Virus record (IMG/VR): IMGVR_UViG_3300030049_000007
Strand: one strand, 5' to 3'
Length of the DNA: 64,000 bases
DNA from: a virus
The notes under the pieces were generated by a model. It was not told where the DNA came from. It saw only the letters and a program-made list of their open reading frames with translations, and did not search any database. Of the stretch, positions 1 through 64,000 are shown piece after piece. Made by a program: the position numbers and the translations under genes. Numbering within the stretch: the first letter of the stretch is position 1; the number at the start of each line of letters is the position of its first letter.

Positions 1-219
1 ATTCATATTAGAATCAATAACTTTCAATAATACATTCTTGCGATTACTTTCAGTATAATTAGCAAGAACCAATTGATTATTCTTATCGATCCTTTCCATT
101 TTATTATATAGTTTCAGGCCGCCAAATACCGCTGTCCCAGCAATGGCCAGTACGATTATCGTATTAGAAATATATGGAATAAGATGATTACCAATATTAA
201 TTATTTTCTGATCAGTCAT
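1..219 (-). CDS. Partial hypothetical protein with an N-terminal membrane anchor (runs off the window)
   Basis: ATG at 219 follows an AAGGAGG Shine-Dalgarno. It translates MTDQKIINIGNHLIPYISNTIIVLAIAGTAVFGGLKLY... and is not in the ORF track. Confidence 0.5.
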   Translation of the reverse strand, partial: MTDQKIINIGNHLIPYISNTIIVLAIAGTAVFGGLKLYNKMERIDKNNQLVLANYTESNRKNVLLKVIDSNMN

Positions 220-380
220 TCACTATCCTCCTTAACCTTAATAAATGACTGCCCTTCAGAAAGTAAAGGGCAGTCACTAAAACGGTTATCATAAATAATT
301 ACGGATCCGCCGGGAGAGCGCATCCAAACTTTTCCTTCTTTTTTGAATACTACGTATTCAAAACTACCTGTCTTCTCCAT
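216..380 (-). CDS. Small hypothetical protein (54 aa)
   Basis: Hand-translated as MEKTGSFEYVVFKKEGKVWMRSPGG...KEDSE*. It overlaps both neighbours in operon fashion. Confidence 0.5.
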   Translation of the reverse strand: MEKTGSFEYVVFKKEGKVWMRSPGGSVIIYDNRFSDCPLLSEGQSFIKVKEDSE

Positions 381-2031
381 TACAACTCTCCAATTTAAAT
401 TTGTTCATATTAAAAATATTTAAGTTAGGAATTTTTAATTGACCAAGATCACCAACATAAGAACCGAAATACTGTATTACATTACTTTCGGCTGCATAGA
501 AAGTAATATACTTCTCCAATTCATTCTTATCAATAATCTCCATGCGATCTAATGTGAATAGATTGCAATTTGTAAACATATCTTTAAGAATAGCGGTGCA
601 GATTCGGAGCTTCATACTGTCTGCTAATCTACGAATCGGCAAACCCTGAAAGAATAGGCCATCCTTAGATAATGATATTCCCTTTAATCCTATTGTCAAC
701 CTTCCAGGGATTACCTCTTTCAATAACTTATTCAGTTTCTCAAGAGAAAGATTTAATTCCTCTTGACGCTTTCTAGCTTCATCAACTCCTGTGATAGTTC
801 CAATATCTTTAGCTAACCTAGCCTTATATAATTCATCTTTCATCTGAACTAACTTGGCTTCAGTTTCAGTAATATCAATTGGATCTGCTTCGAAAATCTC
901 AAGTTCCTTCAAAATACTTTCAGCTCTATCAAGTTCAAGTTGTTTTCGCTTTAAGTCTTTGGCAGTTTCAATATCTTGCTTAAGCTTTTCAGATTTAGTT
1001 TTTAATTCAGTAACATTAGTAAATTTAATTTTACCATTATCAGTTAAAGTCTTTTCGGACTTTTCAAGCTTTTGTTTATAAGGTTTCATATCTGTAGTGC
1101 ATTTAATCAATCCACTGATGGGACAATTAATTTCGCCACTACTGAGTTTACTTAAAGTTGCCTTGATATTAGAAACTTCACTCCTATCCTTAGCCAGTTC
1201 TACCTCTAACGTAGAAACTTGTTTATTAATCTCTTCTAATTCTTTAATAGAATTATCAAGATTTTCTAATACACTCTTACCATCTTCTAATTCTTTCTTA
1301 ATAATTTTTACGTTTTCTTCAGTCTTAGTTTTAATATCAATATTTTTCTTACCAATATCAATTCGAATGTTTGTATCTTTAGCTTTTCGTAAATCTGCCT
1401 CGGTATTATTAACGAGATCTTCCATAAACTTTAATTCTTCTTCGGTTACTTGTTTAATAATTTGAGCCCCAGCAGTTTTAGCATCAAAATCTTTTACAAT
1501 AGCATTAACACCAGTACGTTCTTTATATAATCCATCGTAATGTTTTTGGATTGCATTAACTGGATTTTCCGCTAAATCCACTTTTTCCAATCCATATAAT
1601 TTAATTTCTTCGCTAGTTAACTTCACTCGTTTACTAATAGTAGAAGAGATAAATTCGTTCAAATCTTTAGGTTTCATATTAATCATATCTGTTGGGCTAA
1701 ATAGAAATGGATTATAAGTTTTATTTAAAACATCTTGAGGTTTATTAAGCGGCTTCTCATCGGGTCCATACAAATAAAGCTTACTGGATCCACCACGAGT
1801 TAAACGGCGCTCGATTCGTGACTGGTTATTTGATACCAAAATAACCTCACAGGTAGCGGTTCCATTTCTCACAAGAAACTCATCATTTCCACCAATCACA
1901 GCCCACTGAATGGCCTGTAGAATACTGCTCTTGCCCTGATGAGATTTACCCTGAAACATGTTAAATTTCTTACAATCAAACTGAATATTTTCAATTGGTC
2001 CGAAGTTATTAATAATGACTGACTTAATCAT
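364..2031 (-). CDS. SbcC/Rad50-like ABC-type ATPase (recombination nuclease subunit)
   Basis: N-terminal 'INNFGPI' and Walker A 'GKSHQGKSS', long coiled coil with a central Cys pair (CPISGLIKC, hook-like), and degenerate signature/Walker B at the C-terminus. Confidence 0.75.
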   Translation of the reverse strand: MIKSVIINNFGPIENIQFDCKKFNMFQGKSHQGKSSILQAIQWAVIGGNDEFLVRNGTATCEVILVSNNQSRIERRLTRGGSSKLYLYGPDEKPLNKPQDVLNKTYNPFLFSPTDMINMKPKDLNEFISSTISKRVKLTSEEIKLYGLEKVDLAENPVNAIQKHYDGLYKERTGVNAIVKDFDAKTAGAQIIKQVTEEELKFMEDLVNNTEADLRKAKDTNIRIDIGKKNIDIKTKTEENVKIIKKELEDGKSVLENLDNSIKELEEINKQVSTLEVELAKDRSEVSNIKATLSKLSSGEINCPISGLIKCTTDMKPYKQKLEKSEKTLTDNGKIKFTNVTELKTKSEKLKQDIETAKDLKRKQLELDRAESILKELEIFEADPIDITETEAKLVQMKDELYKARLAKDIGTITGVDEARKRQEELNLSLEKLNKLLKEVIPGRLTIGLKGISLSKDGLFFQGLPIRRLADSMKLRICTAILKDMFTNCNLFTLDRMEIIDKNELEKYITFYAAESNVIQYFGSYVGDLGQLKIPNLNIFNMNKFKLESCNGEDR

Positions 2032-5000
2032 TTTTTATCCTATCATATGTATCCATTAGTTTCTCATAGTCTATAGCTATAGCGGTAATTGGTTTATTCC
2101 AATCAATTTTATTTTTATCGTTTGGAATTGGATAATGTTTAAGTTTACCATCTGAGGTAGTTTCAATAATTCCACTTTCTTTTAAATCTTCTGTAAATTT
2201 TCCAATAATAATAGGAAGACTATTATCAATCTGCATATTCATACATTTAATAACTGAATTAGCAGAAACAATTAAAAGTTTACGTCCACCGGGACCATTT
2301 TGAGTTGGTGGGTAAGTAATATCCTTAATTGGATAGTTTGGAAAATTACGTTTAGGATCTTGCCATCTTTCATTATTATAAACTCTAATTCCAATAGTTT
2401 CGCTATTAATAATCTGACACAACATGTCAATAACTTTATAAGTTGAAGATTGTTTTTCAATACGCACAATTTGATTTTTAATCTGAGTCTTCCAATATTT
2501 TACGAATTTCTCAAAAGTTTCATCAATTTCAATACTAGTAGCAACTCCCTCGGTTTTCATAAATTCACAAATTTGTTCGAATGAACTTACTAATCTAGAA
2601 ACCATATCTGATGGTCGTTCAGCATTATTTTTATTATCTTTAAGAATTTCTACAAATACATTTTTCCATTTTCTTAAAGATGTTGAATAAGGAACAATTC
2701 CACGTTTCTGAGCCCAAGCAATTAACCGTGGAGTAATACCTCTCATCAGATCTAGATTAATAATGCTATCATTATAAAAATTAATCATTTTACGATAATG
2801 AACTTCTCGTTCTGCCGATATTTCTTTTGTGCATCTACGAATACGTAAAGTAAGCATTCGAGCGGCAATGGATTCTGGAACATTTTCATTTTCTGATTCT
2901 GAAGTAATAATGGCAGAACAAGTTAACTTATTTCCACCCTTAATCTTCGTAGCAGAAGAATCCATTCTAGTTCTAGTAGTTCCACCATAAAGTTTATGAA
3001 TGAATTTATCAAATTCATCACTTGCCATTTCTTCAAGTTTTAAATCATCAATACAATGAGTCATATTTCCAATTTTCATTAATTGATGTTCGAGAGATAA
3101 TGAAGTTCCATTCCATCCAAGTAAATCATTGCCAGCTTTAAATTTACCGAGTAAAGACATAGCCATAATAGCTGCGGTAGTTTTATATGCTCCACTCTGG
3201 CCAGCAAGATAAATTGGAAATCCATGATCGTTTTCAACAATACCAATACCTTGTAATTCTCTGGTACAGGAATCGAAAACTAAACTAATTAAACTATCAA
3301 TAACATTAGAATCATGAACATGACGTAAATCATACCAAAAAATATCTAATGCTCTCTTGTAATCTTCCTCATTTAAAACTTCTAATTCAAATGGAAGATT
3401 ATTAACCACAGCATCTCTACCGAACAAATTAACATCAAAATTTTCATTTTGTTTAATTATTCCATTAATAATAGATACTTTAGGAAATAAACAAAATAAT
3501 TCAGTTTTAAAATAAGTCATACAAAAATCTTGAAATGGTCTACCTAAACATGGAAATACATAAGATTTATTACCTACAGGAATACTACTCATTAAACTTG
3601 TAATTTTATCAAACTTACCATTTCTAAGATCGTTGTTGTAATAAACCAAATCTGTTAAACTAGCCTTAGTAGCTAGAAAAGCTTTCATTTTCTTAAGATC
3701 AACAATATCATCTGATATTATTTCACCAGATCCTGCACTTTTACCATTAATAACAATTTCTACGGTATAGTACTTTTCAGACGTATTATCATTATAATTG
3801 TAATAAGTTATTTCATCATTAATTCTCATATAAAAATTAGTAGCTTTGTAATTTACTTTTGACCCATCATCATTAATTTTAGTTTCTATAATATGCCCTA
3901 AAGCATCAATTGAGAAATTCTCAATCATAACCTCTCTTTGATGAGAGGTAATATTATTTTCAATATCTTCACTGATTGCGAACTCTCTCTTAACTAATTC
4001 TTTAAAAACTTCTCTTTGTGAATATTGTAGAATTTCAGAAATGAATAATACATATTTAACCTGAACCTCTCGTCTATTATCTTCATTTTTAATACTAGCA
4101 CAAAACTTTTTAATAGCTTCAATCGCATATCTTGAGAGACTAATTTGTTCAATCGAAGATATAGTTTCCAATTGATAATCATTATATTTAAGATAATCTT
4201 CCAAATCAAATTTAGCTTTTACGTATGAGAGTTTACCCCAATCCGTAATTAATAAATCATCTGAATTCATTTCCCTAGCTACTCTAGCGCAGGTTCTTAC
4301 GATCGGATGATTTTTAGGAGCTACGTCTTCATCTACCTCAGAAATATCATAATCAGGTAGATATAAAACCTTATTGATCTGATCCTTAAAGATAGTTGCA
4401 GAACCACCTTTAGATCCCATTGCAAAAATAATATTTAATGAGTCATTAAATTTCTTTTCGAAATCAGGATCGTTACATTTTTTTAAATGTCTATATACTG
4501 CTATAGCATAAGCTACGAGATTCATTTCTCCTTCAACTAGTATGTTTCTACGAGTTTGTGGACGAAATTTAAATCTCTGACCATTATAAAAACAAACGTG
4601 ACCTACAGGAATCCATTCAGCAAAATCCTTTACATCTAATTGACGAAAACGTAAACCACATAATGCTCCGTCAACATTATATAAAGGATATACTAAACCA
4701 TTATCCTCTAGATCTTTTCTATATATATTAAGTTCTTTATTATCATTTCCTTTTCTTAAAATTCCCTGACCTTTAAGAATATTAAATACTACATCATACT
4801 TTGGAACAATACCTAATTTCATAGGTTTAATAAAATCTGCTTCAAATGGAATATTTCTATTTTCAAAAAATTTTACAATTCCAATAGGACGCCTAGATGG
4901 ATTATTAATTAAAAAATCCATATTATTTTCACAGGCTTCCCAGACTTCTTTAATTTTAGAACCAAGATTAAAAGGTGTATGTCCAAGTTTCTCAATACCT

Positions 5001-5362
5001 TTTTTCTTAATATTTTCTGGCCATTGTACTTGAGCAAGATCACATGCCATTTGCAAGGCATGAGCAAAATTAATAGCTCCACCACATTTCTGTAATATAT
5101 CAAGGACATTATAAGACTTTCCAGCCTTTTCAGATCCTTCGTTTTTATCGGTGAAATCGGTGAGAAGATTTTTATCAGGAACATAACATAAACTTGGACT
5201 ATTATCTTCGCGCCAAGAGATTTTAGCTCTCGGCCTTGACTCCACTCTTACAAATTCTTCTCCAGTTAATTTTGTGTAAAGTTGATCAATCGGAATTTTT
5301 GATTTTACACTTTCCACAAATTTATTAAATTCAGAAGTTACCTTATCTTCTTCGTCTGACAC
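2024..5362 (-). CDS. Primase-helicase fusion
   Basis: N-terminal primase-like region with TOPRIM-like 'LVEGEMN' and a C-terminal P-loop 'GQSGAYKTT' with Walker B 'CIDD'. 1112 aa, in the replication cluster. Confidence 0.65.
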   Translation of the reverse strand: MSDEEDKVTSEFNKFVESVKSKIPIDQLYTKLTGEEFVRVESRPRAKISWREDNSPSLCYVPDKNLLTDFTDKNEGSEKAGKSYNVLDILQKCGGAINFAHALQMACDLAQVQWPENIKKKGIEKLGHTPFNLGSKIKEVWEACENNMDFLINNPSRRPIGIVKFFENRNIPFEADFIKPMKLGIVPKYDVVFNILKGQGILRKGNDNKELNIYRKDLEDNGLVYPLYNVDGALCGLRFRQLDVKDFAEWIPVGHVCFYNGQRFKFRPQTRRNILVEGEMNLVAYAIAVYRHLKKCNDPDFEKKFNDSLNIIFAMGSKGGSATIFKDQINKVLYLPDYDISEVDEDVAPKNHPIVRTCARVAREMNSDDLLITDWGKLSYVKAKFDLEDYLKYNDYQLETISSIEQISLSRYAIEAIKKFCASIKNEDNRREVQVKYVLFISEILQYSQREVFKELVKREFAISEDIENNITSHQREVMIENFSIDALGHIIETKINDDGSKVNYKATNFYMRINDEITYYNYNDNTSEKYYTVEIVINGKSAGSGEIISDDIVDLKKMKAFLATKASLTDLVYYNNDLRNGKFDKITSLMSSIPVGNKSYVFPCLGRPFQDFCMTYFKTELFCLFPKVSIINGIIKQNENFDVNLFGRDAVVNNLPFELEVLNEEDYKRALDIFWYDLRHVHDSNVIDSLISLVFDSCTRELQGIGIVENDHGFPIYLAGQSGAYKTTAAIMAMSLLGKFKAGNDLLGWNGTSLSLEHQLMKIGNMTHCIDDLKLEEMASDEFDKFIHKLYGGTTRTRMDSSATKIKGGNKLTCSAIITSESENENVPESIAARMLTLRIRRCTKEISAEREVHYRKMINFYNDSIINLDLMRGITPRLIAWAQKRGIVPYSTSLRKWKNVFVEILKDNKNNAERPSDMVSRLVSSFEQICEFMKTEGVATSIEIDETFEKFVKYWKTQIKNQIVRIEKQSSTYKVIDMLCQIINSETIGIRVYNNERWQDPKRNFPNYPIKDITYPPTQNGPGGRKLLIVSANSVIKCMNMQIDNSLPIIIGKFTEDLKESGIIETTSDGKLKHYPIPNDKNKIDWNKPITAIAIDYEKLMDTYDRIKND

Positions 5363-5373
5363 TAGGACTCCAA

Positions 5374-7134
5374 TTAAAGTGATTTTGCTTTTTCTAGATA
5401 ATAATCTTTTAGGAATTTATCAAGTTTCTTACGTGATTTTACTGCTGCCCATATTTTACTTTCAATAGTGTTTGATGTGACTAATTTATACTCAGTAACT
5501 TCTCTTGTTAAACCACGTCTATAGTTTCTATCATGCGACTGTGCATAAAACTCATAATTTTCAGTACATGAATAGTAGAATGATGCATTAGATTTTAACC
5601 ACGTATGGCCGAACATGGCTGCTTGTGGCATGGCTACCATAATTCTACAACTTTTATCATTTAGCCATCTATCTAGTAATTCATTGCGTTTAGTATCATT
5701 TAAACCACCATAAATATAAGAAGCTATATCCTTATACTTATTATAGATTGTTTCGATTTCCCACCTAAAGGTTGCCCATACTATAATGTTATTGTCATCA
5801 GATTCAGCTAAGAACTTAGTAATAAAGTTATCTAATGCTTCTAGCTTAGCATTCCATGGTAAAGATACTCGATGTATCTTACCATTTTTATCTTCTACTA
5901 CCGTGAACCCATTCATAATCTGCATTAAACGAATTCTGACCGCAACTTCATGTTGAATTCTTAATTTACCATCTATTATTTCTCCATCATCTCCAAAACC
6001 TTGTACGGCACTTATATAATCTTTCTCTATCTTTTTATAAAGCTTCATATGATCTTCATGAAGATCTACGTTTATAGTAACGAAGCTCCTAAGAGGGAGG
6101 TCGTAAACGTCTGAGCGTTTAATAAAGTAAGAAACAAGATCTATGCGCTTACGAATTTCTTGTTCTGCGTTATATCTTGGGAAATATTTCATAACTGGAC
6201 CAATTGATCTTTGAGCACCATATCTAGATTCAAATTGACTATATGAATCTCCTAGAACTGATCCTAAAGCCTTCATTTGTCCCCAGATTTGGAAAATTGA
6301 ATTTGGAGCAACAGTTCCTGATGCTAGAGATATATATTTTGCATATTTACTTATTTTTATAAATGCACGAGTTCTATAAGATGAATGTCCTTTTAATGAA
6401 GAAGATTCATCATAGTAAATTGCATCAAATTTTTGCATTTCGAAAAAATTATCTTTGATATAACTATGTTCTCCAGTTTTAGTTTTTTCAAAACACCAAT
6501 TTTGCAGTTTATCATAATTAATGAATGATATTTGACCATCGCAAAATAAATTGTCAGGATCTCGTAGATTGAATGGTTTAAAATCGGAAAATTGACGCAA
6601 ATCTTTAAACCATACATTATCATTTAATAACGATAAAGGTGCAAATACTATTGGTTTACGAATTAAACCATCATGTAATAATTTACCTAAAATGAATATA
6701 CCTATTGGAGTTTTACCAGTACCTTGCTCAGCAAAACATCCAACCTTCTTTGCTTTTAATGCCCAAAGCACCATACGTTTCTGGTGCATATCAGCTTCGA
6801 TTTTAGGAAATAAATAAGGGAAGCTTTGTTCCTCCCACATATCATTAATATCATCTATAGGTAAATTTTTAATACTTGCTGCATCTTTGTACAATTTAAT
6901 TTCATTACGTAGATTTTCGATAATTGGTAAAACTCTGTCATCATAAATAATAGTGTGTCCAAGTTTTGTCTTATTAGTCGTAAATAAATCCGATAAATTC
7001 CATGGGGACATGTTCATATAATAGGAACAGAATTTAGATTTAGTTTCCCATCCAAATAATGAAACGTCCGCATCGGTTTCTATTAAAAATTGATCTGGAC
7101 GTTTTTCATCCATGGATATATTTATTTTAGACAT
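5374..7134 (-). CDS. SNF2-family helicase
   Basis: 'EQGTGKT', 'DESS', 'SGT', 'QSHDRNYRRG'. It sits next to a nuclease, a common phage pairing. Confidence 0.85.
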   Translation of the reverse strand: MSKINISMDEKRPDQFLIETDADVSLFGWETKSKFCSYYMNMSPWNLSDLFTTNKTKLGHTIIYDDRVLPIIENLRNEIKLYKDAASIKNLPIDDINDMWEEQSFPYLFPKIEADMHQKRMVLWALKAKKVGCFAEQGTGKTPIGIFILGKLLHDGLIRKPIVFAPLSLLNDNVWFKDLRQFSDFKPFNLRDPDNLFCDGQISFINYDKLQNWCFEKTKTGEHSYIKDNFFEMQKFDAIYYDESSSLKGHSSYRTRAFIKISKYAKYISLASGTVAPNSIFQIWGQMKALGSVLGDSYSQFESRYGAQRSIGPVMKYFPRYNAEQEIRKRIDLVSYFIKRSDVYDLPLRSFVTINVDLHEDHMKLYKKIEKDYISAVQGFGDDGEIIDGKLRIQHEVAVRIRLMQIMNGFTVVEDKNGKIHRVSLPWNAKLEALDNFITKFLAESDDNNIIVWATFRWEIETIYNKYKDIASYIYGGLNDTKRNELLDRWLNDKSCRIMVAMPQAAMFGHTWLKSNASFYYSCTENYEFYAQSHDRNYRRGLTREVTEYKLVTSNTIESKIWAAVKSRKKLDKFLKDYYLEKAKSL

Positions 7135-7541
7135 TCAATCCATTTCTCCCGTAAGCCTTCCCAACTAAATGGAATTGCTTTATTCCAATCTACAAATTCC
7201 TCTAAATCATAATACATTAAATATCTTATCTGTTTTTCTAAATAAAGTAACCCAATACACATAGCTCCACTTTTAGCTCGCTCCTCTAAGGTATCTAGCT
7301 GTAATTCCTTAAATGGATAAAGGTTCCGATAGCTAAAAGTATTAATTAATTTAGCTTCAGCATATACGGGCATTGATTTATATATCGCAAAGATATCCGG
7401 CTCACCCTTCATATCGGGTTTTATTACTTTTTCTATAAACAGTAATTTTCCATACTTATCTTTTTGTTCTTTTATAAATATTTGTGATCCATTAGATTCG
7501 CTCATATACACAGTTAAAAAATAAAGGGTGCGTGATTGCAC
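7122..7541 (-). CDS. PD-(D/E)xK nuclease (VRR-NUC / Holliday-junction-resolvase-like); real start probably ATG at 7505
   Basis: 'GEPDI...EAK...Q' motif, directly upstream of the SNF2 helicase. Confidence 0.7.
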   Translation of the reverse strand: MQSRTLYFLTVYMSESNGSQIFIKEQKDKYGKLLFIEKVIKPDMKGEPDIFAIYKSMPVYAEAKLINTFSYRNLYPFKELQLDTLEERAKSGAMCIGLLYLEKQIRYLMYYDLEEFVDWNKAIPFSWEGLREKWIECLK

Positions 7542-7548
7542 CCTTTAT
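7516..7548 (-). terminator. Intrinsic terminator
   Basis: ATAAAGGGTGC-gtgatt-GCACCCTTTAT inverted repeat with a T-run on the minus strand, downstream of 7568..8161. Confidence 0.75.
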
Positions 7549-7575
7549 TGTAGCACGATTCTAGTTCTCAGGAAA
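7547..7575 (-). promoter_or_regulatory. Class II promoter (TGcTACAAT extended -10)
   Basis: AGAATCGTGCTACAATA is identical to 49913-49929. The -35 element is weak. Confidence 0.55.
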
Positions 7576-8161
7576 CAGCTACTTCCTGAAGCTCTCGGTT
7601 ATTCGGTCGTTCTTCAACTTCCTTACCGAGTTTCTTATCGAACCACTTCTTTTCAATGGGAGCAACATCCGTAGCCTGCTTCCCATAATAAAGCTTGTCG
7701 GGACGATATACCGAAGTTCGATCAAGACCGGCACAGAAAGCGTTGAACAGAATTCCATTCAACAGTTCCTTTGCGCTTTCGGAATTCTCCATTTCTGAAG
7801 ATTCCACAAATTGGGCGATATTGGTCTTTTGATTATACAGAAATCCAATTTCGAACATTTGGACTTCCATATTGATCGCATCGACCCGCTTCACCCTGAT
7901 CGTTCCACCACTCATTGTAGTAGTATTGCGAACAATCTTTAATTCAAAAATTACTTCCTTGTCATTAATGTCACTGGAGCTATACTTATCGATACGTTCC
8001 TTAAGAGGTACGATGGTAAGCTGACCGCCAATGGACTTATTCGGGGTAATGACGGTTCGCAGCGTTACCGGTTCCCCATTGGGGCCAGCAATGATAACTG
8101 CTTCTCCGTGCTTCGAAGTTCCGAAGCCCCGTTCAGTAAGAAAAATGTTTTTAGAAGCCAT
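7568..8161 (-). CDS. Hypothetical early protein in its own transcription unit
   Basis: Has its own class I promoter, SD and terminator. Its GC content is higher than that of its neighbours. Confidence 0.7.
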   Translation of the reverse strand: MASKNIFLTERGFGTSKHGEAVIIAGPNGEPVTLRTVITPNKSIGGQLTIVPLKERIDKYSSSDINDKEVIFELKIVRNTTTMSGGTIRVKRVDAINMEVQMFEIGFLYNQKTNIAQFVESSEMENSESAKELLNGILFNAFCAGLDRTSVYRPDKLYYGKQATDVAPIEKKWFDKKLGKEVEERPNNRELQEVAVS

Positions 8162-8235
8162 TACAACTTCCTTTCCAAACTACTCTCAAACGAGAGATAT
8201 TATGGTGAATAGCGATATGCATTCACTCCATATAT

Positions 8236-8265
8236 ATTATAACAAAAAAGTGGCTTGTTTTGCGC
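8236..8265 (-). promoter_or_regulatory. Class I promoter copy 1 (GCAA-N18-TATAAT)
   Basis: Minus strand GCAA...TGTTATAATATATATGGA, with the same spacing as seven other copies. Confidence 0.75.
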
Positions 8266-9172
8266 GGTTATTTAAATAATCTTCAATCCATGGTTCAATT
8301 ATATTTTTAACTATTTGATCATATTCTTCTTGAATATCTTTTGGAACATAACGCATTGATGTTAAGAGCTGTAATTCTTTTTGAACTTCTTTATTCAGTT
8401 CACATCTACCATTTCCATTATGGGCATCTTTCCTATGGCATTCTTCACATAATGTAATTAAATTATTAATATCATAAACCGAATAAAAATCTTCTTTTTT
8501 ATCAAATTTAAAATCAGAGTTTAATTTTATTGGAACTATATGATGCATGTTAAAATACATATTTTTATTACCATAACATAAATTACATGTATAATTATCT
8601 AATTTAAAAATTAATTGTTTAATAGGATTACATATACCCATTCTCAAAGAGTTATTTAAATCGGTTAATCTTATTCCTCCATTTTCTAAACGAATTCTTT
8701 CATCTCTTGCTTTTTTAGCGGCAATCATATTGTTATATTGAGAACATTTACATGATTTAGTTTTACTATTAATTACATCTCGTGGTTTTGTTTGAAATAT
8801 TTGATTACATTTTGGACATAATACATTCCAATAATCCATACCAGAATCTTTTTCTGGAATAACCGGATCAATTATTTTAAGATTATTTTCAGATATATAA
8901 TTTCTATAATTTATTTTTTTAGTTCCTATACTAAGACCATTATTATTTTCAATTTGTTTATTCATTCTTATAGTTGATGCTTCTCGTCTATAACATCCAC
9001 AAGAAACAGTTTTTCCTCGTTTAACTTCAGAAGGTTGAGTGATAAAAATTTTTCCACAAAAACATTTAAGATACCACATATCGTGGCCTCCAAGTTTTGT
9101 TTCATCATAAGGTTTTATTACTTCACAATTATGATATACTTGACCCTGCCAATCGTTGGGATGTCTAGACAT
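8237..9172 (-). CDS. HNH endonuclease (homing-endonuclease-like)
   Basis: Two CxxC/CxC...SCxC repeats followed by 'CNLC...HHIVP...NLITLCEECH'. Confidence 0.8.
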   Translation of the reverse strand: MSRHPNDWQGQVYHNCEVIKPYDETKLGGHDMWYLKCFCGKIFITQPSEVKRGKTVSCGCYRREASTIRMNKQIENNNGLSIGTKKINYRNYISENNLKIIDPVIPEKDSGMDYWNVLCPKCNQIFQTKPRDVINSKTKSCKCSQYNNMIAAKKARDERIRLENGGIRLTDLNNSLRMGICNPIKQLIFKLDNYTCNLCYGNKNMYFNMHHIVPIKLNSDFKFDKKEDFYSVYDINNLITLCEECHRKDAHNGNGRCELNKEVQKELQLLTSMRYVPKDIQEEYDQIVKNIIEPWIEDYLNNRAKQATFLL

Positions 9173-9213
9173 TTTTCACTCTCCATAAAAAATGGTATCA
9201 TAAGGAATGACAC

Positions 9214-10791
9214 GTGTCAATTAAAATTTCAAATTCAGACTTCATACAAAAAGTTATGAGACTTGATGGAAGGTTATGGAGATTTGTAGATAGACCATAT
9301 ATTTTTCCAATTATAAATAATCAAGCCAAAAGAACTCTTCTGCTTGCAGCTAGACAGACTGAAAAATCTACTACAATGAGTGGAAATCAAATTGCTAATG
9401 CATGTTTAAATCCATATACTAGTTCATTGTATGTTGCACCTACATTCAAGCAAAGTGGGGTCTACTCACGTAAGAAAATAGATGAAATATTTGAAACATC
9501 TCAACTTTTAAATAAAACTTTTTATCCGGGAGTCAAAGGTTTTAGAATAGAAGAAAAGCGTTTAAAAAACCTATCCACTTTATATTTTCGATCTGCATTT
9601 CACGATGCAGATAGCATTCGGGGATTGACGATCGATTATCAGTATCATGATGAGATACAAGACCAGTTAGAAAATGTGGCACCGATAATCGAAGCTTGTT
9701 CTCAGAAACGTAAAAATGCCAAATATATGTATGCTGGAACTCCTAAAACTCTAGATAATAATATACAAAAAAAATGGGAAAAATCTTCACAGAATGAATG
9801 GCATGTAAAATGTATGCATTGTGGATATTATAATAAATTAGGAATAGAAGTTGTATTATTAGACAAGCCAGGTTTATGGTGTAGAAAATGTAAAAAAGAA
9901 ATTCATACCAGATATGGATGTTGGGTATCTGCACAACAGTCTGAAATTCAAGGGTTTAGGTTACCTTATATTATTCTTCCAACTGAAGATATTGATTGGA
10001 GGGATTTGTATTTTAAAATGCGCAATTTTGACACAGGCGCATTAATGAATGAAACTTTTGGCGAATCCTACGACAACGGCCAAAAACCCCTATCCAGAGA
10101 TCAGTTAATATCATCTTGCAGTCTAGATAGACCCATGTGGAACATAATGCCAACCAGTATTTCAGGTGTAGAATTATATGCTGGAATAGATTGGGGTGGT
10201 GGTAATACTGGATTTACAATTTTAACAATTGGATATTTTGATACCATTGCTAATAAATTTAAAATTATCTTTGCCAAAAGATATATTGGTAGAGAAGCAG
10301 AACCTGAGAACTTAGTATTTTCTATTACTAAAACTTTAATGGATTTTCATGTTTCATTTGTTGGAGCAGACTTTGGATTTGGTTTTGATTTAAATTCGAG
10401 AATGCGTGGATTATTACCTAAGCATGTTGTATATGTAACCTATAGACATAGTATTATTAAAAAAGCTTTAGCATGGGATGACCAAGGTAATACTTATGTG
10501 ACTAATAGAACTGAAGTTATGACAGATTTATTTAATGCTATTAAAAGTAAAAAAGTAGAACCTTATCAATGGTCAGAATTCGAAGATATTGGAAAAGATT
10601 ATTGTAATATTAATTCTGAATATTCTGATAGATTAAGACAGATGAGATATATTCATAGTCAACCCGATGATGCGTTTCATAGTCTTTTATATGCACGACT
10701 CACCTGGATGAAACGTACTGATCAGATAATTAGTACGCGATTGGATCCAGGTGACTCTGATGTTAGTGTGAATATGAACGAAAATGATTGA
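9214..10791 (+). CDS. terL: Terminase large subunit (GpA-like)
   Basis: 'AARQTEKST' Walker A, 'HDEIQD' Walker B, 'GTPK', CxxC..CxxC zinc ribbon, and RNase H-like 'GIDWG' and 'PDDAFHS'. Confidence 0.9.
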   Translation: MSIKISNSDFIQKVMRLDGRLWRFVDRPYIFPIINNQAKRTLLLAARQTEKSTTMSGNQIANACLNPYTSSLYVAPTFKQSGVYSRKKIDEIFETSQLLNKTFYPGVKGFRIEEKRLKNLSTLYFRSAFHDADSIRGLTIDYQYHDEIQDQLENVAPIIEACSQKRKNAKYMYAGTPKTLDNNIQKKWEKSSQNEWHVKCMHCGYYNKLGIEVVLLDKPGLWCRKCKKEIHTRYGCWVSAQQSEIQGFRLPYIILPTEDIDWRDLYFKMRNFDTGALMNETFGESYDNGQKPLSRDQLISSCSLDRPMWNIMPTSISGVELYAGIDWGGGNTGFTILTIGYFDTIANKFKIIFAKRYIGREAEPENLVFSITKTLMDFHVSFVGADFGFGFDLNSRMRGLLPKHVVYVTYRHSIIKKALAWDDQGNTYVTNRTEVMTDLFNAIKSKKVEPYQWSEFEDIGKDYCNINSEYSDRLRQMRYIHSQPDDAFHSLLYARLTWMKRTDQIISTRLDPGDSDVSVNMNEND

Positions 10792-10830
10792 CACTAGACG
10801 AATTTGTTGAGACAATAAAAGTATCTTGAA

Positions 10831-12042
10831 TTGGACCCTCCTATGGATTTAGAACTTACAGCAAATAAAATAGCTTCGAAATATCTCAAGTCAAACGTAG
10901 ATATGAATGAATCTATAGCTAAGTATGCTGCTGAAAATAAGTTAAATATTGAGCAAACTAAAAGATTAGTAGAAGAGTCCAATAAAACTTGTTATTTACA
11001 GAAATTTGCATCTACTGGTGATCAGATTTTTGATGTAGCACAATTTAATATAGTTAAAGAAAAAATCGGTTTATTAGATAAAGTAGAAAAAACTGCTGCT
11101 ATTAAATTTACGGAATATAGTGATTTAGAAAAAGTAGCAGAAGAAAATCAGGTTGATACTCTTGAATATCAACTTGCTATTGATAAATGTAGAAAAGAAA
11201 TTGGAGAAGAATTAACTAAAGTAGCTTCTTATTATAGACGTTTAGTTTATGAAAATCCTTCTTTAGAAAAGTTAGCTTATAGTGAAGTTCCCGCATTAAA
11301 GAAAGATATGGATAAAATTGCTCATAAAGAAAAAGTAATTGACTATTTAGTTGAAAAACGTGCGGGAATCATTTCTGGTTTAGCTGGTGGAGCATTAAAA
11401 GGTTCTGCTAAAGTAGTTGGTAAGGTTGGTGGTTATGTTGCCGAAGCTCCAATTAAAAGAGGCTTAATGCCGGCTAGTTATATTGGATCATTTAAGGAGG
11501 GGATGAAAAAAGTGCCTGATAGTACTGGTAAATTTATTATGAATAAAGCCGCTGAAGTTACTAAAGAAGCTGGCGTATTTGATAAGGTTATACAAGCATT
11601 AGGTGAAAATTTAGTTCCAGCTTTAGCGTTAGGTTCTGTTGGAGTAGGTATTGCTGCTGCTAGAGGCGCTGGTGGTATCGTTTCAAGAATGATGCAGGAA
11701 CGACAGTTAAATGATTCATTTAATACAATTGCTAAAGCTAATGCTGATATTCGTAATATTCCTAATGCTAGAGATTATTTTGATGTAATTGCGCGGCATA
11801 GTCCTTCTTTAGCTTTAGATCCAATGGTTGCCCCATCATTAATTCGTCAATTCGATACATTTAATGGAGTTGATGTTAATACAGTTGGTAAACTTCGTGA
11901 AATTCAGGATCGTGGCAGTAGAAATGATAGTCCTTCTATTTTAGACATGGCTGGTAGTTTCACTAAGGGATTTGATGCATTTAAAAAGAAAGATGTTAAA
12001 CCCGTTGTAGTAAATACTTATTATAATGGCAAACCTGAATAG
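10831..12042 (+). CDS. Head core/internal protein with many KxA motifs and hydrophobic Gly/Ala segments
   Basis: Follows terL. Contains EKTA, EKVA, EKLA, EKRA and TKEA, plus 'ALALGSVGVGIAAARGAGG'. Confidence 0.55.
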   Translation: MDPPMDLELTANKIASKYLKSNVDMNESIAKYAAENKLNIEQTKRLVEESNKTCYLQKFASTGDQIFDVAQFNIVKEKIGLLDKVEKTAAIKFTEYSDLEKVAEENQVDTLEYQLAIDKCRKEIGEELTKVASYYRRLVYENPSLEKLAYSEVPALKKDMDKIAHKEKVIDYLVEKRAGIISGLAGGALKGSAKVVGKVGGYVAEAPIKRGLMPASYIGSFKEGMKKVPDSTGKFIMNKAAEVTKEAGVFDKVIQALGENLVPALALGSVGVGIAAARGAGGIVSRMMQERQLNDSFNTIAKANADIRNIPNARDYFDVIARHSPSLALDPMVAPSLIRQFDTFNGVDVNTVGKLREIQDRGSRNDSPSILDMAGSFTKGFDAFKKKDVKPVVVNTYYNGKPE

Positions 12043-12072
12043 TAACCAAACTCACACATAGGAGACATTTAA

Positions 12073-12750
12073 ATGTCGAAGCTTTTAATTGATAAACTCA
12101 CTGAAGAAGTAGAAAAGACAGCTTCTGAAGTTGAAAAGACTGCCGAGGAACAGGCCCTTGAAAAGGTAGCTGGTGAAATTGGCGTTCTGGATGATTCGCG
12201 TTCTCTGATTGCTATTGGCGAGGAAATGTATAAGATCGCTGAAGAGTTAGAGAATGATAATCTGAAAGCTCTTGCTGCTGATACTTATCAGCTTGGCGAA
12301 AGAATGGGAGCTTGCCTTACCAAGACTGCTTCTGAAGATGGTTCAGCTTTAGAAGAAGCTCTTGACATTGCTGAAGATATGAATAAGATCGCTTCAGTTT
12401 ATGCTGAGATTGCTGATGAGGTTAAGGAAGACGAAACTCTTAATAAGATGGCTGAAACTCTTATTAATATTTCCAATGAACTTACTGAAGAGGCCAATGA
12501 GGTTCATACTCAGTTAGATAAGATGGCTGAGGAAGAAGTAGAGAAGGATGCTAGTGCTAAAGATAAGGCTAAGGAATATGCTGAGAAAGCCAAAGAAGCT
12601 GGTAAGAAAGCCGGTGATTATGCTGGTCAGAAAGCTAGTGCTTTAAAGGCTTTAATTAAAGCTCATCCTAAAGCCGCAATGGGTGCTGGCGGTGCCGCTG
12701 CCGCTTTAGCTGCTCTTGGTTATGGAGCTAAGAAACTTCACGATAAGTAA
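12073..12750 (+). CDS. Acidic scaffold-like protein with repeated KxA sites and a C-terminal Gly/Ala hydrophobic tail
   Basis: EKTA x2, EKVA, KIA x2, KTA, KMA x2, EKDA. C-terminus is 'AAMGAGGAAAALAALGYGAKK'. Confidence 0.6.
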   Translation: MSKLLIDKLTEEVEKTASEVEKTAEEQALEKVAGEIGVLDDSRSLIAIGEEMYKIAEELENDNLKALAADTYQLGERMGACLTKTASEDGSALEEALDIAEDMNKIASVYAEIADEVKEDETLNKMAETLINISNELTEEANEVHTQLDKMAEEEVEKDASAKDKAKEYAEKAKEAGKKAGDYAGQKASALKALIKAHPKAAMGAGGAAAALAALGYGAKKLHDK

Positions 12751-12812
12751 TAATTACGGAAATGCCTAGTCTATTTGATAGGCATTTCAGCAATTATTAT
12801 CTAGAGGATCAC

Positions 12813-13160
12813 ATGAGTTTAATTAAATTAGCTATGCGAACTGGTAAAGCTATTAGAGGTTTATTTAGTGCCGTAGAAGCTGATGTTAAAAATTCTAGAA
12901 ATGCAACTAAAAAAGCTATTCAGGGCGCTTATGAAGGTGCCAAGAATGGTGATTTAGGTGCTGCTTATTTAAAACAACGTAAAATGAATAGTGATTTAGG
13001 TAAGAAGATTCGTAAATTAAGAGATCAGATTAAAGGTCATGAATCTGAAATTAAATCTCATAAATTAAAAGAAAAGATTATCGGTGGAGTTGGATTAGGA
13101 ACTACCATTGGCGCTGGAAGTCTAGCTTTTCGTCATAAAAAGAATGTGGAGAAATTATAA
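12813..13160 (+). CDS. MSLIKLA-leader protein (true start 12813, not 12762)
   Basis: GAGGA SD, then ATGAGTTTAATTAAATTAGC. Basic protein with a C-terminal 'IIGGVGLGTTIGAGSLAF'. Confidence 0.75.
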   Translation: MSLIKLAMRTGKAIRGLFSAVEADVKNSRNATKKAIQGAYEGAKNGDLGAAYLKQRKMNSDLGKKIRKLRDQIKGHESEIKSHKLKEKIIGGVGLGTTIGAGSLAFRHKKNVEKL

Positions 13161-13435
13161 TGTCTATCGTAAAACTTGCTTTTAATCTTTCAGGGATTAA
13201 AGATGCAGTAGTTAATGCTGCTAAAGGTACTGCTATTAAATCTGAGGCTCATCGCCTTGAGAATAGTACCTTAACTTCATTACGCAGACTTCCTACTGCT
13301 GCTGATAAACTTAAACATTTTGCTACTACTAAATCTGGCTTAAAATCTTTAGCTCCTAGTGCTGCTCTTTATGGAGGGGCTGCTTTAGGTGTTGGCGCTG
13401 CGGCAAAAGCTTTAACTGGCAAAAAGAATGATTAA
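13160..13435 (+). CDS. MSIVKLA-leader protein
   Basis: Leader variant, with a C-terminal 'AALYGGAALGVGAAA'. Confidence 0.75.
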   Translation: MSIVKLAFNLSGIKDAVVNAAKGTAIKSEAHRLENSTLTSLRRLPTAADKLKHFATTKSGLKSLAPSAALYGGAALGVGAAAKALTGKKND

Positions 13436-13781
13436 AGAAATTGCATTAAAATATGATGATTTAGGATTATTTAAACTTGCATCTATTCTTGAAAAAGATG
13501 GTGCGGTTAATCCTATGCAGATGGCCATTAGTAAGACTATGAATCCTGAACAGGGATTACATTATAATCTTGCTACCGATGCTGCCGCTGCTGCTAAAAA
13601 AGATCCTTCTAAATTAGGATTAATGAGACAGCGTTTACAGGGATTAAAAAAGACTGGACCGTTAAGATTAGATGATGCTGTTAAATCTGGCATTGTTAAT
13701 TCCTTAAAGAAACCTACTCCTATAGCAGAAGTTATTCCATTTGCTAATAAACTTAAATCTATGGCTTTAAAAGTGAAATAA
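13428..13781 (+). CDS. Putative virion internal protein (internal GLFKLA motif)
   Basis: Lies in the head operon and carries 'LGLFKLASILEKDG' near the N-terminus. Confidence 0.6.
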   Translation: MIKEIALKYDDLGLFKLASILEKDGAVNPMQMAISKTMNPEQGLHYNLATDAAAAAKKDPSKLGLMRQRLQGLKKTGPLRLDDAVKSGIVNSLKKPTPIAEVIPFANKLKSMALKVK

Positions 13782-13782
13782 T

Positions 13783-13998
13783 ATGAGTTTAATTAAATTA
13801 GCATTTAAAGACTCAAAAGAATTAGATAGTGAATATATAGATAATAGATGGCTTGGAAGACGGGCAAGAGGTAAGTTATTAACTTATCCATTAGCTGCAT
13901 TTGGAATGTTACCTGCTCCATTACTTGGACATTACTTAGATCATAGACGTAAAGAGAAAGATTTTATGAATCATCCTGAAAAATTTAAAAAGAAATAA
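13783..13998 (+). CDS. MSLIKLA-leader protein
   Basis: Identical 20-nt leader and hydrophobic 'PLAAFGMLPAPLLG'. Confidence 0.75.
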   Translation: MSLIKLAFKDSKELDSEYIDNRWLGRRARGKLLTYPLAAFGMLPAPLLGHYLDHRRKEKDFMNHPEKFKKK

Positions 13999-14000
13999 TA

Positions 14001-15725
14001 ATGTATAAATTAATAGAATCATCAAATATTCCAGAAGATCAACAAATATCTATCTCATTAGAAGATAGATATGAAAATGATTTTATTAAAACTGCTTCTA
14101 AAAGAGATTTACCAAAAGAAGTTGATGAGGCTATTAAAAATTTAAAACGTAAAAAAGATCATAGCTATATGTTAGTAACTGCTATGGGTGATGGTGAAAC
14201 ATGGTCTGATAATAAAAATCATGATTATTTTCCATATGATTCATTGTTAGGATTACAAAATACTCCTGTTTGGAATGAAGTCTCACCTAAAGATGAAAGA
14301 TTAAATAATAGAATAAAAGCTAAGTTACGTTATCAAACATTTAGTGACGCTGGCTGGTTTCATCATCATCATAACAAACCAGAGCGTGGAGATCAAATTT
14401 ATGGTGAGGTTCCAAATGCTATTTGGAATCCAAAAATGCATACAGTACTTCTTATTATTGGAGTAGATAATAAAAAAGATCCTGAAACTGCTGAAATGAT
14501 TAAAAGAAATCAATTAGTTGCAGTTTCTATGGGAGCTAAACTTCCATGGGATCGTTGTTCTATTTGTCATCAACATAATACTTCTATTATGAAATATTGT
14601 CCTCATCTTAAATTTCAAATGGGTAAAATTTTAGATGATGGTCGTAAAATTTATGCTGAAAATTTATTTCCTAGATTTTTTGATATTAGTAAAGTAAATC
14701 GACCTGCATTTTTAGCCGGTATGCAATTAGAAAAAGTTGCTAGTACAGATTTTGAATTTAGTTTAGATCTTGCTGATTATTATGATATTGGACAATTTGA
14801 TAAAGAGGCAGAAGAAATAGAAAAACATTCTACCATTTACAAAGAAATGCCAACTCATATTGAAGGTGCAATAGCTAAAGTATGTAATACTGAAAGAGAT
14901 CTTCCACATAAATTAATGGAAGAATTAGCTAAACTTAAACCTTCTGAAGCTTGGGGTGCTTTAACTCATGCCGGTATTATTGCTAAGCCAAATGAGTTTG
15001 CTTATATTTTATTAAAGAATTCTAATCGTGATGATTTAGCTCAAGAATTTTATCATACTAAAGCAGTAATTAAAAATCCTGACGTAAAAGGATTAGATGA
15101 AGAATTGCATTCTTTAGCTGATATTGATATTACACATAAAGCCGTTAAATTATCTAATGAAATTCCTACTCATATATTAGATGAAAGATCTATTGGATGT
15201 GTTGGAGATAGAATTTACAATACTGAAAAAGGTTTACGTAAAGAAGCCGAAATAACTAGAACTATAGGTCTTGGATCTATTCTTTCTGCATTATATTTAT
15301 TATATCGTAATAACGCTGAAAGTAAATTTAGCGCTTATGGTTTATTAGGTTCTGGTATTTCTCAAATGATTAGAGACAATAAAGAGTCTGATAAATATAT
15401 TAGTAATAATCCATTTACTAATGAAGAGTTAAATAAACAAGCTGCCGCAGTTCCTGGTTTCTGGAATTCAGGCAAAGGATTATTAACTAAAGGAGCTATT
15501 GGTTTTGCAGCTCCATATATTGCTAGTGCCCACTACCAAAATAAAATGCAACAAGGATATCCTGTTGGAGTTTTAGGTAGAACTATTGCTAACAACCCTG
15601 GTAAAATGGGAATTGTTGGTGCCGCAATGGGAATGGCTGGTGCAAAGAATAGTTATAAAGCTATTAAGAATGTATCTAATGATTTAACAACTGGCGTAAG
15701 CAAAATTTTTAAGGATAAAAAATAA
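14001..15725 (+). CDS. Probable prohead (capsid maturation) protease with a C-terminal extension
   Basis: 'N.N.D.F', 'FHHHHN', 'VSMG...DRCSIC...C.H', 'FFDIS.V..PA' pattern, located upstream of the scaffold and capsid genes. Confidence 0.65.
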   Translation: MYKLIESSNIPEDQQISISLEDRYENDFIKTASKRDLPKEVDEAIKNLKRKKDHSYMLVTAMGDGETWSDNKNHDYFPYDSLLGLQNTPVWNEVSPKDERLNNRIKAKLRYQTFSDAGWFHHHHNKPERGDQIYGEVPNAIWNPKMHTVLLIIGVDNKKDPETAEMIKRNQLVAVSMGAKLPWDRCSICHQHNTSIMKYCPHLKFQMGKILDDGRKIYAENLFPRFFDISKVNRPAFLAGMQLEKVASTDFEFSLDLADYYDIGQFDKEAEEIEKHSTIYKEMPTHIEGAIAKVCNTERDLPHKLMEELAKLKPSEAWGALTHAGIIAKPNEFAYILLKNSNRDDLAQEFYHTKAVIKNPDVKGLDEELHSLADIDITHKAVKLSNEIPTHILDERSIGCVGDRIYNTEKGLRKEAEITRTIGLGSILSALYLLYRNNAESKFSAYGLLGSGISQMIRDNKESDKYISNNPFTNEELNKQAAAVPGFWNSGKGLLTKGAIGFAAPYIASAHYQNKMQQGYPVGVLGRTIANNPGKMGIVGAAMGMAGAKNSYKAIKNVSNDLTTGVSKIFKDKK

Positions 15726-16297
15726 TGGATCTCAAAGAATTTATAGAAAAAACAGAGCCAGAGGTCTTGCAAAAACTCGCGTCTGAAGCTCAAGATGAAA
15801 TGGTTAATAAAGTAATAGATGCTATCTTTCCTTTGTTAGAAAAGACCGCAAATTATACAGCACAGCTTGTCTTAGAAAAGATTGCCGAAGAATTATCTGA
15901 AAAGAAAGAACCTAAAGAAGAAAAGGAAGAGGTTGAAAATACCGATAATCCTAATGAGGAAAGTGCAGAACAAGCTGCTGTAGAAGATGAAAATGTTAAA
16001 ATAGATAGTACTCCTGCTACTGGTAATAAAACTAATGAAACTATGGACCCAACTAATACTCCAGGTGGTATGCGGGCTCAGGATATTAAAAATGCGGTAA
16101 GTGAAGCTTGCGAGGCTGGTCAATCTAATAAAATTATTCCATTTGTTAAAGCTGTAGGTGAACAATATCCTGATGCTATTCAGGAATTAATTAAAATGGT
16201 TAAAGTAGAATTACAAGCTGCTTTTTTAAATAAATCTATTGATGAGGAAACTGCTACTGCTCTTTCCGATGAATTAAATGCGATGGTGGGAGCTTAA
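15725..16297 (+). CDS. Acidic scaffold/core protein
   Basis: QKLA, EKTA and EKIA motifs; head operon. Confidence 0.55.
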   Translation: MDLKEFIEKTEPEVLQKLASEAQDEMVNKVIDAIFPLLEKTANYTAQLVLEKIAEELSEKKEPKEEKEEVENTDNPNEESAEQAAVEDENVKIDSTPATGNKTNETMDPTNTPGGMRAQDIKNAVSEACEAGQSNKIIPFVKAVGEQYPDAIQELIKMVKVELQAAFLNKSIDEETATALSDELNAMVGA

Positions 16298-16702
16298 ATG
16301 AGTGATAGTTTTATTGATAAACTTTTAGCAGAAGCCGAATCTGAGATTGGTTCGGATTTAGAAAAGTCAGCTAATGATGAAAATGGTGCGCCCGATGCTC
16401 CATCTAATCAGGAACAGGGTGGTGGTGATATTTTAACTACTGCTCAAGCCTTTTTACAGAAAGTAGAACAGTTTAAAGCTGCTTTATCTCAGGGTGGGAC
16501 TCCAGCAGAAGGTGATCCTAATGCGCAGCCTAATCAGGAAGATCAACCTGCCGAAGCTGCCGCTGCTCAAGCTGTAGGAGCTACTACTTCTGGTAATAGC
16601 ACAGTAATGATTCAAAGACCTGATGGAACGCAAATTAAATTAGCCTCTTTAGCTTCGTTAGTTTCGGCTAGAGGATCTAAACTTTTTAAAGAGGTAAATT
16701 AA
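16298..16702 (+). CDS. Acidic scaffold/core protein
   Basis: EKSA and IKLA motifs; low complexity. Confidence 0.5.
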   Translation: MSDSFIDKLLAEAESEIGSDLEKSANDENGAPDAPSNQEQGGGDILTTAQAFLQKVEQFKAALSQGGTPAEGDPNAQPNQEDQPAEAAAAQAVGATTSGNSTVMIQRPDGTQIKLASLASLVSARGSKLFKEVN

Positions 16703-16703
16703 A

Positions 16704-17087
16704 ATGGACCCAGTTCAGCAAGGTCAATCAGATCCGCTTCAGGATGCTTTACAGCTTTTAGATGAATCTGCTGCTATTATTCAAGAATTAACTGCTCAGA
16801 TTCAGTCTAAGGGAAAAGACGAAGATATGTCCAAGAAAGCGGAGGAAGTGGCCGTTAAATTAGGCGTGTCTTTTAATCAGGCTTCTGATATGATTAAGAC
16901 TGCGAGCGAATCAGGTGAAAGTATCGATGCCATGGTAAAAATGGCCTCTATTATGAGACAGAATAGATCTTTTGGTTCCGTATATACAGAAGAAAAAGTA
17001 ATTCCAATTTCAGGCTCTAAAGCAATTGATTCATTCATGGAAAAGCAAGCTGCGTTAATGGGTGAATTAGGACTTGACGAAAATTAA
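16704..17087 (+). CDS. Scaffold-like protein
   Basis: IKTA, VKMA and EKQA motifs; just upstream of the capsid genes. Confidence 0.5.
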   Translation: MDPVQQGQSDPLQDALQLLDESAAIIQELTAQIQSKGKDEDMSKKAEEVAVKLGVSFNQASDMIKTASESGESIDAMVKMASIMRQNRSFGSVYTEEKVIPISGSKAIDSFMEKQAALMGELGLDEN

Positions 17088-17112
17088 CCATTATATCAAG
17101 GAGATATAAAAT

Positions 17113-17547
17113 ATGTTTAACATTCTCAGTGGCCTTCAGGAAGGTTCTCACTCAGTAATGATCACTAGCCGTTCTGGCCCCGCCGGACTGGTTAAAGGTA
17201 CGGTTGTTCAGTTAACTGGTACTTCTAATACTATTGCTAAATCTGATAATAGCACCGTAGGTCTTGGATCTTCAATTGGTTTCATCTTTGAAGATCTGTT
17301 AAGTCAGACTTCCGGTTCTTATACCGTAGTTTATGGTGTCATGGAAGCTGAAACTGATCAGGTTTCTGGATCACCTGCCATTGGTTCTTATCTTAAGCCT
17401 GGCACTGGTGCTACTGCCGGTTTACTTATTGCAGCTAGTCTTCCTGGCGATGCTAATTTGGTTAAAGGTCAGGTAGCTGATAGTTACAGCATTGCTAATG
17501 ATGCTCAGGGTATTAGCACTTCGGTTTATCGTATCGTAACCTTTTAA
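17113..17547 (+). CDS. Probable capsid decoration/cement protein
   Basis: 144 aa, rich in Gly/Ser and beta-type residues, immediately upstream of the major capsid gene, with a strong SD. Confidence 0.55.
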   Translation: MFNILSGLQEGSHSVMITSRSGPAGLVKGTVVQLTGTSNTIAKSDNSTVGLGSSIGFIFEDLLSQTSGSYTVVYGVMEAETDQVSGSPAIGSYLKPGTGATAGLLIAASLPGDANLVKGQVADSYSIANDAQGISTSVYRIVTF

Positions 17548-17580
17548 GATAAATTAAAAATTAAATAGGAGATTTTAATT

Positions 17581-18501
17581 ATGAGTAATATGATGGCTTC
17601 CCAGCTTTGGGATGTATTTACCGGAAAATCAGCTTCCGGTATGGAGAAGGTAGCCGCTCTTACTGAGGATTTTATTCGTGATCGCCTTCGTGAGACTAGC
17701 GTATTAAATCGCGCTATTCCTCCTGTAGTACTTACCGAAGCACAGATTGAACGTAATACTACTAATGACTGGCCTCTGAAGCGCGTTGAGATTGAGCCCG
17801 ATTCTAAGGCTTTCACTCTTGGCTTCCGTGGTAAGGGTTCTGCTAACTTTATGGAAGGCAGAAAGTATGAAGTTTACTTTACCAAGATTGAAACTCAGCA
17901 CTTTAAGAAGACCCGTGAAGAATTAATGACAATGCGTTATCCTCTTATGGATGTTGTGAATAACAACTTCGTACTGGATATGCAGGAACAGCTTGATGCT
18001 CTCTTTAAGATTAGACTTGATGCTTCCGTAGCCGCTTCCGGTAATACCTCTGCTGCTACTGCTGGTGCCGTAAAAGATAACTTTAAGAATGCAGTTATTA
18101 CAGCGGTTCGTCAGGTGCTTGGTAAACGGCGTAGAGTTGCTCGCCTTATTATGACAGAATCAACTTGGCTGGACCTGGCTAAGCTCGAACCTGATAAGAT
18201 TGGTTATGAGAATGTTGGACGTATTGCGCTGAATGGCGTTGCTGCGGAAAAGACATTCTTAGGTTATGAAGTTATCACTTCGATTAACTCCACTACCGCT
18301 AATAGCGTATGGCCTGATGATAGTATCTATGCCATTGCAATGCCTGAATTTTTAGGTTCTAACTTTATCCTGGGTGATGTTCAACAGGAAATGAAGCGTG
18401 AAGCTAATATTCTCGAATGGTATTCATGGGCTGATCAGGGTGCTGAAATTGGTAACGTTGCCTCAGTTGCTAAGGTTACTGGTATTGCCTCTCTCACTTA
18501 A
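17581..18501 (+). CDS. Major capsid protein (HK97-fold, inferred)
   Basis: 306 aa with biased codon usage and a strong SD. 'FIRDRLRE.S..R..IPP' follows 'MEKVA'. It lies at the end of the protease-scaffold-decoration series. Confidence 0.8.
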   Translation: MSNMMASQLWDVFTGKSASGMEKVAALTEDFIRDRLRETSVLNRAIPPVVLTEAQIERNTTNDWPLKRVEIEPDSKAFTLGFRGKGSANFMEGRKYEVYFTKIETQHFKKTREELMTMRYPLMDVVNNNFVLDMQEQLDALFKIRLDASVAASGNTSAATAGAVKDNFKNAVITAVRQVLGKRRRVARLIMTESTWLDLAKLEPDKIGYENVGRIALNGVAAEKTFLGYEVITSINSTTANSVWPDDSIYAIAMPEFLGSNFILGDVQQEMKREANILEWYSWADQGAEIGNVASVAKVTGIASLT

Positions 18502-18514
18502 ATAGGAGTTACAT

Positions 18515-18886
18515 ATGTCGTATGTCAAAGCTTTGTTTGGTCATATTACTGGAGAAGGTCTTTCGTTAAAAGAGGGGCAGATTGGATTTATTGAAGATAG
18601 TAAAAAGCATATCTTAAATGATCTAGTTAAACGCGGTCTCGTTATTGTTAAAGATTCTCATGAAGAGGCTGAAGCTTTTAAGTTTATTTCTCGTCAGGAA
18701 TTATTTAATAAAAGTTACAAATCTTTAAATCCTCCTGAAGGCGAAAATGCTCCTGTTAGTTTAATTGATTGGGAAAATACTCAACCTACTATTATTAATG
18801 GAATCCCATCTAATTATATTGTTGAAGAGCCTAAGAAAGAAGTTAAAAAAGTAGTAACTCCTCCTTCTTCAGATGATAAAAAGTAA
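18515..18886 (+). CDS. Hypothetical protein downstream of the capsid gene
   Basis: AGGAG SD and operon position. Confidence 0.6.
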   Translation: MSYVKALFGHITGEGLSLKEGQIGFIEDSKKHILNDLVKRGLVIVKDSHEEAEAFKFISRQELFNKSYKSLNPPEGENAPVSLIDWENTQPTIINGIPSNYIVEEPKKEVKKVVTPPSSDDKK

Positions 18887-18908
18887 ATTGTTATAATATG
18901 AAACAACT

Positions 18909-18938
18909 AAAAACCGCTTCTAGCGGTTTTTGTTGTTT
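18909..18938 (+). terminator. Intrinsic terminator
   Basis: AAAAACCGCT-tct-AGCGGTTTTT. Confidence 0.75.
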
Positions 18939-18967
18939 TATGATATAATCAGATAGAGGTAACTCAC

Positions 18968-19804
18968 ATGATTAATCCACCCCAGACCTTTCCAAATGGT
19001 CAAATGACTCCACAAATTTTAATTAATCTTATTCGCATGTTTCTTCGAGATAAACCTAAATTAAATGCTTTAATTAAAAAAGAAGAAACAGATGATGATG
19101 AAATTAAATTAGCTATTAATATGGCTATTAGTGATTGGAATAGCACTCCACCACTTTTAACTCACGTTGGATTAACTAATTTTCCAGTTATGGATTGGTT
19201 AATTGTGGCAAGTGCTATGTTTATTTTGCAGTCTGCTGGTGTATTACAATATAGAAATGAATTGCAATTTAATGATAGTGGTATTACTACTAGTCCATGG
19301 ACGAAGGGTCCAGCTTATATGGGCGTAGCTGGTATGTGGGCTCAATTAGTAGAAAAGAAAAAATATGAATTTAAACTTGCAATTAATTATGGTCGTACAT
19401 TTGGTATTGTTAAAAGTGCTGAATATATGCTTTGGGATTACTCAGGACTTTATACTGGTCCAGACTATTTAACCGCTACAGGAACCTCCTCTATGTCTGC
19501 CGTCCCTGGTGGTATTCTAGGCCCGAATGGTCCCAGCGGTAGACCCCAGACCCCCCAGAAAACCGACCCATTTGTATTTGTAATGAGCAATTGGACCCTC
19601 GATCCGGTGAATAATCGTTACGTGATAAATTTCTATCACAATTTAAATTCAGATGTAGATGTTAGAATTACAGATCCAGTTACCGGAACTGATTTACGAA
19701 ATAAAGTTAATATTGTTTTTCAGAATAAGAATGTATTATTTATTTGGGTTCCGATAGTACCTGATACTCGAATGGAAGGCCAGATGATTGCATTTAAACT
19801 TTAA
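18968..19804 (+). CDS. Probable head-tail adaptor/neck protein
   Basis: Follows the capsid genes; helical N-terminus 'LIRMFLRD'. Assignment is by position only. Confidence 0.45.
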   Translation: MINPPQTFPNGQMTPQILINLIRMFLRDKPKLNALIKKEETDDDEIKLAINMAISDWNSTPPLLTHVGLTNFPVMDWLIVASAMFILQSAGVLQYRNELQFNDSGITTSPWTKGPAYMGVAGMWAQLVEKKKYEFKLAINYGRTFGIVKSAEYMLWDYSGLYTGPDYLTATGTSSMSAVPGGILGPNGPSGRPQTPQKTDPFVFVMSNWTLDPVNNRYVINFYHNLNSDVDVRITDPVTGTDLRNKVNIVFQNKNVLFIWVPIVPDTRMEGQMIAFKL

Positions 19805-19813
19805 TTAATAGTT

Positions 19814-19850
19814 AAAAAATAAAGCCCCGGTTAAGGGGCTTTTTATTATT
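19814..19850. terminator. Bidirectional terminator
   Basis: AAAGCCCC-ggttaa-GGGGCTTT flanked by A and T runs between convergent genes. Confidence 0.8.
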
Positions 19851-20037
19851 TAGTTTCTAAAAGAACTGAATCTAAATCTGGCCATATCTTATCTGGGCGT
19901 TTACTCAATTCAATTAATATATCATGGGATATTTTAGGTCTTTTAAAAATAACTAATTCTTTTCTATTAATCCAATAAATTCTACCAAAAATTAATACTA
20001 AAGAAGAAAACCAGATTATTATAATTATATACCACAT
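19846..20037 (-). CDS. Small single-pass membrane protein in a stand-alone cassette
   Basis: N-terminal 'WYIIIIIWFSSLVLIFGRIYWI', with its own class I promoter and flanking terminators. Confidence 0.65.
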   Translation of the reverse strand: MWYIIIIIWFSSLVLIFGRIYWINRKELVIFKRPKISHDILIELSKRPDKIWPDLDSVLLETK

Positions 20038-20057
20038 ATTATATTACTTCCATTTAT

Positions 20058-20087
20058 ATTATAACAAAATTATTCTAATAATTGCAG
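20058..20087 (-). promoter_or_regulatory. Class I promoter copy 2
   Basis: TGCAA-N18-TATAAT, TGTTATAATATAAATGGA. Confidence 0.75.
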
Positions 20088-20092
20088 ATAAT

Positions 20093-20120
20093 AAAAAAGA
20101 CCTCAATAAGAGGTCTTTTA
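20093..20120 (-). terminator. Terminator of the tail operon
   Basis: AAAAGACCTC-aataa-GAGGTCTTTT. Confidence 0.75.
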
Positions 20121-20141
20121 TATTTAAGATATAATCTATAA

Positions 20142-20861
20142 TTAAGATGAAGAAGTTCCCGTACCCTTTACCGGAACTAAACGATCGAATGCAAAACTAA
20201 TACCTTCAACCATAATCAACTGTCCAGCAGATTGATTAAAGTTATGAGAATTGATTTTAACTCCTTCTGCATAAATTCCACCTACTGCATGATTAGCTAT
20301 GTCTTGCATATAAATACAGATTCCGAAGGGTGTGCGAAGCCTAATGTCCCACATTGACATCCACAAATTCGTATTTGAATCTGCCTGCATTACCTTATCA
20401 GGATTGCTAGTAATATTACTCCATGCATTAGCAACGTACGTCTGTGCAGTTCCTGAGTCAGTCATCATACCAGTAATACCAATTGATGTTAAGTTTCCAT
20501 TATCATCATAGATATTACCATAACAAGAACGAGCTAATGATGGTCCGTTATATACAAGACGTGACATTGAGCCACCACCAACTGGAGTGCCATTTAAAAT
20601 ATGCACTCTCATTGATCCAATCTCAGGTAATCGTTGCTGTGGAATCTGTTGACTAATTGCAATATTTGGAGTTAAACCAATTCTAACTACATCAAAAGCG
20701 GCAGTAGCCTTAGCTGGTCCAAAAGCAATAAGTGTAGATTCAGCAGCAATAAACAATCCAGGGGTGGCCATATTTTCATCTAACTGGACGAAGTTCTCTT
20801 TCCAACTCCAAGTTGAAGTGCCATCCCCAGATCCTAAAACATCAGCAATAGAAAGAGTCAT
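20142..20861 (-). CDS. Probable tail tube protein
   Basis: Directly downstream of the sheath. Has 'IG...SQQ..QQRL.EIGS' and a tube-like C-terminus 'EG..INS......E.ISF.FDR'. Confidence 0.6.
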   Translation of the reverse strand: MTLSIADVLGSGDGTSTWSWKENFVQLDENMATPGLFIAAESTLIAFGPAKATAAFDVVRIGLTPNIAISQQIPQQRLPEIGSMRVHILNGTPVGGGSMSRLVYNGPSLARSCYGNIYDDNGNLTSIGITGMMTDSGTAQTYVANAWSNITSNPDKVMQADSNTNLWMSMWDIRLRTPFGICIYMQDIANHAVGGIYAEGVKINSHNFNQSAGQLIMVEGISFAFDRLVPVKGTGTSSS

Positions 20862-20873
20862 ATCTAATCCTTT

Positions 20874-21896
20874 TTAATTAACGTAAAGCAGAATATTTAC
20901 AAAGTTTGCAGGATATCCAATTTCGACAGTTACGGAAATTTCAATAGTACCTACAGTAAGATCGGTATTAGCACCATCTAAATTAGCGCGAAGAGTTGGC
21001 GTAGCATAACTAATAATCAAAGCACCACAATAAGCAGATTTATTAGACTGAGCACTATACATATATAAATCAAGTACTGAAGCTATCTGGGTAAGTAAGT
21101 CCTGATTAATATTATACTTACCGATATAAGGTTTGGTAGATGAGTATAAGTCTAACGAAAGTTTATCTACTGCTTTAGTAATACTGAATTCTTGTTCCTG
21201 AATAGAAACCGTACTAGTTGTTTTCTGATGACGACTATAGATATTGCCACCTGGAGTATCTTGTACTAAAACGAAAACTCCATTTTCGCTAAGTTTATTT
21301 AACTGAGTAGGTGTAAAATAAGTATTTGAATAAAGTAATTTATAAGGTCCACCAAAACCTAAATTGGTAAATGATTGCTGTGCGGGGTAAGTTGCCATAG
21401 CAGCAGCGGTACAAGCAGCAAGAGCAGATCCGTTCACGGTTTCAGTTAAAGCTGAATCCCAATATGCTTCTGGAGGCCAAATATAAAGAACGCGTTTTGA
21501 AGCATAAGAAGAAGCTGTAGCTGCAATAGAAGTTACTTGTTCATCTTTGGTAAGATAATGTATAACTTGATAAGTGAAAGTATCACCAGTTCCTAATGCT
21601 AAATTATACTGGGCAGACTGTGAAGAATCTGTAATTCCAACTCCATTTACATATGGAATGGCCTTTAAAGAAGTCTCACTTGTAACTTCGCTTACTAAAA
21701 TAGAATCGTAAGCAAAAACTGCTACATTTGGTGTAGCTCCTACTGATAATAATTTACCACTAACTAATGGATTTCCTGAATTAGTAGTAGTGTAGGCAGT
21801 ATTAGTTACACTTATCGTAGCTACGGTATCGCCAATCTTAACACCAGCAGTGAGAAATCCTGTTCCAGTTATAACTAATGGTTGTAATGCAGTCAT
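20874..21896 (-). CDS. Tail sheath protein, C-terminal half
   Basis: 'FTPTQLNKLSENGVFVLVQ...RHQKTT...EFSITKAVD...YIGKYNI...YPANFVNI' is typical of a sheath C-terminal domain. Confidence 0.75.
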   Translation of the reverse strand: MTALQPLVITGTGFLTAGVKIGDTVATISVTNTAYTTTNSGNPLVSGKLLSVGATPNVAVFAYDSILVSEVTSETSLKAIPYVNGVGITDSSQSAQYNLALGTGDTFTYQVIHYLTKDEQVTSIAATASSYASKRVLYIWPPEAYWDSALTETVNGSALAACTAAAMATYPAQQSFTNLGFGGPYKLLYSNTYFTPTQLNKLSENGVFVLVQDTPGGNIYSRHQKTTSTVSIQEQEFSITKAVDKLSLDLYSSTKPYIGKYNINQDLLTQIASVLDLYMYSAQSNKSAYCGALIISYATPTLRANLDGANTDLTVGTIEISVTVEIGYPANFVNILLYVN

Positions 21897-21912
21897 TTAT
21901 GTATCTCCTAAT

Positions 21913-22881
21913 TTAGCTATGAGTATAAGTTTCTGAAACCAATATAGAAGATACTGGTAAAGTTGCATTAAGTAAGGTCGCTCTAAAATAACTAGAAGCT
22001 GGTTCTGACATTGTAGTAACATGAGCGGCATAGGCTTCTGCTACATTTGTACTATTACTTAAAGGAACTAGTAAATAGATATCCTGTCTAGTAGATAAGT
22101 CACTTAATGCCGTTATGTAAGAAGTGTCAGTTTCGTCAGTTAAGATATAAGCTAAAGTTTCTGATCCACCATTAGCGGTAGGAGCAACGGTTCCTAAATA
22201 GAAACCCAATGGATTACTAATCGTTACATCCATATCTACTTTTAAATCATCAAGATTAGTTACATCGTAAAAACCAGTAAGATCTTTTCTAAGGGCTATA
22301 TAAGAAATATAAGGTGTTCCAGCTATAATATTATAAGTACCATATTCAAGAGAAGTAAAAGTAAATGAAGATGAGGCATAAGAAGCTCCTCCAATTATAG
22401 CAGTTACATTTCCAACACTTCTTTGAATTGTAAAGGCGTCAGCTATTGCAGCGGGATATGAAATAATTTCATTAATAGTAGCCACATCGCCATTGATTGA
22501 TTTAATTGTATAACTACCATGAGTAAGAGTATTAAATATGATGGAATCACCAGCTACGGCATTTAAGAACGAACCTGTCGTTCCCTGAATAATATTTCCA
22601 CTAGCAACTAAGGCCGATCCAGTAACGGCACTTGTTCCGATCTGCACATATGCATTATTAATAGTAATTGCAATACTGGAAGTTTTAATAATAGCAGATA
22701 AAGCTAACCCTGGATAAACTATAGTTGCACTAGTTATTGGAAAAGTTAAATTAATAGGTGAGTTAGTTACTACCTGATTAATTGATCCAACGAAACAAGG
22801 TAACATAGAACTATTAGCCAGATTCTGACTAGAACGAAGTAAAATCTGAGTAACAGAAACGCCGGGTAATGTATAAGTCAT
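21913..22881 (-). CDS. Tail sheath protein, N-terminal half
   Basis: Begins 'MTYTLPGVSVTQ', matching the sheath N-terminal Y..PGV.V motif; also 'Y..AL..L....DIYLLVPL'. Confidence 0.65.
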   Translation of the reverse strand: MTYTLPGVSVTQILLRSSQNLANSSMLPCFVGSINQVVTNSPINLTFPITSATIVYPGLALSAIIKTSSIAITINNAYVQIGTSAVTGSALVASGNIIQGTTGSFLNAVAGDSIIFNTLTHGSYTIKSINGDVATINEIISYPAAIADAFTIQRSVGNVTAIIGGASYASSSFTFTSLEYGTYNIIAGTPYISYIALRKDLTGFYDVTNLDDLKVDMDVTISNPLGFYLGTVAPTANGGSETLAYILTDETDTSYITALSDLSTRQDIYLLVPLSNSTNVAEAYAAHVTTMSEPASSYFRATLLNATLPVSSILVSETYTHS

Positions 22882-22890
22882 ATTAAAATC

Positions 22891-23559
22891 CTATTCAATA
22901 TTTAAAGCAGTTGAGCCATTAAGTTTAAGTTGAATGTTAGTTAATTTATCTTTACTCAGCAATCTAGCAATGTAAGATCTTTCCATTTGAATCTGTAATA
23001 TAGTAGAAGCTGTAAAAGATGTGTTACCCTTCTCAAATATTTGCGGTGCAGTATTTGTTACAGTTCCCTGCACTTGAAGTCCCAAATCTCTATAAGATCT
23101 AAGATCTAAAGAAATAAAAGAAGTTACCATTGCACTTAAAGCTTCTGCTTCCAAATCACTCTCTGATATACATTCTACCACAATTGGGAAAGAAACATAA
23201 TCCTTATATGCAGTTTTTTCATTAGTTCTACTTACCGAAAAAACTCTACCTTGACCCAAAGTACCATTTGCTCCATTTATTAAATTTCCTCTATATATTA
23301 ATGCTGCTGGTCTTTTATTTCTATATTTTTCTTCCCATTGAAATTTAGTTCCAATCCATAAAGATTGATATGACTCTTCTTTATTGGTATCGTCACTATA
23401 TAATATATAACCTAAATCTTTATTTATAGAAAACATCTCTTGTAAATAAAGAATAGTAGCAGTTACACCATAATAACCCGGATTAAAATTCTTACTATAT
23501 AAAAATTGTTTATAATCCACAGGAGATTCTCCAGTCTCTTCTAAAGATATTAAATTCAT
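22891..23559 (-). CDS. Probable tail completion/terminator protein
   Basis: Size and position just upstream of the sheath. Confidence 0.4.
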   Translation of the reverse strand: MNLISLEETGESPVDYKQFLYSKNFNPGYYGVTATILYLQEMFSINKDLGYILYSDDTNKEESYQSLWIGTKFQWEEKYRNKRPAALIYRGNLINGANGTLGQGRVFSVSRTNEKTAYKDYVSFPIVVECISESDLEAEALSAMVTSFISLDLRSYRDLGLQVQGTVTNTAPQIFEKGNTSFTASTILQIQMERSYIARLLSKDKLTNIQLKLNGSTALNIE

Positions 23560-24340
23560 CTAATGTATAAGCTGTAATATCTATAGGAAGTAATTGAGCT
23601 GGATTATCTGCTCTTAATTGTGTCATGTTTAATATTTGACGTACCGTATTACTACTGATAGATGTAGGAACTATTCTATCAATTTTATATCGCTGAGAAG
23701 GTTTCTTTAAAAATGCCAAAATATCATCAGCAGCAATTAATACTTCGTTAGATGTCCATGCCGATAAAGCTACAGCTTCAGATACTCCATAATCGGTTTT
23801 ATCTATTTGAATTGGTTGCTGATCGGTATTTATATATATTTTTACTGGAGCAAAATAACCTCCAACAAACGTTGTACCGAAACAAACAGGACATTTTGGA
23901 AGAATTGATTTTTTCTGAACTTTATCATAGCATAAAGTACAACGATCACCAAATTTTCTTCTAGCAAAATGTAAACATTCTTGACCAAATCTTTTTAAAT
24001 ATAATATTTCTTGTTCAGAAATGTAATCGCTAATAAAATTATCAGCTTCATTAAATAAACAAAGATTATCAGAATAAAATACAGCATCTGAATCTATATC
24101 TACCGCTTTTACTCTATAAAAAATTCTTTGATCTATCATACCTCTTTGCGTTACTGTGTCTACAAATCCAAAAGCATAAATTGGATCTGTATATAAATCA
24201 GTCCATGGACCTAATTCGCCTTCCGAAATCTGAACTATATATCCAAAATGAGATACGGTTTCCTTACTCTCTGGTTCTATATTCCAATAAAGAGTTGTTG
24301 CTGCATATGTTAAATTTTTGCATTCAAGATATATGAGCAT
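23510..24340 (-). CDS. Virion neck/head-completion-like protein with an FN3-like N-terminus and a Cys4 zinc finger
   Basis: 'FYRVKAVD' and 'RCTLC...CPVCFGTTFVGGYF'. Confidence 0.45.
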   Translation of the reverse strand: MLIYLECKNLTYAATTLYWNIEPESKETVSHFGYIVQISEGELGPWTDLYTDPIYAFGFVDTVTQRGMIDQRIFYRVKAVDIDSDAVFYSDNLCLFNEADNFISDYISEQEILYLKRFGQECLHFARRKFGDRCTLCYDKVQKKSILPKCPVCFGTTFVGGYFAPVKIYINTDQQPIQIDKTDYGVSEAVALSAWTSNEVLIAADDILAFLKKPSQRYKIDRIVPTSISSNTVRQILNMTQLRADNPAQLLPIDITAYTLDEFNIFRRDWRISCGL

Positions 24341-24788
24341 CTAATTCTCTTACTAAAAGATCATTCAACTGCTTTCCAACTTTAGCAGTATGTTGCTTAA
24401 TAAAATCCATATCACCCATTAAAGCTGGATAATACTTAGTAAACATTAAATCTAAACTATTAAGTTTATTAGCTGAATCTAGTTCACCAATAAAACTTGC
24501 ATTAAGTGATTCGAATTTACCAATACGATCTCTGATAAATTCTGTAGCAAAATCAAAAAATCTAGGATTACGAAACGCGGGAGGAAGATGTTTTAAATGA
24601 ATAACCAAAGCATTATCCAATGGTCTGATTACTGATTCAAATAAAAAACAAGTCATTTGATCTGAAAATAATTCTGGCATACTATTTGAATCAATTGGAT
24701 TTTCTGTAAACTTCTTCATTAATTCTTGGTCACGTTCTGTAATTTTATTCTGACCAGCTTTTAATCTTAGATCTGACAATGACGACAT
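24324..24788 (-). CDS. Hypothetical protein
   Basis: ORF with a GGAG SD, within the operon. Confidence 0.6.
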   Translation of the reverse strand: MSSLSDLRLKAGQNKITERDQELMKKFTENPIDSNSMPELFSDQMTCFLFESVIRPLDNALVIHLKHLPPAFRNPRFFDFATEFIRDRIGKFESLNASFIGELDSANKLNSLDLMFTKYYPALMGDMDFIKQHTAKVGKQLNDLLVRELDAHIS

Positions 24789-24797
24789 TTCATTCTC

Positions 24798-25256
24798 CTA
24801 TTTCTTTACATTCTTATCGTTAGGCATATATTGATTTAATAAAGAACCATCTAATACATTCTTATCATTTATTTTATAATAAATGACTATACGATAAAAC
24901 ATTGGATTTTCTTTATCTTTAGTTGTAAATTCTCCAATATAACATAACTTAATTTCTTTAGCCCAATCCTTATTTATTAAATCATCATATTCGTCTAAGT
25001 GAATTCTAGAAATAATCTCACCAAAAAAACTAAATTTCTTTTTTAATTTCTTTTCTTCTAAATCAGTAATATCGCTATACTGAAAAATAATAAAAGGATT
25101 GCCAAACATATCTAATCTAATATCATTATCAACTATATGATATTTATGATTATTATTAGCAATCTTATCTAAAAGTAATACATATTCACCTAATTCATCA
25201 GTATTAGTTAATTCAAAATATTCGGAATGAGATTTTACGACTGGCGTTTTTTCCAT
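24798..25256 (-). CDS. Hypothetical protein
   Basis: ORF within the operon. Confidence 0.6.
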   Translation of the reverse strand: MEKTPVVKSHSEYFELTNTDELGEYVLLLDKIANNNHKYHIVDNDIRLDMFGNPFIIFQYSDITDLEEKKLKKKFSFFGEIISRIHLDEYDDLINKDWAKEIKLCYIGEFTTKDKENPMFYRIVIYYKINDKNVLDGSLLNQYMPNDKNVKK

Positions 25257-26062
25257 GGACCCAAATCCCTTACGTTAGTATTCATTAACTTCTGCCAATT
25301 ATCGAATCTGGCTATACGACGCGCTCTGGCTTCAGGAGTTGACATTAAGCGATCTGCTAATATATGTTTTCCAATTAATTTATTATAAAAAGGTTTATTA
25401 GCAGCCTCTAATTGAGATCTCCAATAATTATCTTTAAAATATTCTTTATGAATTTTAGGCATCATAGATAATTTACCATGTGTAAAATTCATCATTTTCT
25501 TAACAGATCCACCTAATGCGCCACCAATTAATCCACCTTTAGCCATACCTTTTAATTTTTCATGCTCATTATCTCCCTGAGTATATCCAATAGCGGCACC
25601 ACTAATAGTTCCTAAATGAGCGGTTGGAACTTTCTTAGCTACACTTAAAAATTTATGAGCATCATTACCTAAATTAATCATTCCCTCAATATTTTTAATT
25701 TTAAATTGACCATCATCTGAAATGGAATGTTTTAATATACTTTTAGCAATTCTATTAGTTCCCGTGGGAACATTATGAATATCTTCTAATGCATTAATTC
25801 CCATACGTCCAAACTGTCCAAGTAATGCACCATCTATAAAAGCGCCTCTTAAAGTAGTTGAGTCTTGAACTAATCCTTTTCTTATATTAGCTTCAGCTTG
25901 TGCTACTCCAGCTAAAGCTGATCTTTGTATAATATTTTTTCTAATAGGACCATTAGTTCTAGACATCATAAATTTTAATGGATTCCCAGATCTAGCTGCT
26001 CTCATACTATAAAAACTAGGGAATAAACTACCCGGATTAAATGCTAATTTTATTAAACTCAT
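25235..26062 (-). CDS. MSLIKLA-leader protein with glycine-zipper helices
   Basis: Leader is 19/20 nt identical to the others. Contains 'GTISGAAIG' and 'GGLIGGALGG'. Coupled to the portal gene by an ATGA overlap. Confidence 0.75.
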   Translation of the reverse strand: MSLIKLAFNPGSLFPSFYSMRAARSGNPLKFMMSRTNGPIRKNIIQRSALAGVAQAEANIRKGLVQDSTTLRGAFIDGALLGQFGRMGINALEDIHNVPTGTNRIAKSILKHSISDDGQFKIKNIEGMINLGNDAHKFLSVAKKVPTAHLGTISGAAIGYTQGDNEHEKLKGMAKGGLIGGALGGSVKKMMNFTHGKLSMMPKIHKEYFKDNYWRSQLEAANKPFYNKLIGKHILADRLMSTPEARARRIARFDNWQKLMNTNVRDLGPWKKRQS

Positions 26063-27882
26063 ACCTTCGCCTTTTCGGGAGTAGATTTTGGACCTTTAAC
26101 TTCAGGTAATGGATCTGCTGAAACCCCATTTAATTCTGCCATAACTTTCATATAAACTTCTGGATCTTTAGCTTGCAAATTTCTTAATTCTTTTTGTCTA
26201 TCAGCATAAGATAAATCTTTAAATTTATTCACAAATCCACGAGTAGTTGTAGCCATAAATCCATCACCTATATTAGATTGAGCAGATTGAGTTTCTTGAC
26301 CTTGTAATAATTGTGTTCTTAAATTAACATCAACTTGACCTTCATTAGTAACTTGAGAAACTTCTTTATTAACTTCAGCAGCAGCCAATTGTCTAGCTGC
26401 TTGAATTCTCTCAAGGAAGGGTTTATCATCTTCCATTTGCTTAGCTTCATCGGCAATATTAATACCAACTTGAGCCAAAGCTGTACTTTCACTAATACGA
26501 CCCTGCGCACCAAGATTTGAAAGCATTTGAATTTGCTGAATATCATCAGCCATTTTAAATGGTTTAAGTTTAACACTACTTGGAGCTTGCTTATTGGTCA
26601 TACGTGCTAAATAACGTACTAAAAATCTAATAAATGTATTTTGTTTATTAATATAATATAAAAATAAATTCTCTAACATACGTAAAGAAATATTAGATCC
26701 GCTCCAAGTCATACCACCATAAATTAATTCTGGTGGAATTCCTAATTGAGTAAGAATTCTACGATCCTGTAATTCAATTTCTTCCCGTAAAGACATAGCT
26801 TTTCCTTGGCCACCCAAAGCCTGATAGCCAACAGGAAAAGGAACAACTCCAATTTCATTGGGATCATTTTGCTGTCTCTTTAATTGAGTAGCTACAATAC
26901 CCATCCATGCAGCACCATCAATTTTACTTAACGGATCAGTGCCACTAGACGACGTTGGAAATATAAATCTATTAGGAAGAAAATGATCTGAAGCAATACA
27001 TTCCTGAGCCTTACGTAAAATAAAACTCATAAATAAATCGTTCCATGCTGAGAAGAAAAATGGTTTTGATAATCCTTCCCATTCTGGTTCTGTAATGCCT
27101 TCATGCTGATAATGAAAAGTTAATTCAGCAGGTAATTCTATTACTGGATTAATTGGATTTTGTTTGCAAGCTAATATGAAAGTTTCTGGAACATTAGCTA
27201 CTACAAATTTATCACCCTTCATAATTGGTTTAGAATATTTATCTTCGATACGATAATAAATTTTCTTTTTACCAGCAATACCTAAATCTCTTACTTTAAT
27301 AAACTGAACAGGCCATCTCTGAATTCTAATATTTTTAATGAATTCATCGCCTTCTAACAATTCATCTTTAACCTTCATTACACCTTGAAATTTACAATTT
27401 TTATTAGAACATTTAGCTAGAAATTTATAATCCCTAAATTGCCATTCAAATTTACGATCTTCATCAGTAATACAATGTGCTTTATAAGTATTACAATCAG
27501 GACAAGCTAAATAACGTTTAAATGGAGGAACTATAGATACTATAGCATTTCCAAAAGTATAATAATCTTTTCCATTTTTAACTAATTCATCTTGAATACA
27601 TAATTCATCATTAAGTAATTTAGACCAATAATTTTTATCTTCTCCAATATCATTATCTACTACCACGGGAGTAATAGGATATCGTGACATAGTATCGGTA
27701 ATACGATCTAAAAGACCAGAAGATTCGTTTAAAACAATAGCCCATTTAAAAATTTCATTTAAAGTCTTTGGTCTTTGAAGATGTAATAAATTATAAAATC
27801 TTTGAGGATACTGCAAGCCGTTCATTGGATAACGACGACCAGTCTCCGGTGCTACTACTGATGTTGTAGATACATTAGTCAT
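26059..27882 (-). CDS. Portal protein with an inserted Cys4 zinc-ribbon-like segment
   Basis: 607 aa. 'DYYTFGNAIVS', 'G.S...SA', 'ILTQLGIPPELIYGG..WSGS' portal-like pattern, with a CPDC...CSNKNC insert. Confidence 0.75.
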   Translation of the reverse strand: MTNVSTTSVVAPETGRRYPMNGLQYPQRFYNLLHLQRPKTLNEIFKWAIVLNESSGLLDRITDTMSRYPITPVVVDNDIGEDKNYWSKLLNDELCIQDELVKNGKDYYTFGNAIVSIVPPFKRYLACPDCNTYKAHCITDEDRKFEWQFRDYKFLAKCSNKNCKFQGVMKVKDELLEGDEFIKNIRIQRWPVQFIKVRDLGIAGKKKIYYRIEDKYSKPIMKGDKFVVANVPETFILACKQNPINPVIELPAELTFHYQHEGITEPEWEGLSKPFFFSAWNDLFMSFILRKAQECIASDHFLPNRFIFPTSSSGTDPLSKIDGAAWMGIVATQLKRQQNDPNEIGVVPFPVGYQALGGQGKAMSLREEIELQDRRILTQLGIPPELIYGGMTWSGSNISLRMLENLFLYYINKQNTFIRFLVRYLARMTNKQAPSSVKLKPFKMADDIQQIQMLSNLGAQGRISESTALAQVGINIADEAKQMEDDKPFLERIQAARQLAAAEVNKEVSQVTNEGQVDVNLRTQLLQGQETQSAQSNIGDGFMATTTRGFVNKFKDLSYADRQKELRNLQAKDPEVYMKVMAELNGVSADPLPEVKGPKSTPEKAKV

Positions 27883-28303
27883 TTAAATATCTTTCAACAG
27901 CCTTATGTTTTAAATCTTGCATTTTTTGTTGATCTATATCTAATTTAACTTCGTTTGATATTTCATCTAATTCATCTTGTGCGAATTTTAAAATATCAGG
28001 AAGTTGGCACCAACCTTCTTCAAAAGCAATTTCTGCTATATACTTCTTTACTTCACGATGCCAGTTCTGTTCACCTAATAGTTTAACAGCTTTAGCTATG
28101 TGAAGTATAGTAGAAGGTTCGAGAATATCTATGTTGGGTTTAAATCCATTTAGTACATAAACTAATTTTTCAAAAGTAAATACATTACCTAATATTCCAG
28201 GGTTGGATTTAAGTGCTTGAAGTGCAAAAATCTTTTCAAGCTGATTTTCATATAACCGGCCATCATTAAGTAAGACGATTGTGTCATTCTCTAAGTTATT
28301 CAT
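27875..28303 (-). CDS. Hypothetical virion-associated protein
   Basis: Coupled to the portal gene. Confidence 0.55.
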   Translation of the reverse strand: MNNLENDTIVLLNDGRLYENQLEKIFALQALKSNPGILGNVFTFEKLVYVLNGFKPNIDILEPSTILHIAKAVKLLGEQNWHREVKKYIAEIAFEEGWCQLPDILKFAQDELDEISNEVKLDIDQQKMQDLKHKAVERYLND

Positions 28304-29222
28304 TTATCTTACGAATCACAATTACACGAATGTTAGGATTAATTTCACGTAAAGCATCCACTGGATTACTCTTTAATTTGTCCAAGACTTTATCTTCAAG
28401 AATATCTTTTAAAGAATTAAAGTCAAATTTATTTATTTTATGTAAAGGAAGTGATTCTTCTCCAATATTAACATTTTCATTAGCGTTAGTTTCAAATGGA
28501 GTCAATAAACCAGCGTAAGGATCTTCCAATTCGTTATCATAAAATTTATGTAAACCAGTTCTATGATCGAATATACCTAAAGCTTTAGCTACTAATTCTG
28601 GAATATGTGATTCTGATTCTTCCTGCATTTTAAGTAAGTGAGTCCGTTCTGGAGCATCGCTTTTAAAATATTTCATACGATCGGCAAATGCATGTCCATA
28701 ATTTTTCTTAAAGTGATCGCCAGCATATCTATATACTGAATCATGCAAAGAAGACTGTTTACCTAACGAATGAGCATGATGTAAAATTTCTTTAGCCTTC
28801 TCCCTACGTTCCTCTATAGGATATCGTTTATGATTATCAATAAATTTGTTTAATTCAATAGATAAAGAATGTAAAGCATCTAAATCATCTTCCTCAGAAG
28901 CAGTTTTGGAAAATTCAACTTCTGGTAATTCAAAAGTTTTATAAGCATCACTAATTCGATCTCTAATTTCAGAAACTTCACGTTCGTCAAATTCATGTGC
29001 AAATTTTTCAAAATAAGCATTACTAAACCATGTATGTTCAGGAGTATGAATTGGAAAATATCTATTAATACCATCAGAGTAAGCAAAACAACCATCTGCT
29101 AATTTTTCTAAATTTTCAGATACAATATTATCTTCTGCTACCTTAATAAACTCTGGCATTGCTTCATTAATAGCACCAATTCTATATCTACCTAATTGAT
29201 CATGAATATGGTCAGTAAACAT
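28296..29222 (-). CDS. Head-associated protein with KxA motifs
   Basis: IKVA, EKLA, EKFA and SKTA; upstream of the portal. Confidence 0.5.
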   Translation of the reverse strand: MFTDHIHDQLGRYRIGAINEAMPEFIKVAEDNIVSENLEKLADGCFAYSDGINRYFPIHTPEHTWFSNAYFEKFAHEFDEREVSEIRDRISDAYKTFELPEVEFSKTASEEDDLDALHSLSIELNKFIDNHKRYPIEERREKAKEILHHAHSLGKQSSLHDSVYRYAGDHFKKNYGHAFADRMKYFKSDAPERTHLLKMQEESESHIPELVAKALGIFDHRTGLHKFYDNELEDPYAGLLTPFETNANENVNIGEESLPLHKINKFDFNSLKDILEDKVLDKLKSNPVDALREINPNIRVIVIRKINE

Positions 29223-29232
29223 TTTATGTCCT

Positions 29233-30408
29233 TTACAGAGAAACTACCGCTAAATCAAAACCATCATAAACTGGAGCGTTATATTGATTAGTATTAGTTG
29301 TATCTAATTTAACACTTATAATATCACCAGCATTTACATAAATAGGTGAACTTACTTGAATTCTAGGTTCTAAGGTCATATTCGTATTATCTGTATCTAT
29401 TGAAATTTGAGTAGATTGAATGTATATAGAATTAATCTGTATACTAACCTTAATAGTTAAAAGACCAGAGTAATGTTTGGATAAGTTAATTCCAACACTT
29501 CCAAATGCTATACCTAAGAAACTTTTAACGGCCACAAAACCATTTGAAGTAACTGTTATATATTCTCCAGAATTAGCACTTTTTGATATAGATCCATCTA
29601 AATATATTGTACTATTTGTCAATCTTGCATAAAATTTATCAGTAGCAGTGGCAATAGCATTTGTTACATAATTTACATTTACAATATTATCGCCATTAGA
29701 AACTATACCATCATATCTAACATCTGTATTAGCGCCAAATGCCCATGTTAAATAATTAAAAGTATATGAATATTCAGATCCAAGGGTACCAGCTACTGAA
29801 TCTCCATTACGTTGAATAGCATTCTGGGCTCGTACCATTACTGGATTAACTGATTTTTGAACAAATGATATATTTACAATATCATTTGGTTGAGACATTC
29901 TACCATAATGTTGAAATGTACTACCTTGAATTACTGAACCATTAAAAATATTACCATTTAAAATACCAAAATTAAAATCACCAGTTAGTACTTCTTTAGT
30001 GGCATTTTTTACTATAGCATAAATAACATTAGAGTAAGATCCAGTTAATGCTGGACTTACTGTAATAACCGTATCACTAGTGACTGCTGTAATATAAGTA
30101 GTTTCAGAACCTATTCTAATTCCGTTTCCAGTTTGAGTTTCGGCTGTAAATAAAGTACCAGTTCCAGTAACCGTAACTCCATCAGTTGAAACAGAACTAA
30201 TAATACCAGATCCTACTTTAGTCACCACGGTAGAACCATCTTGCATGGCTGACGTAAGATCTACTTTCTCACTTAAGGCTTCATATATAGCTGTTATATT
30301 TTCTTTAATATTAGAAACTTGACTACATAAAAAATGCAATTGATCCATTGCAGATTTTATATCGCCAATCTTAATTTTTTCTATAGCTGATATTGACTTT
30401 AAATCCAT
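29233..30408 (-). CDS. Tail fibre/baseplate-associated protein
   Basis: Rich in Thr/Ser/Gly; 'TVTGTGTLFT' module and 'VN..YV' repeats. Confidence 0.55.
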   Translation of the reverse strand: MDLKSISAIEKIKIGDIKSAMDQLHFLCSQVSNIKENITAIYEALSEKVDLTSAMQDGSTVVTKVGSGIISSVSTDGVTVTGTGTLFTAETQTGNGIRIGSETTYITAVTSDTVITVSPALTGSYSNVIYAIVKNATKEVLTGDFNFGILNGNIFNGSVIQGSTFQHYGRMSQPNDIVNISFVQKSVNPVMVRAQNAIQRNGDSVAGTLGSEYSYTFNYLTWAFGANTDVRYDGIVSNGDNIVNVNYVTNAIATATDKFYARLTNSTIYLDGSISKSANSGEYITVTSNGFVAVKSFLGIAFGSVGINLSKHYSGLLTIKVSIQINSIYIQSTQISIDTDNTNMTLEPRIQVSSPIYVNAGDIISVKLDTTNTNQYNAPVYDGFDLAVVSL

Positions 30409-30425
30409 GTTTTCGCTCTAAGCAT

Positions 30426-30454
30426 ATTGTAGCACTAAATTTTTACTTACACAA
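30426..30454 (-). promoter_or_regulatory. Class II promoter
   Basis: TTGTGT-N17-TACAAT with a TG extension. Confidence 0.5.
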
Positions 30455-31448
30455 GCTTTTTGATTGTGATGTATCTAGGATATCCTATTGTACGAGTGTC
30501 GTTTCCAACAACTTCCATAATATTACTAGTTGCAGTTAATGATACGTTAGTACTAGTAATATCAAAAATCGTATTAGAATAAATAGGTAAACTATTTAAA
30601 GTAAATACTATTGTAGAATATCCAGTATAAGCAATTGGATATATACCACTATAATAAGAATAACCTACTATTTCATAAGTTCCCGTATTATTGAAAGTTA
30701 TATTTCCATTACCTAATATAGTAACCCAACTTGTAGATCCGGAAGTTGATAATGTAGTTACTGTAGTTCCGTCTACTGAAACTGATATATATCCAGCATA
30801 TGGAGAAGTTCCAGCAGCACCTTGAGGAATAGTAAAATTTAATACTGCTGCACTAGAAGATCCTGAATTAGTAATAATAACACTAGATCCTGCTGCACCA
30901 GTAGTTACAGTTCCTAAAGCTACCGTTGCTGCTGCACCATTTGTACCTTGAGGAATAGCAAAATTGAACACAGCCGCATTCGAAGTACCTGAATTAGTAA
31001 CTGTTACCGAAGACCCAGCACTTAAAGTTGTTACGGTACCAATTCCAATAGTTGCCGCTGCACCAGGATCTCCTGCATACACTGTATTACTATTACTTAA
31101 ATAATTAACCATTGTCTGGAAATTAACAACTTCAGTACCATCCGATTGATCAAATGGTAATGTTTTTAAATATTGTAATGTACAACCAGAATTAAAAACA
31201 AATTGTCTTACTTCCGTGTCTGTAGTATCTGAATTTCCAAAAGTTGTAGATATACTTATAATTTGAGATAAACGACTATCGGTCTCTTGATTAATGACTG
31301 AATAAGTATTAAATTTTGATAATAAATCTGCATATAAAAGATATGTAGATTCAGCAGAAGTATTAACGAATCTAACTGCATCGTAAATAGCTTTATAATA
31401 TAATGTATTATTATCAAAACTTTTTATATCTGTCATGCTATTGTCCAT
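30447..31448 (-). CDS. Tail fibre-like protein with two tandem ~43-aa repeats
   Basis: 'GAAAT...GTVTT..AGSSV..TNSG.S.AAV.NF.IPQG' occurs twice. Confidence 0.65.
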   Translation of the reverse strand: MDNSMTDIKSFDNNTLYYKAIYDAVRFVNTSAESTYLLYADLLSKFNTYSVINQETDSRLSQIISISTTFGNSDTTDTEVRQFVFNSGCTLQYLKTLPFDQSDGTEVVNFQTMVNYLSNSNTVYAGDPGAAATIGIGTVTTLSAGSSVTVTNSGTSNAAVFNFAIPQGTNGAAATVALGTVTTGAAGSSVIITNSGSSSAAVLNFTIPQGAAGTSPYAGYISVSVDGTTVTTLSTSGSTSWVTILGNGNITFNNTGTYEIVGYSYYSGIYPIAYTGYSTIVFTLNSLPIYSNTIFDITSTNVSLTATSNIMEVVGNDTRTIGYPRYITIKKLV

Positions 31449-32422
31449 CCAGTTATAGTATTTGTCTGATAATATTTATAATCAGATAAAATATTATCAG
31501 GATCAGTAGCTATAACATCTGAAGATAAAGTGCTATTATAATCTAAAAGATAAGGTATACTATAAATAGTAGGAGTTAAAGATCTATTTAATGTGATTGT
31601 TCCTAAATTATAAACAAGATTACCAGAACCATCTATAGCATTTACTGTAAAACCACTAATTAAACTAACCGTTTCTGTGGTTAAAGTTGTATAAATTCCA
31701 CTTCTTAATTGCAATCTATTTAGTGTATAATTTGCATAAGTATAGGAAATAATAATATTCTGAGTTCTTGGTCTAGAAGTATTTCCGTATGTTGTAGTGA
31801 TTGTTGCTACTTGACCGCTAGTATTATAAGTTACTGTAGAAGTAGATGATTCATAACTAGAACCTGCTGCTATAGCAAAATCAATAATATCATTCAGATA
31901 TTTTTCTTTATATGAATAATATTTAATATAATTATAAGCTTGATTTAAACCTGTTAATGCAGATTGAAGTAATGATCTTAATTTATTATTTAAAGGAAGT
32001 GAACTAAGGCTTGACTTATTATCTAAGTCTGCTACTAATAAAGAAGAGTTTGTAGTATTAGTCCAATTAGTATCACTATAATTATTTGCATAATTTACTA
32101 TTACTGACAATGTATAAGTGCTAGCATCAGCACCAGTAATGGTTAACGTATAGGTGTTACCAAAATGAACACTAGTAATTGGTTGATTAAATGTTAAAGT
32201 TAATACACAAACTTTACCATCTATACTAGTTGCTAATATTGGCGTAAATGGTAAAGTGGTATCAGTATTAGCAGATACCGTTACTGTAAAAGAAGTTAAA
32301 GCGGTAGAATTACTTCTTTGATCTATAGTTAAATTACTAGTAAGAGTATTATTACTACTTCCACCAATAGTTAAACCAGAAGCATCTAATAATAAACCAG
32401 TTTCTAAGAAAGCTAAGGACAT
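31433..32422 (-). CDS. Virion structural protein
   Basis: Rich in Thr/Ser/Asn; in the tail cluster. Confidence 0.5.
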   Translation of the reverse strand: MSLAFLETGLLLDASGLTIGGSSNNTLTSNLTIDQRSNSTALTSFTVTVSANTDTTLPFTPILATSIDGKVCVLTLTFNQPITSVHFGNTYTLTITGADASTYTLSVIVNYANNYSDTNWTNTTNSSLLVADLDNKSSLSSLPLNNKLRSLLQSALTGLNQAYNYIKYYSYKEKYLNDIIDFAIAAGSSYESSTSTVTYNTSGQVATITTTYGNTSRPRTQNIIISYTYANYTLNRLQLRSGIYTTLTTETVSLISGFTVNAIDGSGNLVYNLGTITLNRSLTPTIYSIPYLLDYNSTLSSDVIATDPDNILSDYKYYQTNTITGWTIA

Positions 32423-32449
32423 ACTTCAATCTCCACATAATAATCAGAT

Positions 32450-32836
32450 TTATCGTCTATTTCTGTGTACATAGTATCCAGATCCTTCTAAGTAAAATTC
32501 AGTAATAAGAAATCTAGTTACTTCTTCATTTTTCATAATTCCAAATAATTCAAGATTTCTAATTCTTTCCTCATATGAAGGATTGAGTGTCATGTTAGCT
32601 GTATCTTCTTTTTTAAATTTAACTTCGATAATATAATTAGAATATTTATCTGGATTATCTGAAAATACTTTAATATCATTTGTGCTAAATTTTTTCTCTA
32701 TTAAAACAGTTCCGTAACCTTCAGTTACAGCACAAATAAATTCGTTATATACGGTTAAGTCAATAGGATTTTTTTGTAAAATATTATCATATACTTTAAA
32801 TCTAACTGACTTATCAGTTCCTTTAATTAATATCAT
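32450..32836 (-). CDS. Hypothetical protein, possibly a BppU-like baseplate domain
   Basis: 'KGTD......PIDLT' N-terminal pattern. Confidence 0.35.
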   Translation of the reverse strand: MILIKGTDKSVRFKVYDNILQKNPIDLTVYNEFICAVTEGYGTVLIEKKFSTNDIKVFSDNPDKYSNYIIEVKFKKEDTANMTLNPSYEERIRNLELFGIMKNEEVTRFLITEFYLEGSGYYVHRNRR

Positions 32837-32837
32837 A

Positions 32838-33053
32838 TTAATATCTCGGAAGTAATCTTTTTAAAGTTACTAAGAAATTATCAAATTTAGAAAAATCACT
32901 AGTAGAGTATTTATGCAATAATTTCTTGTTTAATTCTTCTTCTATCTCAAAGTTGAAATTAAACTTTCCATCATTGGTTCTAGTGGGCGTATCTAATAGT
33001 TTATAATCTTTTAGCATTAGATATGCGGCATATCCTAAATTTGATACAATCAT
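32838..33053 (-). CDS. Small conserved phage protein (DUF5659-like)
   Basis: 'NLGYAAYL....YKL.......KF.F.F' pattern, recalled from memory. Confidence 0.45.
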   Translation of the reverse strand: MIVSNLGYAAYLMLKDYKLLDTPTRTNDGKFNFNFEIEEELNKKLLHKYSTSDFSKFDNFLVTLKRLLPRY

Positions 33054-33061
33054 GATATCAC

Positions 33062-34279
33062 CTACGATGGATTATATATTATGTATTTAGAAGTTAAAGG
33101 TTTAAATCTATTTAAAAAATTTGCTACATTAGTTATAGTTTGGGTGGATTGATTTGTTGTAAATTCTAATATAAATAAATTTCTAAACATTTCATATATT
33201 TTATTACTTTGAAATCTAGAATCATCATAAGAACTAAAATTAGTAATCAATCCAGCGCTAGGTAATGAATAAATGGTAGCATCTCCTGGTAATGTATGAC
33301 TTACTCCAGTATTATCTCCCATATCCCAATAAAGATTTGCATCATCATAATAAAGATTACTATCAAAATCTAAATGTGCATATTTTTCTTGATCTGTTAC
33401 GTCTATATTTAAAAGACTTAAAAGATATTGTGATCCATTAGCTAATATGAATTGAGTAAATCTTGCCGGATCTGCAAACTGATCATATAAATTAAAGTTC
33501 TTTGTTTCTAAAATTGTATATTTAGGAATGATGGTACCAACAGTTAAGGTAGAATCTATATTTCCAGTAATTGTAGTTAAAGTTCCATCAGAACTACTTT
33601 CCAGGGTTATGCTGGTTGTAGTAAGATTTCTTACTGTATCATTTATGGTTGAATATTGCAAATTTAAAAAGATGGACAATCCTATATTGATTGATTCTAA
33701 CGTTTGTCCTTTAACGGAAGTGTATAGTAATCCCAATAACTGATTTTTATAATTCTGTTGTTGAGTTAGAAATTCTGTACCATATTGTAAAAAGGAAAAT
33801 ACTGGTTGATAGTTTAATAATTTACCAAAAATATTATATAATAAATTCTTCTGATGATAACAGGTTTTGGTAAATAAAGTTATTACTCTAGGATCAAAAG
33901 CTGCTGGAAAAGTAATATATCTTACACCTGTAACTGAATTATTATTGATAGTAAAATTAGAAGCTGAACATGCTAATGATGTTAAATTTCCATCATAATA
34001 TAAATCTGAAAATCCAATAATACTAGATTCGATTGCATAATTATTTCCACCAATATTATTACCAACTGAAACATCAACTGTTTTGTAATATTCTTTAATA
34101 AATAATGGACATGTTTCTAAATAAGGTGCTTGGGATAATTGCTGAGTTTCATAGATCATACTTCCAATACAATTCGTGTATTGGTTAAAAAGAGGGATTA
34201 AAGTGTTATCTCCGTTAGAGTTTATTAAATTATCTTTATATGTTGAGGGAAGATAATCAAATAGAAAATCGACATTCAT
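33062..34279 (-). CDS. Baseplate wedge-like protein
   Basis: 'LF.YLPS.Y', 'FG.LL', 'KGQTL.SI' and 'FL.RFKP' pattern. Confidence 0.5.
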   Translation of the reverse strand: MNVDFLFDYLPSTYKDNLINSNGDNTLIPLFNQYTNCIGSMIYETQQLSQAPYLETCPLFIKEYYKTVDVSVGNNIGGNNYAIESSIIGFSDLYYDGNLTSLACSASNFTINNNSVTGVRYITFPAAFDPRVITLFTKTCYHQKNLLYNIFGKLLNYQPVFSFLQYGTEFLTQQQNYKNQLLGLLYTSVKGQTLESINIGLSIFLNLQYSTINDTVRNLTTTSITLESSSDGTLTTITGNIDSTLTVGTIIPKYTILETKNFNLYDQFADPARFTQFILANGSQYLLSLLNIDVTDQEKYAHLDFDSNLYYDDANLYWDMGDNTGVSHTLPGDATIYSLPSAGLITNFSSYDDSRFQSNKIYEMFRNLFILEFTTNQSTQTITNVANFLNRFKPLTSKYIIYNPS

Positions 34280-34281
34280 AA

Positions 34282-35697
34282 TTAACCTTTTAAAACATTT
34301 GTAAATTGGTCATTTAATTGCTGTTTTTCCATGCTTCTATTGCGCATATATTCATCAATTCCAATTTTATGTATATTTGGATTAAAGTATCTCTTAATTT
34401 TTCCGAACATCCCAAGTCTAGGTTCTGAAAGATATTGTATAACTTTTAATTTTCTTTCTTCTTCGGGTAATGATTTATGAGAATCGTATCTAGCCGCTCT
34501 TCCAATGGCCTGTAAAGTTTTTTGAGGATTCCAGCTTTGGTCAACAATTCCCATCATCTTTGTATTATGAAGATCTAAACCTTCACCACCTGCCGGTGAA
34601 ATTAATAAAGTTTTTAATTTTCCTTTATTATAATCAGTTACCATTTGATTTCTTTCTTCTTTACTCTGTTCTCCTGTAAACATACCATATGGTATATTTC
34701 TTTTTTTTAATTTTCGAGCTATCGGATCTAATCCTGATTCCAAAAAGCCAGAATAAATAGCAGCCTTGAAATTCTTATCCTTTTTCATTCCTTGTTGAAT
34801 ATCGCTCATTATAGCATCTATTTTAGGTGTATGTGTAGAACCACCATAACCCTCAACACTATTTGAAATTTGTCTACCTGCAATAGAGAAAGCATTTAAA
34901 TTAACTGATTCGCGTTTATTTAAAGGCAAATTGTGATTAATCTTGTATTTAACCCAGCCAGGGGCTTGTTTAAATGCGTAGTCATAATATCCTTGCTGTT
35001 CTTTGCTCATTCCAATTCTTTGAATTTCTTCTTCTACTTTTGGTAAATGCTTATTATAATCTTCATTACCAGAAAAAGTATTAATATAAGGAGAGGCTAA
35101 TTCTTTAAACTTATCTAAGTTTTTAGCCTCCTGAATCGTGCCGCCTTTTCGCCCCATTAATCTTCCAATAAGTCCTGGTCCAATTTTACGTTCTTTAATA
35201 AAGTTAGCTCTAAATTCTTTCTCTGTACCAAGAACTGGTTTACCCGCTACTGTATGTAGTAATGAAGCTATTTCAGTTGGACTATTTTGGGCAATCGAAC
35301 CACTTAAACCCAACATTTTATTAACTTTAGATCTAGAATATCTAAGTGTATCTCCAGTAAGAGAACTTTCATTTTGAGCACGATGTAATTCATCGGCAAT
35401 AATCATCTTTGGCTTATATTTGCTTAAATAAAAATCTGGATTAAGACGATATTTTTCGTAAGATACTAAATGGTAGTTATCTAAAGGTACGTTAAACTTT
35501 TTTAATTCTTTAATATAATTATGACTAAGAGATGCTGGAGTTAAAACTAATTTAGATTCAGAAGGATCTTGCTCTCCAATAGCAATTGATGATAAACTTT
35601 TTCCACTTCCTAAACCATGGAATAAAATCTGTGACTTAGTTTTATTAAATTGCTTTACAGCATCATTTTGATGCTCTTGTAATTTATAATCAGGCAT
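34282..35697 (-). CDS. Second SNF2-family helicase, inside the structural operon (start probably MPDYKL at 35697)
   Basis: 'HGLGSGKS', 'DELHR', 'LSGS', 'AGGEGLDL', 'WNP....QAIGRAAR'. Confidence 0.85.
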   Translation of the reverse strand: MPDYKLQEHQNDAVKQFNKTKSQILFHGLGSGKSLSSIAIGEQDPSESKLVLTPASLSHNYIKELKKFNVPLDNYHLVSYEKYRLNPDFYLSKYKPKMIIADELHRAQNESSLTGDTLRYSRSKVNKMLGLSGSIAQNSPTEIASLLHTVAGKPVLGTEKEFRANFIKERKIGPGLIGRLMGRKGGTIQEAKNLDKFKELASPYINTFSGNEDYNKHLPKVEEEIQRIGMSKEQQGYYDYAFKQAPGWVKYKINHNLPLNKRESVNLNAFSIAGRQISNSVEGYGGSTHTPKIDAIMSDIQQGMKKDKNFKAAIYSGFLESGLDPIARKLKKRNIPYGMFTGEQSKEERNQMVTDYNKGKLKTLLISPAGGEGLDLHNTKMMGIVDQSWNPQKTLQAIGRAARYDSHKSLPEEERKLKVIQYLSEPRLGMFGKIKRYFNPNIHKIGIDEYMRNRSMEKQQLNDQFTNVLKG

Positions 35698-35698
35698 A

Positions 35699-37267
35699 TC
35701 AACCCTTAATTTCAATAACTGAAGGATTGGCAAGAATAGTCGAAGAAGTAGTAGCTGTTGCGGTCTGGAAACTACAACCAATAGTATTTGCTACTGTGGT
35801 AGTGATAGCTGTAGTTGATGGAATATTAATAGTTCCATAACTAGTAATTGAAGATCCACCTTGTAACTGAATTATTAATTTACCCATTCCTTGCAGATAT
35901 CCAGCCGCTGTTAAGCTTGCTCTAATTTCTAAATCAAAATTATAAGTACCAGCGGCTAATGAAGCTGATGCGGGAAATGTAATATTCGTAGATCCAATCT
36001 GAACTTGTGCTGTGACGGTAGAGGCTGTAGTTACTATAGTAATAACTCCATTAATTGGAATTATAACTGTTTTGCCGACAACTAATGAATTAATTGGAAG
36101 CGTTAAAGTGCCAAGTAACGTGCTTGTTAAAATAGGATAATAAATTGTAGCTGCTGCGAAAGTAATTGCAGAAGTAGATTTTACTATTGCAATTACTCCT
36201 GATTTATAAGTAGTAATCGGATTACCACTAGCACCTTCAGATGTACAGAAGGTTTGCTGAGTTGAGTTAAACCACATATCTCCTAATGCCGCAGTATTAG
36301 AATAAGCTGTAAAGTTAACCTTTTGTGTAAAAGTAGTAGTTGTAAATTGTCCAGTACTAGGAGTAGTAGCTCCAATAGGTCCAGGTGTTGTTAGGGCGGT
36401 TGCTATATCTGACGTTACGATAGTATTCCATGCAGGAATAGCACCATTTGTTCCTGTACCTGTTTGAGTATAGAATTTCTTAGTGGTGGTTGTATTTGGA
36501 GCTAATAATGTTGTTGTATCAGTATTTGATTGATAGGGAACCGATCCTAATAATGTAGTAGAGTTACCGCCTACTAAATTAGTAGATTTAGTTACCGCAC
36601 TATTTATTGCAGTTCCCGGAATACCACTAAAATTAGTTCCGGTTAAAGTTGGTGTTATAGACCATGCAGGAATCGCCGAAGCCGATCCAACCAATACGCC
36701 CGTAGCCCCTGCAAGTATTGACGGAACACCGGTCGCACCGGTCGTTAATATGCCGTAATTAGCCGGAGATATGTAGGCTGAAGTTCCGGCGGCTGACTGG
36801 TAAACTATTTGATTTGCACCACCACCAACTAGGGAAGTTGCTGTACTAGCGTTTCCGGTTAATGGTCCTACGAATAAAGCTGATGTTACCGAAGTTAAAC
36901 CTACTAACGTGGTGGCTGTTGTTCCAAGTAATATATTAGTAGTTCCAATAGTTACACTTTCATTAGCTATACCATCTACTTTTTCCCAAATAGTTCCATT
37001 AAAGAAAAGTAAATCACCAACATTCCATTGAGATATTCCATCTATTAGTGTACTTCCTGAAGTTCCAACCCTATAATAAGTTCCCTGTATTCCAGTTCCC
37101 GATGCTAAAGTTGGACTATTAGTATTAGCATTCCATACACCGCCAAATATATTTAACCCATTTAATGCATTAATAGCATTTTCGATTATGGTCCAGTTAG
37201 AATCTAACTGAGCCCAAGTTAATTCAACTGTATAATCTGTACGTCTATATAATGATAATGTCATCAA
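35699..37267 (-). CDS. Tail fibre protein
   Basis: 'LTWAQLDSN' and 'GVWNANTNSPTL.SG.G..G.YY.V' modules; Thr/Gly-rich. Confidence 0.7.
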   Translation of the reverse strand: MMTLSLYRRTDYTVELTWAQLDSNWTIIENAINALNGLNIFGGVWNANTNSPTLASGTGIQGTYYRVGTSGSTLIDGISQWNVGDLLFFNGTIWEKVDGIANESVTIGTTNILLGTTATTLVGLTSVTSALFVGPLTGNASTATSLVGGGANQIVYQSAAGTSAYISPANYGILTTGATGVPSILAGATGVLVGSASAIPAWSITPTLTGTNFSGIPGTAINSAVTKSTNLVGGNSTTLLGSVPYQSNTDTTTLLAPNTTTTKKFYTQTGTGTNGAIPAWNTIVTSDIATALTTPGPIGATTPSTGQFTTTTFTQKVNFTAYSNTAALGDMWFNSTQQTFCTSEGASGNPITTYKSGVIAIVKSTSAITFAAATIYYPILTSTLLGTLTLPINSLVVGKTVIIPINGVITIVTTASTVTAQVQIGSTNITFPASASLAAGTYNFDLEIRASLTAAGYLQGMGKLIIQLQGGSSITSYGTINIPSTTAITTTVANTIGCSFQTATATTSSTILANPSVIEIKG

Positions 37268-38271
37268 ATATCCTCATAACCCGGTATTGGAAAATTTGGT
37301 GGAACTGGAACCGTCACAGAATAACCATCGATTACATATCCACTTAAAACATAACGATCTGGTTCTATATAATATCCAGCACCTAAAGTTAAATCTGCCG
37401 GCATTACTGCTGGAATTAACAAACTTAAAAATCTATTATCTACAATAGATTTTACATATGCAGATAATATATTTATTGAAGTAGTTGATAAATTAATTGG
37501 TACTATATAGTATCCAACTGTTTGATATTTAATTAAGTCAATAGCATTGTTAATGTAAGTTTCATCTGGTATCGAAACCACTATTGCTTGTGATGAGTAA
37601 TTTAATCCTTTAGAAAGTTCTAAATTTTTCTCATTTGAAATATCAGTAGCGGTTACAGGATTGTAAATTGTAAGAGTTGAAGTATTTATAGTCGTATTAT
37701 AAGTAATGATAGAATCTGCATTAATTACAGTTGGAAATGACACTATATTTGATCTATTACTAAAAGTTAAACTTACCTGCTGACTACTTATATTATATGC
37801 ATACGGAATTACTTCACTTACTTTTTCTATTAATTTATAAGTTAAAGTTCCTGTTAAAGTTAAAGTTGTAGATAATGTAAATGAAATTAAAGAAGTTAAA
37901 TTATAAGTAAAAGAACTTATATTAGATGCAAATAATAAATTATTACTACTATCGTAAATTACAAATAAACAATTAGGATTAAATTTAGCAGTAATAGGAA
38001 TAGAACATGTGATAATATTAGTAGAACTACTATTAGTTAAAGATATTTCTGTTGTTAATTCTTGCCAATATGAAATAGTTGGTACTATAGAAGTTGGATC
38101 TAATATTTGATTACTATTGGGACTCAATTGAATTGTATTATATGTACTATCAGTAAAAACTGGAATACTAGATGTTTGAGTTTTGGATATACCTATAAAT
38201 ATAGGTATCATAGTATCCACTGTTGTTGTAGTAGAAGTATTTTCTGCTAATTGTTTTACGCTAACGGTCAC
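37264..38271 (-). CDS. Structural protein, apparent paralog of the sheath N-terminal half
   Basis: Co-linear motif similarity to 21913..22881 (see findings). Confidence 0.45.
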   Translation of the reverse strand: MTVSVKQLAENTSTTTTVDTMIPIFIGISKTQTSSIPVFTDSTYNTIQLSPNSNQILDPTSIVPTISYWQELTTEISLTNSSSTNIITCSIPITAKFNPNCLFVIYDSSNNLLFASNISSFTYNLTSLISFTLSTTLTLTGTLTYKLIEKVSEVIPYAYNISSQQVSLTFSNRSNIVSFPTVINADSIITYNTTINTSTLTIYNPVTATDISNEKNLELSKGLNYSSQAIVVSIPDETYINNAIDLIKYQTVGYYIVPINLSTTSINILSAYVKSIVDNRFLSLLIPAVMPADLTLGAGYYIEPDRYVLSGYVIDGYSVTVPVPPNFPIPGYEDI

Positions 38272-38317
38272 AGAATTAGTCCTCGACTTCCATTATATAT
38301 GAAAGCTTGAGAATATA

Positions 38318-38360
38318 ATAGCTAAAAAAAATAGCGCCCAATTAGATTTGGGCACTATCT
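38318..38360 (-). terminator. Terminator after dnaE, with a TTTTTTAGCTAT tail
   Basis: ATAGTGCCCAA-atctaa-TTGGGCGCTAT followed by a T-run. Confidence 0.75.
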
Positions 38361-41300
38361 TTAAAATACATTTAACTCAATTCTAAATCCCATTTCTTTT
38401 ACTTTTTCATGAATACTTTTATCATAATTCATATTTTCGTATAATTTAAATAATAAATTACTTTCTCCATCAAGATCACTTTCATAAATATTAATATCAC
38501 AACAACCTGGTTTGATAAAACCTAACAAAGCTGATTTATCTATATCTTTTACCTTAATTTTATTATCACTATACAAATTAGCTTGTGTTACTACAATTCC
38601 TAATTCATTAACCATTTCATAAATAATTAATGAAGTTTCGTTTTCATCCTCACTATTAGTATTGGTTTTTAAGATTCCTCTAAATGCATATGTTTGTTCT
38701 TTTTCAAGTATAGTTCCATATTCTGCATATTGTTTTGTAAAAAGTACTGCTTTCATTTTACCTCTAACCGTCTCGATAGTAAGAATAGCCATATCCTTAC
38801 CATCCTTCTTAGTTTTAGTTCTTTTTATTTCACTAATAATTCCAATATGTATATCTTCTTTTAGAGATTCAATCAACCATTTATTTTCGTTGAGAAATCC
38901 ACTATGTACGTTGAATCCATAGCAAGTTTTCTCCATATATGCATCTGAAGGAACATTGGCTTTTTTACCATAATCTAATGCGAATATCTCACTTGGTTCA
39001 AATAAATTAAAAATATCTGAATTTTCATTCGACTTATTAAATTTTAAAATTCTATCAATATTACCCAAAAGAACTGCTTTGTTTTTTTCGAAATGATCAA
39101 ATGCTCCACTATAAATTAATGTTGCTAATTGAGTTTTATCTAATTTATTTTTTTCGAATACCTGAATAATAGACGAATATGGTTTATTATTAGCTAAACC
39201 TATTGAGGCATTTCCCATACCTTTAATAGAACCATATCCCATCATTACGCCATCTTTAGTTAATTTAAAAGATTCCTCAGCTTCATTTAATAATGGAGGT
39301 AAAAATTCTACTTTATCTTTTAAATTAAAAAAATGAGATCTAAGTTTTGCACTATCTTTTAAATCTAAAGATAGTAATGATGCTGCGAATTCTTTTGGAT
39401 AATAGATTTTTAAATACATAGTCCAATAACTCAATAGAGCATAGGCATAACTATGGCTTTTGTTAAAGCAATAATCTGCAAATTTGAGGATCTGTAGCCA
39501 AAGCTTCTGTATTAACTCTTTATCATATCCATTATTTATAGCTCCATTAATAAAAGCATTTTCCATAGTTTTCATTAATATTTTATCTTTTTTACCAATT
39601 GCTTTTCTGAGATTATCCGCTTTTGCTAAAGTAAAGCCTGCGATTTTCTGAGAAACAAGCATTACCTCTTCCTGATAGACAAATACCCCATAAGTTTCAG
39701 CCATCAAATCCTTAAATTCTGGCAATGTATATTCAGGATTAACAGAATGCTTATTGTGAATAAAATCATCTGTCAGACCGCTCATGAGAGGTCCAGGGCG
39801 ATAGAGTGCTGTCGCCGCGGCAATATCGGCAAAATTTGTTGGTTTAATTCTAGTTAAGATTTTCTGCATTCCGTCAGATTCAAATTGAAATATCCCATGC
39901 GTTTCTGCTCTAGCAAATGCTTCAAATATTTTTGGATCATTTAGAGGAATATTTTCCATATCATAATAAGATTTACCTAATAAATTCATAGTATCTTTAA
40001 TTAATCCTAAAGTAGCTAATCCTAAAAAGTCCATTTTTAATAGACCAAACTTTTCAGAATCTTTTTTATCTAACTGACATATTCGTTCACCTTTTTCATA
40101 AGATACGCCAGTTAGTTCATTAATTGGTTTCGGTGATATAATTAAACCAGCAGCATGAATACCAGTTTGTCTAATAAATCCTTCTAACTCTAATGCTTCT
40201 TTCCAAACAGATTTATTATTCTCTGCCCAATCTTTAACTAATTCAATTTCATAAGCCTCATTTAATGTAGGAGGAGTTCCAAATTTAGATGGTGGAAAAT
40301 AAGAAGTAATTCTATTAATTTCTTCAGGATTTATATTATATAAACGTGCAGCATCTTTTAGAGCAGATTTAGATTTTAATTCAGAAAATGTAACAATTTG
40401 TGAAACATATTCCGTACCATATTTTGTTTTAATATAATCAATAACGAACTGTCTATCATTAGTACTAATATCTGTGTCAATATCTGGTGGAGAGACTCGC
40501 TCTGGATTAAGAAATCTTTCGAAATAAAGACCATTTTGAATAGGGTCAAGTTTAGTAATATCGAGACAATAAGCAACAATAGAACCGGCGGCTGAACCTC
40601 TTCCGGGACCAATAGGAATATTATGTTTCCTAGACCAATTGATAAAATCAAAATTAATAAGGAAGTAGTTTTCATAGTGTAAAGTTTTAATAACAGAAGT
40701 TTCATAATTTAATCTTTCTCTATATTCTTTTGATTCTGGGCATTTACGTTTAAAACCAGCTTCGACTAATACATCAAAATAATCTGAAGCGTTTTTGCAA
40801 TAAATAGGATATCTATCTTTACATTCTATAATAGGTTTAGAATGTCGAGTTAATAGATTTTTATAATTAGTTATAGCATCTGGAATTAAAGATGCTAATT
40901 GATAATGAGATTCATCATAATACCACTTATGCCCTTCATGTTTATATCCACGAGCAGAAAGTAATTCTACAATATTCATATCTCGTTCGGTGAGACCATA
41001 TGAATCGTAGAAAAATACTGGATTATATTGTAAATAAATTTTATTAGCTATATCTTCATTTGCATTAACTGCTATGAATATTTTTTCTTTTGGTAGTTCA
41101 TTGATAAAAAGAAAATCTGGATCAACAATCACCACAATATTACCTTCCAGAATTAAATCTGAAATAGTAATACGTGGTGAATAGTACTTATGAAAATTGG
41201 CTAAATCCGTCATTAAGCAAAGTGATTTATAAGCTTCTTCATTATAAGCAAAAAAACGTGCCCTTTGAGTAGGGACACGTTTTTCGTTATATGAATTTAC

Positions 41301-41483
41301 TACAAATAACTCTACCGATGGAATATTAAGCGGATTTAATCCTATAGAACTAACTACGGATGACATATTACCATTTTCACATATTGAAATTGGTGTATCA
41401 AATTTCATCTTTTTTAATTGTTTAAATCTAATAGCACTTTTAGATAATGTAAAATCAGTTTTAAAACCCAGATTGCATAGCAT
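38361..41483 (-). CDS. dnaE: DNA polymerase III alpha subunit (family C)
   Basis: 'GPGRGSAAGS', 'FERFLNPER', 'PDIDTD', 'GIHAAG', 'KMDFLGL', 'FNKSHS' and a C-terminal OB fold. The PHP domain looks degenerate. Confidence 0.95.
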   Translation of the reverse strand: MLCNLGFKTDFTLSKSAIRFKQLKKMKFDTPISICENGNMSSVVSSIGLNPLNIPSVELFVVNSYNEKRVPTQRARFFAYNEEAYKSLCLMTDLANFHKYYSPRITISDLILEGNIVVIVDPDFLFINELPKEKIFIAVNANEDIANKIYLQYNPVFFYDSYGLTERDMNIVELLSARGYKHEGHKWYYDESHYQLASLIPDAITNYKNLLTRHSKPIIECKDRYPIYCKNASDYFDVLVEAGFKRKCPESKEYRERLNYETSVIKTLHYENYFLINFDFINWSRKHNIPIGPGRGSAAGSIVAYCLDITKLDPIQNGLYFERFLNPERVSPPDIDTDISTNDRQFVIDYIKTKYGTEYVSQIVTFSELKSKSALKDAARLYNINPEEINRITSYFPPSKFGTPPTLNEAYEIELVKDWAENNKSVWKEALELEGFIRQTGIHAAGLIISPKPINELTGVSYEKGERICQLDKKDSEKFGLLKMDFLGLATLGLIKDTMNLLGKSYYDMENIPLNDPKIFEAFARAETHGIFQFESDGMQKILTRIKPTNFADIAAATALYRPGPLMSGLTDDFIHNKHSVNPEYTLPEFKDLMAETYGVFVYQEEVMLVSQKIAGFTLAKADNLRKAIGKKDKILMKTMENAFINGAINNGYDKELIQKLWLQILKFADYCFNKSHSYAYALLSYWTMYLKIYYPKEFAASLLSLDLKDSAKLRSHFFNLKDKVEFLPPLLNEAEESFKLTKDGVMMGYGSIKGMGNASIGLANNKPYSSIIQVFEKNKLDKTQLATLIYSGAFDHFEKNKAVLLGNIDRILKFNKSNENSDIFNLFEPSEIFALDYGKKANVPSDAYMEKTCYGFNVHSGFLNENKWLIESLKEDIHIGIISEIKRTKTKKDGKDMAILTIETVRGKMKAVLFTKQYAEYGTILEKEQTYAFRGILKTNTNSEDENETSLIIYEMVNELGIVVTQANLYSDNKIKVKDIDKSALLGFIKPGCCDINIYESDLDGESNLLFKLYENMNYDKSIHEKVKEMGFRIELNVF

Positions 41484-41536
41484 TTATATATTCTCCATTC
41501 AGAGCAGGCCATCGGAATAATGGCGACCCTAGAATA

Positions 41537-41565
41537 ATTGTAACACAAAAATTCCTAAATGTCAC
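41537..41565 (-). promoter_or_regulatory. Class II promoter upstream of dnaE
   Basis: GTGACA-N17-TACAAT with a TG extension. Confidence 0.6.
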
Positions 41566-42173
41566 TCATCTTTATTATAAGAAAGTGGAATGGTATTCAC
41601 AAAATTTTCATCAACTTCAAGATCCTCATAATCAAAAGTATCCATAGCTTCTGTATAATCCATATTTTCAATTAAAATAGTTTTAATATAAATCTTCTTT
41701 CCATGATCCATTTGATGTTCAATATAACCATCTCGTGGATTTTCACAAGCTAGAATAATTACACTATCCATTTTTAAATCCTCTCTTTTCCCATTCAGTT
41801 CTGCATATAGGATGATATATTTCCCATTTGCTCATATCTGGATCATTTTCCTGAGCATACTTTTGAAATTCTAAAGTTTCTTCTTCATTCAAATCTCGAA
41901 AATACATACACGACCCCAGTTTAGTTTTTCGAATTATTGAGAGTTTTGGTTTATATGGGATTTTAGATTCTATGGAAATTTTCTTAGCTAATTCAATTAA
42001 TTCAGTTGATGGAAATAATCCTTCAATTGGTTTATTTCTCCACTTTTTAAATTCCCAATAATAATGACCATCATTATTTTTAATTGCTATAAATATACAA
42101 ATATCCCAATACCAAATTCCATCTGGAGATTCGGAATGTTTAATTGTTAATACTTTATCTGAGATTACGTTTA

Positions 42174-42884
42174 TCATCCTAAAGTTGCTTTAGGTCTATA
42201 AGTAGAATTTAAATCTACGCTTTTACCCGCCTTATGACCTTGATTGTAGGCTTCGCTATTAATCTTAGTATTACTACCAGTTCCTTTACGTAACTTACCA
42301 ACACTTTCTGAAATAAAATCATCTACATCATCAAGCTGATGCTCTACTTTAATAATGGTAAATTTAGAAAAACCTACTTGAGCACGTTTCTTGCCTTCGT
42401 ATAATTTTTCCGAAATGCCGGCTACTGCTCCAAGAAACCAAGACTGAGCGTAACTATGTCCTCCACCAATAATGGCAAATACAGAAAGATTAGTTAATGT
42501 TACTACTGCATATCCAAGTAAGAATCTGACATTATCAATATCGGTTTGTCGTCCAAAGATAATTAGCTTAGTACCACGTTTTTGATCTGCGCTTGGAGAA
42601 TAACCATATTTTACTAAACGACAATTATTAAAAGTTGCTAACATGGTTGCTAGTTGACTCTTCCACCCTGGAATTCTACCAGCCATAAATAGAGGTTCTT
42701 CGTCCTTAATAATAGGTTCATTATTTATGATAATCGAATCATGCAATTCTGCTTCAGTTAATCGATATTTAATTAAAAGTTCCTGAGCAAAACCCATAGC
42801 AAGAGCGGCTTCATTTTCATTAGCCGAAGCCGCCATTGCTAAGAGTTTCCGAATACGTTCTTTAATTGTTTCCGTAGTATCCAT
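42174..42884 (-). CDS. DUF2786-domain protein
   Basis: 'IKERIRKLLAMA...NENEAALAM..AQEL..KY' and a C-terminal 'AY.QG..AG..V.L'. Confidence 0.75.
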   Translation of the reverse strand: MDTTETIKERIRKLLAMAASANENEAALAMGFAQELLIKYRLTEAELHDSIIINNEPIIKDEEPLFMAGRIPGWKSQLATMLATFNNCRLVKYGYSPSADQKRGTKLIIFGRQTDIDNVRFLLGYAVVTLTNLSVFAIIGGGHSYAQSWFLGAVAGISEKLYEGKKRAQVGFSKFTIIKVEHQLDDVDDFISESVGKLRKGTGSNTKINSEAYNQGHKAGKSVDLNSTYRPKATLG

Positions 42885-43500
42885 TAGCGTTCAATTGCCT
42901 CTTAGCTTCATCATCCCAAAATTTAGGAAATTCATTATCTACTTTATAAACATATTCTTCTGCGGCTTCATTATTCTCATCATACTTAATCATGAGTTGA
43001 TAGTATGTTCCAAAATCATGAGGACATCCTTTGAGTCTAAAACTTACAGTTTCTGGAATTAATCCAAAAGTACGTTCAATCTGATTTACTAAGGTGTAAT
43101 ATTCTAATTTAGATTTAGTATAGTAATCATCTTTACCATTCTGAATACATTCTTCTTCTGAAGGCACTGTGTCGAATTCAATATAATCCATTTAATTATT
43201 TACCAAATTCAAAAAGTCACTTACAATCTTTGTACGATTTACATAACGGGTATCAAGATCTATTAAGAATGCAATAAACTGCTGAATAGTATTCTTACTA
43301 TTTTCATTCAAAGGAATGTCAGTTTTATAAATTCCCAGATTATCACTATTAAGCTTAAGTTTGTAAGTAGAATCAGTTTCCCTAATATAATTGATAATAG
43401 TAGTGTTGTCTGGCGGAAAAATGACATTCAATTCAATAGAATCAATATCTGACCTATCGACCAAATCTACTGTAGTTTTGATATTTTCGAAAGTCTTCAT

Positions 43501-43914
43501 TTAGCACCCCATCCTTCGTTCCATTTCAGATTCCATATCCATTTCATAAATAACTTGACTAGTTAATTCAATTTCATTTAAAATCTCTTTATCACATAAT
43601 TCTTTATCTATAACAATCAATCTTCCTTCGCCTTTACAAATATCACATCTTTGATCATAACATCCTTCTCTCATTTCTTCCATAAAATCTGGATCATAGT
43701 CTTCATCTTCAGAACTAAATGCAATATCTCTCAAACTAGTTCTAAGATGTCTACCTTCTCCATTACAGTTTTCACAAAGTTCAATCTTGTGAGGTACTAC
43801 TTCTGCGCCATTTTCAAAATATAAAATAAGTTCATTTTGTTTAAATTCTGCGTCAAAATTTTCTACAAGAAAAGGATCAATTGGAATCATTCTTCTATAT
43901 ATCCTAAAAACCAA
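43501..43914 (-). CDS. Protein with DnaJ-type CxxCxGxG zinc-finger repeats
   Basis: 'CENCNGEG' and 'CDICKGEG'. Confidence 0.6.
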   Translation of the reverse strand: MVFRIYRRMIPIDPFLVENFDAEFKQNELILYFENGAEVVPHKIELCENCNGEGRHLRTSLRDIAFSSEDEDYDPDFMEEMREGCYDQRCDICKGEGRLIVIDKELCDKEILNEIELTSQVIYEMDMESEMERRMGC

Positions 43915-45461
43915 GGTCCACGTTCTTTAGTTCTACGTTTAAGATATGGTTTGTTACAAGTTTTCCAAGATGATTCTAGATCTTTACAAATATCTTGTGC
44001 TTCTTGTAAAGTTAAATTAGAATAGATTGTAGACTTTTTTAATTTTTCATTCATATAGAAAACTTTGACTTTATACATTGCTCTTCTCCATTAGCAAGAT
44101 ATTTAGCATATTCCAACATTAACTTTTTACTCGGCATACTATATGGATTTCCCATAGCAACCTGTTCTTCCAAAAACTTTGCTAAATACTTATACATTAA
44201 CGAAAGATATGCTTCAGCAAAATATTCTTTTGACTTATTGAACGTTCTAGCTAATTTAACTACTTTAAGATCTGTGATTTTAAGTTCTAAATAGAATTGA
44301 ACTTCATTTGAATAAAAGATATCTAAATTTTCGAATGTAGTTTTAATCATTTGATTTGAAGTCCAATAAAAGCAGCGTGATCTACAACTTCGATATACTC
44401 TTCAAAAGGTCCATATGTTGCAAATACTTTTTTAGAAATAACATCTATATCTAGAAGAAAAAGTAGTAATTTTCCATCAATATTTTTAATCTCAACTAAT
44501 CCGATATGTTGATGTTTAGTCATTTTTGATCATTCCTTTAGCGAAGTTGTACATTATCTCATTAGCTTTAATGAATTTTACATGAGATTCAGTAAAAGAT
44601 TTAAATAATAATTCTAAATCTTGTTTAAATTTATAACCTTTTGCTAAATCTACTTCGGCCCCAATTCTTAAATCTTCACAACTCCATCTATTATCAAAAT
44701 CAAAAACTGCATCAAGTTCATTTGAGTTGACTTCACAAATATACTTCTTTGGATAACCTTCTCCATAACCTAATATTTTCACATTATCTCCTGTACACGA
44801 GCATGATAATAGTCTTTTTCGAGAGTGATAATTCTAGTAAAAATAAAATTCTCAATAGTAAACTCATTTAAAGATCTAATTGAAGTATAAAGAAAACTAT
44901 AACTAATATTTAGTTCTCTAGCAAGTGCAGCAAGATTGGTGAATGTTTGACCTTTATTGGTTTTTTTATTATATATAATCCATTCATTATAATTAATATA
45001 TTTTCCACGATCAAGATTATTATTTTTCTTAACCTTTTCTTTCCAAATTTCTTTTTCGGTTGGTTTATAATCAATACGTTCAATTTTAAGAAAATCATTA
45101 TTATAAGGAGTTCTAGGACTACTACTAATCCTATTATAGATATGATTGTAAAAACCTTTATTTCCATTCGGAAAATGATTTTTTAGTTCAGTCATCAATT
45201 GATGCTGTTCAATCACATAGGATTCTTCAGTATTCTTTACTGTAATCTTATACTCATTTCAATCATGCCTTTCAGGTGGTCGATATTTAATTACGTATTT
45301 CTTATCCATTAGATCTTTCATGATTTTTTGCTTAATAAGTTCGCAAGTATATTGATTAATTCCATTATTATTTCCTAAATTAACTTGTTCTATAATGGTA
45401 ATTACTTTCTGTAAAAATTCTTCTTTAACATCTCTTATAGTTCTCATTATTCTCCATAGCT

Positions 45462-45693
45462 AAAAAAGGCACCGTTTCGCCATATAGGCCGGGTCGGTGG
45501 TTCCCTTATTACAACTAATCGTTAGTCCCCTTTGCGAACTTAAACGTTAGCTTTTCTATGCTCTTATTTCCCCGAAGGTTATAGAGATTGCATAGAAGAC
45601 TCTATAGAGGTTTAGCTATACTAGCCAGTTTACTCCGTCGCTTTCGCTGTTGAGGTACTTACGACAAGACCCGGTTAACCTCTAAACCGTTCC
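45462..45693 (-). ncRNA. Candidate structured non-coding RNA (~230 nt)
   Basis: No credible ORF, GC-enriched, multiple stems. Bounded by a class I promoter and a hairpin-TTTTTTAGCTAT end. Confidence 0.65.
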
Positions 45694-45699
45694 ATATAT

Positions 45700-45729
45700 A
45701 TTATAACAAAAAAATGTCTAATTTTGCAA
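45700..45729 (-). promoter_or_regulatory. Class I promoter copy 3 (drives the candidate ncRNA)
   Basis: TTGCAA-N18-TATAAT. Confidence 0.8.
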
Positions 45730-45879
45730 AGCAATCATGCATCCAGGGTGTAGTTCTCTCGCCAGACGCATTGCGCTTTGAATTGAAAGATTCAAATCTC
45801 TTTGAAGTTCTTCGACTTCTAAATTCAATTGATTGGTTGCAAAAACAAACAACTGCCTATCACTTTCCATTAAGGTCAT
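45718..45879 (-). CDS. Small hypothetical protein (53 aa), not in the ORF track
   Basis: GGGAG SD; MTLMESDRQLFVFATNQLNLEVEELQRDL...ALQN*; downstream of promoter copy 4. Confidence 0.55.
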   Translation of the reverse strand: MTLMESDRQLFVFATNQLNLEVEELQRDLNLSIQSAMRLARELHPGCMIALQN

Positions 45880-45917
45880 TTCATCTCCCAATAGAAAACA
45901 TAATTGTTTTCATATAT

Positions 45918-45947
45918 ATTATAACAAAATATAGGACTTATTTGCAT
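45918..45947 (-). promoter_or_regulatory. Class I promoter copy 4
   Basis: TGCAA-N18-TATAAT. Confidence 0.75.
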
Positions 45948-45972
45948 AGCTAAAAAAAGCCCCGAAGGGCTA
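45946..45972 (-). terminator. Intrinsic terminator
   Basis: AGCCC-TTCG-GGGCT followed by TTTTTTAGCTAT. Confidence 0.8.
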
Positions 45973-46257
45973 ACCTTTACGAAACATTCGTGTATTATTT
46001 GCAGATACTAATATTTCTTTAGTTCCCCAAGATGTAATAATTTGTTGAAATCCATTATATTTATAATCATTAAATTTATTTTCAGGACTGTTACGAAGAT
46101 ATTCCATCATAATAGAAAATGTCTTAAATTTAATTGCTTCAAATATATCTTCAGTCCAACCACTCTCTGAAAGATAAAGTGGATCAGATTTTCTTTTTAC
46201 ATTAGCGGTGAAAACAAATCCAAGACTTTTTTGACCTAAAAGCATGATTTTCTCCAT
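45970..46257 (-). CDS. Hypothetical early protein (single-gene cassette)
   Basis: Lies between promoter copy 5 and a terminator. Confidence 0.6.
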   Translation of the reverse strand: MEKIMLLGQKSLGFVFTANVKRKSDPLYLSESGWTEDIFEAIKFKTFSIMMEYLRNSPENKFNDYKYNGFQQIITSWGTKEILVSANNTRMFRKG

Positions 46258-46290
46258 AAGTAGTTTAAAGACATAATTGTCTTCATATAT

Positions 46291-46320
46291 ATTATAACAT
46301 AATATTAGTTATTTTTGCAT
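46291..46320 (-). promoter_or_regulatory. Class I promoter copy 5
   Basis: TGCAA-N18-TATAAT. Confidence 0.75.
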
Positions 46321-46357
46321 AGCTAAATAAAAAGCCCTTTCGGGCTTTTTATTTTTT
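46319..46357. terminator. Bidirectional terminator
   Basis: AAAAAGCCC-tttc-GGGCTTTTT. Confidence 0.8.
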
Positions 46358-47303
46358 AAGATGGACTAATCTCTTCTCCAACTTCATTAAATACAGTAAA
46401 TCTCCTACGTGTATTTTTATAATTGATTGCATAGAGAATAAATTTAATAAATTCAGAAAACTGACCAGCATGACAAAATTTAGCTAATTTCATAAAACGA
46501 GGAAAACGAATAATCTTCTCTCCATCTTCTGGTTTAATGGTTCTCTGATTTTCAAGCCAGATAAGATATCCCGCCGTCATAAATGGAACTGAATACAAAG
46601 TTCCAATTTTATATTCTTTTTTTGCCATTTCGGAAATTGGAATCCACCACATAAGAAATACCTGAAAATCAAGCATATTTCCCTTATCGCCATTAATAAA
46701 TTCCTCTAACAATTCTTCCCTACTATAACCACGTAAAGCATTACTAATAGATTTGTTCTTTAACATTTTTCGCGCATTAAGATTAGTATTAATTACATTT
46801 GTCCAAGAGAGTTTCTTGGTAGCCTGTTCAAAACCAATTTGAAATTTATTATTTTTATTAAAATACTCTACCCAATTACTTTGAAATGCATTAGCCTCTA
46901 AAACATTAATATTACTTTGTTTGCGCATATTATTAATATTTGTTTCATAAAATTTAATAACATTTTCTAACTTATAATCAAAATAACCCCAATCATAAAT
47001 GGTAGGTCTAATAATAAACTCTATATTTGCTTCAATTGCTTTTTCATATTCTGCCGTAGTTCGATGATTTCCGTCAACTACAGTATACGCAGTTTTGGAA
47101 TATTTTGGATCTTTAGTGGTTGAATTATCAATAAAATGATAAGCTGAATTTTCAATTCCTTCCATATTTTGTTTTAATTTATTAATATGTTCTCTAGCAG
47201 TTTTATTGTTTAAATTTCGCGTGACATTTAAAAACATTTTATTATAATCAGTTTTGGCATTAATTTTAATAGTTTTAATGTATGGTTTAAAATCTTCGGT
47301 CAT
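46356..47303 (-). CDS. ParB/Srx-like (DGxHR) domain protein
   Basis: 'YTVVDGNHRTTA' and 'NVTRNLN...HINKL' N-terminal pattern. Confidence 0.55.
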   Translation of the reverse strand: MTEDFKPYIKTIKINAKTDYNKMFLNVTRNLNNKTAREHINKLKQNMEGIENSAYHFIDNSTTKDPKYSKTAYTVVDGNHRTTAEYEKAIEANIEFIIRPTIYDWGYFDYKLENVIKFYETNINNMRKQSNINVLEANAFQSNWVEYFNKNNKFQIGFEQATKKLSWTNVINTNLNARKMLKNKSISNALRGYSREELLEEFINGDKGNMLDFQVFLMWWIPISEMAKKEYKIGTLYSVPFMTAGYLIWLENQRTIKPEDGEKIIRFPRFMKLAKFCHAGQFSEFIKFILYAINYKNTRRRFTVFNEVGEEISPS

Positions 47304-47360
47304 TATATTATGCCTCTCTTTTTCATTTTCATGGTATGATGTAGGTTAGGAGTGTGAAAC

Positions 47361-47573
47361 GTGGGTTCAAAAAAAGAGAAAAAAGAAATAGATTCTCTTC
47401 CTATTCGAGAACAATTACCACCTATCGACAAAAATTATGCTAAGCCATGTAAAGATTGTAGAAAAAGGGATTCCTGCATCTTACTCCGTCCCATTAAAGA
47501 ACAATGTTCCAGTTTTGATGAAGGAACCCCTTGGTCTATTCTTTATGAGAATTCGTTGCCTTCTCTACGGTGA
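47361..47573 (+). CDS. Small Cys-rich protein
   Basis: AGGAG SD with a GTG start and an upstream TGgTATGAT -10; 'CKDC.....C.........C'. Confidence 0.5.
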   Translation: MGSKKEKKEIDSLPIREQLPPIDKNYAKPCKDCRKRDSCILLRPIKEQCSSFDEGTPWSILYENSLPSLR

Positions 47574-49119
47574 AGGCATTTTCTACTATACCAACAAGTT
47601 GATCGTGGTCAATCTTATACAATCTATCATTATGAATCAATTCTACAATTCTTTTTTCTGAAACAGAAAGTTCAATTGCATCTAAAATACAATTGTATAA
47701 ATTAGCACCAATTTTTGCATTAATTTTAACTTTATCGATAGTAATTGATTCCATTTTTTATTCCCCAGATTCAGTATAGGTATACTAAATAAATTTAACT
47801 ATATCAGTTTGTGGAATTGCATACCATTGAGACCAATACTTTTTAATTTCTCGCAAAGATTCATCTGGTTCAAAATAACCAATACCGACAAGAGTGATTT
47901 CATTAAACCATATATGATTTTGCAAATCATTCCAATCTGGTTCTTCAAATATAAATCTATATTTTGGATTTATTACAATTTTATTATTATTAATTACTAC
48001 ATAACCTTTATCTAATGCTAGATTAATATCTTCACAAATTTTCTTTACTTTAAAATAATTAATTTTTATTTGTTTATCTGAAATCATTTCAAACTCCATG
48101 TATAACAATCCCATTGTTTTACAGCGAGAGGATTTCTGACTATTCTACCTTGATCCATAAGTTCTTGCAAATCTTGAGTAATATGATCTGGCCAATGTTC
48201 CGAATCAATAACTTCTCCAATCTCACGACCCGTTAAGGCTTTGTGAGATTGGAGAAGTTCTAGAATTAGTGGTAACATATTCTTCCGACCAATTCTGGTA
48301 AAAGTCCATGTTCTTTCAACCAAACTTCATTACTATGCCTTCTATTTTTTTGCTTAATAATTGCTGTAGTAGAAATCTTTTTATCAATTACTAATTTCTC
48401 TAAAGATTCCAATGGATCATTATAGAACCAAGAAATTTTCCATCCATCAATAGTGGTGGAATCTTCTTTATATTTTTTAGCTTTTGCAATTTGACTATAA
48501 ATATATATTGGTTCATAATTATATTTTCGAATAAATATTGCTAAATTACAAAGTTTTACTGTAACTCCATTTGCAATTGCGGTAATTTCCCAATGACCAG
48601 TTCTCTTTTTCATTAGAATTCAACCTCATGATTTAATACTCGACGCATGATTTCAGGATGTTCATTTTTCGAAAAATCAAGAAAACATGTGAAACAGTCA
48701 AAATCTTGAGTTACACAATATTGAATTGAAATAATTTCTAATACTGGTAATTTATTTCCAATTTTAATTTGACCATAAAAAGGAACCTTATCACCAATCA
48801 TTGGTCTAAATGGAAGTTCTGAAATATAAGGTTTATCAGAATATGCATCGATATTTGTATGAAAGAAAACCTTAAACATTTAATCCTCCGGATTAATCGT
48901 AAAGTCTACTACGTCATGTTTTCCATATTTGTCAATAAGAAGTGATCTACGCCAGAAAAATCTATTACCACCATCTGTTATAAAATCTCCATATACTGGA
49001 TCATTTTCGTGTGGAGATTCCGAAATAGCAATTTGAATAATTAGTTTTTGAGGAATTCTAATATGATTATCTAGAAAATCATTTAATTCTTCTTTTGTGT
49101 ATTCTTCTAACTTTTTCAT
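47536..49119 (-). other. Six small hypothetical genes (48084..48323 is winged-helix-like)
   Basis: Packed minus-strand ORFs. Confidence 0.6.
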
Positions 49120-49152
49120 TTTAGATCCATTATATCTCTCTATGAGAAATGA

Positions 49153-49180
49153 AAACAGGCACCTAATTGGTGCCTGTTAT
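49153..49180 (-). terminator. Terminator after ssb
   Basis: AACAGGCACC-taatt-GGTGCCTGTT. Confidence 0.7.
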
Positions 49181-49209
49181 TATTTTACATTTACTAGAAC
49201 CTTATTATA

Positions 49210-49659
49210 TCAGAATGGGATATCTGAATCATCTTCAACGGTATTAGTTCCAGATCCACCATTATTATCACTATCTGCATAACCAGTCTGTTCGGGATCT
49301 GGTTCGTGATGACCCCCACTCTCGCCCTTCTTACCACAGAAATCAAAAGCATTCAACTTAATATGAGTATACCAAATCTTCTTATTTTCATCTGCGGGAT
49401 TCTTACCTTCGGTATACTCAATCTTACCTTCGATAATAACTTCAGCACCCTTCTTAAAAAACTTTTCAATTGCTTCGCCTTGCTTACCCCAGGCTACAAT
49501 ATTATGCCATTCAGTCTTGGACTTAGCACTTCCATCCTTGTCCTTCCAATTTTCAGTAGTGGCTACCGAAAAACGACAAAGAGTTGCACCACCTGGAGTT
49601 GCCTTCAATTCAGGATCTTTACCCAGAAATCCATGAAGGATAACCTTATTAGTTGACAT
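49210..49659 (-). CDS. ssb: Single-stranded DNA-binding protein (start MSTNKV)
   Basis: 'NKVILHGFLGKDPE', 'TEWHNIVAWG' and an acidic 'DDSDIPF' tail. Confidence 0.95.
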   Translation of the reverse strand: MSTNKVILHGFLGKDPELKATPGGATLCRFSVATTENWKDKDGSAKSKTEWHNIVAWGKQGEAIEKFFKKGAEVIIEGKIEYTEGKNPADENKKIWYTHIKLNAFDFCGKKGESGGHHEPDPEQTGYADSDNNGGSGTNTVEDDSDIPF

Positions 49660-49744
49660 ACTTTCTCCGTTAAGAGTTGATGGCCATGTCTCAATGGCCA
49701 ATTGTTATGTTATTTTATAATAATATCAAACTTTATTAGTTTGA

Positions 49745-49888
49745 TTATTGAGCGAGAACTAATTCGCGCACGTATGTAGATACGTCCTTATTAGCCTCTG
49801 ATGCAATCTTTTCAAATTGCTCTTTTTCTTCACTTGTCACTCTGATTGTGACAAATTTTCTTCTGTGTAATTTACATAACTCTGACAT
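49745..49888 (-). CDS. Ribbon-helix-helix DNA-binding protein (47 aa), not in the ORF track
   Basis: GAGGA SD; MSELCKLHRRKFVTIRVTSEEKEQFEKIASEANKDVSTYVRELVLAQ. Confidence 0.7.
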   Translation of the reverse strand: MSELCKLHRRKFVTIRVTSEEKEQFEKIASEANKDVSTYVRELVLAQ

Positions 49889-49913
49889 GGTGTATTCCTC
49901 GTAATCATACTAT

Positions 49914-49942
49914 ATTGTAGCACGATTCTGAGGACGGTGCAA
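49914..49942 (-). promoter_or_regulatory. Class II promoter for the RHH-ssb unit
   Basis: TTGCAC-N17-TACAAT with a TG extension. Confidence 0.7.
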
Positions 49943-49944
49943 GT

Positions 49945-50642
49945 TTAATTTAACAACACTCTCATTAATGATTCTCTATCAAGTTCTTTTGTAGTGCATT
50001 TATAACAATTTTCTCCAGTACCTTGAAAAGTAATATTTTCTCCTAAAACATAAATAGATTCAATTAATTTTAAATTTACGAAAACTTCTCCATTAGATTG
50101 AACAATTTTAATAAATTCCATCTGCAATCCTATTCTTTGCAACTAATTGCTGAAGAGACTGACCTGCTTTTTTAATTGTTCGATATCGGTCTTTTGGATC
50201 TTTATGATTTAGACAGATTGATTTATTATCATTAAGACAACTTGCGATAATAGAAATCTTATTTTTAATACTAATTCCTCGCATTGAAAAAACCTTATTG
50301 TTTACTTCTTCTGGATTAAGATTCAGTAAACTATAAATTTCCTGTACACGATCTTCATTATCGGTCATTTATGATTTCCATTTCAGTCTCTAATAGAAAA
50401 GGATATTTCTCTAATTTATTTAAAAGATCTTCATAAGAACAATCTACTATCTTTCTTATAGATCTCCATGTCTGAAAAAGAATCATTGGTTGTTTTAAGA
50501 AGAATAATTTAATTTCAAGACCTGATTTTTTATAAAAAGTGAGTCGTACTTTATCAGTATCTTCTTCGATGTCAAGTACAATTTTCCAATTTTTTGCCAC
50601 TCCAAACTCATTTATTTTATTTATAATTTTATCTCTACACAT
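49945..50642 (-). other. Three small hypothetical early genes
   Basis: Overlapping ORFs downstream of promoter copy 6. Confidence 0.6.
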
Positions 50643-50839
50643 TTTTAATCCTCGTCTGAGTCGCCATTATAATATGGCCAAGACATATTTTACTCCTGTA
50701 TATATTGTGTTTCAAACACCCTCCCATATGTAAGGATTATATAGTTATTAGGATGATAAGTCGCTATTGCTTATCAAGTATTTTTTGATAAACAATAACT
50801 ACTTACCAAGAGAAATAATATAATATTATCTCCATATAT

Positions 50840-50869
50840 ATTATAACAAAAAAGGAAGACTTTTTGCGA
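50840..50869 (-). promoter_or_regulatory. Class I promoter copy 6
   Basis: CGCAA-N18-TATAAT. Confidence 0.75.
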
Positions 50870-50902
50870 CACCTGTGTTATCATTAAGGAAAGGAGATTC
50901 TT

Positions 50903-51292
50903 ATGTGGAAGTTAGTCGGAGCTATTTCTATTGTTTTATCAACAAGTTTATTTATTGAAATGTTAATTCGTAAAGTAGTTACCCTTACTCAATTACGAGA
51001 TTGTGTAATTTCTTTATTCCAGGGTGTAGTTAGTAGATTTGATCGTTCTGTAACTGGGAATGATGGATCTTATTCTAGTACAAGATTATTAGATTATCTT
51101 TGGGGTATTGGTGGATTTTGCTTAGTATGTCTTTGTACTTTAAGAAAAATTAATATTCCCGATGGTGTATATTATTTGATTGGAACAGCAATAGGTGTTG
51201 GCGCTACAAAAGGTGTATTTAATAAAATTCAAGAAATTAAAACTGTTGCTGGTAAAATAATTGGAGATCATAATGATTCAGATAATCAGTAA
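50903..51292 (+). CDS. Holin-like membrane protein
   Basis: Three hydrophobic segments, an 'SSTRL' motif and a strong SD. Confidence 0.5.
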   Translation: MWKLVGAISIVLSTSLFIEMLIRKVVTLTQLRDCVISLFQGVVSRFDRSVTGNDGSYSSTRLLDYLWGIGGFCLVCLCTLRKINIPDGVYYLIGTAIGVGATKGVFNKIQEIKTVAGKIIGDHNDSDNQ

Positions 51293-52004
51293 ATGTAAAA
51301 GTTATTTATATACAATTTTAATTACTGCATTAGTAACGAGTGGAGTTTATACTTATATATTAAATAGATCAACAAATAAAGATGCTGTAAAAATTGCTAC
51401 TTTAAGTGGAGAAAATACAAAATTAAATGATTCTCTTAAAGATCAAACTGCTAAAAATCAAATTTTGCAAGCTAAAGTTGATCAAGCAACTACTAATGTA
51501 AATAATGCTCATCAAGTTACTATTACTGCAGATAACCATCTTAATTCTACACCTTCAACAGTTAATATAACTCCAGTTAAAGAAGTACAAGAAGTAAAAG
51601 ATGCAATAGCTAAAAATTATAATGATTCTACTGTAGGATTTGATGGTACAAGATTTAATATTATTCAACCTACAGTAGTTAGTTTAACTAATGATGCTAT
51701 TCAATGGAAAGTTAATGGTCCTATTTTAACAACAAAATTAGCTGCTACCGAAGAAAGTTTAGATGCTACTAGAAAAGAAAATACTGCTAATCAAACTTTA
51801 GTTACTACGCAAACTGATTTAAATAATGGTTTAACTAACTCTAATAAATTACTTACTGAAACTAATAATAATAAGGATAAACAGATTAACTTATATGAGA
51901 AAGACTTGAAAGTTCAATCAATGAATGGTAAGATTAAATTTGTCCTTGGTATTGGTATTGGTGGTGGTGGTTATTGGATCTATGACCATTACATTAAAAA
52001 ATAA
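51261..52004 (+). CDS. Membrane-anchored coiled-coil protein (spanin-like)
   Basis: N-terminal TM segment, coiled coils, and a hydrophobic C-terminus. Confidence 0.45.
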   Translation: MEIIMIQIISKCKSYLYTILITALVTSGVYTYILNRSTNKDAVKIATLSGENTKLNDSLKDQTAKNQILQAKVDQATTNVNNAHQVTITADNHLNSTPSTVNITPVKEVQEVKDAIAKNYNDSTVGFDGTRFNIIQPTVVSLTNDAIQWKVNGPILTTKLAATEESLDATRKENTANQTLVTTQTDLNNGLTNSNKLLTETNNNKDKQINLYEKDLKVQSMNGKIKFVLGIGIGGGGYWIYDHYIKK

Positions 52005-52022
52005 TGTTATTTTAAAGAGATA

Positions 52023-52709
52023 ATGATGGATGTGATAGAAATATTAGGTGAAATAATAAAAAAATGGGGACTTGTAGCTGGATTTCATTTTTTGTTATTT
52101 AGTACAATTATATATATATTAATTCATAAGACCATTAATGGTAAAACTCTTTGGAATAAATTATTTAATAAAACTAAAACAAAATATAATCTATCTAATC
52201 ACGTAATGTTTGTTAATTTAAGAAAATATATAAACTACGACATTAAACATTTTACATTAGGAGAAAGGTTACGAGAAGCTATTTTCCGTGATTTTCTCCT
52301 AATTAAATTTACGATTGTAGAAGATGAATTTAAGAAAGTTATAGAAGATAATACTCTTGAGTTAATGTCTAACGAAGTCTATTCTAAAAGAATGTTAGAC
52401 TGTATTGTTAATATTGTAAAGTTATATGAAATAAAAGCTAAGGAAGCTGGTATACCTGATATTGCTATAACTAGATTTACCGAATGGTATGATGATAAGG
52501 TTCAGGCTATTTATGCTTTTATAATTAATGTTTGTGAAGATACTGATATTTACAATGATAATAACATTAAGACTAAAGTAATATTTGATTTTATGAATCA
52601 TATTAATAACTTTACTATTTTAGGTATTCGTAAAGTTCTTTTAGACTTTAATGGTGAGTTAAGTAAACTTACTTATAAAGGTATTACTTATAATAGGTAT
52701 GGAAAATAA
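52023..52709 (+). CDS. Membrane protein (holin/antiholin-like)
   Basis: Single N-terminal TM segment followed by a soluble domain. Confidence 0.4.
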   Translation: MMDVIEILGEIIKKWGLVAGFHFLLFSTIIYILIHKTINGKTLWNKLFNKTKTKYNLSNHVMFVNLRKYINYDIKHFTLGERLREAIFRDFLLIKFTIVEDEFKKVIEDNTLELMSNEVYSKRMLDCIVNIVKLYEIKAKEAGIPDIAITRFTEWYDDKVQAIYAFIINVCEDTDIYNDNNIKTKVIFDFMNHINNFTILGIRKVLLDFNGELSKLTYKGITYNRYGK

Positions 52710-52841
52710 ATCTCATAAATATTATAAAGAAACAAGATTTCTTTGAATATTGTGAAACTATGAATGATTTAATTAAGAATATGCCAAAACATGAGCAAGA
52801 CAAAATGAATAAGTTAATGAAGAAATTTATTGAGAACTATA

Positions 52842-52994
52842 ATGGGTCTAATTAAACTAGCATTAGAAACATCTCCACTAGTAGAGAGTGACAAAGATCC
52901 TCGTCTACTTCCTGATACGGTAAGACAAAAACCTCAATTAAGAACCAAACCAAATAAAACAATGATGAACTGGGGAATGAAGAATACTGGTTAA
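52842..52994 (+). CDS. MGLIKLA-leader protein (50 aa), not in the ORF track
   Basis: MGLIKLALETSPLVESDKDPRLLPDTVRQKPQLRTKPNKTMMNWGMKNTG*. Confidence 0.7.
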   Translation: MGLIKLALETSPLVESDKDPRLLPDTVRQKPQLRTKPNKTMMNWGMKNTG

Positions 52995-53019
52995 CTAATA
53001 TATTAATTGGAGAAATAAA

Positions 53020-53340
53020 ATGCTTAGTATTATACTTTCTGTATTTCTATCTATTTCTCCAACAGCCTCTTCTATTCCTCCTGTGGATATACAGAGTAAA
53101 CAAATAGTAGAAGATCCTAATTTTCAACCACTAGTTGATCTAATTAATTCTCGTATTAAAGATAATAAAGCTTCTATCAAAATACAAGATGGAGATTATA
53201 ATGGTGAATTTTCTCTAAAGTTTATTCAACTAATAATGAACCTTTCTAAATATTATAAAGATCAAGGATTTAAAGTAAATATTTATCATGATGATGAACC
53301 TGACATTATTATATTTTCTATTAGTAAGATTGTGAGTTAA
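53020..53340 (+). CDS. Hypothetical protein with a signal-peptide-like N-terminus
   Basis: GGAG SD; 'MLSIILSVFLSISPTAS'. Confidence 0.55.
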   Translation: MLSIILSVFLSISPTASSIPPVDIQSKQIVEDPNFQPLVDLINSRIKDNKASIKIQDGDYNGEFSLKFIQLIMNLSKYYKDQGFKVNIYHDDEPDIIIFSISKIVS

Positions 53341-53341
53341 A

Positions 53342-54085
53342 ATGAGTTTAATTAAATTAGCTTTAGTTGTTCCTCAGACTAAATTTAATAGTTTTAAAGA
53401 TAACCTTGCAGCATTGCCGGTTAGAGGTTATGCCACTATGTCTAATAGTGGGAATATAATCGCTGGCGATGTGCGTAATCCATTACTTAGATTCACTTCT
53501 CCATTACATAAAATTTTTGATAGCAAACAAAATATAAAAGATTTACACAGAATAGGAATTAAGCATGAATTATCTGAAAGAAAATATCTTAATCAATATA
53601 ATGAAGGTAAAGGTCCTTTCGAAAGAATGTTTTCTAATCCTGTAAAAGCAGATATAAGACAAGGTATTTTTAATGCACCAAAAGGTAGGCATGCTACTTT
53701 AGCCGTTTTGGGCGAAGAAAGTAATAATTTATCTAAATTAAAAAATAAAAATGCAATTAATAGAATGCAAAAGATACGATATTTAACTGGTGAATCTGAT
53801 ATTATTAAAAATATAACTAGTAAAACTTATGGTAAAGATTTACTTTCTGCTGCTGATATAGATAAATTACATCAATCATCATTAAAACAATCTTTATATC
53901 ACACAAAATCAAAATCTGCTATTGGTAGAGTAGCAGGCATGGCACTTGCTCCATTTTTAATAAAAGGGGAAAATGATCAAAATACTGTAGGAAAGAGAAT
54001 TGATGCTTCTATATTAGGTGGAATGGTTGGTGCTAAAGGTGAGAAATTCTTACGAACTAATATTTTAAAACTACATAAGAGATAA
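53342..54085 (+). CDS. MSLIKLA-leader protein
   Basis: Identical 20-nt leader. Basic protein with 'KHELSE' and C-terminal GxxxG helices. Confidence 0.75.
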   Translation: MSLIKLALVVPQTKFNSFKDNLAALPVRGYATMSNSGNIIAGDVRNPLLRFTSPLHKIFDSKQNIKDLHRIGIKHELSERKYLNQYNEGKGPFERMFSNPVKADIRQGIFNAPKGRHATLAVLGEESNNLSKLKNKNAINRMQKIRYLTGESDIIKNITSKTYGKDLLSAADIDKLHQSSLKQSLYHTKSKSAIGRVAGMALAPFLIKGENDQNTVGKRIDASILGGMVGAKGEKFLRTNILKLHKR

Positions 54086-54089
54086 TAAT

Positions 54090-54809
54090 ATGCCCTGGTC
54101 ATATCCTGATAATGTACCAACTTCAATGAAATATTTTAAACCTTCTATTCAGAAGAAAGCAATTTCTATTGCAAATGCCATACTTAAAAATGGTGGTTCA
54201 GAAGGCACGGCCATTGCAACTGGAATTAAACGAAGTAAAGGATTGGTTAAATTAGCATCAGCTTTTACCAATGTTAAAGATTTTGTTAAATCTAATAAAT
54301 TTGCTTTAGGTGCTGCTGGTTTAGGTGCTGGACTGGCTGGATTAGAAAGTAAAAATCAAATAACTGATAAAAAATTTACAAAAGGTCAAAGAGTTAAAAA
54401 TGCGATTGTAACAGGTGCTCTTTTCGGTGCTTCAGGATGGGGATTAGACAGACTCTCTGGTATGAGAAAAAATATTATAAATAGAATAGAAGAGGATTTA
54501 GGAGACCCTAGAGATATCAACTCTAAGATTAGATCTAAAATTACAGAAGCAATGAAACAAGAAAAAGTTCCAGTTAAACCTGGAGGTTATCATAGATTTC
54601 CTATTGAAGCAAAAGTTCATGAAAAAGGTAATTATAGAACTCAATTAATAAAATTTACGCATGGTAAGGATGGTATTGAAAAACTATCCTTTATACGGGA
54701 TGGTAAATTTTTAAAAGAATTTATTAAACAATTAAATAAAGGTAATAAGAAATATTTAGTAGATAATTATAATAAACTTATTGAGAAAACGCAGGAGTCT
54801 ATATTATGA
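54090..54809 (+). CDS. Fusion of an MPW...KKAI.IANA.L domain to an internal GLVKLA tag and hydrophobic cargo
   Basis: Translation shows 'GLVKLASAF' followed by 'FALGAAGLGAGLAGL'. Confidence 0.6.
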   Translation: MPWSYPDNVPTSMKYFKPSIQKKAISIANAILKNGGSEGTAIATGIKRSKGLVKLASAFTNVKDFVKSNKFALGAAGLGAGLAGLESKNQITDKKFTKGQRVKNAIVTGALFGASGWGLDRLSGMRKNIINRIEEDLGDPRDINSKIRSKITEAMKQEKVPVKPGGYHRFPIEAKVHEKGNYRTQLIKFTHGKDGIEKLSFIRDGKFLKEFIKQLNKGNKKYLVDNYNKLIEKTQESIL

Positions 54810-54955
54810 GTTTAATTAAATTATGTTCAGTTATAATTCCTGATTCTCATTTAAAAGAAGATCATGAAGAATTAGAAAAAATGAAAAAGAATTCGAAAGG
54901 AATTCTTAAAACTGTAAAAGAAATGGAAGAAGAAGATAGTAAGGCTAAAAAATGA
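54806..54955 (+). CDS. MSLIKLC-leader protein (49 aa), not in the ORF track
   Basis: MSLIKLCSVIIPDSHLKEDHEELEKMKK...KAKK*, with ATGA overlaps on both sides. Confidence 0.7.
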   Translation: MSLIKLCSVIIPDSHLKEDHEELEKMKKNSKGILKTVKEMEEEDSKAKK

Positions 54956-55281
54956 GTTTAATTAAATTAGCATTAGATCAACAAAAAACTGGTATCGCTG
55001 GCTTTACTCAACGTCATCCTTATTTGACCTCAGGAATTGCGTTAACTGGTGGACTTGCGGCAGCCGACGCTGGTTTAAATGTATTTAAAACTTTAAAAGG
55101 AACGGGTGGTAGCCTCATTTCGGGTTTAAAGCAAATTAAGGGTAATCCTGGGCTCAGGAATGAGCTAGGTCACGGCATCAAGAAAGGTCTGGTGGAGGGT
55201 GGGCTTTATGGCTCGATTCTGGGGACTGTAGAACCTGCTATTGGTAGGGGAATATTTAGAAAACCTAAAGGTGAGGAATAG
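54952..55281 (+). CDS. MSLIKLA-leader protein
   Basis: Identical 20-nt leader and two Gly-rich hydrophobic segments. Confidence 0.75.
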   Translation: MSLIKLALDQQKTGIAGFTQRHPYLTSGIALTGGLAAADAGLNVFKTLKGTGGSLISGLKQIKGNPGLRNELGHGIKKGLVEGGLYGSILGTVEPAIGRGIFRKPKGEE

Positions 55282-55312
55282 CTAAAAAAAAGACCCGAAA
55301 GGGTCTTTTCTC
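55278..55312. terminator. Bidirectional terminator
   Basis: AAAAGACCC-gaaa-GGGTCTTTT. Confidence 0.85.
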
Positions 55313-55435
55313 TTAGTGACTTGAAATTTTAATTACAATACAAGATACAATAAACATTCCAAACAAAATCCAACCCATATGAAGTCTAAGGGTTGGAATA
55401 AGTTTGGGCTGTTCTCGTAACCATTGCTTCCTCAT
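55313..55435 (-). CDS. Small membrane protein (40 aa) in a stand-alone cassette, not in the ORF track
   Basis: MRKQWLREQPKLIPTLRLHMGWILFGMFIVSCIVIKISSH*, between promoter copy 7 and a terminator. Confidence 0.55.
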   Translation of the reverse strand: MRKQWLREQPKLIPTLRLHMGWILFGMFIVSCIVIKISSH

Positions 55436-55490
55436 AACCATCCCTTAATAAATAAATTTTGAGATTACACGATGTAATCTCTTCATTTAT

Positions 55491-55520
55491 ATTATAACAA
55501 AAATATCTTAATATTTGCAA
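55491..55520 (-). promoter_or_regulatory. Class I promoter copy 7
   Basis: TTGCAA-N18-TATAAT. Confidence 0.8.
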
Positions 55521-55523
55521 TAC

Positions 55524-55560
55524 TTAAAAAAAATAAGCCCGTGAGGGCTTATTTTTTTTA
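55524..55560. terminator. Bidirectional terminator
   Basis: AAAAAAATAAGCCC-gtga-GGGCTTATTTTTTT. Confidence 0.85.
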
Positions 55561-55809
55561 TTAACCATTGCCATTGCCATAGCCATAGCCATCGCCATAG
55601 CCATCGCCATCGCCATAGCCATCGCCATTGCCATCGCCATCGCCATTGCCATAGCCATAGCCATTGCCATTGCCATCGCCATAGCCATTGCCATAGCCAT
55701 AGCCATTGCCATTGCCATCGCCATCGCCATAGCCATCGCCATCGCCATAGCCATCGCCATCGCCATTGCCATTGCCATTGCCATTATTTCCTAATAAAAG
55801 TTCTTTCAT
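55561..55809 (-). CDS. (Gly-X)n repeat protein, X = N/D/Y
   Basis: MKELLLGNN followed by about 36 G-X dipeptides, directly downstream of 55813..56124. Confidence 0.75.
   Translation of the reverse strand: MKELLLGNNGNGNGNGDGDGYGDGDGYGDGDGNGNGYGYGNGYGDGNGNGYGYGNGDGDGNGDGYGDGDGYGDGYGYGNGNG
55564..55785. repeat. Hexamer microsatellite GCCAT(T/C/A) array
   Basis: Tandem gccatt/gccatc/gccata units. Confidence 0.95.
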
Positions 55810-55812
55810 AAA

Positions 55813-56124
55813 TCACCATCCTGAAACTACAGAAATAGAGACAACTGGAACGCAACGAACCGTTCCATAATTATCATATTTCGTTTCAGAAAGAGGTCCA
55901 TTAACTAACTGACCAAGACCTTGCGTAGTTCCCCAACGACGAATATTTTTTGCATTCGTGATAGTTACAGAACCATCACCTTCATCTTTGCAAAATCCAA
56001 CAAAAACCCAACCTTTATCTGCCACAATAATACGAATATCACCAAGAACACCTTCTTTCTGAATCGAATCCTTTCGGATGTATTCGATTCCATTAAGTGT
56101 GACAACTTCAGTATTAAGTTCCAT
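55813..56124 (-). CDS. Conserved phage protein (DUF6948-like, from recall)
   Basis: 'IVADKGWVFVG...NAKNIRRWGTTQGLGQL..GP'. Confidence 0.55.
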   Translation of the reverse strand: MELNTEVVTLNGIEYIRKDSIQKEGVLGDIRIIVADKGWVFVGFCKDEGDGSVTITNAKNIRRWGTTQGLGQLVNGPLSETKYDNYGTVRCVPVVSISVVSGW

Positions 56125-56142
56125 TATATTACCTCCATTTAT

Positions 56143-56172
56143 ATTATAACAGAATTGTTAACTATTTTGCAT
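56143..56172 (-). promoter_or_regulatory. Class I promoter copy 8
   Basis: TGCAA-N18-TATAAT, followed by a GGAGG SD. Confidence 0.75.
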
Positions 56173-57592
56173 AATACTCTTTATAAATATTCCACTTTCT
56201 AACACAGTGAGGAAATCCATAAACTTTTTTTGCAAATTCATAAGCATAATTACCATTAAACTTAAACTCCATAAGAGTTTCATATTTTTTATGATTATTA
56301 TAACAATGTTGAATAGATATTTCTTTTGTTAACCAATCCCCAATTTCTTTAGAAGTTAAAAAACTAATATTAAAACTTTGTCGTCCAGTATCTTTATGAT
56401 TATTTATAAAAACACTTCCATCACCATCTATAATTCCACGTAACCAATCATATAAAAATTCCATATTATTTATAATCATATAAGGTATTTGTTCTTTCAT
56501 ACTTTTACGTGGAGCTAAATTCCATTTTTTTAAATTTTCTAAAATAAAGGGATTTTCATTTATTATATAATAAAATTCTTTAGCCAAAATTGCGTTATCG
56601 TAAATAAATTCTATTCGTTCTTTTTTAATATAAATTGGTTTTTCTGTTTTTAAATATAATCTCATATTATCTACTAGTTCTTTATCTATCGAGCCAAAAT
56701 CAAGAACATATCTACTAATAGAAGGACCTGAACATTTAATACATCCATCTGCCGATAAAAGACCAGCAAGATATGCTGTAGTTGGATCTATATCATTAAA
56801 AGCATTATTATCTGAACTATATTCAGTTCTTTTATTTTTAAAATTTAATCTATTAGACCACCAAACTATTTTATCCCTAGAACAGTCCATTCGTAGACCG
56901 ATACGATAATTCTCTATACCTTCTTCTAAATATTCAAATACCTCTCCACCAACTAACTCGTGCCATGGATCTGGATGATCTACTAAACGAGTAAAGAATG
57001 CTTTATAATATTTTTGTATTTGAATTAATTTTCTATCATTAATTATAATATGTTGTTGATTAAAGTTTTGCCACTGAATAGATACTTCACTTATATGATT
57101 TGAAATATCCCAATTCCATGGGGATATTACAAAAAATACTTGACCACCTAATTTTTCTAAACTTTCTTTTTCATTCAAAAACCTTATGTCGTCACATACA
57201 TATTTAATATTAGGATTATTTTTAATTATTTGGATAGTTTTTTTAACATGCCAATCAAAATCTATAACTCTACAAACATCAGAACCAAACCATTGTAAAA
57301 ATTCTCTATAACTAGTAAATGTTTTGGTTTCTAAATTTTCCTTAAATTTAATCAATTCTGGATTATTTATAATTAATTCAGTAATTTTTAATTCTGAAAT
57401 TTTAAATGGTTCTAAAATGTTATTTTTTATATTATCTAATTCAGCTCTATCTAAACTAAATATATTACAAGTAGTATCTTTGAGCCAATCTGCAAATGAA
57501 ATTCTCTTAAAGCCTAATTCTATTAATATATTTGCAATAGTAGTCTTTCCTGATCCTTTTCTACCAGCAAAACCAATAATGTTAGAATTCAT
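56162..57592 (-). CDS. Deoxynucleoside monophosphate kinase fused to a two-motif LAGLIDADG endonuclease
   Basis: 'GRKGSGKT', 'SFAD.LK', 'R..LQ.FG', 'DDIRF.NE', 'HISE', then 'YLAGLLSADG' and 'WLRGIIDGDG'. Confidence 0.85.
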   Translation of the reverse strand: MNSNIIGFAGRKGSGKTTIANILIELGFKRISFADWLKDTTCNIFSLDRAELDNIKNNILEPFKISELKITELIINNPELIKFKENLETKTFTSYREFLQWFGSDVCRVIDFDWHVKKTIQIIKNNPNIKYVCDDIRFLNEKESLEKLGGQVFFVISPWNWDISNHISEVSIQWQNFNQQHIIINDRKLIQIQKYYKAFFTRLVDHPDPWHELVGGEVFEYLEEGIENYRIGLRMDCSRDKIVWWSNRLNFKNKRTEYSSDNNAFNDIDPTTAYLAGLLSADGCIKCSGPSISRYVLDFGSIDKELVDNMRLYLKTEKPIYIKKERIEFIYDNAILAKEFYYIINENPFILENLKKWNLAPRKSMKEQIPYMIINNMEFLYDWLRGIIDGDGSVFINNHKDTGRQSFNISFLTSKEIGDWLTKEISIQHCYNNHKKYETLMEFKFNGNYAYEFAKKVYGFPHCVRKWNIYKEYYAK

Positions 57593-58120
57593 ATGATTTC
57601 TTCCATTAACTTCCTATATTCTAAAGCATCATGAAGAAGCGCATTGATAATTTCTAATGATACTTTACGGGCAATAATACCATGAGCATTTGGAATTTCT
57701 AATTCCCTACAAAGTTCATCATTTTCATGATTCCATTCTTCAATATGAAGATCTTTGATAAATTCATCCGTTAACTTTGGTTTAGGATAAATCATTTAAT
57801 AAAGATTAATGCGAGACTTTAGATTTTGAAGACGAGCGTTTTGAGTTTGTAAAGTATCTACAAAACCATCTATTCTTTGATTGAGTTCGGTTATATAACC
57901 TTCTTTAAGAGATGAATCTTCTTCACTACAAGTTACATATTCTGGATTCAATACCGGAGCTAATTTACTGTAAATATCTGAAATCAACTCTTGATTTATT
58001 GAAAATTCTTTATCAAACATTACAAATAAATGTTTAAGATCAGAATCTTTTTTAGGACTAGCTTCATTTGTTTCATAACAATCCTGCTTAACAGGATAAT
58101 CAACGGTTTTTTTATTCATT

Positions 58121-58492
58121 TTATTTTTCCTCGATATAGATGATTTGTTTATTGAGATCCATAGTTTTTCTAATAGTATCTCTAGTTCCATTACAGGGTA
58201 AATGGTTAACTAAACATGCTACCAAAATATCACACTTTTGAGCAATTGTGGTATTCCTTAAAAATGGCGCATATCTACCCTTAGAATAGTCAGGTAGATA
58301 TTCAATAAGATTAAGACTATGTGAATTTGCATAATTTTTAGCCATAGTATCTGCACCATTAGCTCCGCCTGATACTATGGTTATAAATTCATATTGCTTA
58401 TGTAATTTATCTAAATGTTCAAAAAGTAAATCTTCTCTAGTAAATTTTCTGGAGCCAGAAACTCCAATGTATTTCACTTCTTCTTTGCACAT
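58121..58492 (-). CDS. YspA/DUF2493-like SLOG-family protein
   Basis: 'GSRKF', 'IVSGGANGAD', 'RN', 'GT..TI'. Confidence 0.8.
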   Translation of the reverse strand: MCKEEVKYIGVSGSRKFTREDLLFEHLDKLHKQYEFITIVSGGANGADTMAKNYANSHSLNLIEYLPDYSKGRYAPFLRNTTIAQKCDILVACLVNHLPCNGTRDTIRKTMDLNKQIIYIEEK

Positions 58493-58648
58493 CTAGAACA
58501 AGTGTGTTTTAAATTGACGATATTTAAACTAGAGCCGGTAATATTATAATTTGGCTTATAAAAAGTAATACTGGATTTACAAGTATCGCACTTTGTAAAA
58601 AGATGATGATGGTTACCGGTTGGGGTGATTACTTCGATGACGGACATT

Positions 58649-59077
58649 TTAAACTCCAGTACTTCCAAATCCACCAATTCCACGTTCTACAGGTGTAACT
58701 TCATCATAGGCCCATTCTCTAACTATAGAAGCCACAATGAATTGTGCTATTCTGTCACCAGGATTAATCGTATACATCTTATTAGAACAGTTATACAGAA
58801 TTACATTAATTGAACCTGAATATGCGTTATCAACCGTTCCGGGTGCATTCAAAACAATAATTCCATGATTTAGAGCCAATCCACTTCTAGAACGAATCTG
58901 ACCCTCATAACCAGGTGCAAGTTTGCACTTATAGCCCGTAGGAATCATAGCCCGTCCACCAATATCCAGGGTGAATGGTGCATCAATCTGAGCAGGTAAA
59001 TCAATTCCTGAATCACCAGCAGTTTTATAACTTAACTTATAAGGATTTTCTACTAATGGAATAAACTCGACCAACAT
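58649..59077 (-). CDS. dut: Trimeric dUTPase
   Basis: 'GIDL', 'RSRSGLA', 'GTVDNAYSG', 'GDRIAQ', 'RGIGGFGSTG'. Confidence 0.95.
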   Translation of the reverse strand: MLVEFIPLVENPYKLSYKTAGDSGIDLPAQIDAPFTLDIGGRAMIPTGYKCKLAPGYEGQIRSRSGLALNHGIIVLNAPGTVDNAYSGSINVILYNCSNKMYTINPGDRIAQFIVASIVREWAYDEVTPVERGIGGFGSTGV

Positions 59078-59078
59078 A

Positions 59079-61712
59079 TTACCGACTCCTTTTATTTTTG
59101 ATTATCTCCACGGCATCTAATAGAGCTTGCTTATTTAAGATACCCGTAGATCTAACTCCATAGGTTTTACCTGTTGACTTAATTTCTCGTTCAAATAATT
59201 TTTGTAATTCTAATATTTGTTTTTCATAATAAAATGTAAGTGTATACATATCTTTTATATCATCATGATATAGTAAGATAGGTACATCGCCTGGATTCAT
59301 TGGGGCATTCTTACTTATATAGAACTGTTGAGTTCTAATAAGATCTTCTGCTAAATTAGAGGAATCAATTTCGTCCTGATACATCCCAATGTTCTTTCCA
59401 AATATTGATCAATTTTTGGAAATGAGTTCTAGCAGCCAGATCAGAATTAGCATTATAAGCAAATACTGCTTTCTGCATAATATCACGAATATTTAGAAAT
59501 TCACGTTCTTCTATTGGTTTATGCAAATCTTCGGCAAAGTTATAAATTCTAAAATGCCAAACACCTTCAAAATCTTCTTCTTTTGAAATTGCAAATGCTT
59601 TAGACAATTCAGGAATAGTAACCCTAGAAAATATCTCTTCAAATTGATCTATTTTTTTATCGCTAACTGACATCTTGTATTTTCCTTGAACATCTGTCAC
59701 AACGACATTCTAAATCTTGACTATACCACAGAAGTTTCTGAGCGATTAAATCTTCTTTATTCTCTAAAGTACATTTATAGCAAAAGGTCCAACCACCTTT
59801 CATAATATAACATGAAAGGTAGTTTTCCTTATACTTTTTTATATTAATCGTTGAGGAACTTATCATTTGGATTGGAATATGGAAACCTTATAGGAGGATC
59901 AATAAACTTTAGTAACCACTTAAACTTTAATTTTCTATGTAGAAATTCGGTGAATGGAGAATGATAATTTAAATTATACCATGTCGCACCGGAATTTGAG
60001 CTAAATAATTCAGGCGCTCTAGTAGATTGCCATCTGGATTTAGTATGGGCAATATACTCACCAGTAATAGTAGGATTATCTACTGGAGTTAATGGTCTAT
60101 TTGAATTTAATTGTTTACATATGTCTAAAATAATATCATTAGAATAAAAGCCATAAGTAGAATATTTGTTTAAGATCTGCATTATTTCTAGAATTACAGA
60201 AACTTCTATCTTATCTGGAGTTAATCCATATAATGATAACTCTTTGATATAAGAACCACTAGTTGGTTTATTAAGAAGATATTTAATTAGCGACATATAT
60301 AGTTTTCAGATAAGGATCATTTTGTATTTTATTATATTCGTTAGTTGTAAAATATGTCATAAATTGAGCGCCAGAAGTAGCAAAATCGATTGCATCTTTT
60401 GCTTCTTTTAATCCAATGTCAATAATATTTCTATAAGCTTTAATTGCATCTAATTTATTGATACCAATAGATGAAGCTGCTTTAAAATGCCAATTTTTAA
60501 TTTTATTTTCATCTATCTTTGGATTAATGTAATTTTTAGTAATTCTAATATTATATTCTTCTTTAATAATAGAACCTTTAATTGGTTTAAAGTCTGATTG
60601 GATAACTTTTTTAACAATATCTCGTATAGTAAGATTATATCCATATTCTGAACTAAGTTCAGTTTCATTTTTAATAAGTTTCGTTCCAAAAATATCATCT
60701 TCAGTGATAATATAAAGAAAATTATTTTCATAAATATATTTACCGATTATTGACATTTATCCATCTCCTAAAAAATTAACTTAAAATAAATTTTACCAAC
60801 AACCTTTTCATCCTCTGAAATTAAGTTTCGTTTTACTTCATTTTTAATTATTGCCAAAACTGCATCAAATGACCAATTTGGATTAATAAAAGTAAAATTA
60901 GTCCTACGTCTAATTAATTTACCGTCTTCTAAAACTTGGCAATGTCCAATAACATCAAACCGCATTATTCTCCTTCTGAGAAAATGGGAGACTCTATTTT
61001 GATAGAAAATAATGTCTCAGTTACTTTAATTAATTTTATACCACATTCGTTGCAAAAGTGAAGATCGCCGAATAACCCGTTATACTTAGTATTATAGCCG
61101 AAATTAAAGTCGAGTGCAACCGAAAATTCTTTATGAGTTTCAGGAACTTCATCCTCTGGTAAACCTTCAATTAAAACAAGAGAATGGCAGCCATCACAGT
61201 AATATTCTGTGATGGCCGCTTTGCCTGGATCAATTAGTTTCTTCATAGCATTTAATATTCCAATCAAAAGTTTCGAATTCTTTAATAAAATCTAAAAGTT
61301 TATTAATTGTATTTGTACGAGGAATTTTATATTCAAGTTTACGACCCTTGCATTCACTAACATTATTATTAATTAAACCTTTTTCTAACATTAATTTTCC
61401 AAATAATTGAGTAGAATAACCATTTTCCATCATTAAAACAAAACAATCTGAATACCACATGAAATCTGAAAGTTTTAACATTTATTCTCCCTTATATTAG
61501 ATATAACTGAAATGATATTAATCATAGATTGGTGAATAACTAATTATTTTATGATAAGGATAACTATTATTATTAAATATAGATTCCCATTCTTCTAAAG
61601 TTTTTAATGTAACAAGATCTGGGCCATCTAATATTTCAGTATCAATATCAGGTATTTGCATAGTTGCATAATTATCATTGTGAGTTGTCCAAACTTTATT
61701 TAGAATTGACAT
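59079..61712 (-). other. Run of small hypothetical genes
   Basis: About nine packed minus-strand ORFs. Confidence 0.6.
60283..60756 (-). CDS. Protein with a C-terminal ribosomal bL12 (L7/L12) CTD-like motif
   Basis: 'GINKLDAIKAYRNIIDIGLKEAKDAID' compared with the bL12 pattern 'K..VIK.VR..TGLGLKEAKDLV'. Confidence 0.6.
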   Translation of the reverse strand: MSIIGKYIYENNFLYIITEDDIFGTKLIKNETELSSEYGYNLTIRDIVKKVIQSDFKPIKGSIIKEEYNIRITKNYINPKIDENKIKNWHFKAASSIGINKLDAIKAYRNIIDIGLKEAKDAIDFATSGAQFMTYFTTNEYNKIQNDPYLKTIYVAN

Positions 61713-61994
61713 TATTTTTACCTATTGTATTATGATGTAACCATTGATTAATTTTTTCTTGTTTATGATTAGCAAAATTAACAATATCTTTTATTATAAT
61801 ATCTTTAGCAAATCCCAAAAATCTAATAGCAAATAATACATCTCCTAACTCTTTTTCTAACATTTTTCTATTTGTATCACTATCAATTATTGGATTACGA
61901 CTTTCATAACCATGACGAAGAATCTTTCCAATAACTTGCTGTGCTTCGCCCAACTCTTCAGATAGAATTGCTAGGCGTTCTAATTCTTCTGGAG
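61696..61994 (-). pseudogene. MazG-like NTP pyrophosphohydrolase with its 5' end cut by the IS
   Basis: The frame reads 'PEELERLAILSEELGEAQQVIGKILRHGY...LEKELGDV' right up to the IS right end, with no native start. Confidence 0.7.
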
Positions 61995-63250
61995 GTGAAT
62001 ACTCCCCTCCCTAAAGGGAGGGGCTTCTAGGATTATTTCAAATCCAAAGACGCCATTCCACGTCTCAAAATATTTATGCTTGCATTAAGATCTCGATCCA
62101 AAACTAGTCCGCATGAACATGAATGAGTTCTTTCGGAAAGTTCCTTTGGAATGAGCGATCCACATCTAGAACACATTTTACTAGTATTCTTAGGATCTAT
62201 TAATACAACCCTCTTACCGGCCCATTCTGCCTTGTATTGGGTAAATTGTACGAATTGATTCCAGGCTACATCGGCGATGCCTTTACGAATATTCTTCATT
62301 TTAGTATCTTGCATTTTATCAATAGAAAGATCTTCAAAAACTATTAGATCATATTTGTTTACTAAATTTAACGCTGCTTTATGCGCAAAATCTTTACGAA
62401 TATTTGCTAACTTTTCATGGATTTTAGATTCTATTAAACGTGCCTTATTTCGTTGTTTGGAACCTTTAGGTTGAAGTTCTCGTTTTCTAGAAGCACTTGC
62501 TAAACGTTTTTTATATTGATCAAAGAATCGCTGTCTTGGAATTACCGTTCCATCTGACATAGTAGCAAATGTGGTTAGACCAAGATCAATGCCAACGGAA
62601 TTATCAACAGGTTGAACAATATTTAAATCTTCCAATTCACATGAGAAGGTAGCAAACCACTTTCCTGTAGAAGTCTTTTTGATTGTGAGAGTTTTGATCT
62701 TACCTTGAAGAGGACGATGTAAAGTAATAGAAATTTCACCAACCAATGAGATTTTAAGTTTACTATCAAGTAGTTTAAATCCAGATTGAGGAAAGGTGAA
62801 GCTGTCGTAATGTCCTTTTCCTTTGAAGCGTGGATAACCTGGAGTTTCACCAGACTTGCAACGGCGAAAAAATGCCTTGAAAGCTAGATCGACTCTTGTT
62901 TGAACTTGCTGCAAAACTTGACTATGAACTTTATATAAATCTAAATGAGATGATTTCCATTGGGTTAAATAACTTGATGAATCATAGAGACTAATATTTT
63001 CTTGATTTTTCTCCCATGCATTTTTACGAAGTTCTAATGTTTTATTGTAAAGCCAACGGCATGATTCTAAGATAGACTCTAACCTAGTCAATTGTGACTT
63101 GGTGGGATAGAGTCTATATTGGAAAGATTTACGCACTTAACGAACCTCTAACAACCAGCATAACATGAAGAGAAAAAATGTCAAGACAAGCTCGACATTT
63201 TCACCCCTTATATCCCCGCCCTAAAGGACGGGGTTTTACGGGGCTTACCG
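61995..63250 (-). mobile_element. Non-autonomous IS200/IS605-family element (tnpB only, IS1341-like)
   Basis: Related subterminal hairpins CCCCGTCCTTTAGGGCGGGG (left) and CCCCTCCCTTTAGGGAGGGG (right). The right end finishes in TTCAC and the left end is preceded by TTTAT. No tnpA. Confidence 0.85.
62033..63136 (-). CDS. tnpB: RNA-guided endonuclease TnpB
   Basis: 'YRLYPT' HTH, RuvC 'GIDLG', 'FEDL' and 'DRDLNASINI', and zinc finger 'CSRCG...CSCG'. The catalytic D/E/D residues are intact. Confidence 0.95.
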   Translation of the reverse strand: MRKSFQYRLYPTKSQLTRLESILESCRWLYNKTLELRKNAWEKNQENISLYDSSSYLTQWKSSHLDLYKVHSQVLQQVQTRVDLAFKAFFRRCKSGETPGYPRFKGKGHYDSFTFPQSGFKLLDSKLKISLVGEISITLHRPLQGKIKTLTIKKTSTGKWFATFSCELEDLNIVQPVDNSVGIDLGLTTFATMSDGTVIPRQRFFDQYKKRLASASRKRELQPKGSKQRNKARLIESKIHEKLANIRKDFAHKAALNLVNKYDLIVFEDLSIDKMQDTKMKNIRKGIADVAWNQFVQFTQYKAEWAGKRVVLIDPKNTSKMCSRCGSLIPKELSERTHSCSCGLVLDRDLNASINILRRGMASLDLK

Positions 63251-63412
63251 ATAAAGAACTGAATTTTCATCCCAAAGTCCCTAATTATTTCTAATCCATC
63301 TTCCTAATGTATCATGGACTGATCCAGAACCTTCTAATTGAATATAAACTTTATCTGTTTCGTTTAATATTTTATCTAACTCAATATGGCATTCATTTAG
63401 ATTCGTTGGCAT
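63251..63412 (-). pseudogene. Truncated gene (DUF6794-like, from recall) with an in-frame TAG, cut at the IS left end
   Basis: MPTNLNECHIELDKIL...HDTLGRWIRNN*GLWDENSVLY, then the IS. The TAG sits where a Trp (TGG) is expected in 'RNNWGLW'. Confidence 0.55.
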
Positions 63413-63423
63413 CTTTATTTACC

Positions 63424-63891
63424 TTATTCTAAACATACAATTCTAATTCCAAAATGTTTACAAATTTTAGAACGTTCATCCTTTTCTCGCTGAGGCATTG
63501 AATTATATGGATTTTTAAAACAGATCCACTTCACACCCCTGAGTGCCATATCACGCGTACAGTTCAAACACGGCTCATGCGTGAGGTATGCACGGTAAAT
63601 GTCTCCAGTTGAAAACCGGAGAGCGTTTTCTTCGGCATGAAGTGTATGAATACAACGATTCTCAGAATTGCAAGTCTCATCCGTACAATGATCCATACCA
63701 CTTGGAGCGCCATTATAACCCATTGATGCTACAGAACCATCTTTACGCAATAAAACTGCTCCAACTTTTAATCGTTTACATGTTCCCAAATTTGCAATCT
63801 CATGAGCGATATTCATAAAAGTTTCGTTTTTAAGATCGAATCTATTCATTACACTTATCTCTCCAAGCACCATCAATAACATGTCCATCAT
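63424..63891 (-). CDS. dCMP deaminase (ComEB-like); start probably MNRFDL
   Basis: 'C.RLKVGA', 'GYNGAP', 'HAEEN', 'PCLNC'. Confidence 0.9.
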   Translation of the reverse strand: MMDMLLMVLGEISVMNRFDLKNETFMNIAHEIANLGTCKRLKVGAVLLRKDGSVASMGYNGAPSGMDHCTDETCNSENRCIHTLHAEENALRFSTGDIYRAYLTHEPCLNCTRDMALRGVKWICFKNPYNSMPQREKDERSKICKHFGIRIVCLE

Positions 63892-64000
63892 AATAAGTTA
63901 AAGCAAGATTACATTTTTTACAAAAACAGACTGGAAGAAATCCTTGAATTCCACCAAAAATATAACCTGGCTCATGATTATTTGATTTAGCAATTTCCAA

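Follow-up and report, generated by a model that had tools for sequence, protein, structure and literature searches.

Why should a series of otherwise dissimilar viral genes open with the same seven residues? The question is raised by a window of 64,000 nucleotides that forms part of the complete 157,395 bp genome of an uncultured phage which, like all of its close relatives, is known from metagenomes only. The initial annotation had listed eight genes of the window that begin with variants of the consensus MSLIKLA (starts at 12813, 13160, 13783, 26062 on the minus strand, 52842, 53342, 54806 and 54952), and all eight starts were verified. Genome-wide, 14 ORFs start with M-[SG]-[LI]-[IV]-K-L-[AC], those outside the window being located at genome positions 1133, 3152, 4502, 19756, 23267 and 153275; the relative G001 contains 12 matches to the pattern compared to none in the control. 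The tagged proteins (cargos) are mostly unrelated and mostly basic, with a pI above 9.5 in 11 of 12 cargos versus 15% of other small ORFs (p = 4e-6). Within the window, the earlier count of six basic cargos out of eight had to be raised to seven (pI 9.8–10.4). All tagged genes reside within late or structural-looking modules; the gene at 153275, however, is found among tail-like genes where it adjoins a transglycosylase, a setting that speaks against a head-directed role.

The genes of the window fall in an array, beside a putative portal gene and in a separate island. The array extends from a scaffold-like gene to the prohead protease gene on the plus strand, and its first cassette (12813..13160) encodes 115 aa with the tag MSLIKLA and a pI of 10.4. 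It is followed by a basic 91-aa protein with a Gly/Ala-rich hydrophobic segment and the tag MSIVKLA, written in other codons (13160..13435), a 117-aa protein in which a 12-residue leader precedes an internal tag-like GLFKLA (13428..13781; the motif at nt 13464-13481) and a 71-aa cargo with MSLIKLA (13783..13998), replaced by a tagged cassette unrelated to it in a relative whose protease is 95% identical. On the minus strand, the start of a 275-aa cargo with MSLIKLA and a glycine zipper (25235..26062) overlaps by 4 nt the stop of the putative portal gene (26059..27882, minus strand; 607 aa), which is assigned by language-model similarity to portal families only. Conservation of this 275-aa family extends throughout the clade, and no other part of it is as well conserved as the tag, which is retained down to 31% identity and present in 27 of 29 full-length representatives. 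The island, on the plus strand, is bounded on its left by a 50-aa cargo with MGLIKLA (52842..52994) and on its right by a 109-aa cargo with MSLIKLA (54952..55281), both of which have tagged orthologues in G001 (72% and 55% identity, respectively). Between them lie a 247-aa cargo with MSLIKLA, a pI of 10.2 and no known domain (53342..54085), a 239-aa protein with an internal tag-like GLVKLA (54090..54809; the motif at nt 54240-54257) and the single non-basic member of the set, a 49-aa protein of pI 6.1 whose tag, MSLIKLC, ends in cysteine (54806..54955). GLVKLA separates an N-terminal part of about 50 residues from a Gly-rich hydrophobic part, and the 239-aa protein is therefore likely to be a two-module polyprotein. 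Of the three internal copies noted previously, GLFKLA and GLVKLA are real and tag-like, whereas QIKLA in the gene at 16298 resembles an ordinary K-x-A site.

A search of related genomes for variable cargo repertoires, as had been suggested, was successful: relatives bear the tag on different sets of cargos, and between G000 and G001 only five cargo pairs are orthologous. Between the scaffold-like gene and the protease lies a hypervariable array, with one to five different tagged cassettes in eight relatives. Where the proteases of two phages are 95% identical, their DNA is homologous as far as the tag, ceases to be so within the cargo and is homologous again from the protease start. In a 125-aa protein the C-terminal half, located behind an internal GIIKLA, corresponds to a stand-alone tagged protein of G001. 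A further cargo is an SNF2 helicase that matches PHROG profiles of giant helicase/methyltransferase proteins. It is untagged in the phage studied here, where it starts with MPDYKLQEHQ (34282..35697, minus strand), and yet 22 of 48 orthologues carry the tag directly before the conserved core, with at least seven gains or losses forced by supported branches. In a sister clade, where MIIKLA takes the place of the tag on all cargos, the helicase bears M[IL]IKLA, and MIIKLA is found on four other genes near the protease of that clade.

The ending of the tag, K-L-A, connects it to the head module. The 574-aa prohead protease (14001..15725, plus strand) matches PHROG 18299, and its N-terminal domain (residues ~45-247) has the fold of T4 gp21 and herpesvirus assemblin; the domain model superimposes on T4 gp21 (5jbl; Z 9.2, rmsd 2.9, 126 aligned) and on the varicella zoster virus (VZV) protease (1vzv; Z 8.9). 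Two conserved motifs, K30-x-A32 and K245-x-A247, flank this domain. Upstream, two scaffold-like head genes (10831..12750, plus strand) encode proteins of 403 and 225 aa that are dense in K-x-A and in which the narrower motif K-[LIVMFT]-A is present seven and eight times versus 1.4 and 1.3 expected, respectively; for K-x-A as a whole, scaffold-like proteins have 38 occurrences versus 15.4 expected. Downstream, three small acidic head-module genes (15725..17087, plus strand) likewise contain K-x-A sites, and in the relative L011 the orthologue of the first of these begins with MTLIKLA. The N-terminal propeptide of the 306-aa major capsid protein (17581..18501, plus strand) ends in MEKVA (residues 21-25), and the capsid proteins of distant relatives have equivalent K-x-A sites in the same place. 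K-x-A thus appears, from its distribution in these sequences, to be the cleavage motif of the prohead protease. The lineage is unrelated to that of T4; its capsid protein and terminase are matched at the PHROG level only, and it encodes a fused beta-beta' RNA polymerase.

The bodies of the cargos avoid this motif, containing 44 K-x-A versus 73.7 +/- 7.8 expected, whereas the reverse motif A-x-K occurs at expectation (76 versus 73.8), R-x-A is raised (37 versus 26) and the rest of the genome is not depleted in K-x-A (158 versus 140). The dipeptides K-A and A-K are likewise depleted in cargo bodies, so compositional segregation contributes to the effect, although A-x-K is spared. The rarity of K-x-A, as opposed to A-x-K, suggests that the cargos meet the protease. 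The SNF2 helicase is K-x-A-poor in its tagged and untagged versions alike.

We consider it probable that MSLIKLA is a portable N-terminal propeptide that, in the manner of the T4 capsid targeting sequence (CTS), targets proteins to the head and is then clipped, in a lineage unrelated to T4. The proposal of a combined capsid address and cleavage site had been made in the initial annotation and stands in part, favoured by the variability of the cargos, selection on the peptide (see below), portability, the K-x-A ending and the avoidance of K-x-A in cargo bodies; together these make the T4 analogy a good fit. According to this scheme, the tagged proteins would be made late and enter the assembling prohead, where they would be trimmed after residue 7, which is alanine, or serine or cysteine in a few cases. 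Once trimmed, the cargos would stay within the head as basic internal proteins, in part membrane-active, and would exit together with the DNA. Ser2, Leu3, Ile4 and Leu6 probably provide the binding or address function, similar to residues 4 and 7 of the T4 CTS, and new cargos may be acquired when a cassette behind the tag is exchanged or when the tag is added to an existing gene. The roles attributed to the cargos (membrane channel, host takeover, anti-defence) are guesses, the only hints being glycine-zipper segments and the tagged SNF2 helicase of relatives.

The most serious rival, which we nevertheless regard as unlikely, is that the tag is a cleavage site and nothing else, with the cargos entering the head by means of their basic or hydrophobic bodies or through co-assembly with the scaffold, and LIKLA being a good protease site without a targeting role. 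Its last five residues, L-I-K-L-A, do conform to the generic pattern hydrophobic-x-K-x-A, and since five of the seven residues are accounted for in this way the tag could be cut without acting as an address. K-x-A also ends the leaders of other head proteins, which are longer (12-32 residues) and dissimilar, and Vibrio phage D69 is dense in K-x-A sites yet has only one or two short N-terminal tags. Tags, however, have serine at P6, isoleucine or valine at P4, leucine at P2 and a hydrophobic residue at P1′, as opposed to Glu/Asp, Glu/Asn/Thr, Thr/Val/Ile and Ser/Glu/Ala at generic K-x-A sites; S2, I4/V4 and L6 are nearly fixed in tags and variable or polar in 44 internal sites. Ordinary sites tolerate far more variation than the tags do at S2, L3, I4 and L6, a hint that these residues take part in binding. 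It is moreover hard to explain why the removal of seven residues should be maintained on dozens of unrelated proteins, and repeatedly added to a helicase, unless the peptide acts before it is removed, and the equivalent short propeptide of T4 is the address (PMC9026906).

A less probable notion still is that the tag serves a machinery other than the capsid (a modifying enzyme, degradation or quality control, membrane insertion or another sorting system) and that K-L-A is coincidental. The glycine-zipper and membrane-like segments of many cargos would suit such a view; however, with only seven conserved residues, a lysine in the middle and no hydrophobic core in the mixed residues 9-12 (E, N, D, K, S or G), the tag is too short and its mid-part too polar for a Sec, Tat or lipoprotein signal peptide. 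A leader of the RiPP type with a dedicated maturase finds no counterpart either, as a search of the complete genome for a radical-SAM enzyme (PF04055) returned no matches while the controls were positive. The tag ends in the motif that is enriched specifically in head-module proteins, tagged genes are concentrated next to the portal and in the interval from scaffold to protease, and a directional depletion of K-x-A in the cargos is expected only if they meet a K-x-A-specific protease.

Could the DNA rather than the peptide be the conserved element, as a translation-initiation or translational-repressor operator or a recombination hotspot that yields the peptide as a by-product? The similarity at the nucleotide level is real. 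The four exact copies of a 20-mer reported for the window are present, the same 20-mer with up to three mismatches occurs seven times versus 0.09 expected from shuffles, and the shared DNA spans only ~21 nt between unrelated flanks, in agreement with the divergence previously observed immediately after the tag. Codon bias does not fully explain how often the modal nucleotide sequence occurs (five of eight versus 4% expected; for the modal 15-mer P is about 6e-6), and the serine of the tags is encoded by AGT in 70% of cases versus 26%; part of the similarity must consequently stem from shared ancestry or an mRNA-level effect. The cassette breakpoint also falls at the tag. Yet the peptide remains constant in spite of extensive synonymous variation: 54 tags depart from the modal codons by 89 synonymous and 32 non-synonymous changes, the latter all conservative, and K5 is invariant. 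The genes at 13160 and 52842 indeed spell nearly the same peptide in different codons, G001 uses varied tag codons (AGC/TCT, CTT/CTA/CTC, ATC, AAG), and the earlier claim of selection on the protein is thereby upheld. The in-frame internal copies GLFKLA, GLVKLA and GIIKLA cannot be initiation elements, and the sister clade has a different, though uniform, peptide. We therefore give a nucleotide-level origin very little credence, while a role of the tag as a recombination boundary is compatible with, and no competitor to, a head-targeting propeptide. It is just as improbable that the cargos are one diverged paralogue family of which only the N-terminus is retained, for although many are alike in being small, basic and Gly/Ala-rich and 7 of 52 match glycine-zipper models, BLASTP among the cargos within a genome finds no pairwise similarity beyond the tag, they measure anywhere from 47 to 494 aa, a bona fide SNF2 helicase is tagged while its untagged orthologues are otherwise collinear, and in one relative the tag is on an acidic scaffold-like protein.

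A stronger version of the head-targeting propeptide, which we advance tentatively and at somewhat less than even odds, holds that these 6-7 residues suffice on their own as a lineage-specific capsid address, such that any protein fused to it, including enzymes such as the SNF2 helicase, would enter the prohead and then be clipped by the K-x-A-specific, assemblin-like protease. The suggestion of a minimal packaging tag is plausible given that the sister clade uses only six residues. If the address is self-sufficient, no shorter natural capsid-loading tag would be known, and a phage group without any cultured member would turn out to inject a large, rapidly exchanged arsenal of proteins; subject to experimental proof, a tag of six or seven residues would be attractive for protein packaging. 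Even the weaker version would imply that the T4 principle is general, a short address ending in a cut site having evolved or been retained in an unrelated lineage with a different cleavage code. The tag would then provide a computational label by which proteins that reside inside the head and are probably injected could be picked out in an uncultured clade (14 in this genome and other sets in relatives, the SNF2 helicase included), and the labelled proteins would be candidates for host takeover and counter-defence. Directional depletion of a cleavage motif could likewise serve as a general test that predicts the phage proteins found in one compartment with the maturation protease.

The closest known system is the T4 CTS, an N-terminal propeptide of 10 residues carried by internal proteins that are basic and variable; its targeting and processing residues are separable (PMC9026906). 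In both systems a short N-terminal propeptide, which in T4 is removed by gp21 from IPI, IPII, IPIII and Alt, precedes unrelated, basic and strain-variable proteins; it ends in a motif at which a prohead protease of shared fold cuts in T4 and appears to cut in this phage. Like the CTS, the tag is partly conserved in DNA and marks cassette boundaries, and its targeting and processing positions look separable. Unlike the CTS, to which it has no sequence similarity, it ends in K-x-A without a glutamate at P1 (T4 MKTYQEFIAE ends in I/L-x-E), it comprises seven residues (six in the sister clade) rather than 10-19, and it is found on at least 14 cargos per genome rather than a handful; the function of the CTS has been demonstrated experimentally, whereas this phage, of an unrelated lineage, is known from sequence alone.

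DarB, of the Dar anti-restriction system of phage P1, contains a helicase domain. It parallels the tagged SNF2 helicase of the relatives in being a large helicase-domain enzyme with an N-terminal signal. This capsid-targeting signal requires more than nine and at most 30 residues and its sequence is not common to the Dar proteins (PMC9024508); it is thus longer than the tag and not shared, and no homology between the two was detected. In jumbo phages of the phiKZ and SPN3US type, many head-internal or ejection proteins are cut at a simple tripeptide by a gp21-like protease, and scaffold-like proteins are cleaved into fragments; however, the propeptides are long, there is no uniform short tag and the motif is S/A/G-x-E. 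The maturation and release sites of herpesvirus assemblin are of the form hydrophobic-x-Ala and are cut before serine. The predicted cut in our phage similarly has alanine at P1 and often serine at P1′, the protease fold is shared, and the protease domain ends in a K-x-A site, which by analogy with assemblin suggests that it releases itself. Lysine at P3, in contrast, is a peculiarity of this phage clade, and herpesviruses achieve targeting via the C-terminal tail of the scaffold. Encapsulin cargo-loading peptides are also short and portable and bring diverse cargo into a shell of the HK97 fold, but most of them are C-terminal, and they attach to the shell itself without being clipped off by a protease.

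Some details of gene calling in the window deserve mention. Two tagged genes are missing from the ORF track, as the initial annotation had pointed out; those at 52842 and 54806 encode 50 and 49 aa, respectively, and both fall under the 60-aa ORF cut-off. A third had its start called too early, 12813 being situated inside a longer ORF that begins at 12762; the later start is favoured because the first tagged gene of relatives lies 65-75 nt past the stop of the scaffold-like gene. The peptide SLIKLAL also occurs by chance in a plus-strand frame at 35192, antisense to the helicase gene.

The N-terminal heptapeptide MSLIKLA, or more generally M-[SG]-[LI]-[IV]-K-L-[AC], heads all eight of the genes for which it had been claimed, and across the whole genome we count 14 credible tagged ORFs. 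Our main reading, which we hold to be probable while leaving real room for others, is that the tag is a head-targeting propeptide akin to the capsid targeting sequence (CTS) of phage T4 and is trimmed by the prohead protease. The shared 20-mer described in the initial annotation is present in four exact copies in the window and in seven at three or fewer mismatches (0.09 expected); the DNA common to tagged genes measures ~21 nt and ends there on both sides. The internal tag-like copies GLFKLA and GLVKLA are real, and the whole genome adds a third such protein with GIIKLA. The suspicion that one gene start had been called too early is supported: 12813 is preferred to 12762 because in relatives the first tagged gene starts 65–75 nt past the stop of the scaffold-like gene. 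A SLIKLAL peptide at 35192 (plus frame), antisense to the untagged SNF2 helicase gene (34282–35697, minus strand) and without a start codon, is probably due to chance.

The source genome is complete according to IMG/VR (157,395 bp, terminal repeats, ~31% G+C), and the window covers its bases 57,248–121,247. The window encodes a large terminase (PHROG 675 match), a head module on the plus strand, a capsid protein (17581–18501, PHROG 2522 match), a 574-aa protein (14001–15725) matching PHROG 18299 'head maturation protease' and a 607-aa protein (26059–27882, minus strand) placed among portal families by language-model search. A DNA search of cultured phages gave no matches, and a protein search with the protease retrieved from them only the distant Vibrio phages D69, D181 and D148 (29% identity), Salmonella phage Arash and Bacillus phage G. 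Tagged genes do lie beside the protease, beside the portal and in a separate island (52842–55281), as first described; all belong to late or structural-looking modules, with further sites beside a 1,995-aa RNA polymerase ORF and among tail-like genes, and none heads the early-looking blocks of small minus-strand genes. The tagged genes at 12813–13998 and 54090–55281 are chained by stop/start overlaps of 1 or 4 nt, and the gene of the 275-aa cargo (25235–26062, minus strand) shares 4 nt (ATGA; 26059–26062) with the stop of the portal gene; these arrangements suggest translational coupling.

The protease sequence returned nothing useful from Pfam or from PDB sequences, and Foldseek of its model against the PDB gave weak rows only (herpesvirus proteases, E 0.2–0.6). 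The fold was seen only with an exhaustive structural aligner, by which the N-domain model (pLDDT 81) matches T4 gp21 (Z 9.2, rmsd 2.9, 126 residues) and the varicella-zoster virus protease (Z 8.9), both above the next rows. The two scaffold-like proteins (403 and 225 aa; 10831–12750) contain 7 and 8 K-[LIVMFT]-A sites against 1.4 and 1.3 expected, and the scaffold-like group as a whole has 38 K-x-A against 15.4. Two such sites, K30-x-A32 and K245-x-A247, bracket the protease domain and show little or no variation across 31 homologues, and residues 21–25 of the capsid protein read MEKVA, replaced at the same place in distant relatives by MEKTA, MVKTA, LTKEA or HNKEA. On the strength of this enrichment and of the conserved protease and capsid sites we take the cleavage motif to be, in all probability, hydrophobic-x-K-x-A with S/A/E/G as the next residue. 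The last five residues of the tag fit it, in line with the earlier remark that the tag ends in K-x-A. Herpesvirus assemblin cleaves with Ala at P1, a feature shared by the cleavage code proposed here. Our literature search turned up no description of K-x-A as a prohead cleavage motif and none of the tag, and the papers on Bacillus phage G and Salmonella phage Arash contain virion proteomes without cleavage sites. A predicted complex of protease residues 34–250 and residues 1–45 of the 275-aa cargo scored 0.19, below the mark of 0.32, and counts neither for nor against binding. Across the 31 homologues, D184 and C186 of the protease do not vary and S187, C189 and C200 hardly do. This pattern (residues 184–200) suggests that the protease domain contains a small metal-binding insert; none is known from T4 gp21. 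The protease has about 80 homologues, and three of them (P0070, P0086 and P0090) are 684–968 aa long with LAGLIDADG or Hint domains, suggestive of inteins inside the head protease of some relatives.

Compared with 44 internal sites, the tags form a subclass of their own. Tags carry Ser at P6 (87%), Ile/Val at P4 (98%, with one Phe), Leu at P2 (94%) and a hydrophobic residue at P1', where internal sites have Glu/Asp, mostly Glu/Asn/Thr, Thr/Val/Ile and Ser/Glu/Ala, respectively. A peptide that acts as a binding or address signal would be expected to show such additional constraint. In the T4 CTS, residues 4 and 7 serve targeting and residues 8 and 10 processing (PMC9026906), and the extra constrained residues of the tag parallel the former pair.

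The tag also moves between unrelated proteins. Relatives with the same tag exist in IMG/VR and, as anticipated, their cargo repertoires vary: the 112.7-kb relative G001 has 15 tagged ORFs, only five of which are orthologous to tagged proteins of the source genome. In eight relatives, the slot that separates the 225-aa scaffold-like gene from the protease is occupied by one to five different tagged cassettes, and the flanking genes remain collinear. In a relative with a 95%-identical protease the last cassette has been swapped, with DNA homology extending up to the tag, lost in the cargo and regained at the protease start codon. In G001 the cassettes at the two ends of the cargo island are conserved and those inside it differ. 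The second half of a 125-aa protein of the source genome follows an internal GIIKLA and occurs in G001 as a tagged protein in its own right. A degenerate-pattern scan of IMG/VR also gave many unrelated chance matches, which are otherwise dissimilar to the source phage and were set aside; one example, encoded on ~45-kb contigs, is a MSLIKLANGHKYEI protein of 126 aa.

The most telling case for portability is the SNF2 helicase, which is untagged in the source genome (starting MPDYKLQEHQ) and begins with MSLIKLA and a Lys/Glu linker in G001. The tag is present in 22 of 48 orthologues, always immediately before the conserved core, and the well-supported branches of the helicase tree cannot be reconciled with fewer than seven gains or losses. 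In a sister clade the helicase is tagged M[IL]IKLA and four other genes around the protease start MIIKLA, so that the form of the tag is uniform within a lineage over unrelated cargos. Were the tag a cleavage site and nothing more, five of its seven residues would be accounted for; we judge this unlikely, as it explains neither the tag-specific constraints nor the repeated addition to the helicase. Recognition by some other machinery appears less likely still, given that the genome has no radical-SAM gene and that the tag does not resemble a signal peptide.

In 54 tags from the source genome and its relatives, departures from the modal codons comprise 89 synonymous and 32 non-synonymous changes, the latter all conservative, and Lys5 is invariant. 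The original argument that selection acts on the protein thus stands at the level of the peptide, and has to be supplemented by a DNA-level component. The modal 15-mer in the source genome exceeds the prediction from codon usage (5/8 vs 4%; AGT for Ser 70% vs 26%), and part of the tag identity is therefore attributable to shared ancestry or recombination, as in the T4 internal-protein genes. That the tag is an mRNA or DNA element is highly improbable in view of the synonymous variation, the internal in-frame copies and the uniform alternative peptide of the sister clade. Equally little credence can be given to the cargos being a diverged paralogue family, since we found no similarity between cargos inside one genome and the tag occurs on an SNF2 helicase.

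Cargos housed with a K-x-A-specific protease would be expected to avoid K-x-A in their mature parts. The bodies of 54 cargos contain 44 K-x-A against 73.7 ± 7.8 expected from shuffles (0 of 2,000 as low), whereas the reverse A-x-K (76 vs 73.8), R-x-A (37 vs 26.3) and K-x-A in the rest of the genome (158 vs 140) show no depletion. The few strong sites that remain lie near the N-terminus or at a polyprotein junction. K-A and A-K dipeptides are likewise depleted, so part of the effect stems from basic and Gly/Ala-rich segments lying apart. Motif avoidance may offer a new, indirect test for cargos sharing a compartment with the protease. Tagged and untagged helicases do not differ significantly (0.50 vs 0.81 K-x-A per orthologue, p = 0.07), a comparison that is uninformative because the family is K-x-A-poor either way. 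Across helicases P0099–P0148, tagged and untagged, K-x-A occurs about four times less often than expected from composition (0.5–0.8 vs 2.8), and the helicase may consequently be head-associated even where untagged.

The cargos are mostly basic, as had been noted: 11 of 12 are strongly so, a trait found in 15% of the remaining small ORFs (p = 4e-6). A domain scan of 52 cargos gave seven glycine-zipper matches and one SNF2 helicase, the remainder having no known domain, and family searches in Pfam and PHROGs added nothing to these. The 275-aa cargo is conserved over the clade, with 31 representatives among 1.8 billion proteins, and the tag is the most conserved element of its family. Its model is all-helical (pLDDT 77) with a flexible tag region (pLDDT <50) and had no significant Foldseek match; the rows for stator proteins and alpha-pore-forming toxins are weak (TM ~0.2) and were not taken as evidence.

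The T4 CTS is the closest known system. The analogy drawn initially holds for the logic and the protease fold, and fails for tag sequence, cleavage code, tag length, cargo number and phage lineage; judged by its residues, the tag is not a sequence-level member of the CTS family. Cleavage, packaging and ejection of the tagged proteins are inferred. DarB of phage P1 has a helicase domain. Its N-terminal signal is a second precedent, with an enzyme as cargo (PMC9024508).

Just downstream of the cargo island, a long simple repeat (55524–55809, minus strand) reads (Ala-Met)n in one frame and Gly-Asn/Asp-Gly-Tyr in another and is probably non-coding tandem DNA. Outside the window, the 1,995-aa ORF (genome 23576–29563, plus strand; L025:3576–9563) has matches, distributed along the protein, to several PHROGs for RNA polymerase beta/beta' and looks like a fused multisubunit enzyme; a tagged 99-aa gene directly precedes it in a module that looks late. 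Because beta and beta' subunits are among the most abundant proteins of Arash virion preparations (PMC10585845), it may be a virion RNA polymerase. In Vibrio phage D69, an 86-aa glycine-zipper protein starting MSLVKEA lies right after a PAAR gene (locus L017, record 167689–167949) and a 102-aa glycine-zipper protein starting MFKSAS lies in the head module; either may represent a single-copy ancestor of the tag system.

Follow-up and report, generated by a model that had tools for sequence, protein, structure and literature searches.

We show that positions 45462-45693 on the minus strand hold the gene for a real, conserved and previously uncatalogued structured RNA of ~232 nt, which runs from a predicted transcription start to the end of a U-tract and whose extent is drawn from a covariance-model alignment and from metatranscriptome contigs. 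The RNA occurs, as a self-contained cassette with its own promoter and terminator, in a small set of uncultured phages from peat and permafrost that are related to one another, and it is a new family within a known kind, that of orphan phage-borne structured RNAs. The stretch of DNA analysed here (the window, 64 kb in full) corresponds to bases 57248-121247 of a complete, uncultured phage genome of 157,395 bp with direct terminal repeats and a G+C of 0.317 (IMG/VR; record G000), which encodes DnaE, helicases, a large terminase and 13 tRNAs, lacks a tmRNA, and is contained as DNA in many peat metagenome runs. To our knowledge, lytic phages have yielded few structured RNA families, and viruses of soil or peat hardly any. 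Here, the family boundaries are clear and the fold of nine helices is backed by covariation; an early, abundant structured RNA could be a regulator, a counter-defence decoy or a new sensor, and the construct is short and well defined, which makes biochemical tests practical despite the uncultured host.

The locus is embedded among small genes of the early type, and DnaE lies ~4 kb further downstream. An earlier note on this DNA, made from the sequence alone, had described the tract as ORF-free and enriched in GC, and both descriptions hold. Several stop codons interrupt each of the six frames across 45441-45720, and, with ORFs of at least 45 aa masked, 45448-45713 is one of five gaps of at least 150 nt in the 64-kb window and, at 0.41, the one with the highest G+C; the RNA itself has a G+C of 0.40-0.41 versus 0.24-0.31 in its flanks. 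Two more gaps in the window without an ORF of at least 45 aa, 55282-55523 and 50734-50902, each lie beside a promoter copy and, unlike the RNA, have an ordinary G+C (0.27-0.30).

The promoter (45694..45729, minus strand, as are all features of the RNA given below) consists of TTGCAA, an 18-nt spacer, a TG-extended TATAAT and then ATATATG, with a predicted start at G45693. It had been proposed as a best-consensus member of a repeated class, and the count bears this out: the window has eight copies of TTGTTATAATATATATG, this one at 45693-45709, where 0.15 would be expected, and every copy is on the minus strand. The whole genome holds 17 copies of the repeated promoter on a single strand, each with a TGCAA(A/T)-like -35 element, and the same promoter immediately precedes every full-length homologue of the RNA. 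Most transcripts from the 17 promoter copies begin with a short 5' hairpin of variable sequence.

At the other end, the proposed hairpin and U-tract, CACCG...CGGUG-CC-UUUUUU-AGCUAUG, are found in the sequence. The 3' strand of the terminator, CGGUG-CC (45474-45468), pairs with CACCG (45499-45495) and GG (45504-45503), and is followed by a U-tract (45467-45462) that is present in every member; the hairpin loop measures 20 nt, which is why a simple terminator scan misses it. The 5-bp core of this terminator is invariant in all members, with 93% of cells paired and zero covariation. The AGCUAUG on the 3' side of the U-tract is part of a recurrent module, AGCTATGCAA, that joins a terminator to the -35 region of the next promoter, and only the first half of the module remains at the 3' end of the RNA. 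At 45945-45971 and 46318-46329 in the window, and at promoters throughout the genome, terminators are joined to the next promoter via AGCTATGCAA, in which TGCAA(A/T) is -35-like.

Full-length homologues occur in three other phage lineages (L105, L226 and L229), which, with the window copy in G000, make up the four lineages counted here; L104 holds a partial copy. L105, which lies in a 112.7-kb IMG/VR contig, was detected by an exact-pattern scan with the 18-mer GGAACCACCGACCCGGCC, and another pattern scan of IMG/VR returned L105 again and no other locus. L226 and L229, whose DnaE proteins are 63% and 64% identical to that of this phage, were found via DnaE homologues with 10-kb flanks. L104 is a 2.4-kb JGI contig, ~90% identical overall, that contains the 3' 150 nt of the RNA, and in five strain-level assemblies (L089-L093) the RNA is identical. 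A covariance model, R1, built from L105 and L226 only, recovered the window copy over its full length (45455-45694(-); 55.5 bits, E-value 9e-15) and scored L229 at 151.5 bits and the truncated L104 at 25.6 bits.

The same model is specific: it gave no match in 458 kb of other phage loci or in the whole records G001, G002 and G003, and it did not find the RNA in the relatives L101, L102, L227, L228 and L231. Blastn with the RNA returned no match in the INPHARED phage collection, blastn and nhmmer with the single sequence returned no homologue among the relatives, and IMG/VR locus searches with one protein at a time (a 315-aa neighbour; DnaE) returned no homologue of the RNA; a single distant relative of the 315-aa neighbour turned up (L087/L088), at a locus that lacks the RNA.

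The proposal of a discrete, novel, structured RNA that matches no Rfam family, tRNA or tmRNA has survived these searches. Covariance-model searches against Rfam 15 gave no match at gathering score in the window or in the loci of the three full-length homologues, and at E-values up to 10 only chance matches appeared, to unrelated families and none of them common to the members. ARAGORN was negative for the window and the homologue loci, the relative G002 serving as a positive control with six tRNAs and a tmRNA. In that relative (L097:4978-10067; DnaE 44% identical), the six tRNAs and a 426-nt tmRNA, with a tag ending in ALKAA, precede DnaE, at about the place that the small early genes occupy in this phage; the 13 tRNAs of G000 lie elsewhere. 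Two other candidates were tried and rejected: a reduced tmRNA, on the negative ARAGORN result and the lack of a T-arm or acceptor stem, and an RNase P P4-like reading of CCGGG/CCCGG, which has no Rfam match and a helix order that misfits.

The fold begins with a 5' tail, GGAACGGUU (45685..45693), of which GAACGGUU is invariant in all four lineages. Domain 1 (45605..45684) is, by comparative alignment, a three-way junction of P1, H2/P1a and P1b. P1 pairs 45684-45677 with 45612-45605, and four of its eight pairs have changed on both sides, the strands being UAGAGGUU/AACCUCUA in G000, UAGAGGUU/AACUUCUA in L229, UAGGGAAU/AUUCCCUA in L105 and UAGGAAUU/AAUUCCUA in L226; invariant flanks anchor these columns, so their alignment is not in doubt. 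H2 pairs CCGG (45674-45671) with CUGG (45628-45625; YYGG across the lineages) and shows one-sided G-C/G-U changes only. P1a, UUGUCG (45667-45662) with CGACGG (45640-45635), contains the GC-GAAA-GC tip and has changed on both sides at seven of ten pairs. The hairpin GCUA-GUA-UAGC (45625-45615) had been listed among the stems and does exist; it occupies, however, the variable position P1b, which is shortened in G000 and almost missing from L229, and the hairpin itself shows no covariation.

Between the two structured ends lies P2, a hairpin of UAGAG (45604-45600) with CUCUA (45586-45582) that carries two compensated pairs, A-U to G-C in L226 and U-A to C-G in L229. It revises the CUUCGG-capped hairpin of the earlier note, whose stem is present but whose inner CUCU/AGAG pairing gives way to the conserved UAGAG/CUCUA. 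The segment 45554..45581 that follows includes a mini-hairpin, P3 (CC-UUCG-GG, 45578-45571), a conserved A-rich linker, GAAAUAAGA (45570-45562), and GCAUAGAA (45561-45554), which is able to pair with the P2 loop element UUCUAUGC (45597-45590). Because UUCUAUGC lies within the conserved P2 loop, this pairing would form an H-type pseudoknot and not a simple stem. A pairing of the P2 loop with its downstream cognate can be drawn at the same place in all four lineages, with 8, 3, 4 and 5 bp; this is suggestive, although significant alone only in G000 (p 0.005 versus shuffled loops).

The 3' part of the RNA holds P4, a long hairpin of GCUAACGUU (45551-45543) with AACGAUUAGU (45523-45514) in which four of 11 pairs have changed on both sides, and the domain of P5 and P6. 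P5 pairs GGG (45505-45503) with CCC (45493-45491) around an invariant loop, AACCACCGA (45502-45494), and shows one compensated double change: the 19-nt P5 block of L226 bears just two substitutions, which together convert a G-C pair of P5 into A-U. P6, GCC-UAUAU-GGC (45489-45479), never varies. The motifs GAACGGUU, UAACCGG, AACCACCGA and CGGUG are identical in every copy found. All the stems listed beforehand exist in the sequence, and covariation supports P1 (UAGAGGUU/AACCUCUA), UUGUCG/CGACGG and the long CUAACGUU.../...AACGAUUAG hairpin. An exact 18-mer from the P5 block has at least 120 matches in bacterial genomes; the 25 with the lowest GC, which were inspected, resemble coding sequence, the 18-mer itself translates as GTTDPA, and these matches say nothing about a host origin of the RNA.

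Collecting homologues and checking them for covariation, which the earlier note had named as a way to check the RNA, thus yielded both homologues and covariation. Over 56 pairs in nine helices, counted in five sequences from only four lineages on a model-guided alignment that favours the model's own structure, standard pairs are formed in 96% of the pair cells, and 22 pairs show pairing-preserving changes on both sides, versus 10.4 +/- 2.0 in shuffles, none of 500 of which reaches 22. The flanks of the key helices are invariant and fix their alignment despite this bias. When the partner columns are slid by 1-3 positions, merely 1-4 pairs with two-sided changes are left. Selection on the RNA is also visible at short range: L104 differs from the window at two of 150 positions within the RNA, both of them unpaired positions of the 3' domain, versus 186 of 1338 downstream (Fisher p 3.6e-7), a divergence ~10x lower than in the flanking genes.

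That the tract might be non-functional cargo, a spacer or the remnant of a decayed gene that folds by chance, is hardly credible to us. Two observations point that way, namely an unexceptional single-sequence fold energy (z = -1.6; 12 of 200 shuffles fold equally well) and the unrelated cargo held by neighbouring cassettes in relatives. Against it stand the double changes at 22 pairs, the reduced divergence, the persistence of the RNA in lineages whose DnaE is only 63-64% identical to that of this phage, and the fact that no reading frame survives in any member. The structure is proven by the comparative data, not by the single sequence.

Whether the RNA switches between alternative pairings is a separate question, which had been raised by a perfect 7-bp match between CCGGGUC (45674-45668) and GACCCGG (45495-45489), taken as either a pseudoknot or an antiterminator. 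The match exists, but neither role holds up. In the other lineages only a self-complementary CCGG/CCGG is left, no compensated change is seen, and the fifth and sixth pairs are broken in most of them. The 5' CCGG pairs locally with YYGG in H2, the 3' half supplies one strand each to P5 (its 3' strand) and P6 (its 5' strand), and the local helices that hold both halves are kept in every lineage, H2 with one-sided changes, P5 with one double change and P6 with none. The RNA contains seven 7-mer complement pairs versus 2.2 expected (p 0.036); 80% of dinucleotide shuffles give at least one 7-mer complement and ~5% give a GC-rich long-range 7-mer.

A different overlap does exist in the sequence. 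One and the same GGG belongs to P5 and, as 5' strand, to the lower terminator stem, so that these two could compete for it; the terminator core CACCG/CGGUG makes use of the P5 loop. The compensated change of L226 preserves P5 but leaves an A.C mismatch that weakens the terminator stem. Moreover, the terminator core, the ACGGUU of the 5' tail, the AACCGG of the junction and AACCACCGA are invariant and mutually complementary, while the ordinary helices covary freely. This pattern suggests alternative pairings, although the invariance does not tell a switch from a pseudoknot or from recognition by a protein, and no helix that is purely antiterminator in role shows covariation.

Outside the RNA, the arrangement of the next gene bears on the same issue. 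The first downstream gene in this phage encodes 62 aa (45259..45447, minus strand), has an SD, GGAG, that starts 9 nt past the U-tract, and has no separate promoter. The interval between the U-tract and the SD of the next gene is free of promoters in each of the four lineages, and the next gene must therefore be reached by read-through of the terminator. The gene that follows the RNA is different in each lineage, the products being proteins of 62, 148 and 47 aa and a membrane protein of 62 aa. The 62-aa gene of this phage is conserved in L101 and L104, and is not behind the RNA in L105, L226 or L229. The earlier note was right that no other promoter of the class lies ahead of the downstream genes here, the next copy on the same strand (at most two mismatches) being at 20051-20067. 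G000 and L229 have no further promoter copy ahead of DnaE; L105 and L226, however, have additional promoters 0.2-0.7 kb downstream of the RNA, and gating of the block of 13 genes is for this reason not a conserved property. Two genes past the RNA, a 145-aa ORF (window 44779-45216) has a weak match, under the Pfam cut-off (E 0.002), to NUMOD1, a DNA-binding domain of homing endonucleases.

These observations define the principal alternative, in which the RNA would be a conditional terminator, that is, a riboswitch-like or protein-responsive leader whose structured body would detect a ligand, some protein or the polymerase of the phage itself. With P5 stabilised, perhaps together with the loop-to-3'-strand pairing, the lower stem GGG(A)/(U)CC(C) would be blocked and transcription would continue into the genes downstream; failing that, a full stem of 7-9 bp would form and the 232-nt RNA would be released. 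We regard this as possible though somewhat unlikely. It draws on the order of promoter, ~230-nt structured RNA, hairpin with U-tract, SD and ATG in four of four lineages, on the shared GGG and the mismatch in L226, on the invariant complementary elements, and on the lack of another promoter before DnaE in G000 and L229. The four downstream ORFs, on the other hand, are small and unrelated and offer no regulon theme, the promoters close behind the RNA in L105 and L226 leave the block ungated there, closer relatives keep the same downstream genes without the cassette, and a covarying helix of purely antiterminator role is missing. A bolder version, that of a portable promoter-sensor-terminator cassette of phage early regions representing a new class of sensing RNA, seems to us rather unlikely; in it, the body made up of the three-way junction and the pseudoknot would recognise a small molecule, some host factor or the polymerase of the phage itself, and the competition between P5 and the terminator stem would set the amount of read-through into any genes downstream.

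The distribution of the cassette is patchy. It is present in G000, in L104 and in the clade with 63-64% DnaE identity, whereas relatives at 72-74% are without it; these closer relatives retain the same downstream genes. In L101, the slot between homologues of the 53/57-aa and 62-aa genes is filled by a different promoter-cargo-terminator unit. This unit (L101:4465-4670; DnaE 74% identical) holds a GC-rich cargo with a possible ORF of 43-55 aa, in which a 7-bp stem, GUUUCAC/GUGAAAC, encloses the SD and the start codon. Other ORF-free units from promoter to terminator, of ~210-240 nt and with the terminator followed by (A/T)A(G/A)CTAT, occur at L102:2850-3085 and at L095:11640-11880 (G001); they share no sequence similarity with this RNA or with each other, the unit in G001 may hold a 25-aa ORF, and both could be further small RNA genes in the same type of cassette. 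A promoter-led stretch at L226:2861-3730 is 77-80% identical to L105:6119-6759; it is poor in ORFs (a 922-nt gap between called genes), its L105 counterpart holds a 96-aa ORF, and it could represent either a gene in decay or a further non-coding transcript.

With our confidence evenly balanced, we favour a stand-alone, trans-acting RNA, transcribed at an early stage of infection and set free by its own terminator. We prefer it to a conditional terminator because the downstream gene differs in all four lineages, and the patchiness of the cassette, the differing downstream genes and the further promoters of L105 and L226 together favour a moron-like RNA gene that stands independently; it is probably not a leader that serves one particular gene. 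The presence of the promoter and the U-tract terminator at every full-length copy supports a stand-alone RNA, while the layout, which resembles that of a riboswitch or attenuator and has the next gene without a promoter after the U-tract in four of four lineages, speaks against it, and the overlap of P5 with the terminator and the change in L226 fit a regulated terminator.

The transcript, which a copy of the repeated promoter is predicted to start at about G45693, folds into the three-way junction, P2 (with its possible pseudoknot) together with P3 and the A-rich linker, P4, and a P5/P6 domain overlapped by the terminator. As we envisage it, the RNA would then be freed at its own hairpin and U-tract, early in infection, and would act in trans through its invariant unpaired elements, namely the 5' GAACGGUU, the junction UAACCGG, the loop AACCACCGA and the A-rich linkers. 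The likeliest mode of action would be to bind or sequester a host or phage protein or RNA, in the service of host takeover or counter-defence.

Metatranscriptomes provide a first view of expression. A 2-kb region around the RNA is represented, in small shares, in six runs, four of which were compared. Two of these four, from different studies, have a sole contig that falls wholly inside the RNA (45505-45673 and 45525-45673, both 100% identical), for which we estimate, roughly, a chance of 1 in 100. The RNA runs X15 and X18 cover other early ORFs and not the RNA, and stretches without contig cover do not amount to evidence of silence. The RNA contigs are low-depth assemblies (2.7x and 5.9x) that carry no information on strand, exact ends or the amount of read-through, and DNA carry-over is possible.

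Both contigs end at 45673 (nt 21), 20 nt short of the predicted start, and they stop 40-60 nt short of the 3' end; the shared end is a weak hint of a processed end. Random-primed libraries of short transcripts typically lose their ends, commonly the last ~20 nt at the 5' end. A self-processing RNA, i.e., a ribozyme cleaving near nt 20-21, would account for two studies stopping at exactly the same nucleotide with no loose end, and the complex fold with its possible pseudoknots would suit it. We nevertheless consider it very improbable, since no self-cleaving Rfam family is matched, a cut at this point would detach the covarying 5' strand of P1, and the customary loss of 5' ends, at the depths given above, could explain the shared end.

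The architecture also invites comparison with guide RNAs. On such a reading, the RNA would be a guide-like decoy for a host RNA-guided nuclease and would sequester or redirect an effector of the Cas9 or IscB type; its invariant 5' tail would serve as a short guide, P1, around a large loop, as the repeat:anti-repeat stem, and everything beyond as the scaffold. The parallels are an invariant 5' tail of 9-11 nt, a covarying 8-bp P1 that closes an insert of ~85 nt, a long tail and a terminator, and a role in counter-defence would be in keeping with strong, early expression. The GUUUAG after the tail and the terminator core CACCG/CGGUG we take to resemble the S. pyogenes sgRNA. However, the tracrRNA and HEARO models gave no match in the regions searched at Rfam E-values up to 10, neither G000 nor G006 encodes a Cas9 or IscB (the sole match being a sub-threshold HNH), P1 has merely 8 bp, the ~145-nt tail after it carries extra helices, and the resemblance rests on short motifs. 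Natural single guides (bioRxiv 10.64898/2026.06.01.729453) are similar in architecture, tracr-L, at ~211 nt, having a guide of 13 nt and a stem around a large intervening loop, followed by a tail and a terminator; even so, we find a guide-like role improbable.

Nor does the presence of TnpB track that of the RNA. An intact TnpB is encoded at 62033-63136 of the window (HTH_OrfB_IS605, OrfB_IS605 and Cas12f1-like TNB domains), beside an ORF-free, slightly GC-richer stretch of 287 nt (63137-63423); a second copy in the genome (G000:47666-48295) is 38% identical, and the copy in G006 is broken by stop codons. A TnpB reRNA was rejected as an identity for our RNA: the nearest tnpB is 16 kb off, the genome has no similar sequence, and TnpB is intact in G002, which lacks the RNA, and broken in G006, which bears it.

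Several known systems share parts of this design. The put RNA of phage HK022, ~70 nt in two stem-loops, acts in cis in processive antitermination; like it, our RNA is a structured element that immediately follows an early promoter of a phage and has terminators downstream, but it has three times the size and a conserved terminator of its own at the 3' end. Terminating riboswitches and T-box leaders have the same order of promoter, structured RNA of 200-250 nt, hairpin with U-tract, SD and gene, and in terminating riboswitches a conserved helix competes with part of the terminator stem, a part for which P5 is, going by its sequence, a candidate here; unlike them, this RNA matches no model, precedes unrelated genes and shows no signature of ligand or tRNA binding that we could see. 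Tracr-L, viral sgRNAs and the IscB omega-RNA (HEARO) likewise start with a conserved, short 5' tail, have a large insert closed by a stem, continue into a long structured tail with a terminator and are expressed early from phages, but no sequence or model match links them to this RNA, its phages are without Cas9 or IscB, and its stem is short. The closest kin in kind are GOLLD, ROOL and the cyanophage manA and wcaG motifs, which are likewise orphan, phage-borne, multi-helix RNAs with possible pseudoknots that were recognised by covariation. GOLLD and ROOL measure ~500-800 nt, several times the 232 nt of this RNA; compared with all four, it has no Rfam match at gathering score, and it occurs in four lineages with its own promoter and terminator in a region of early genes.
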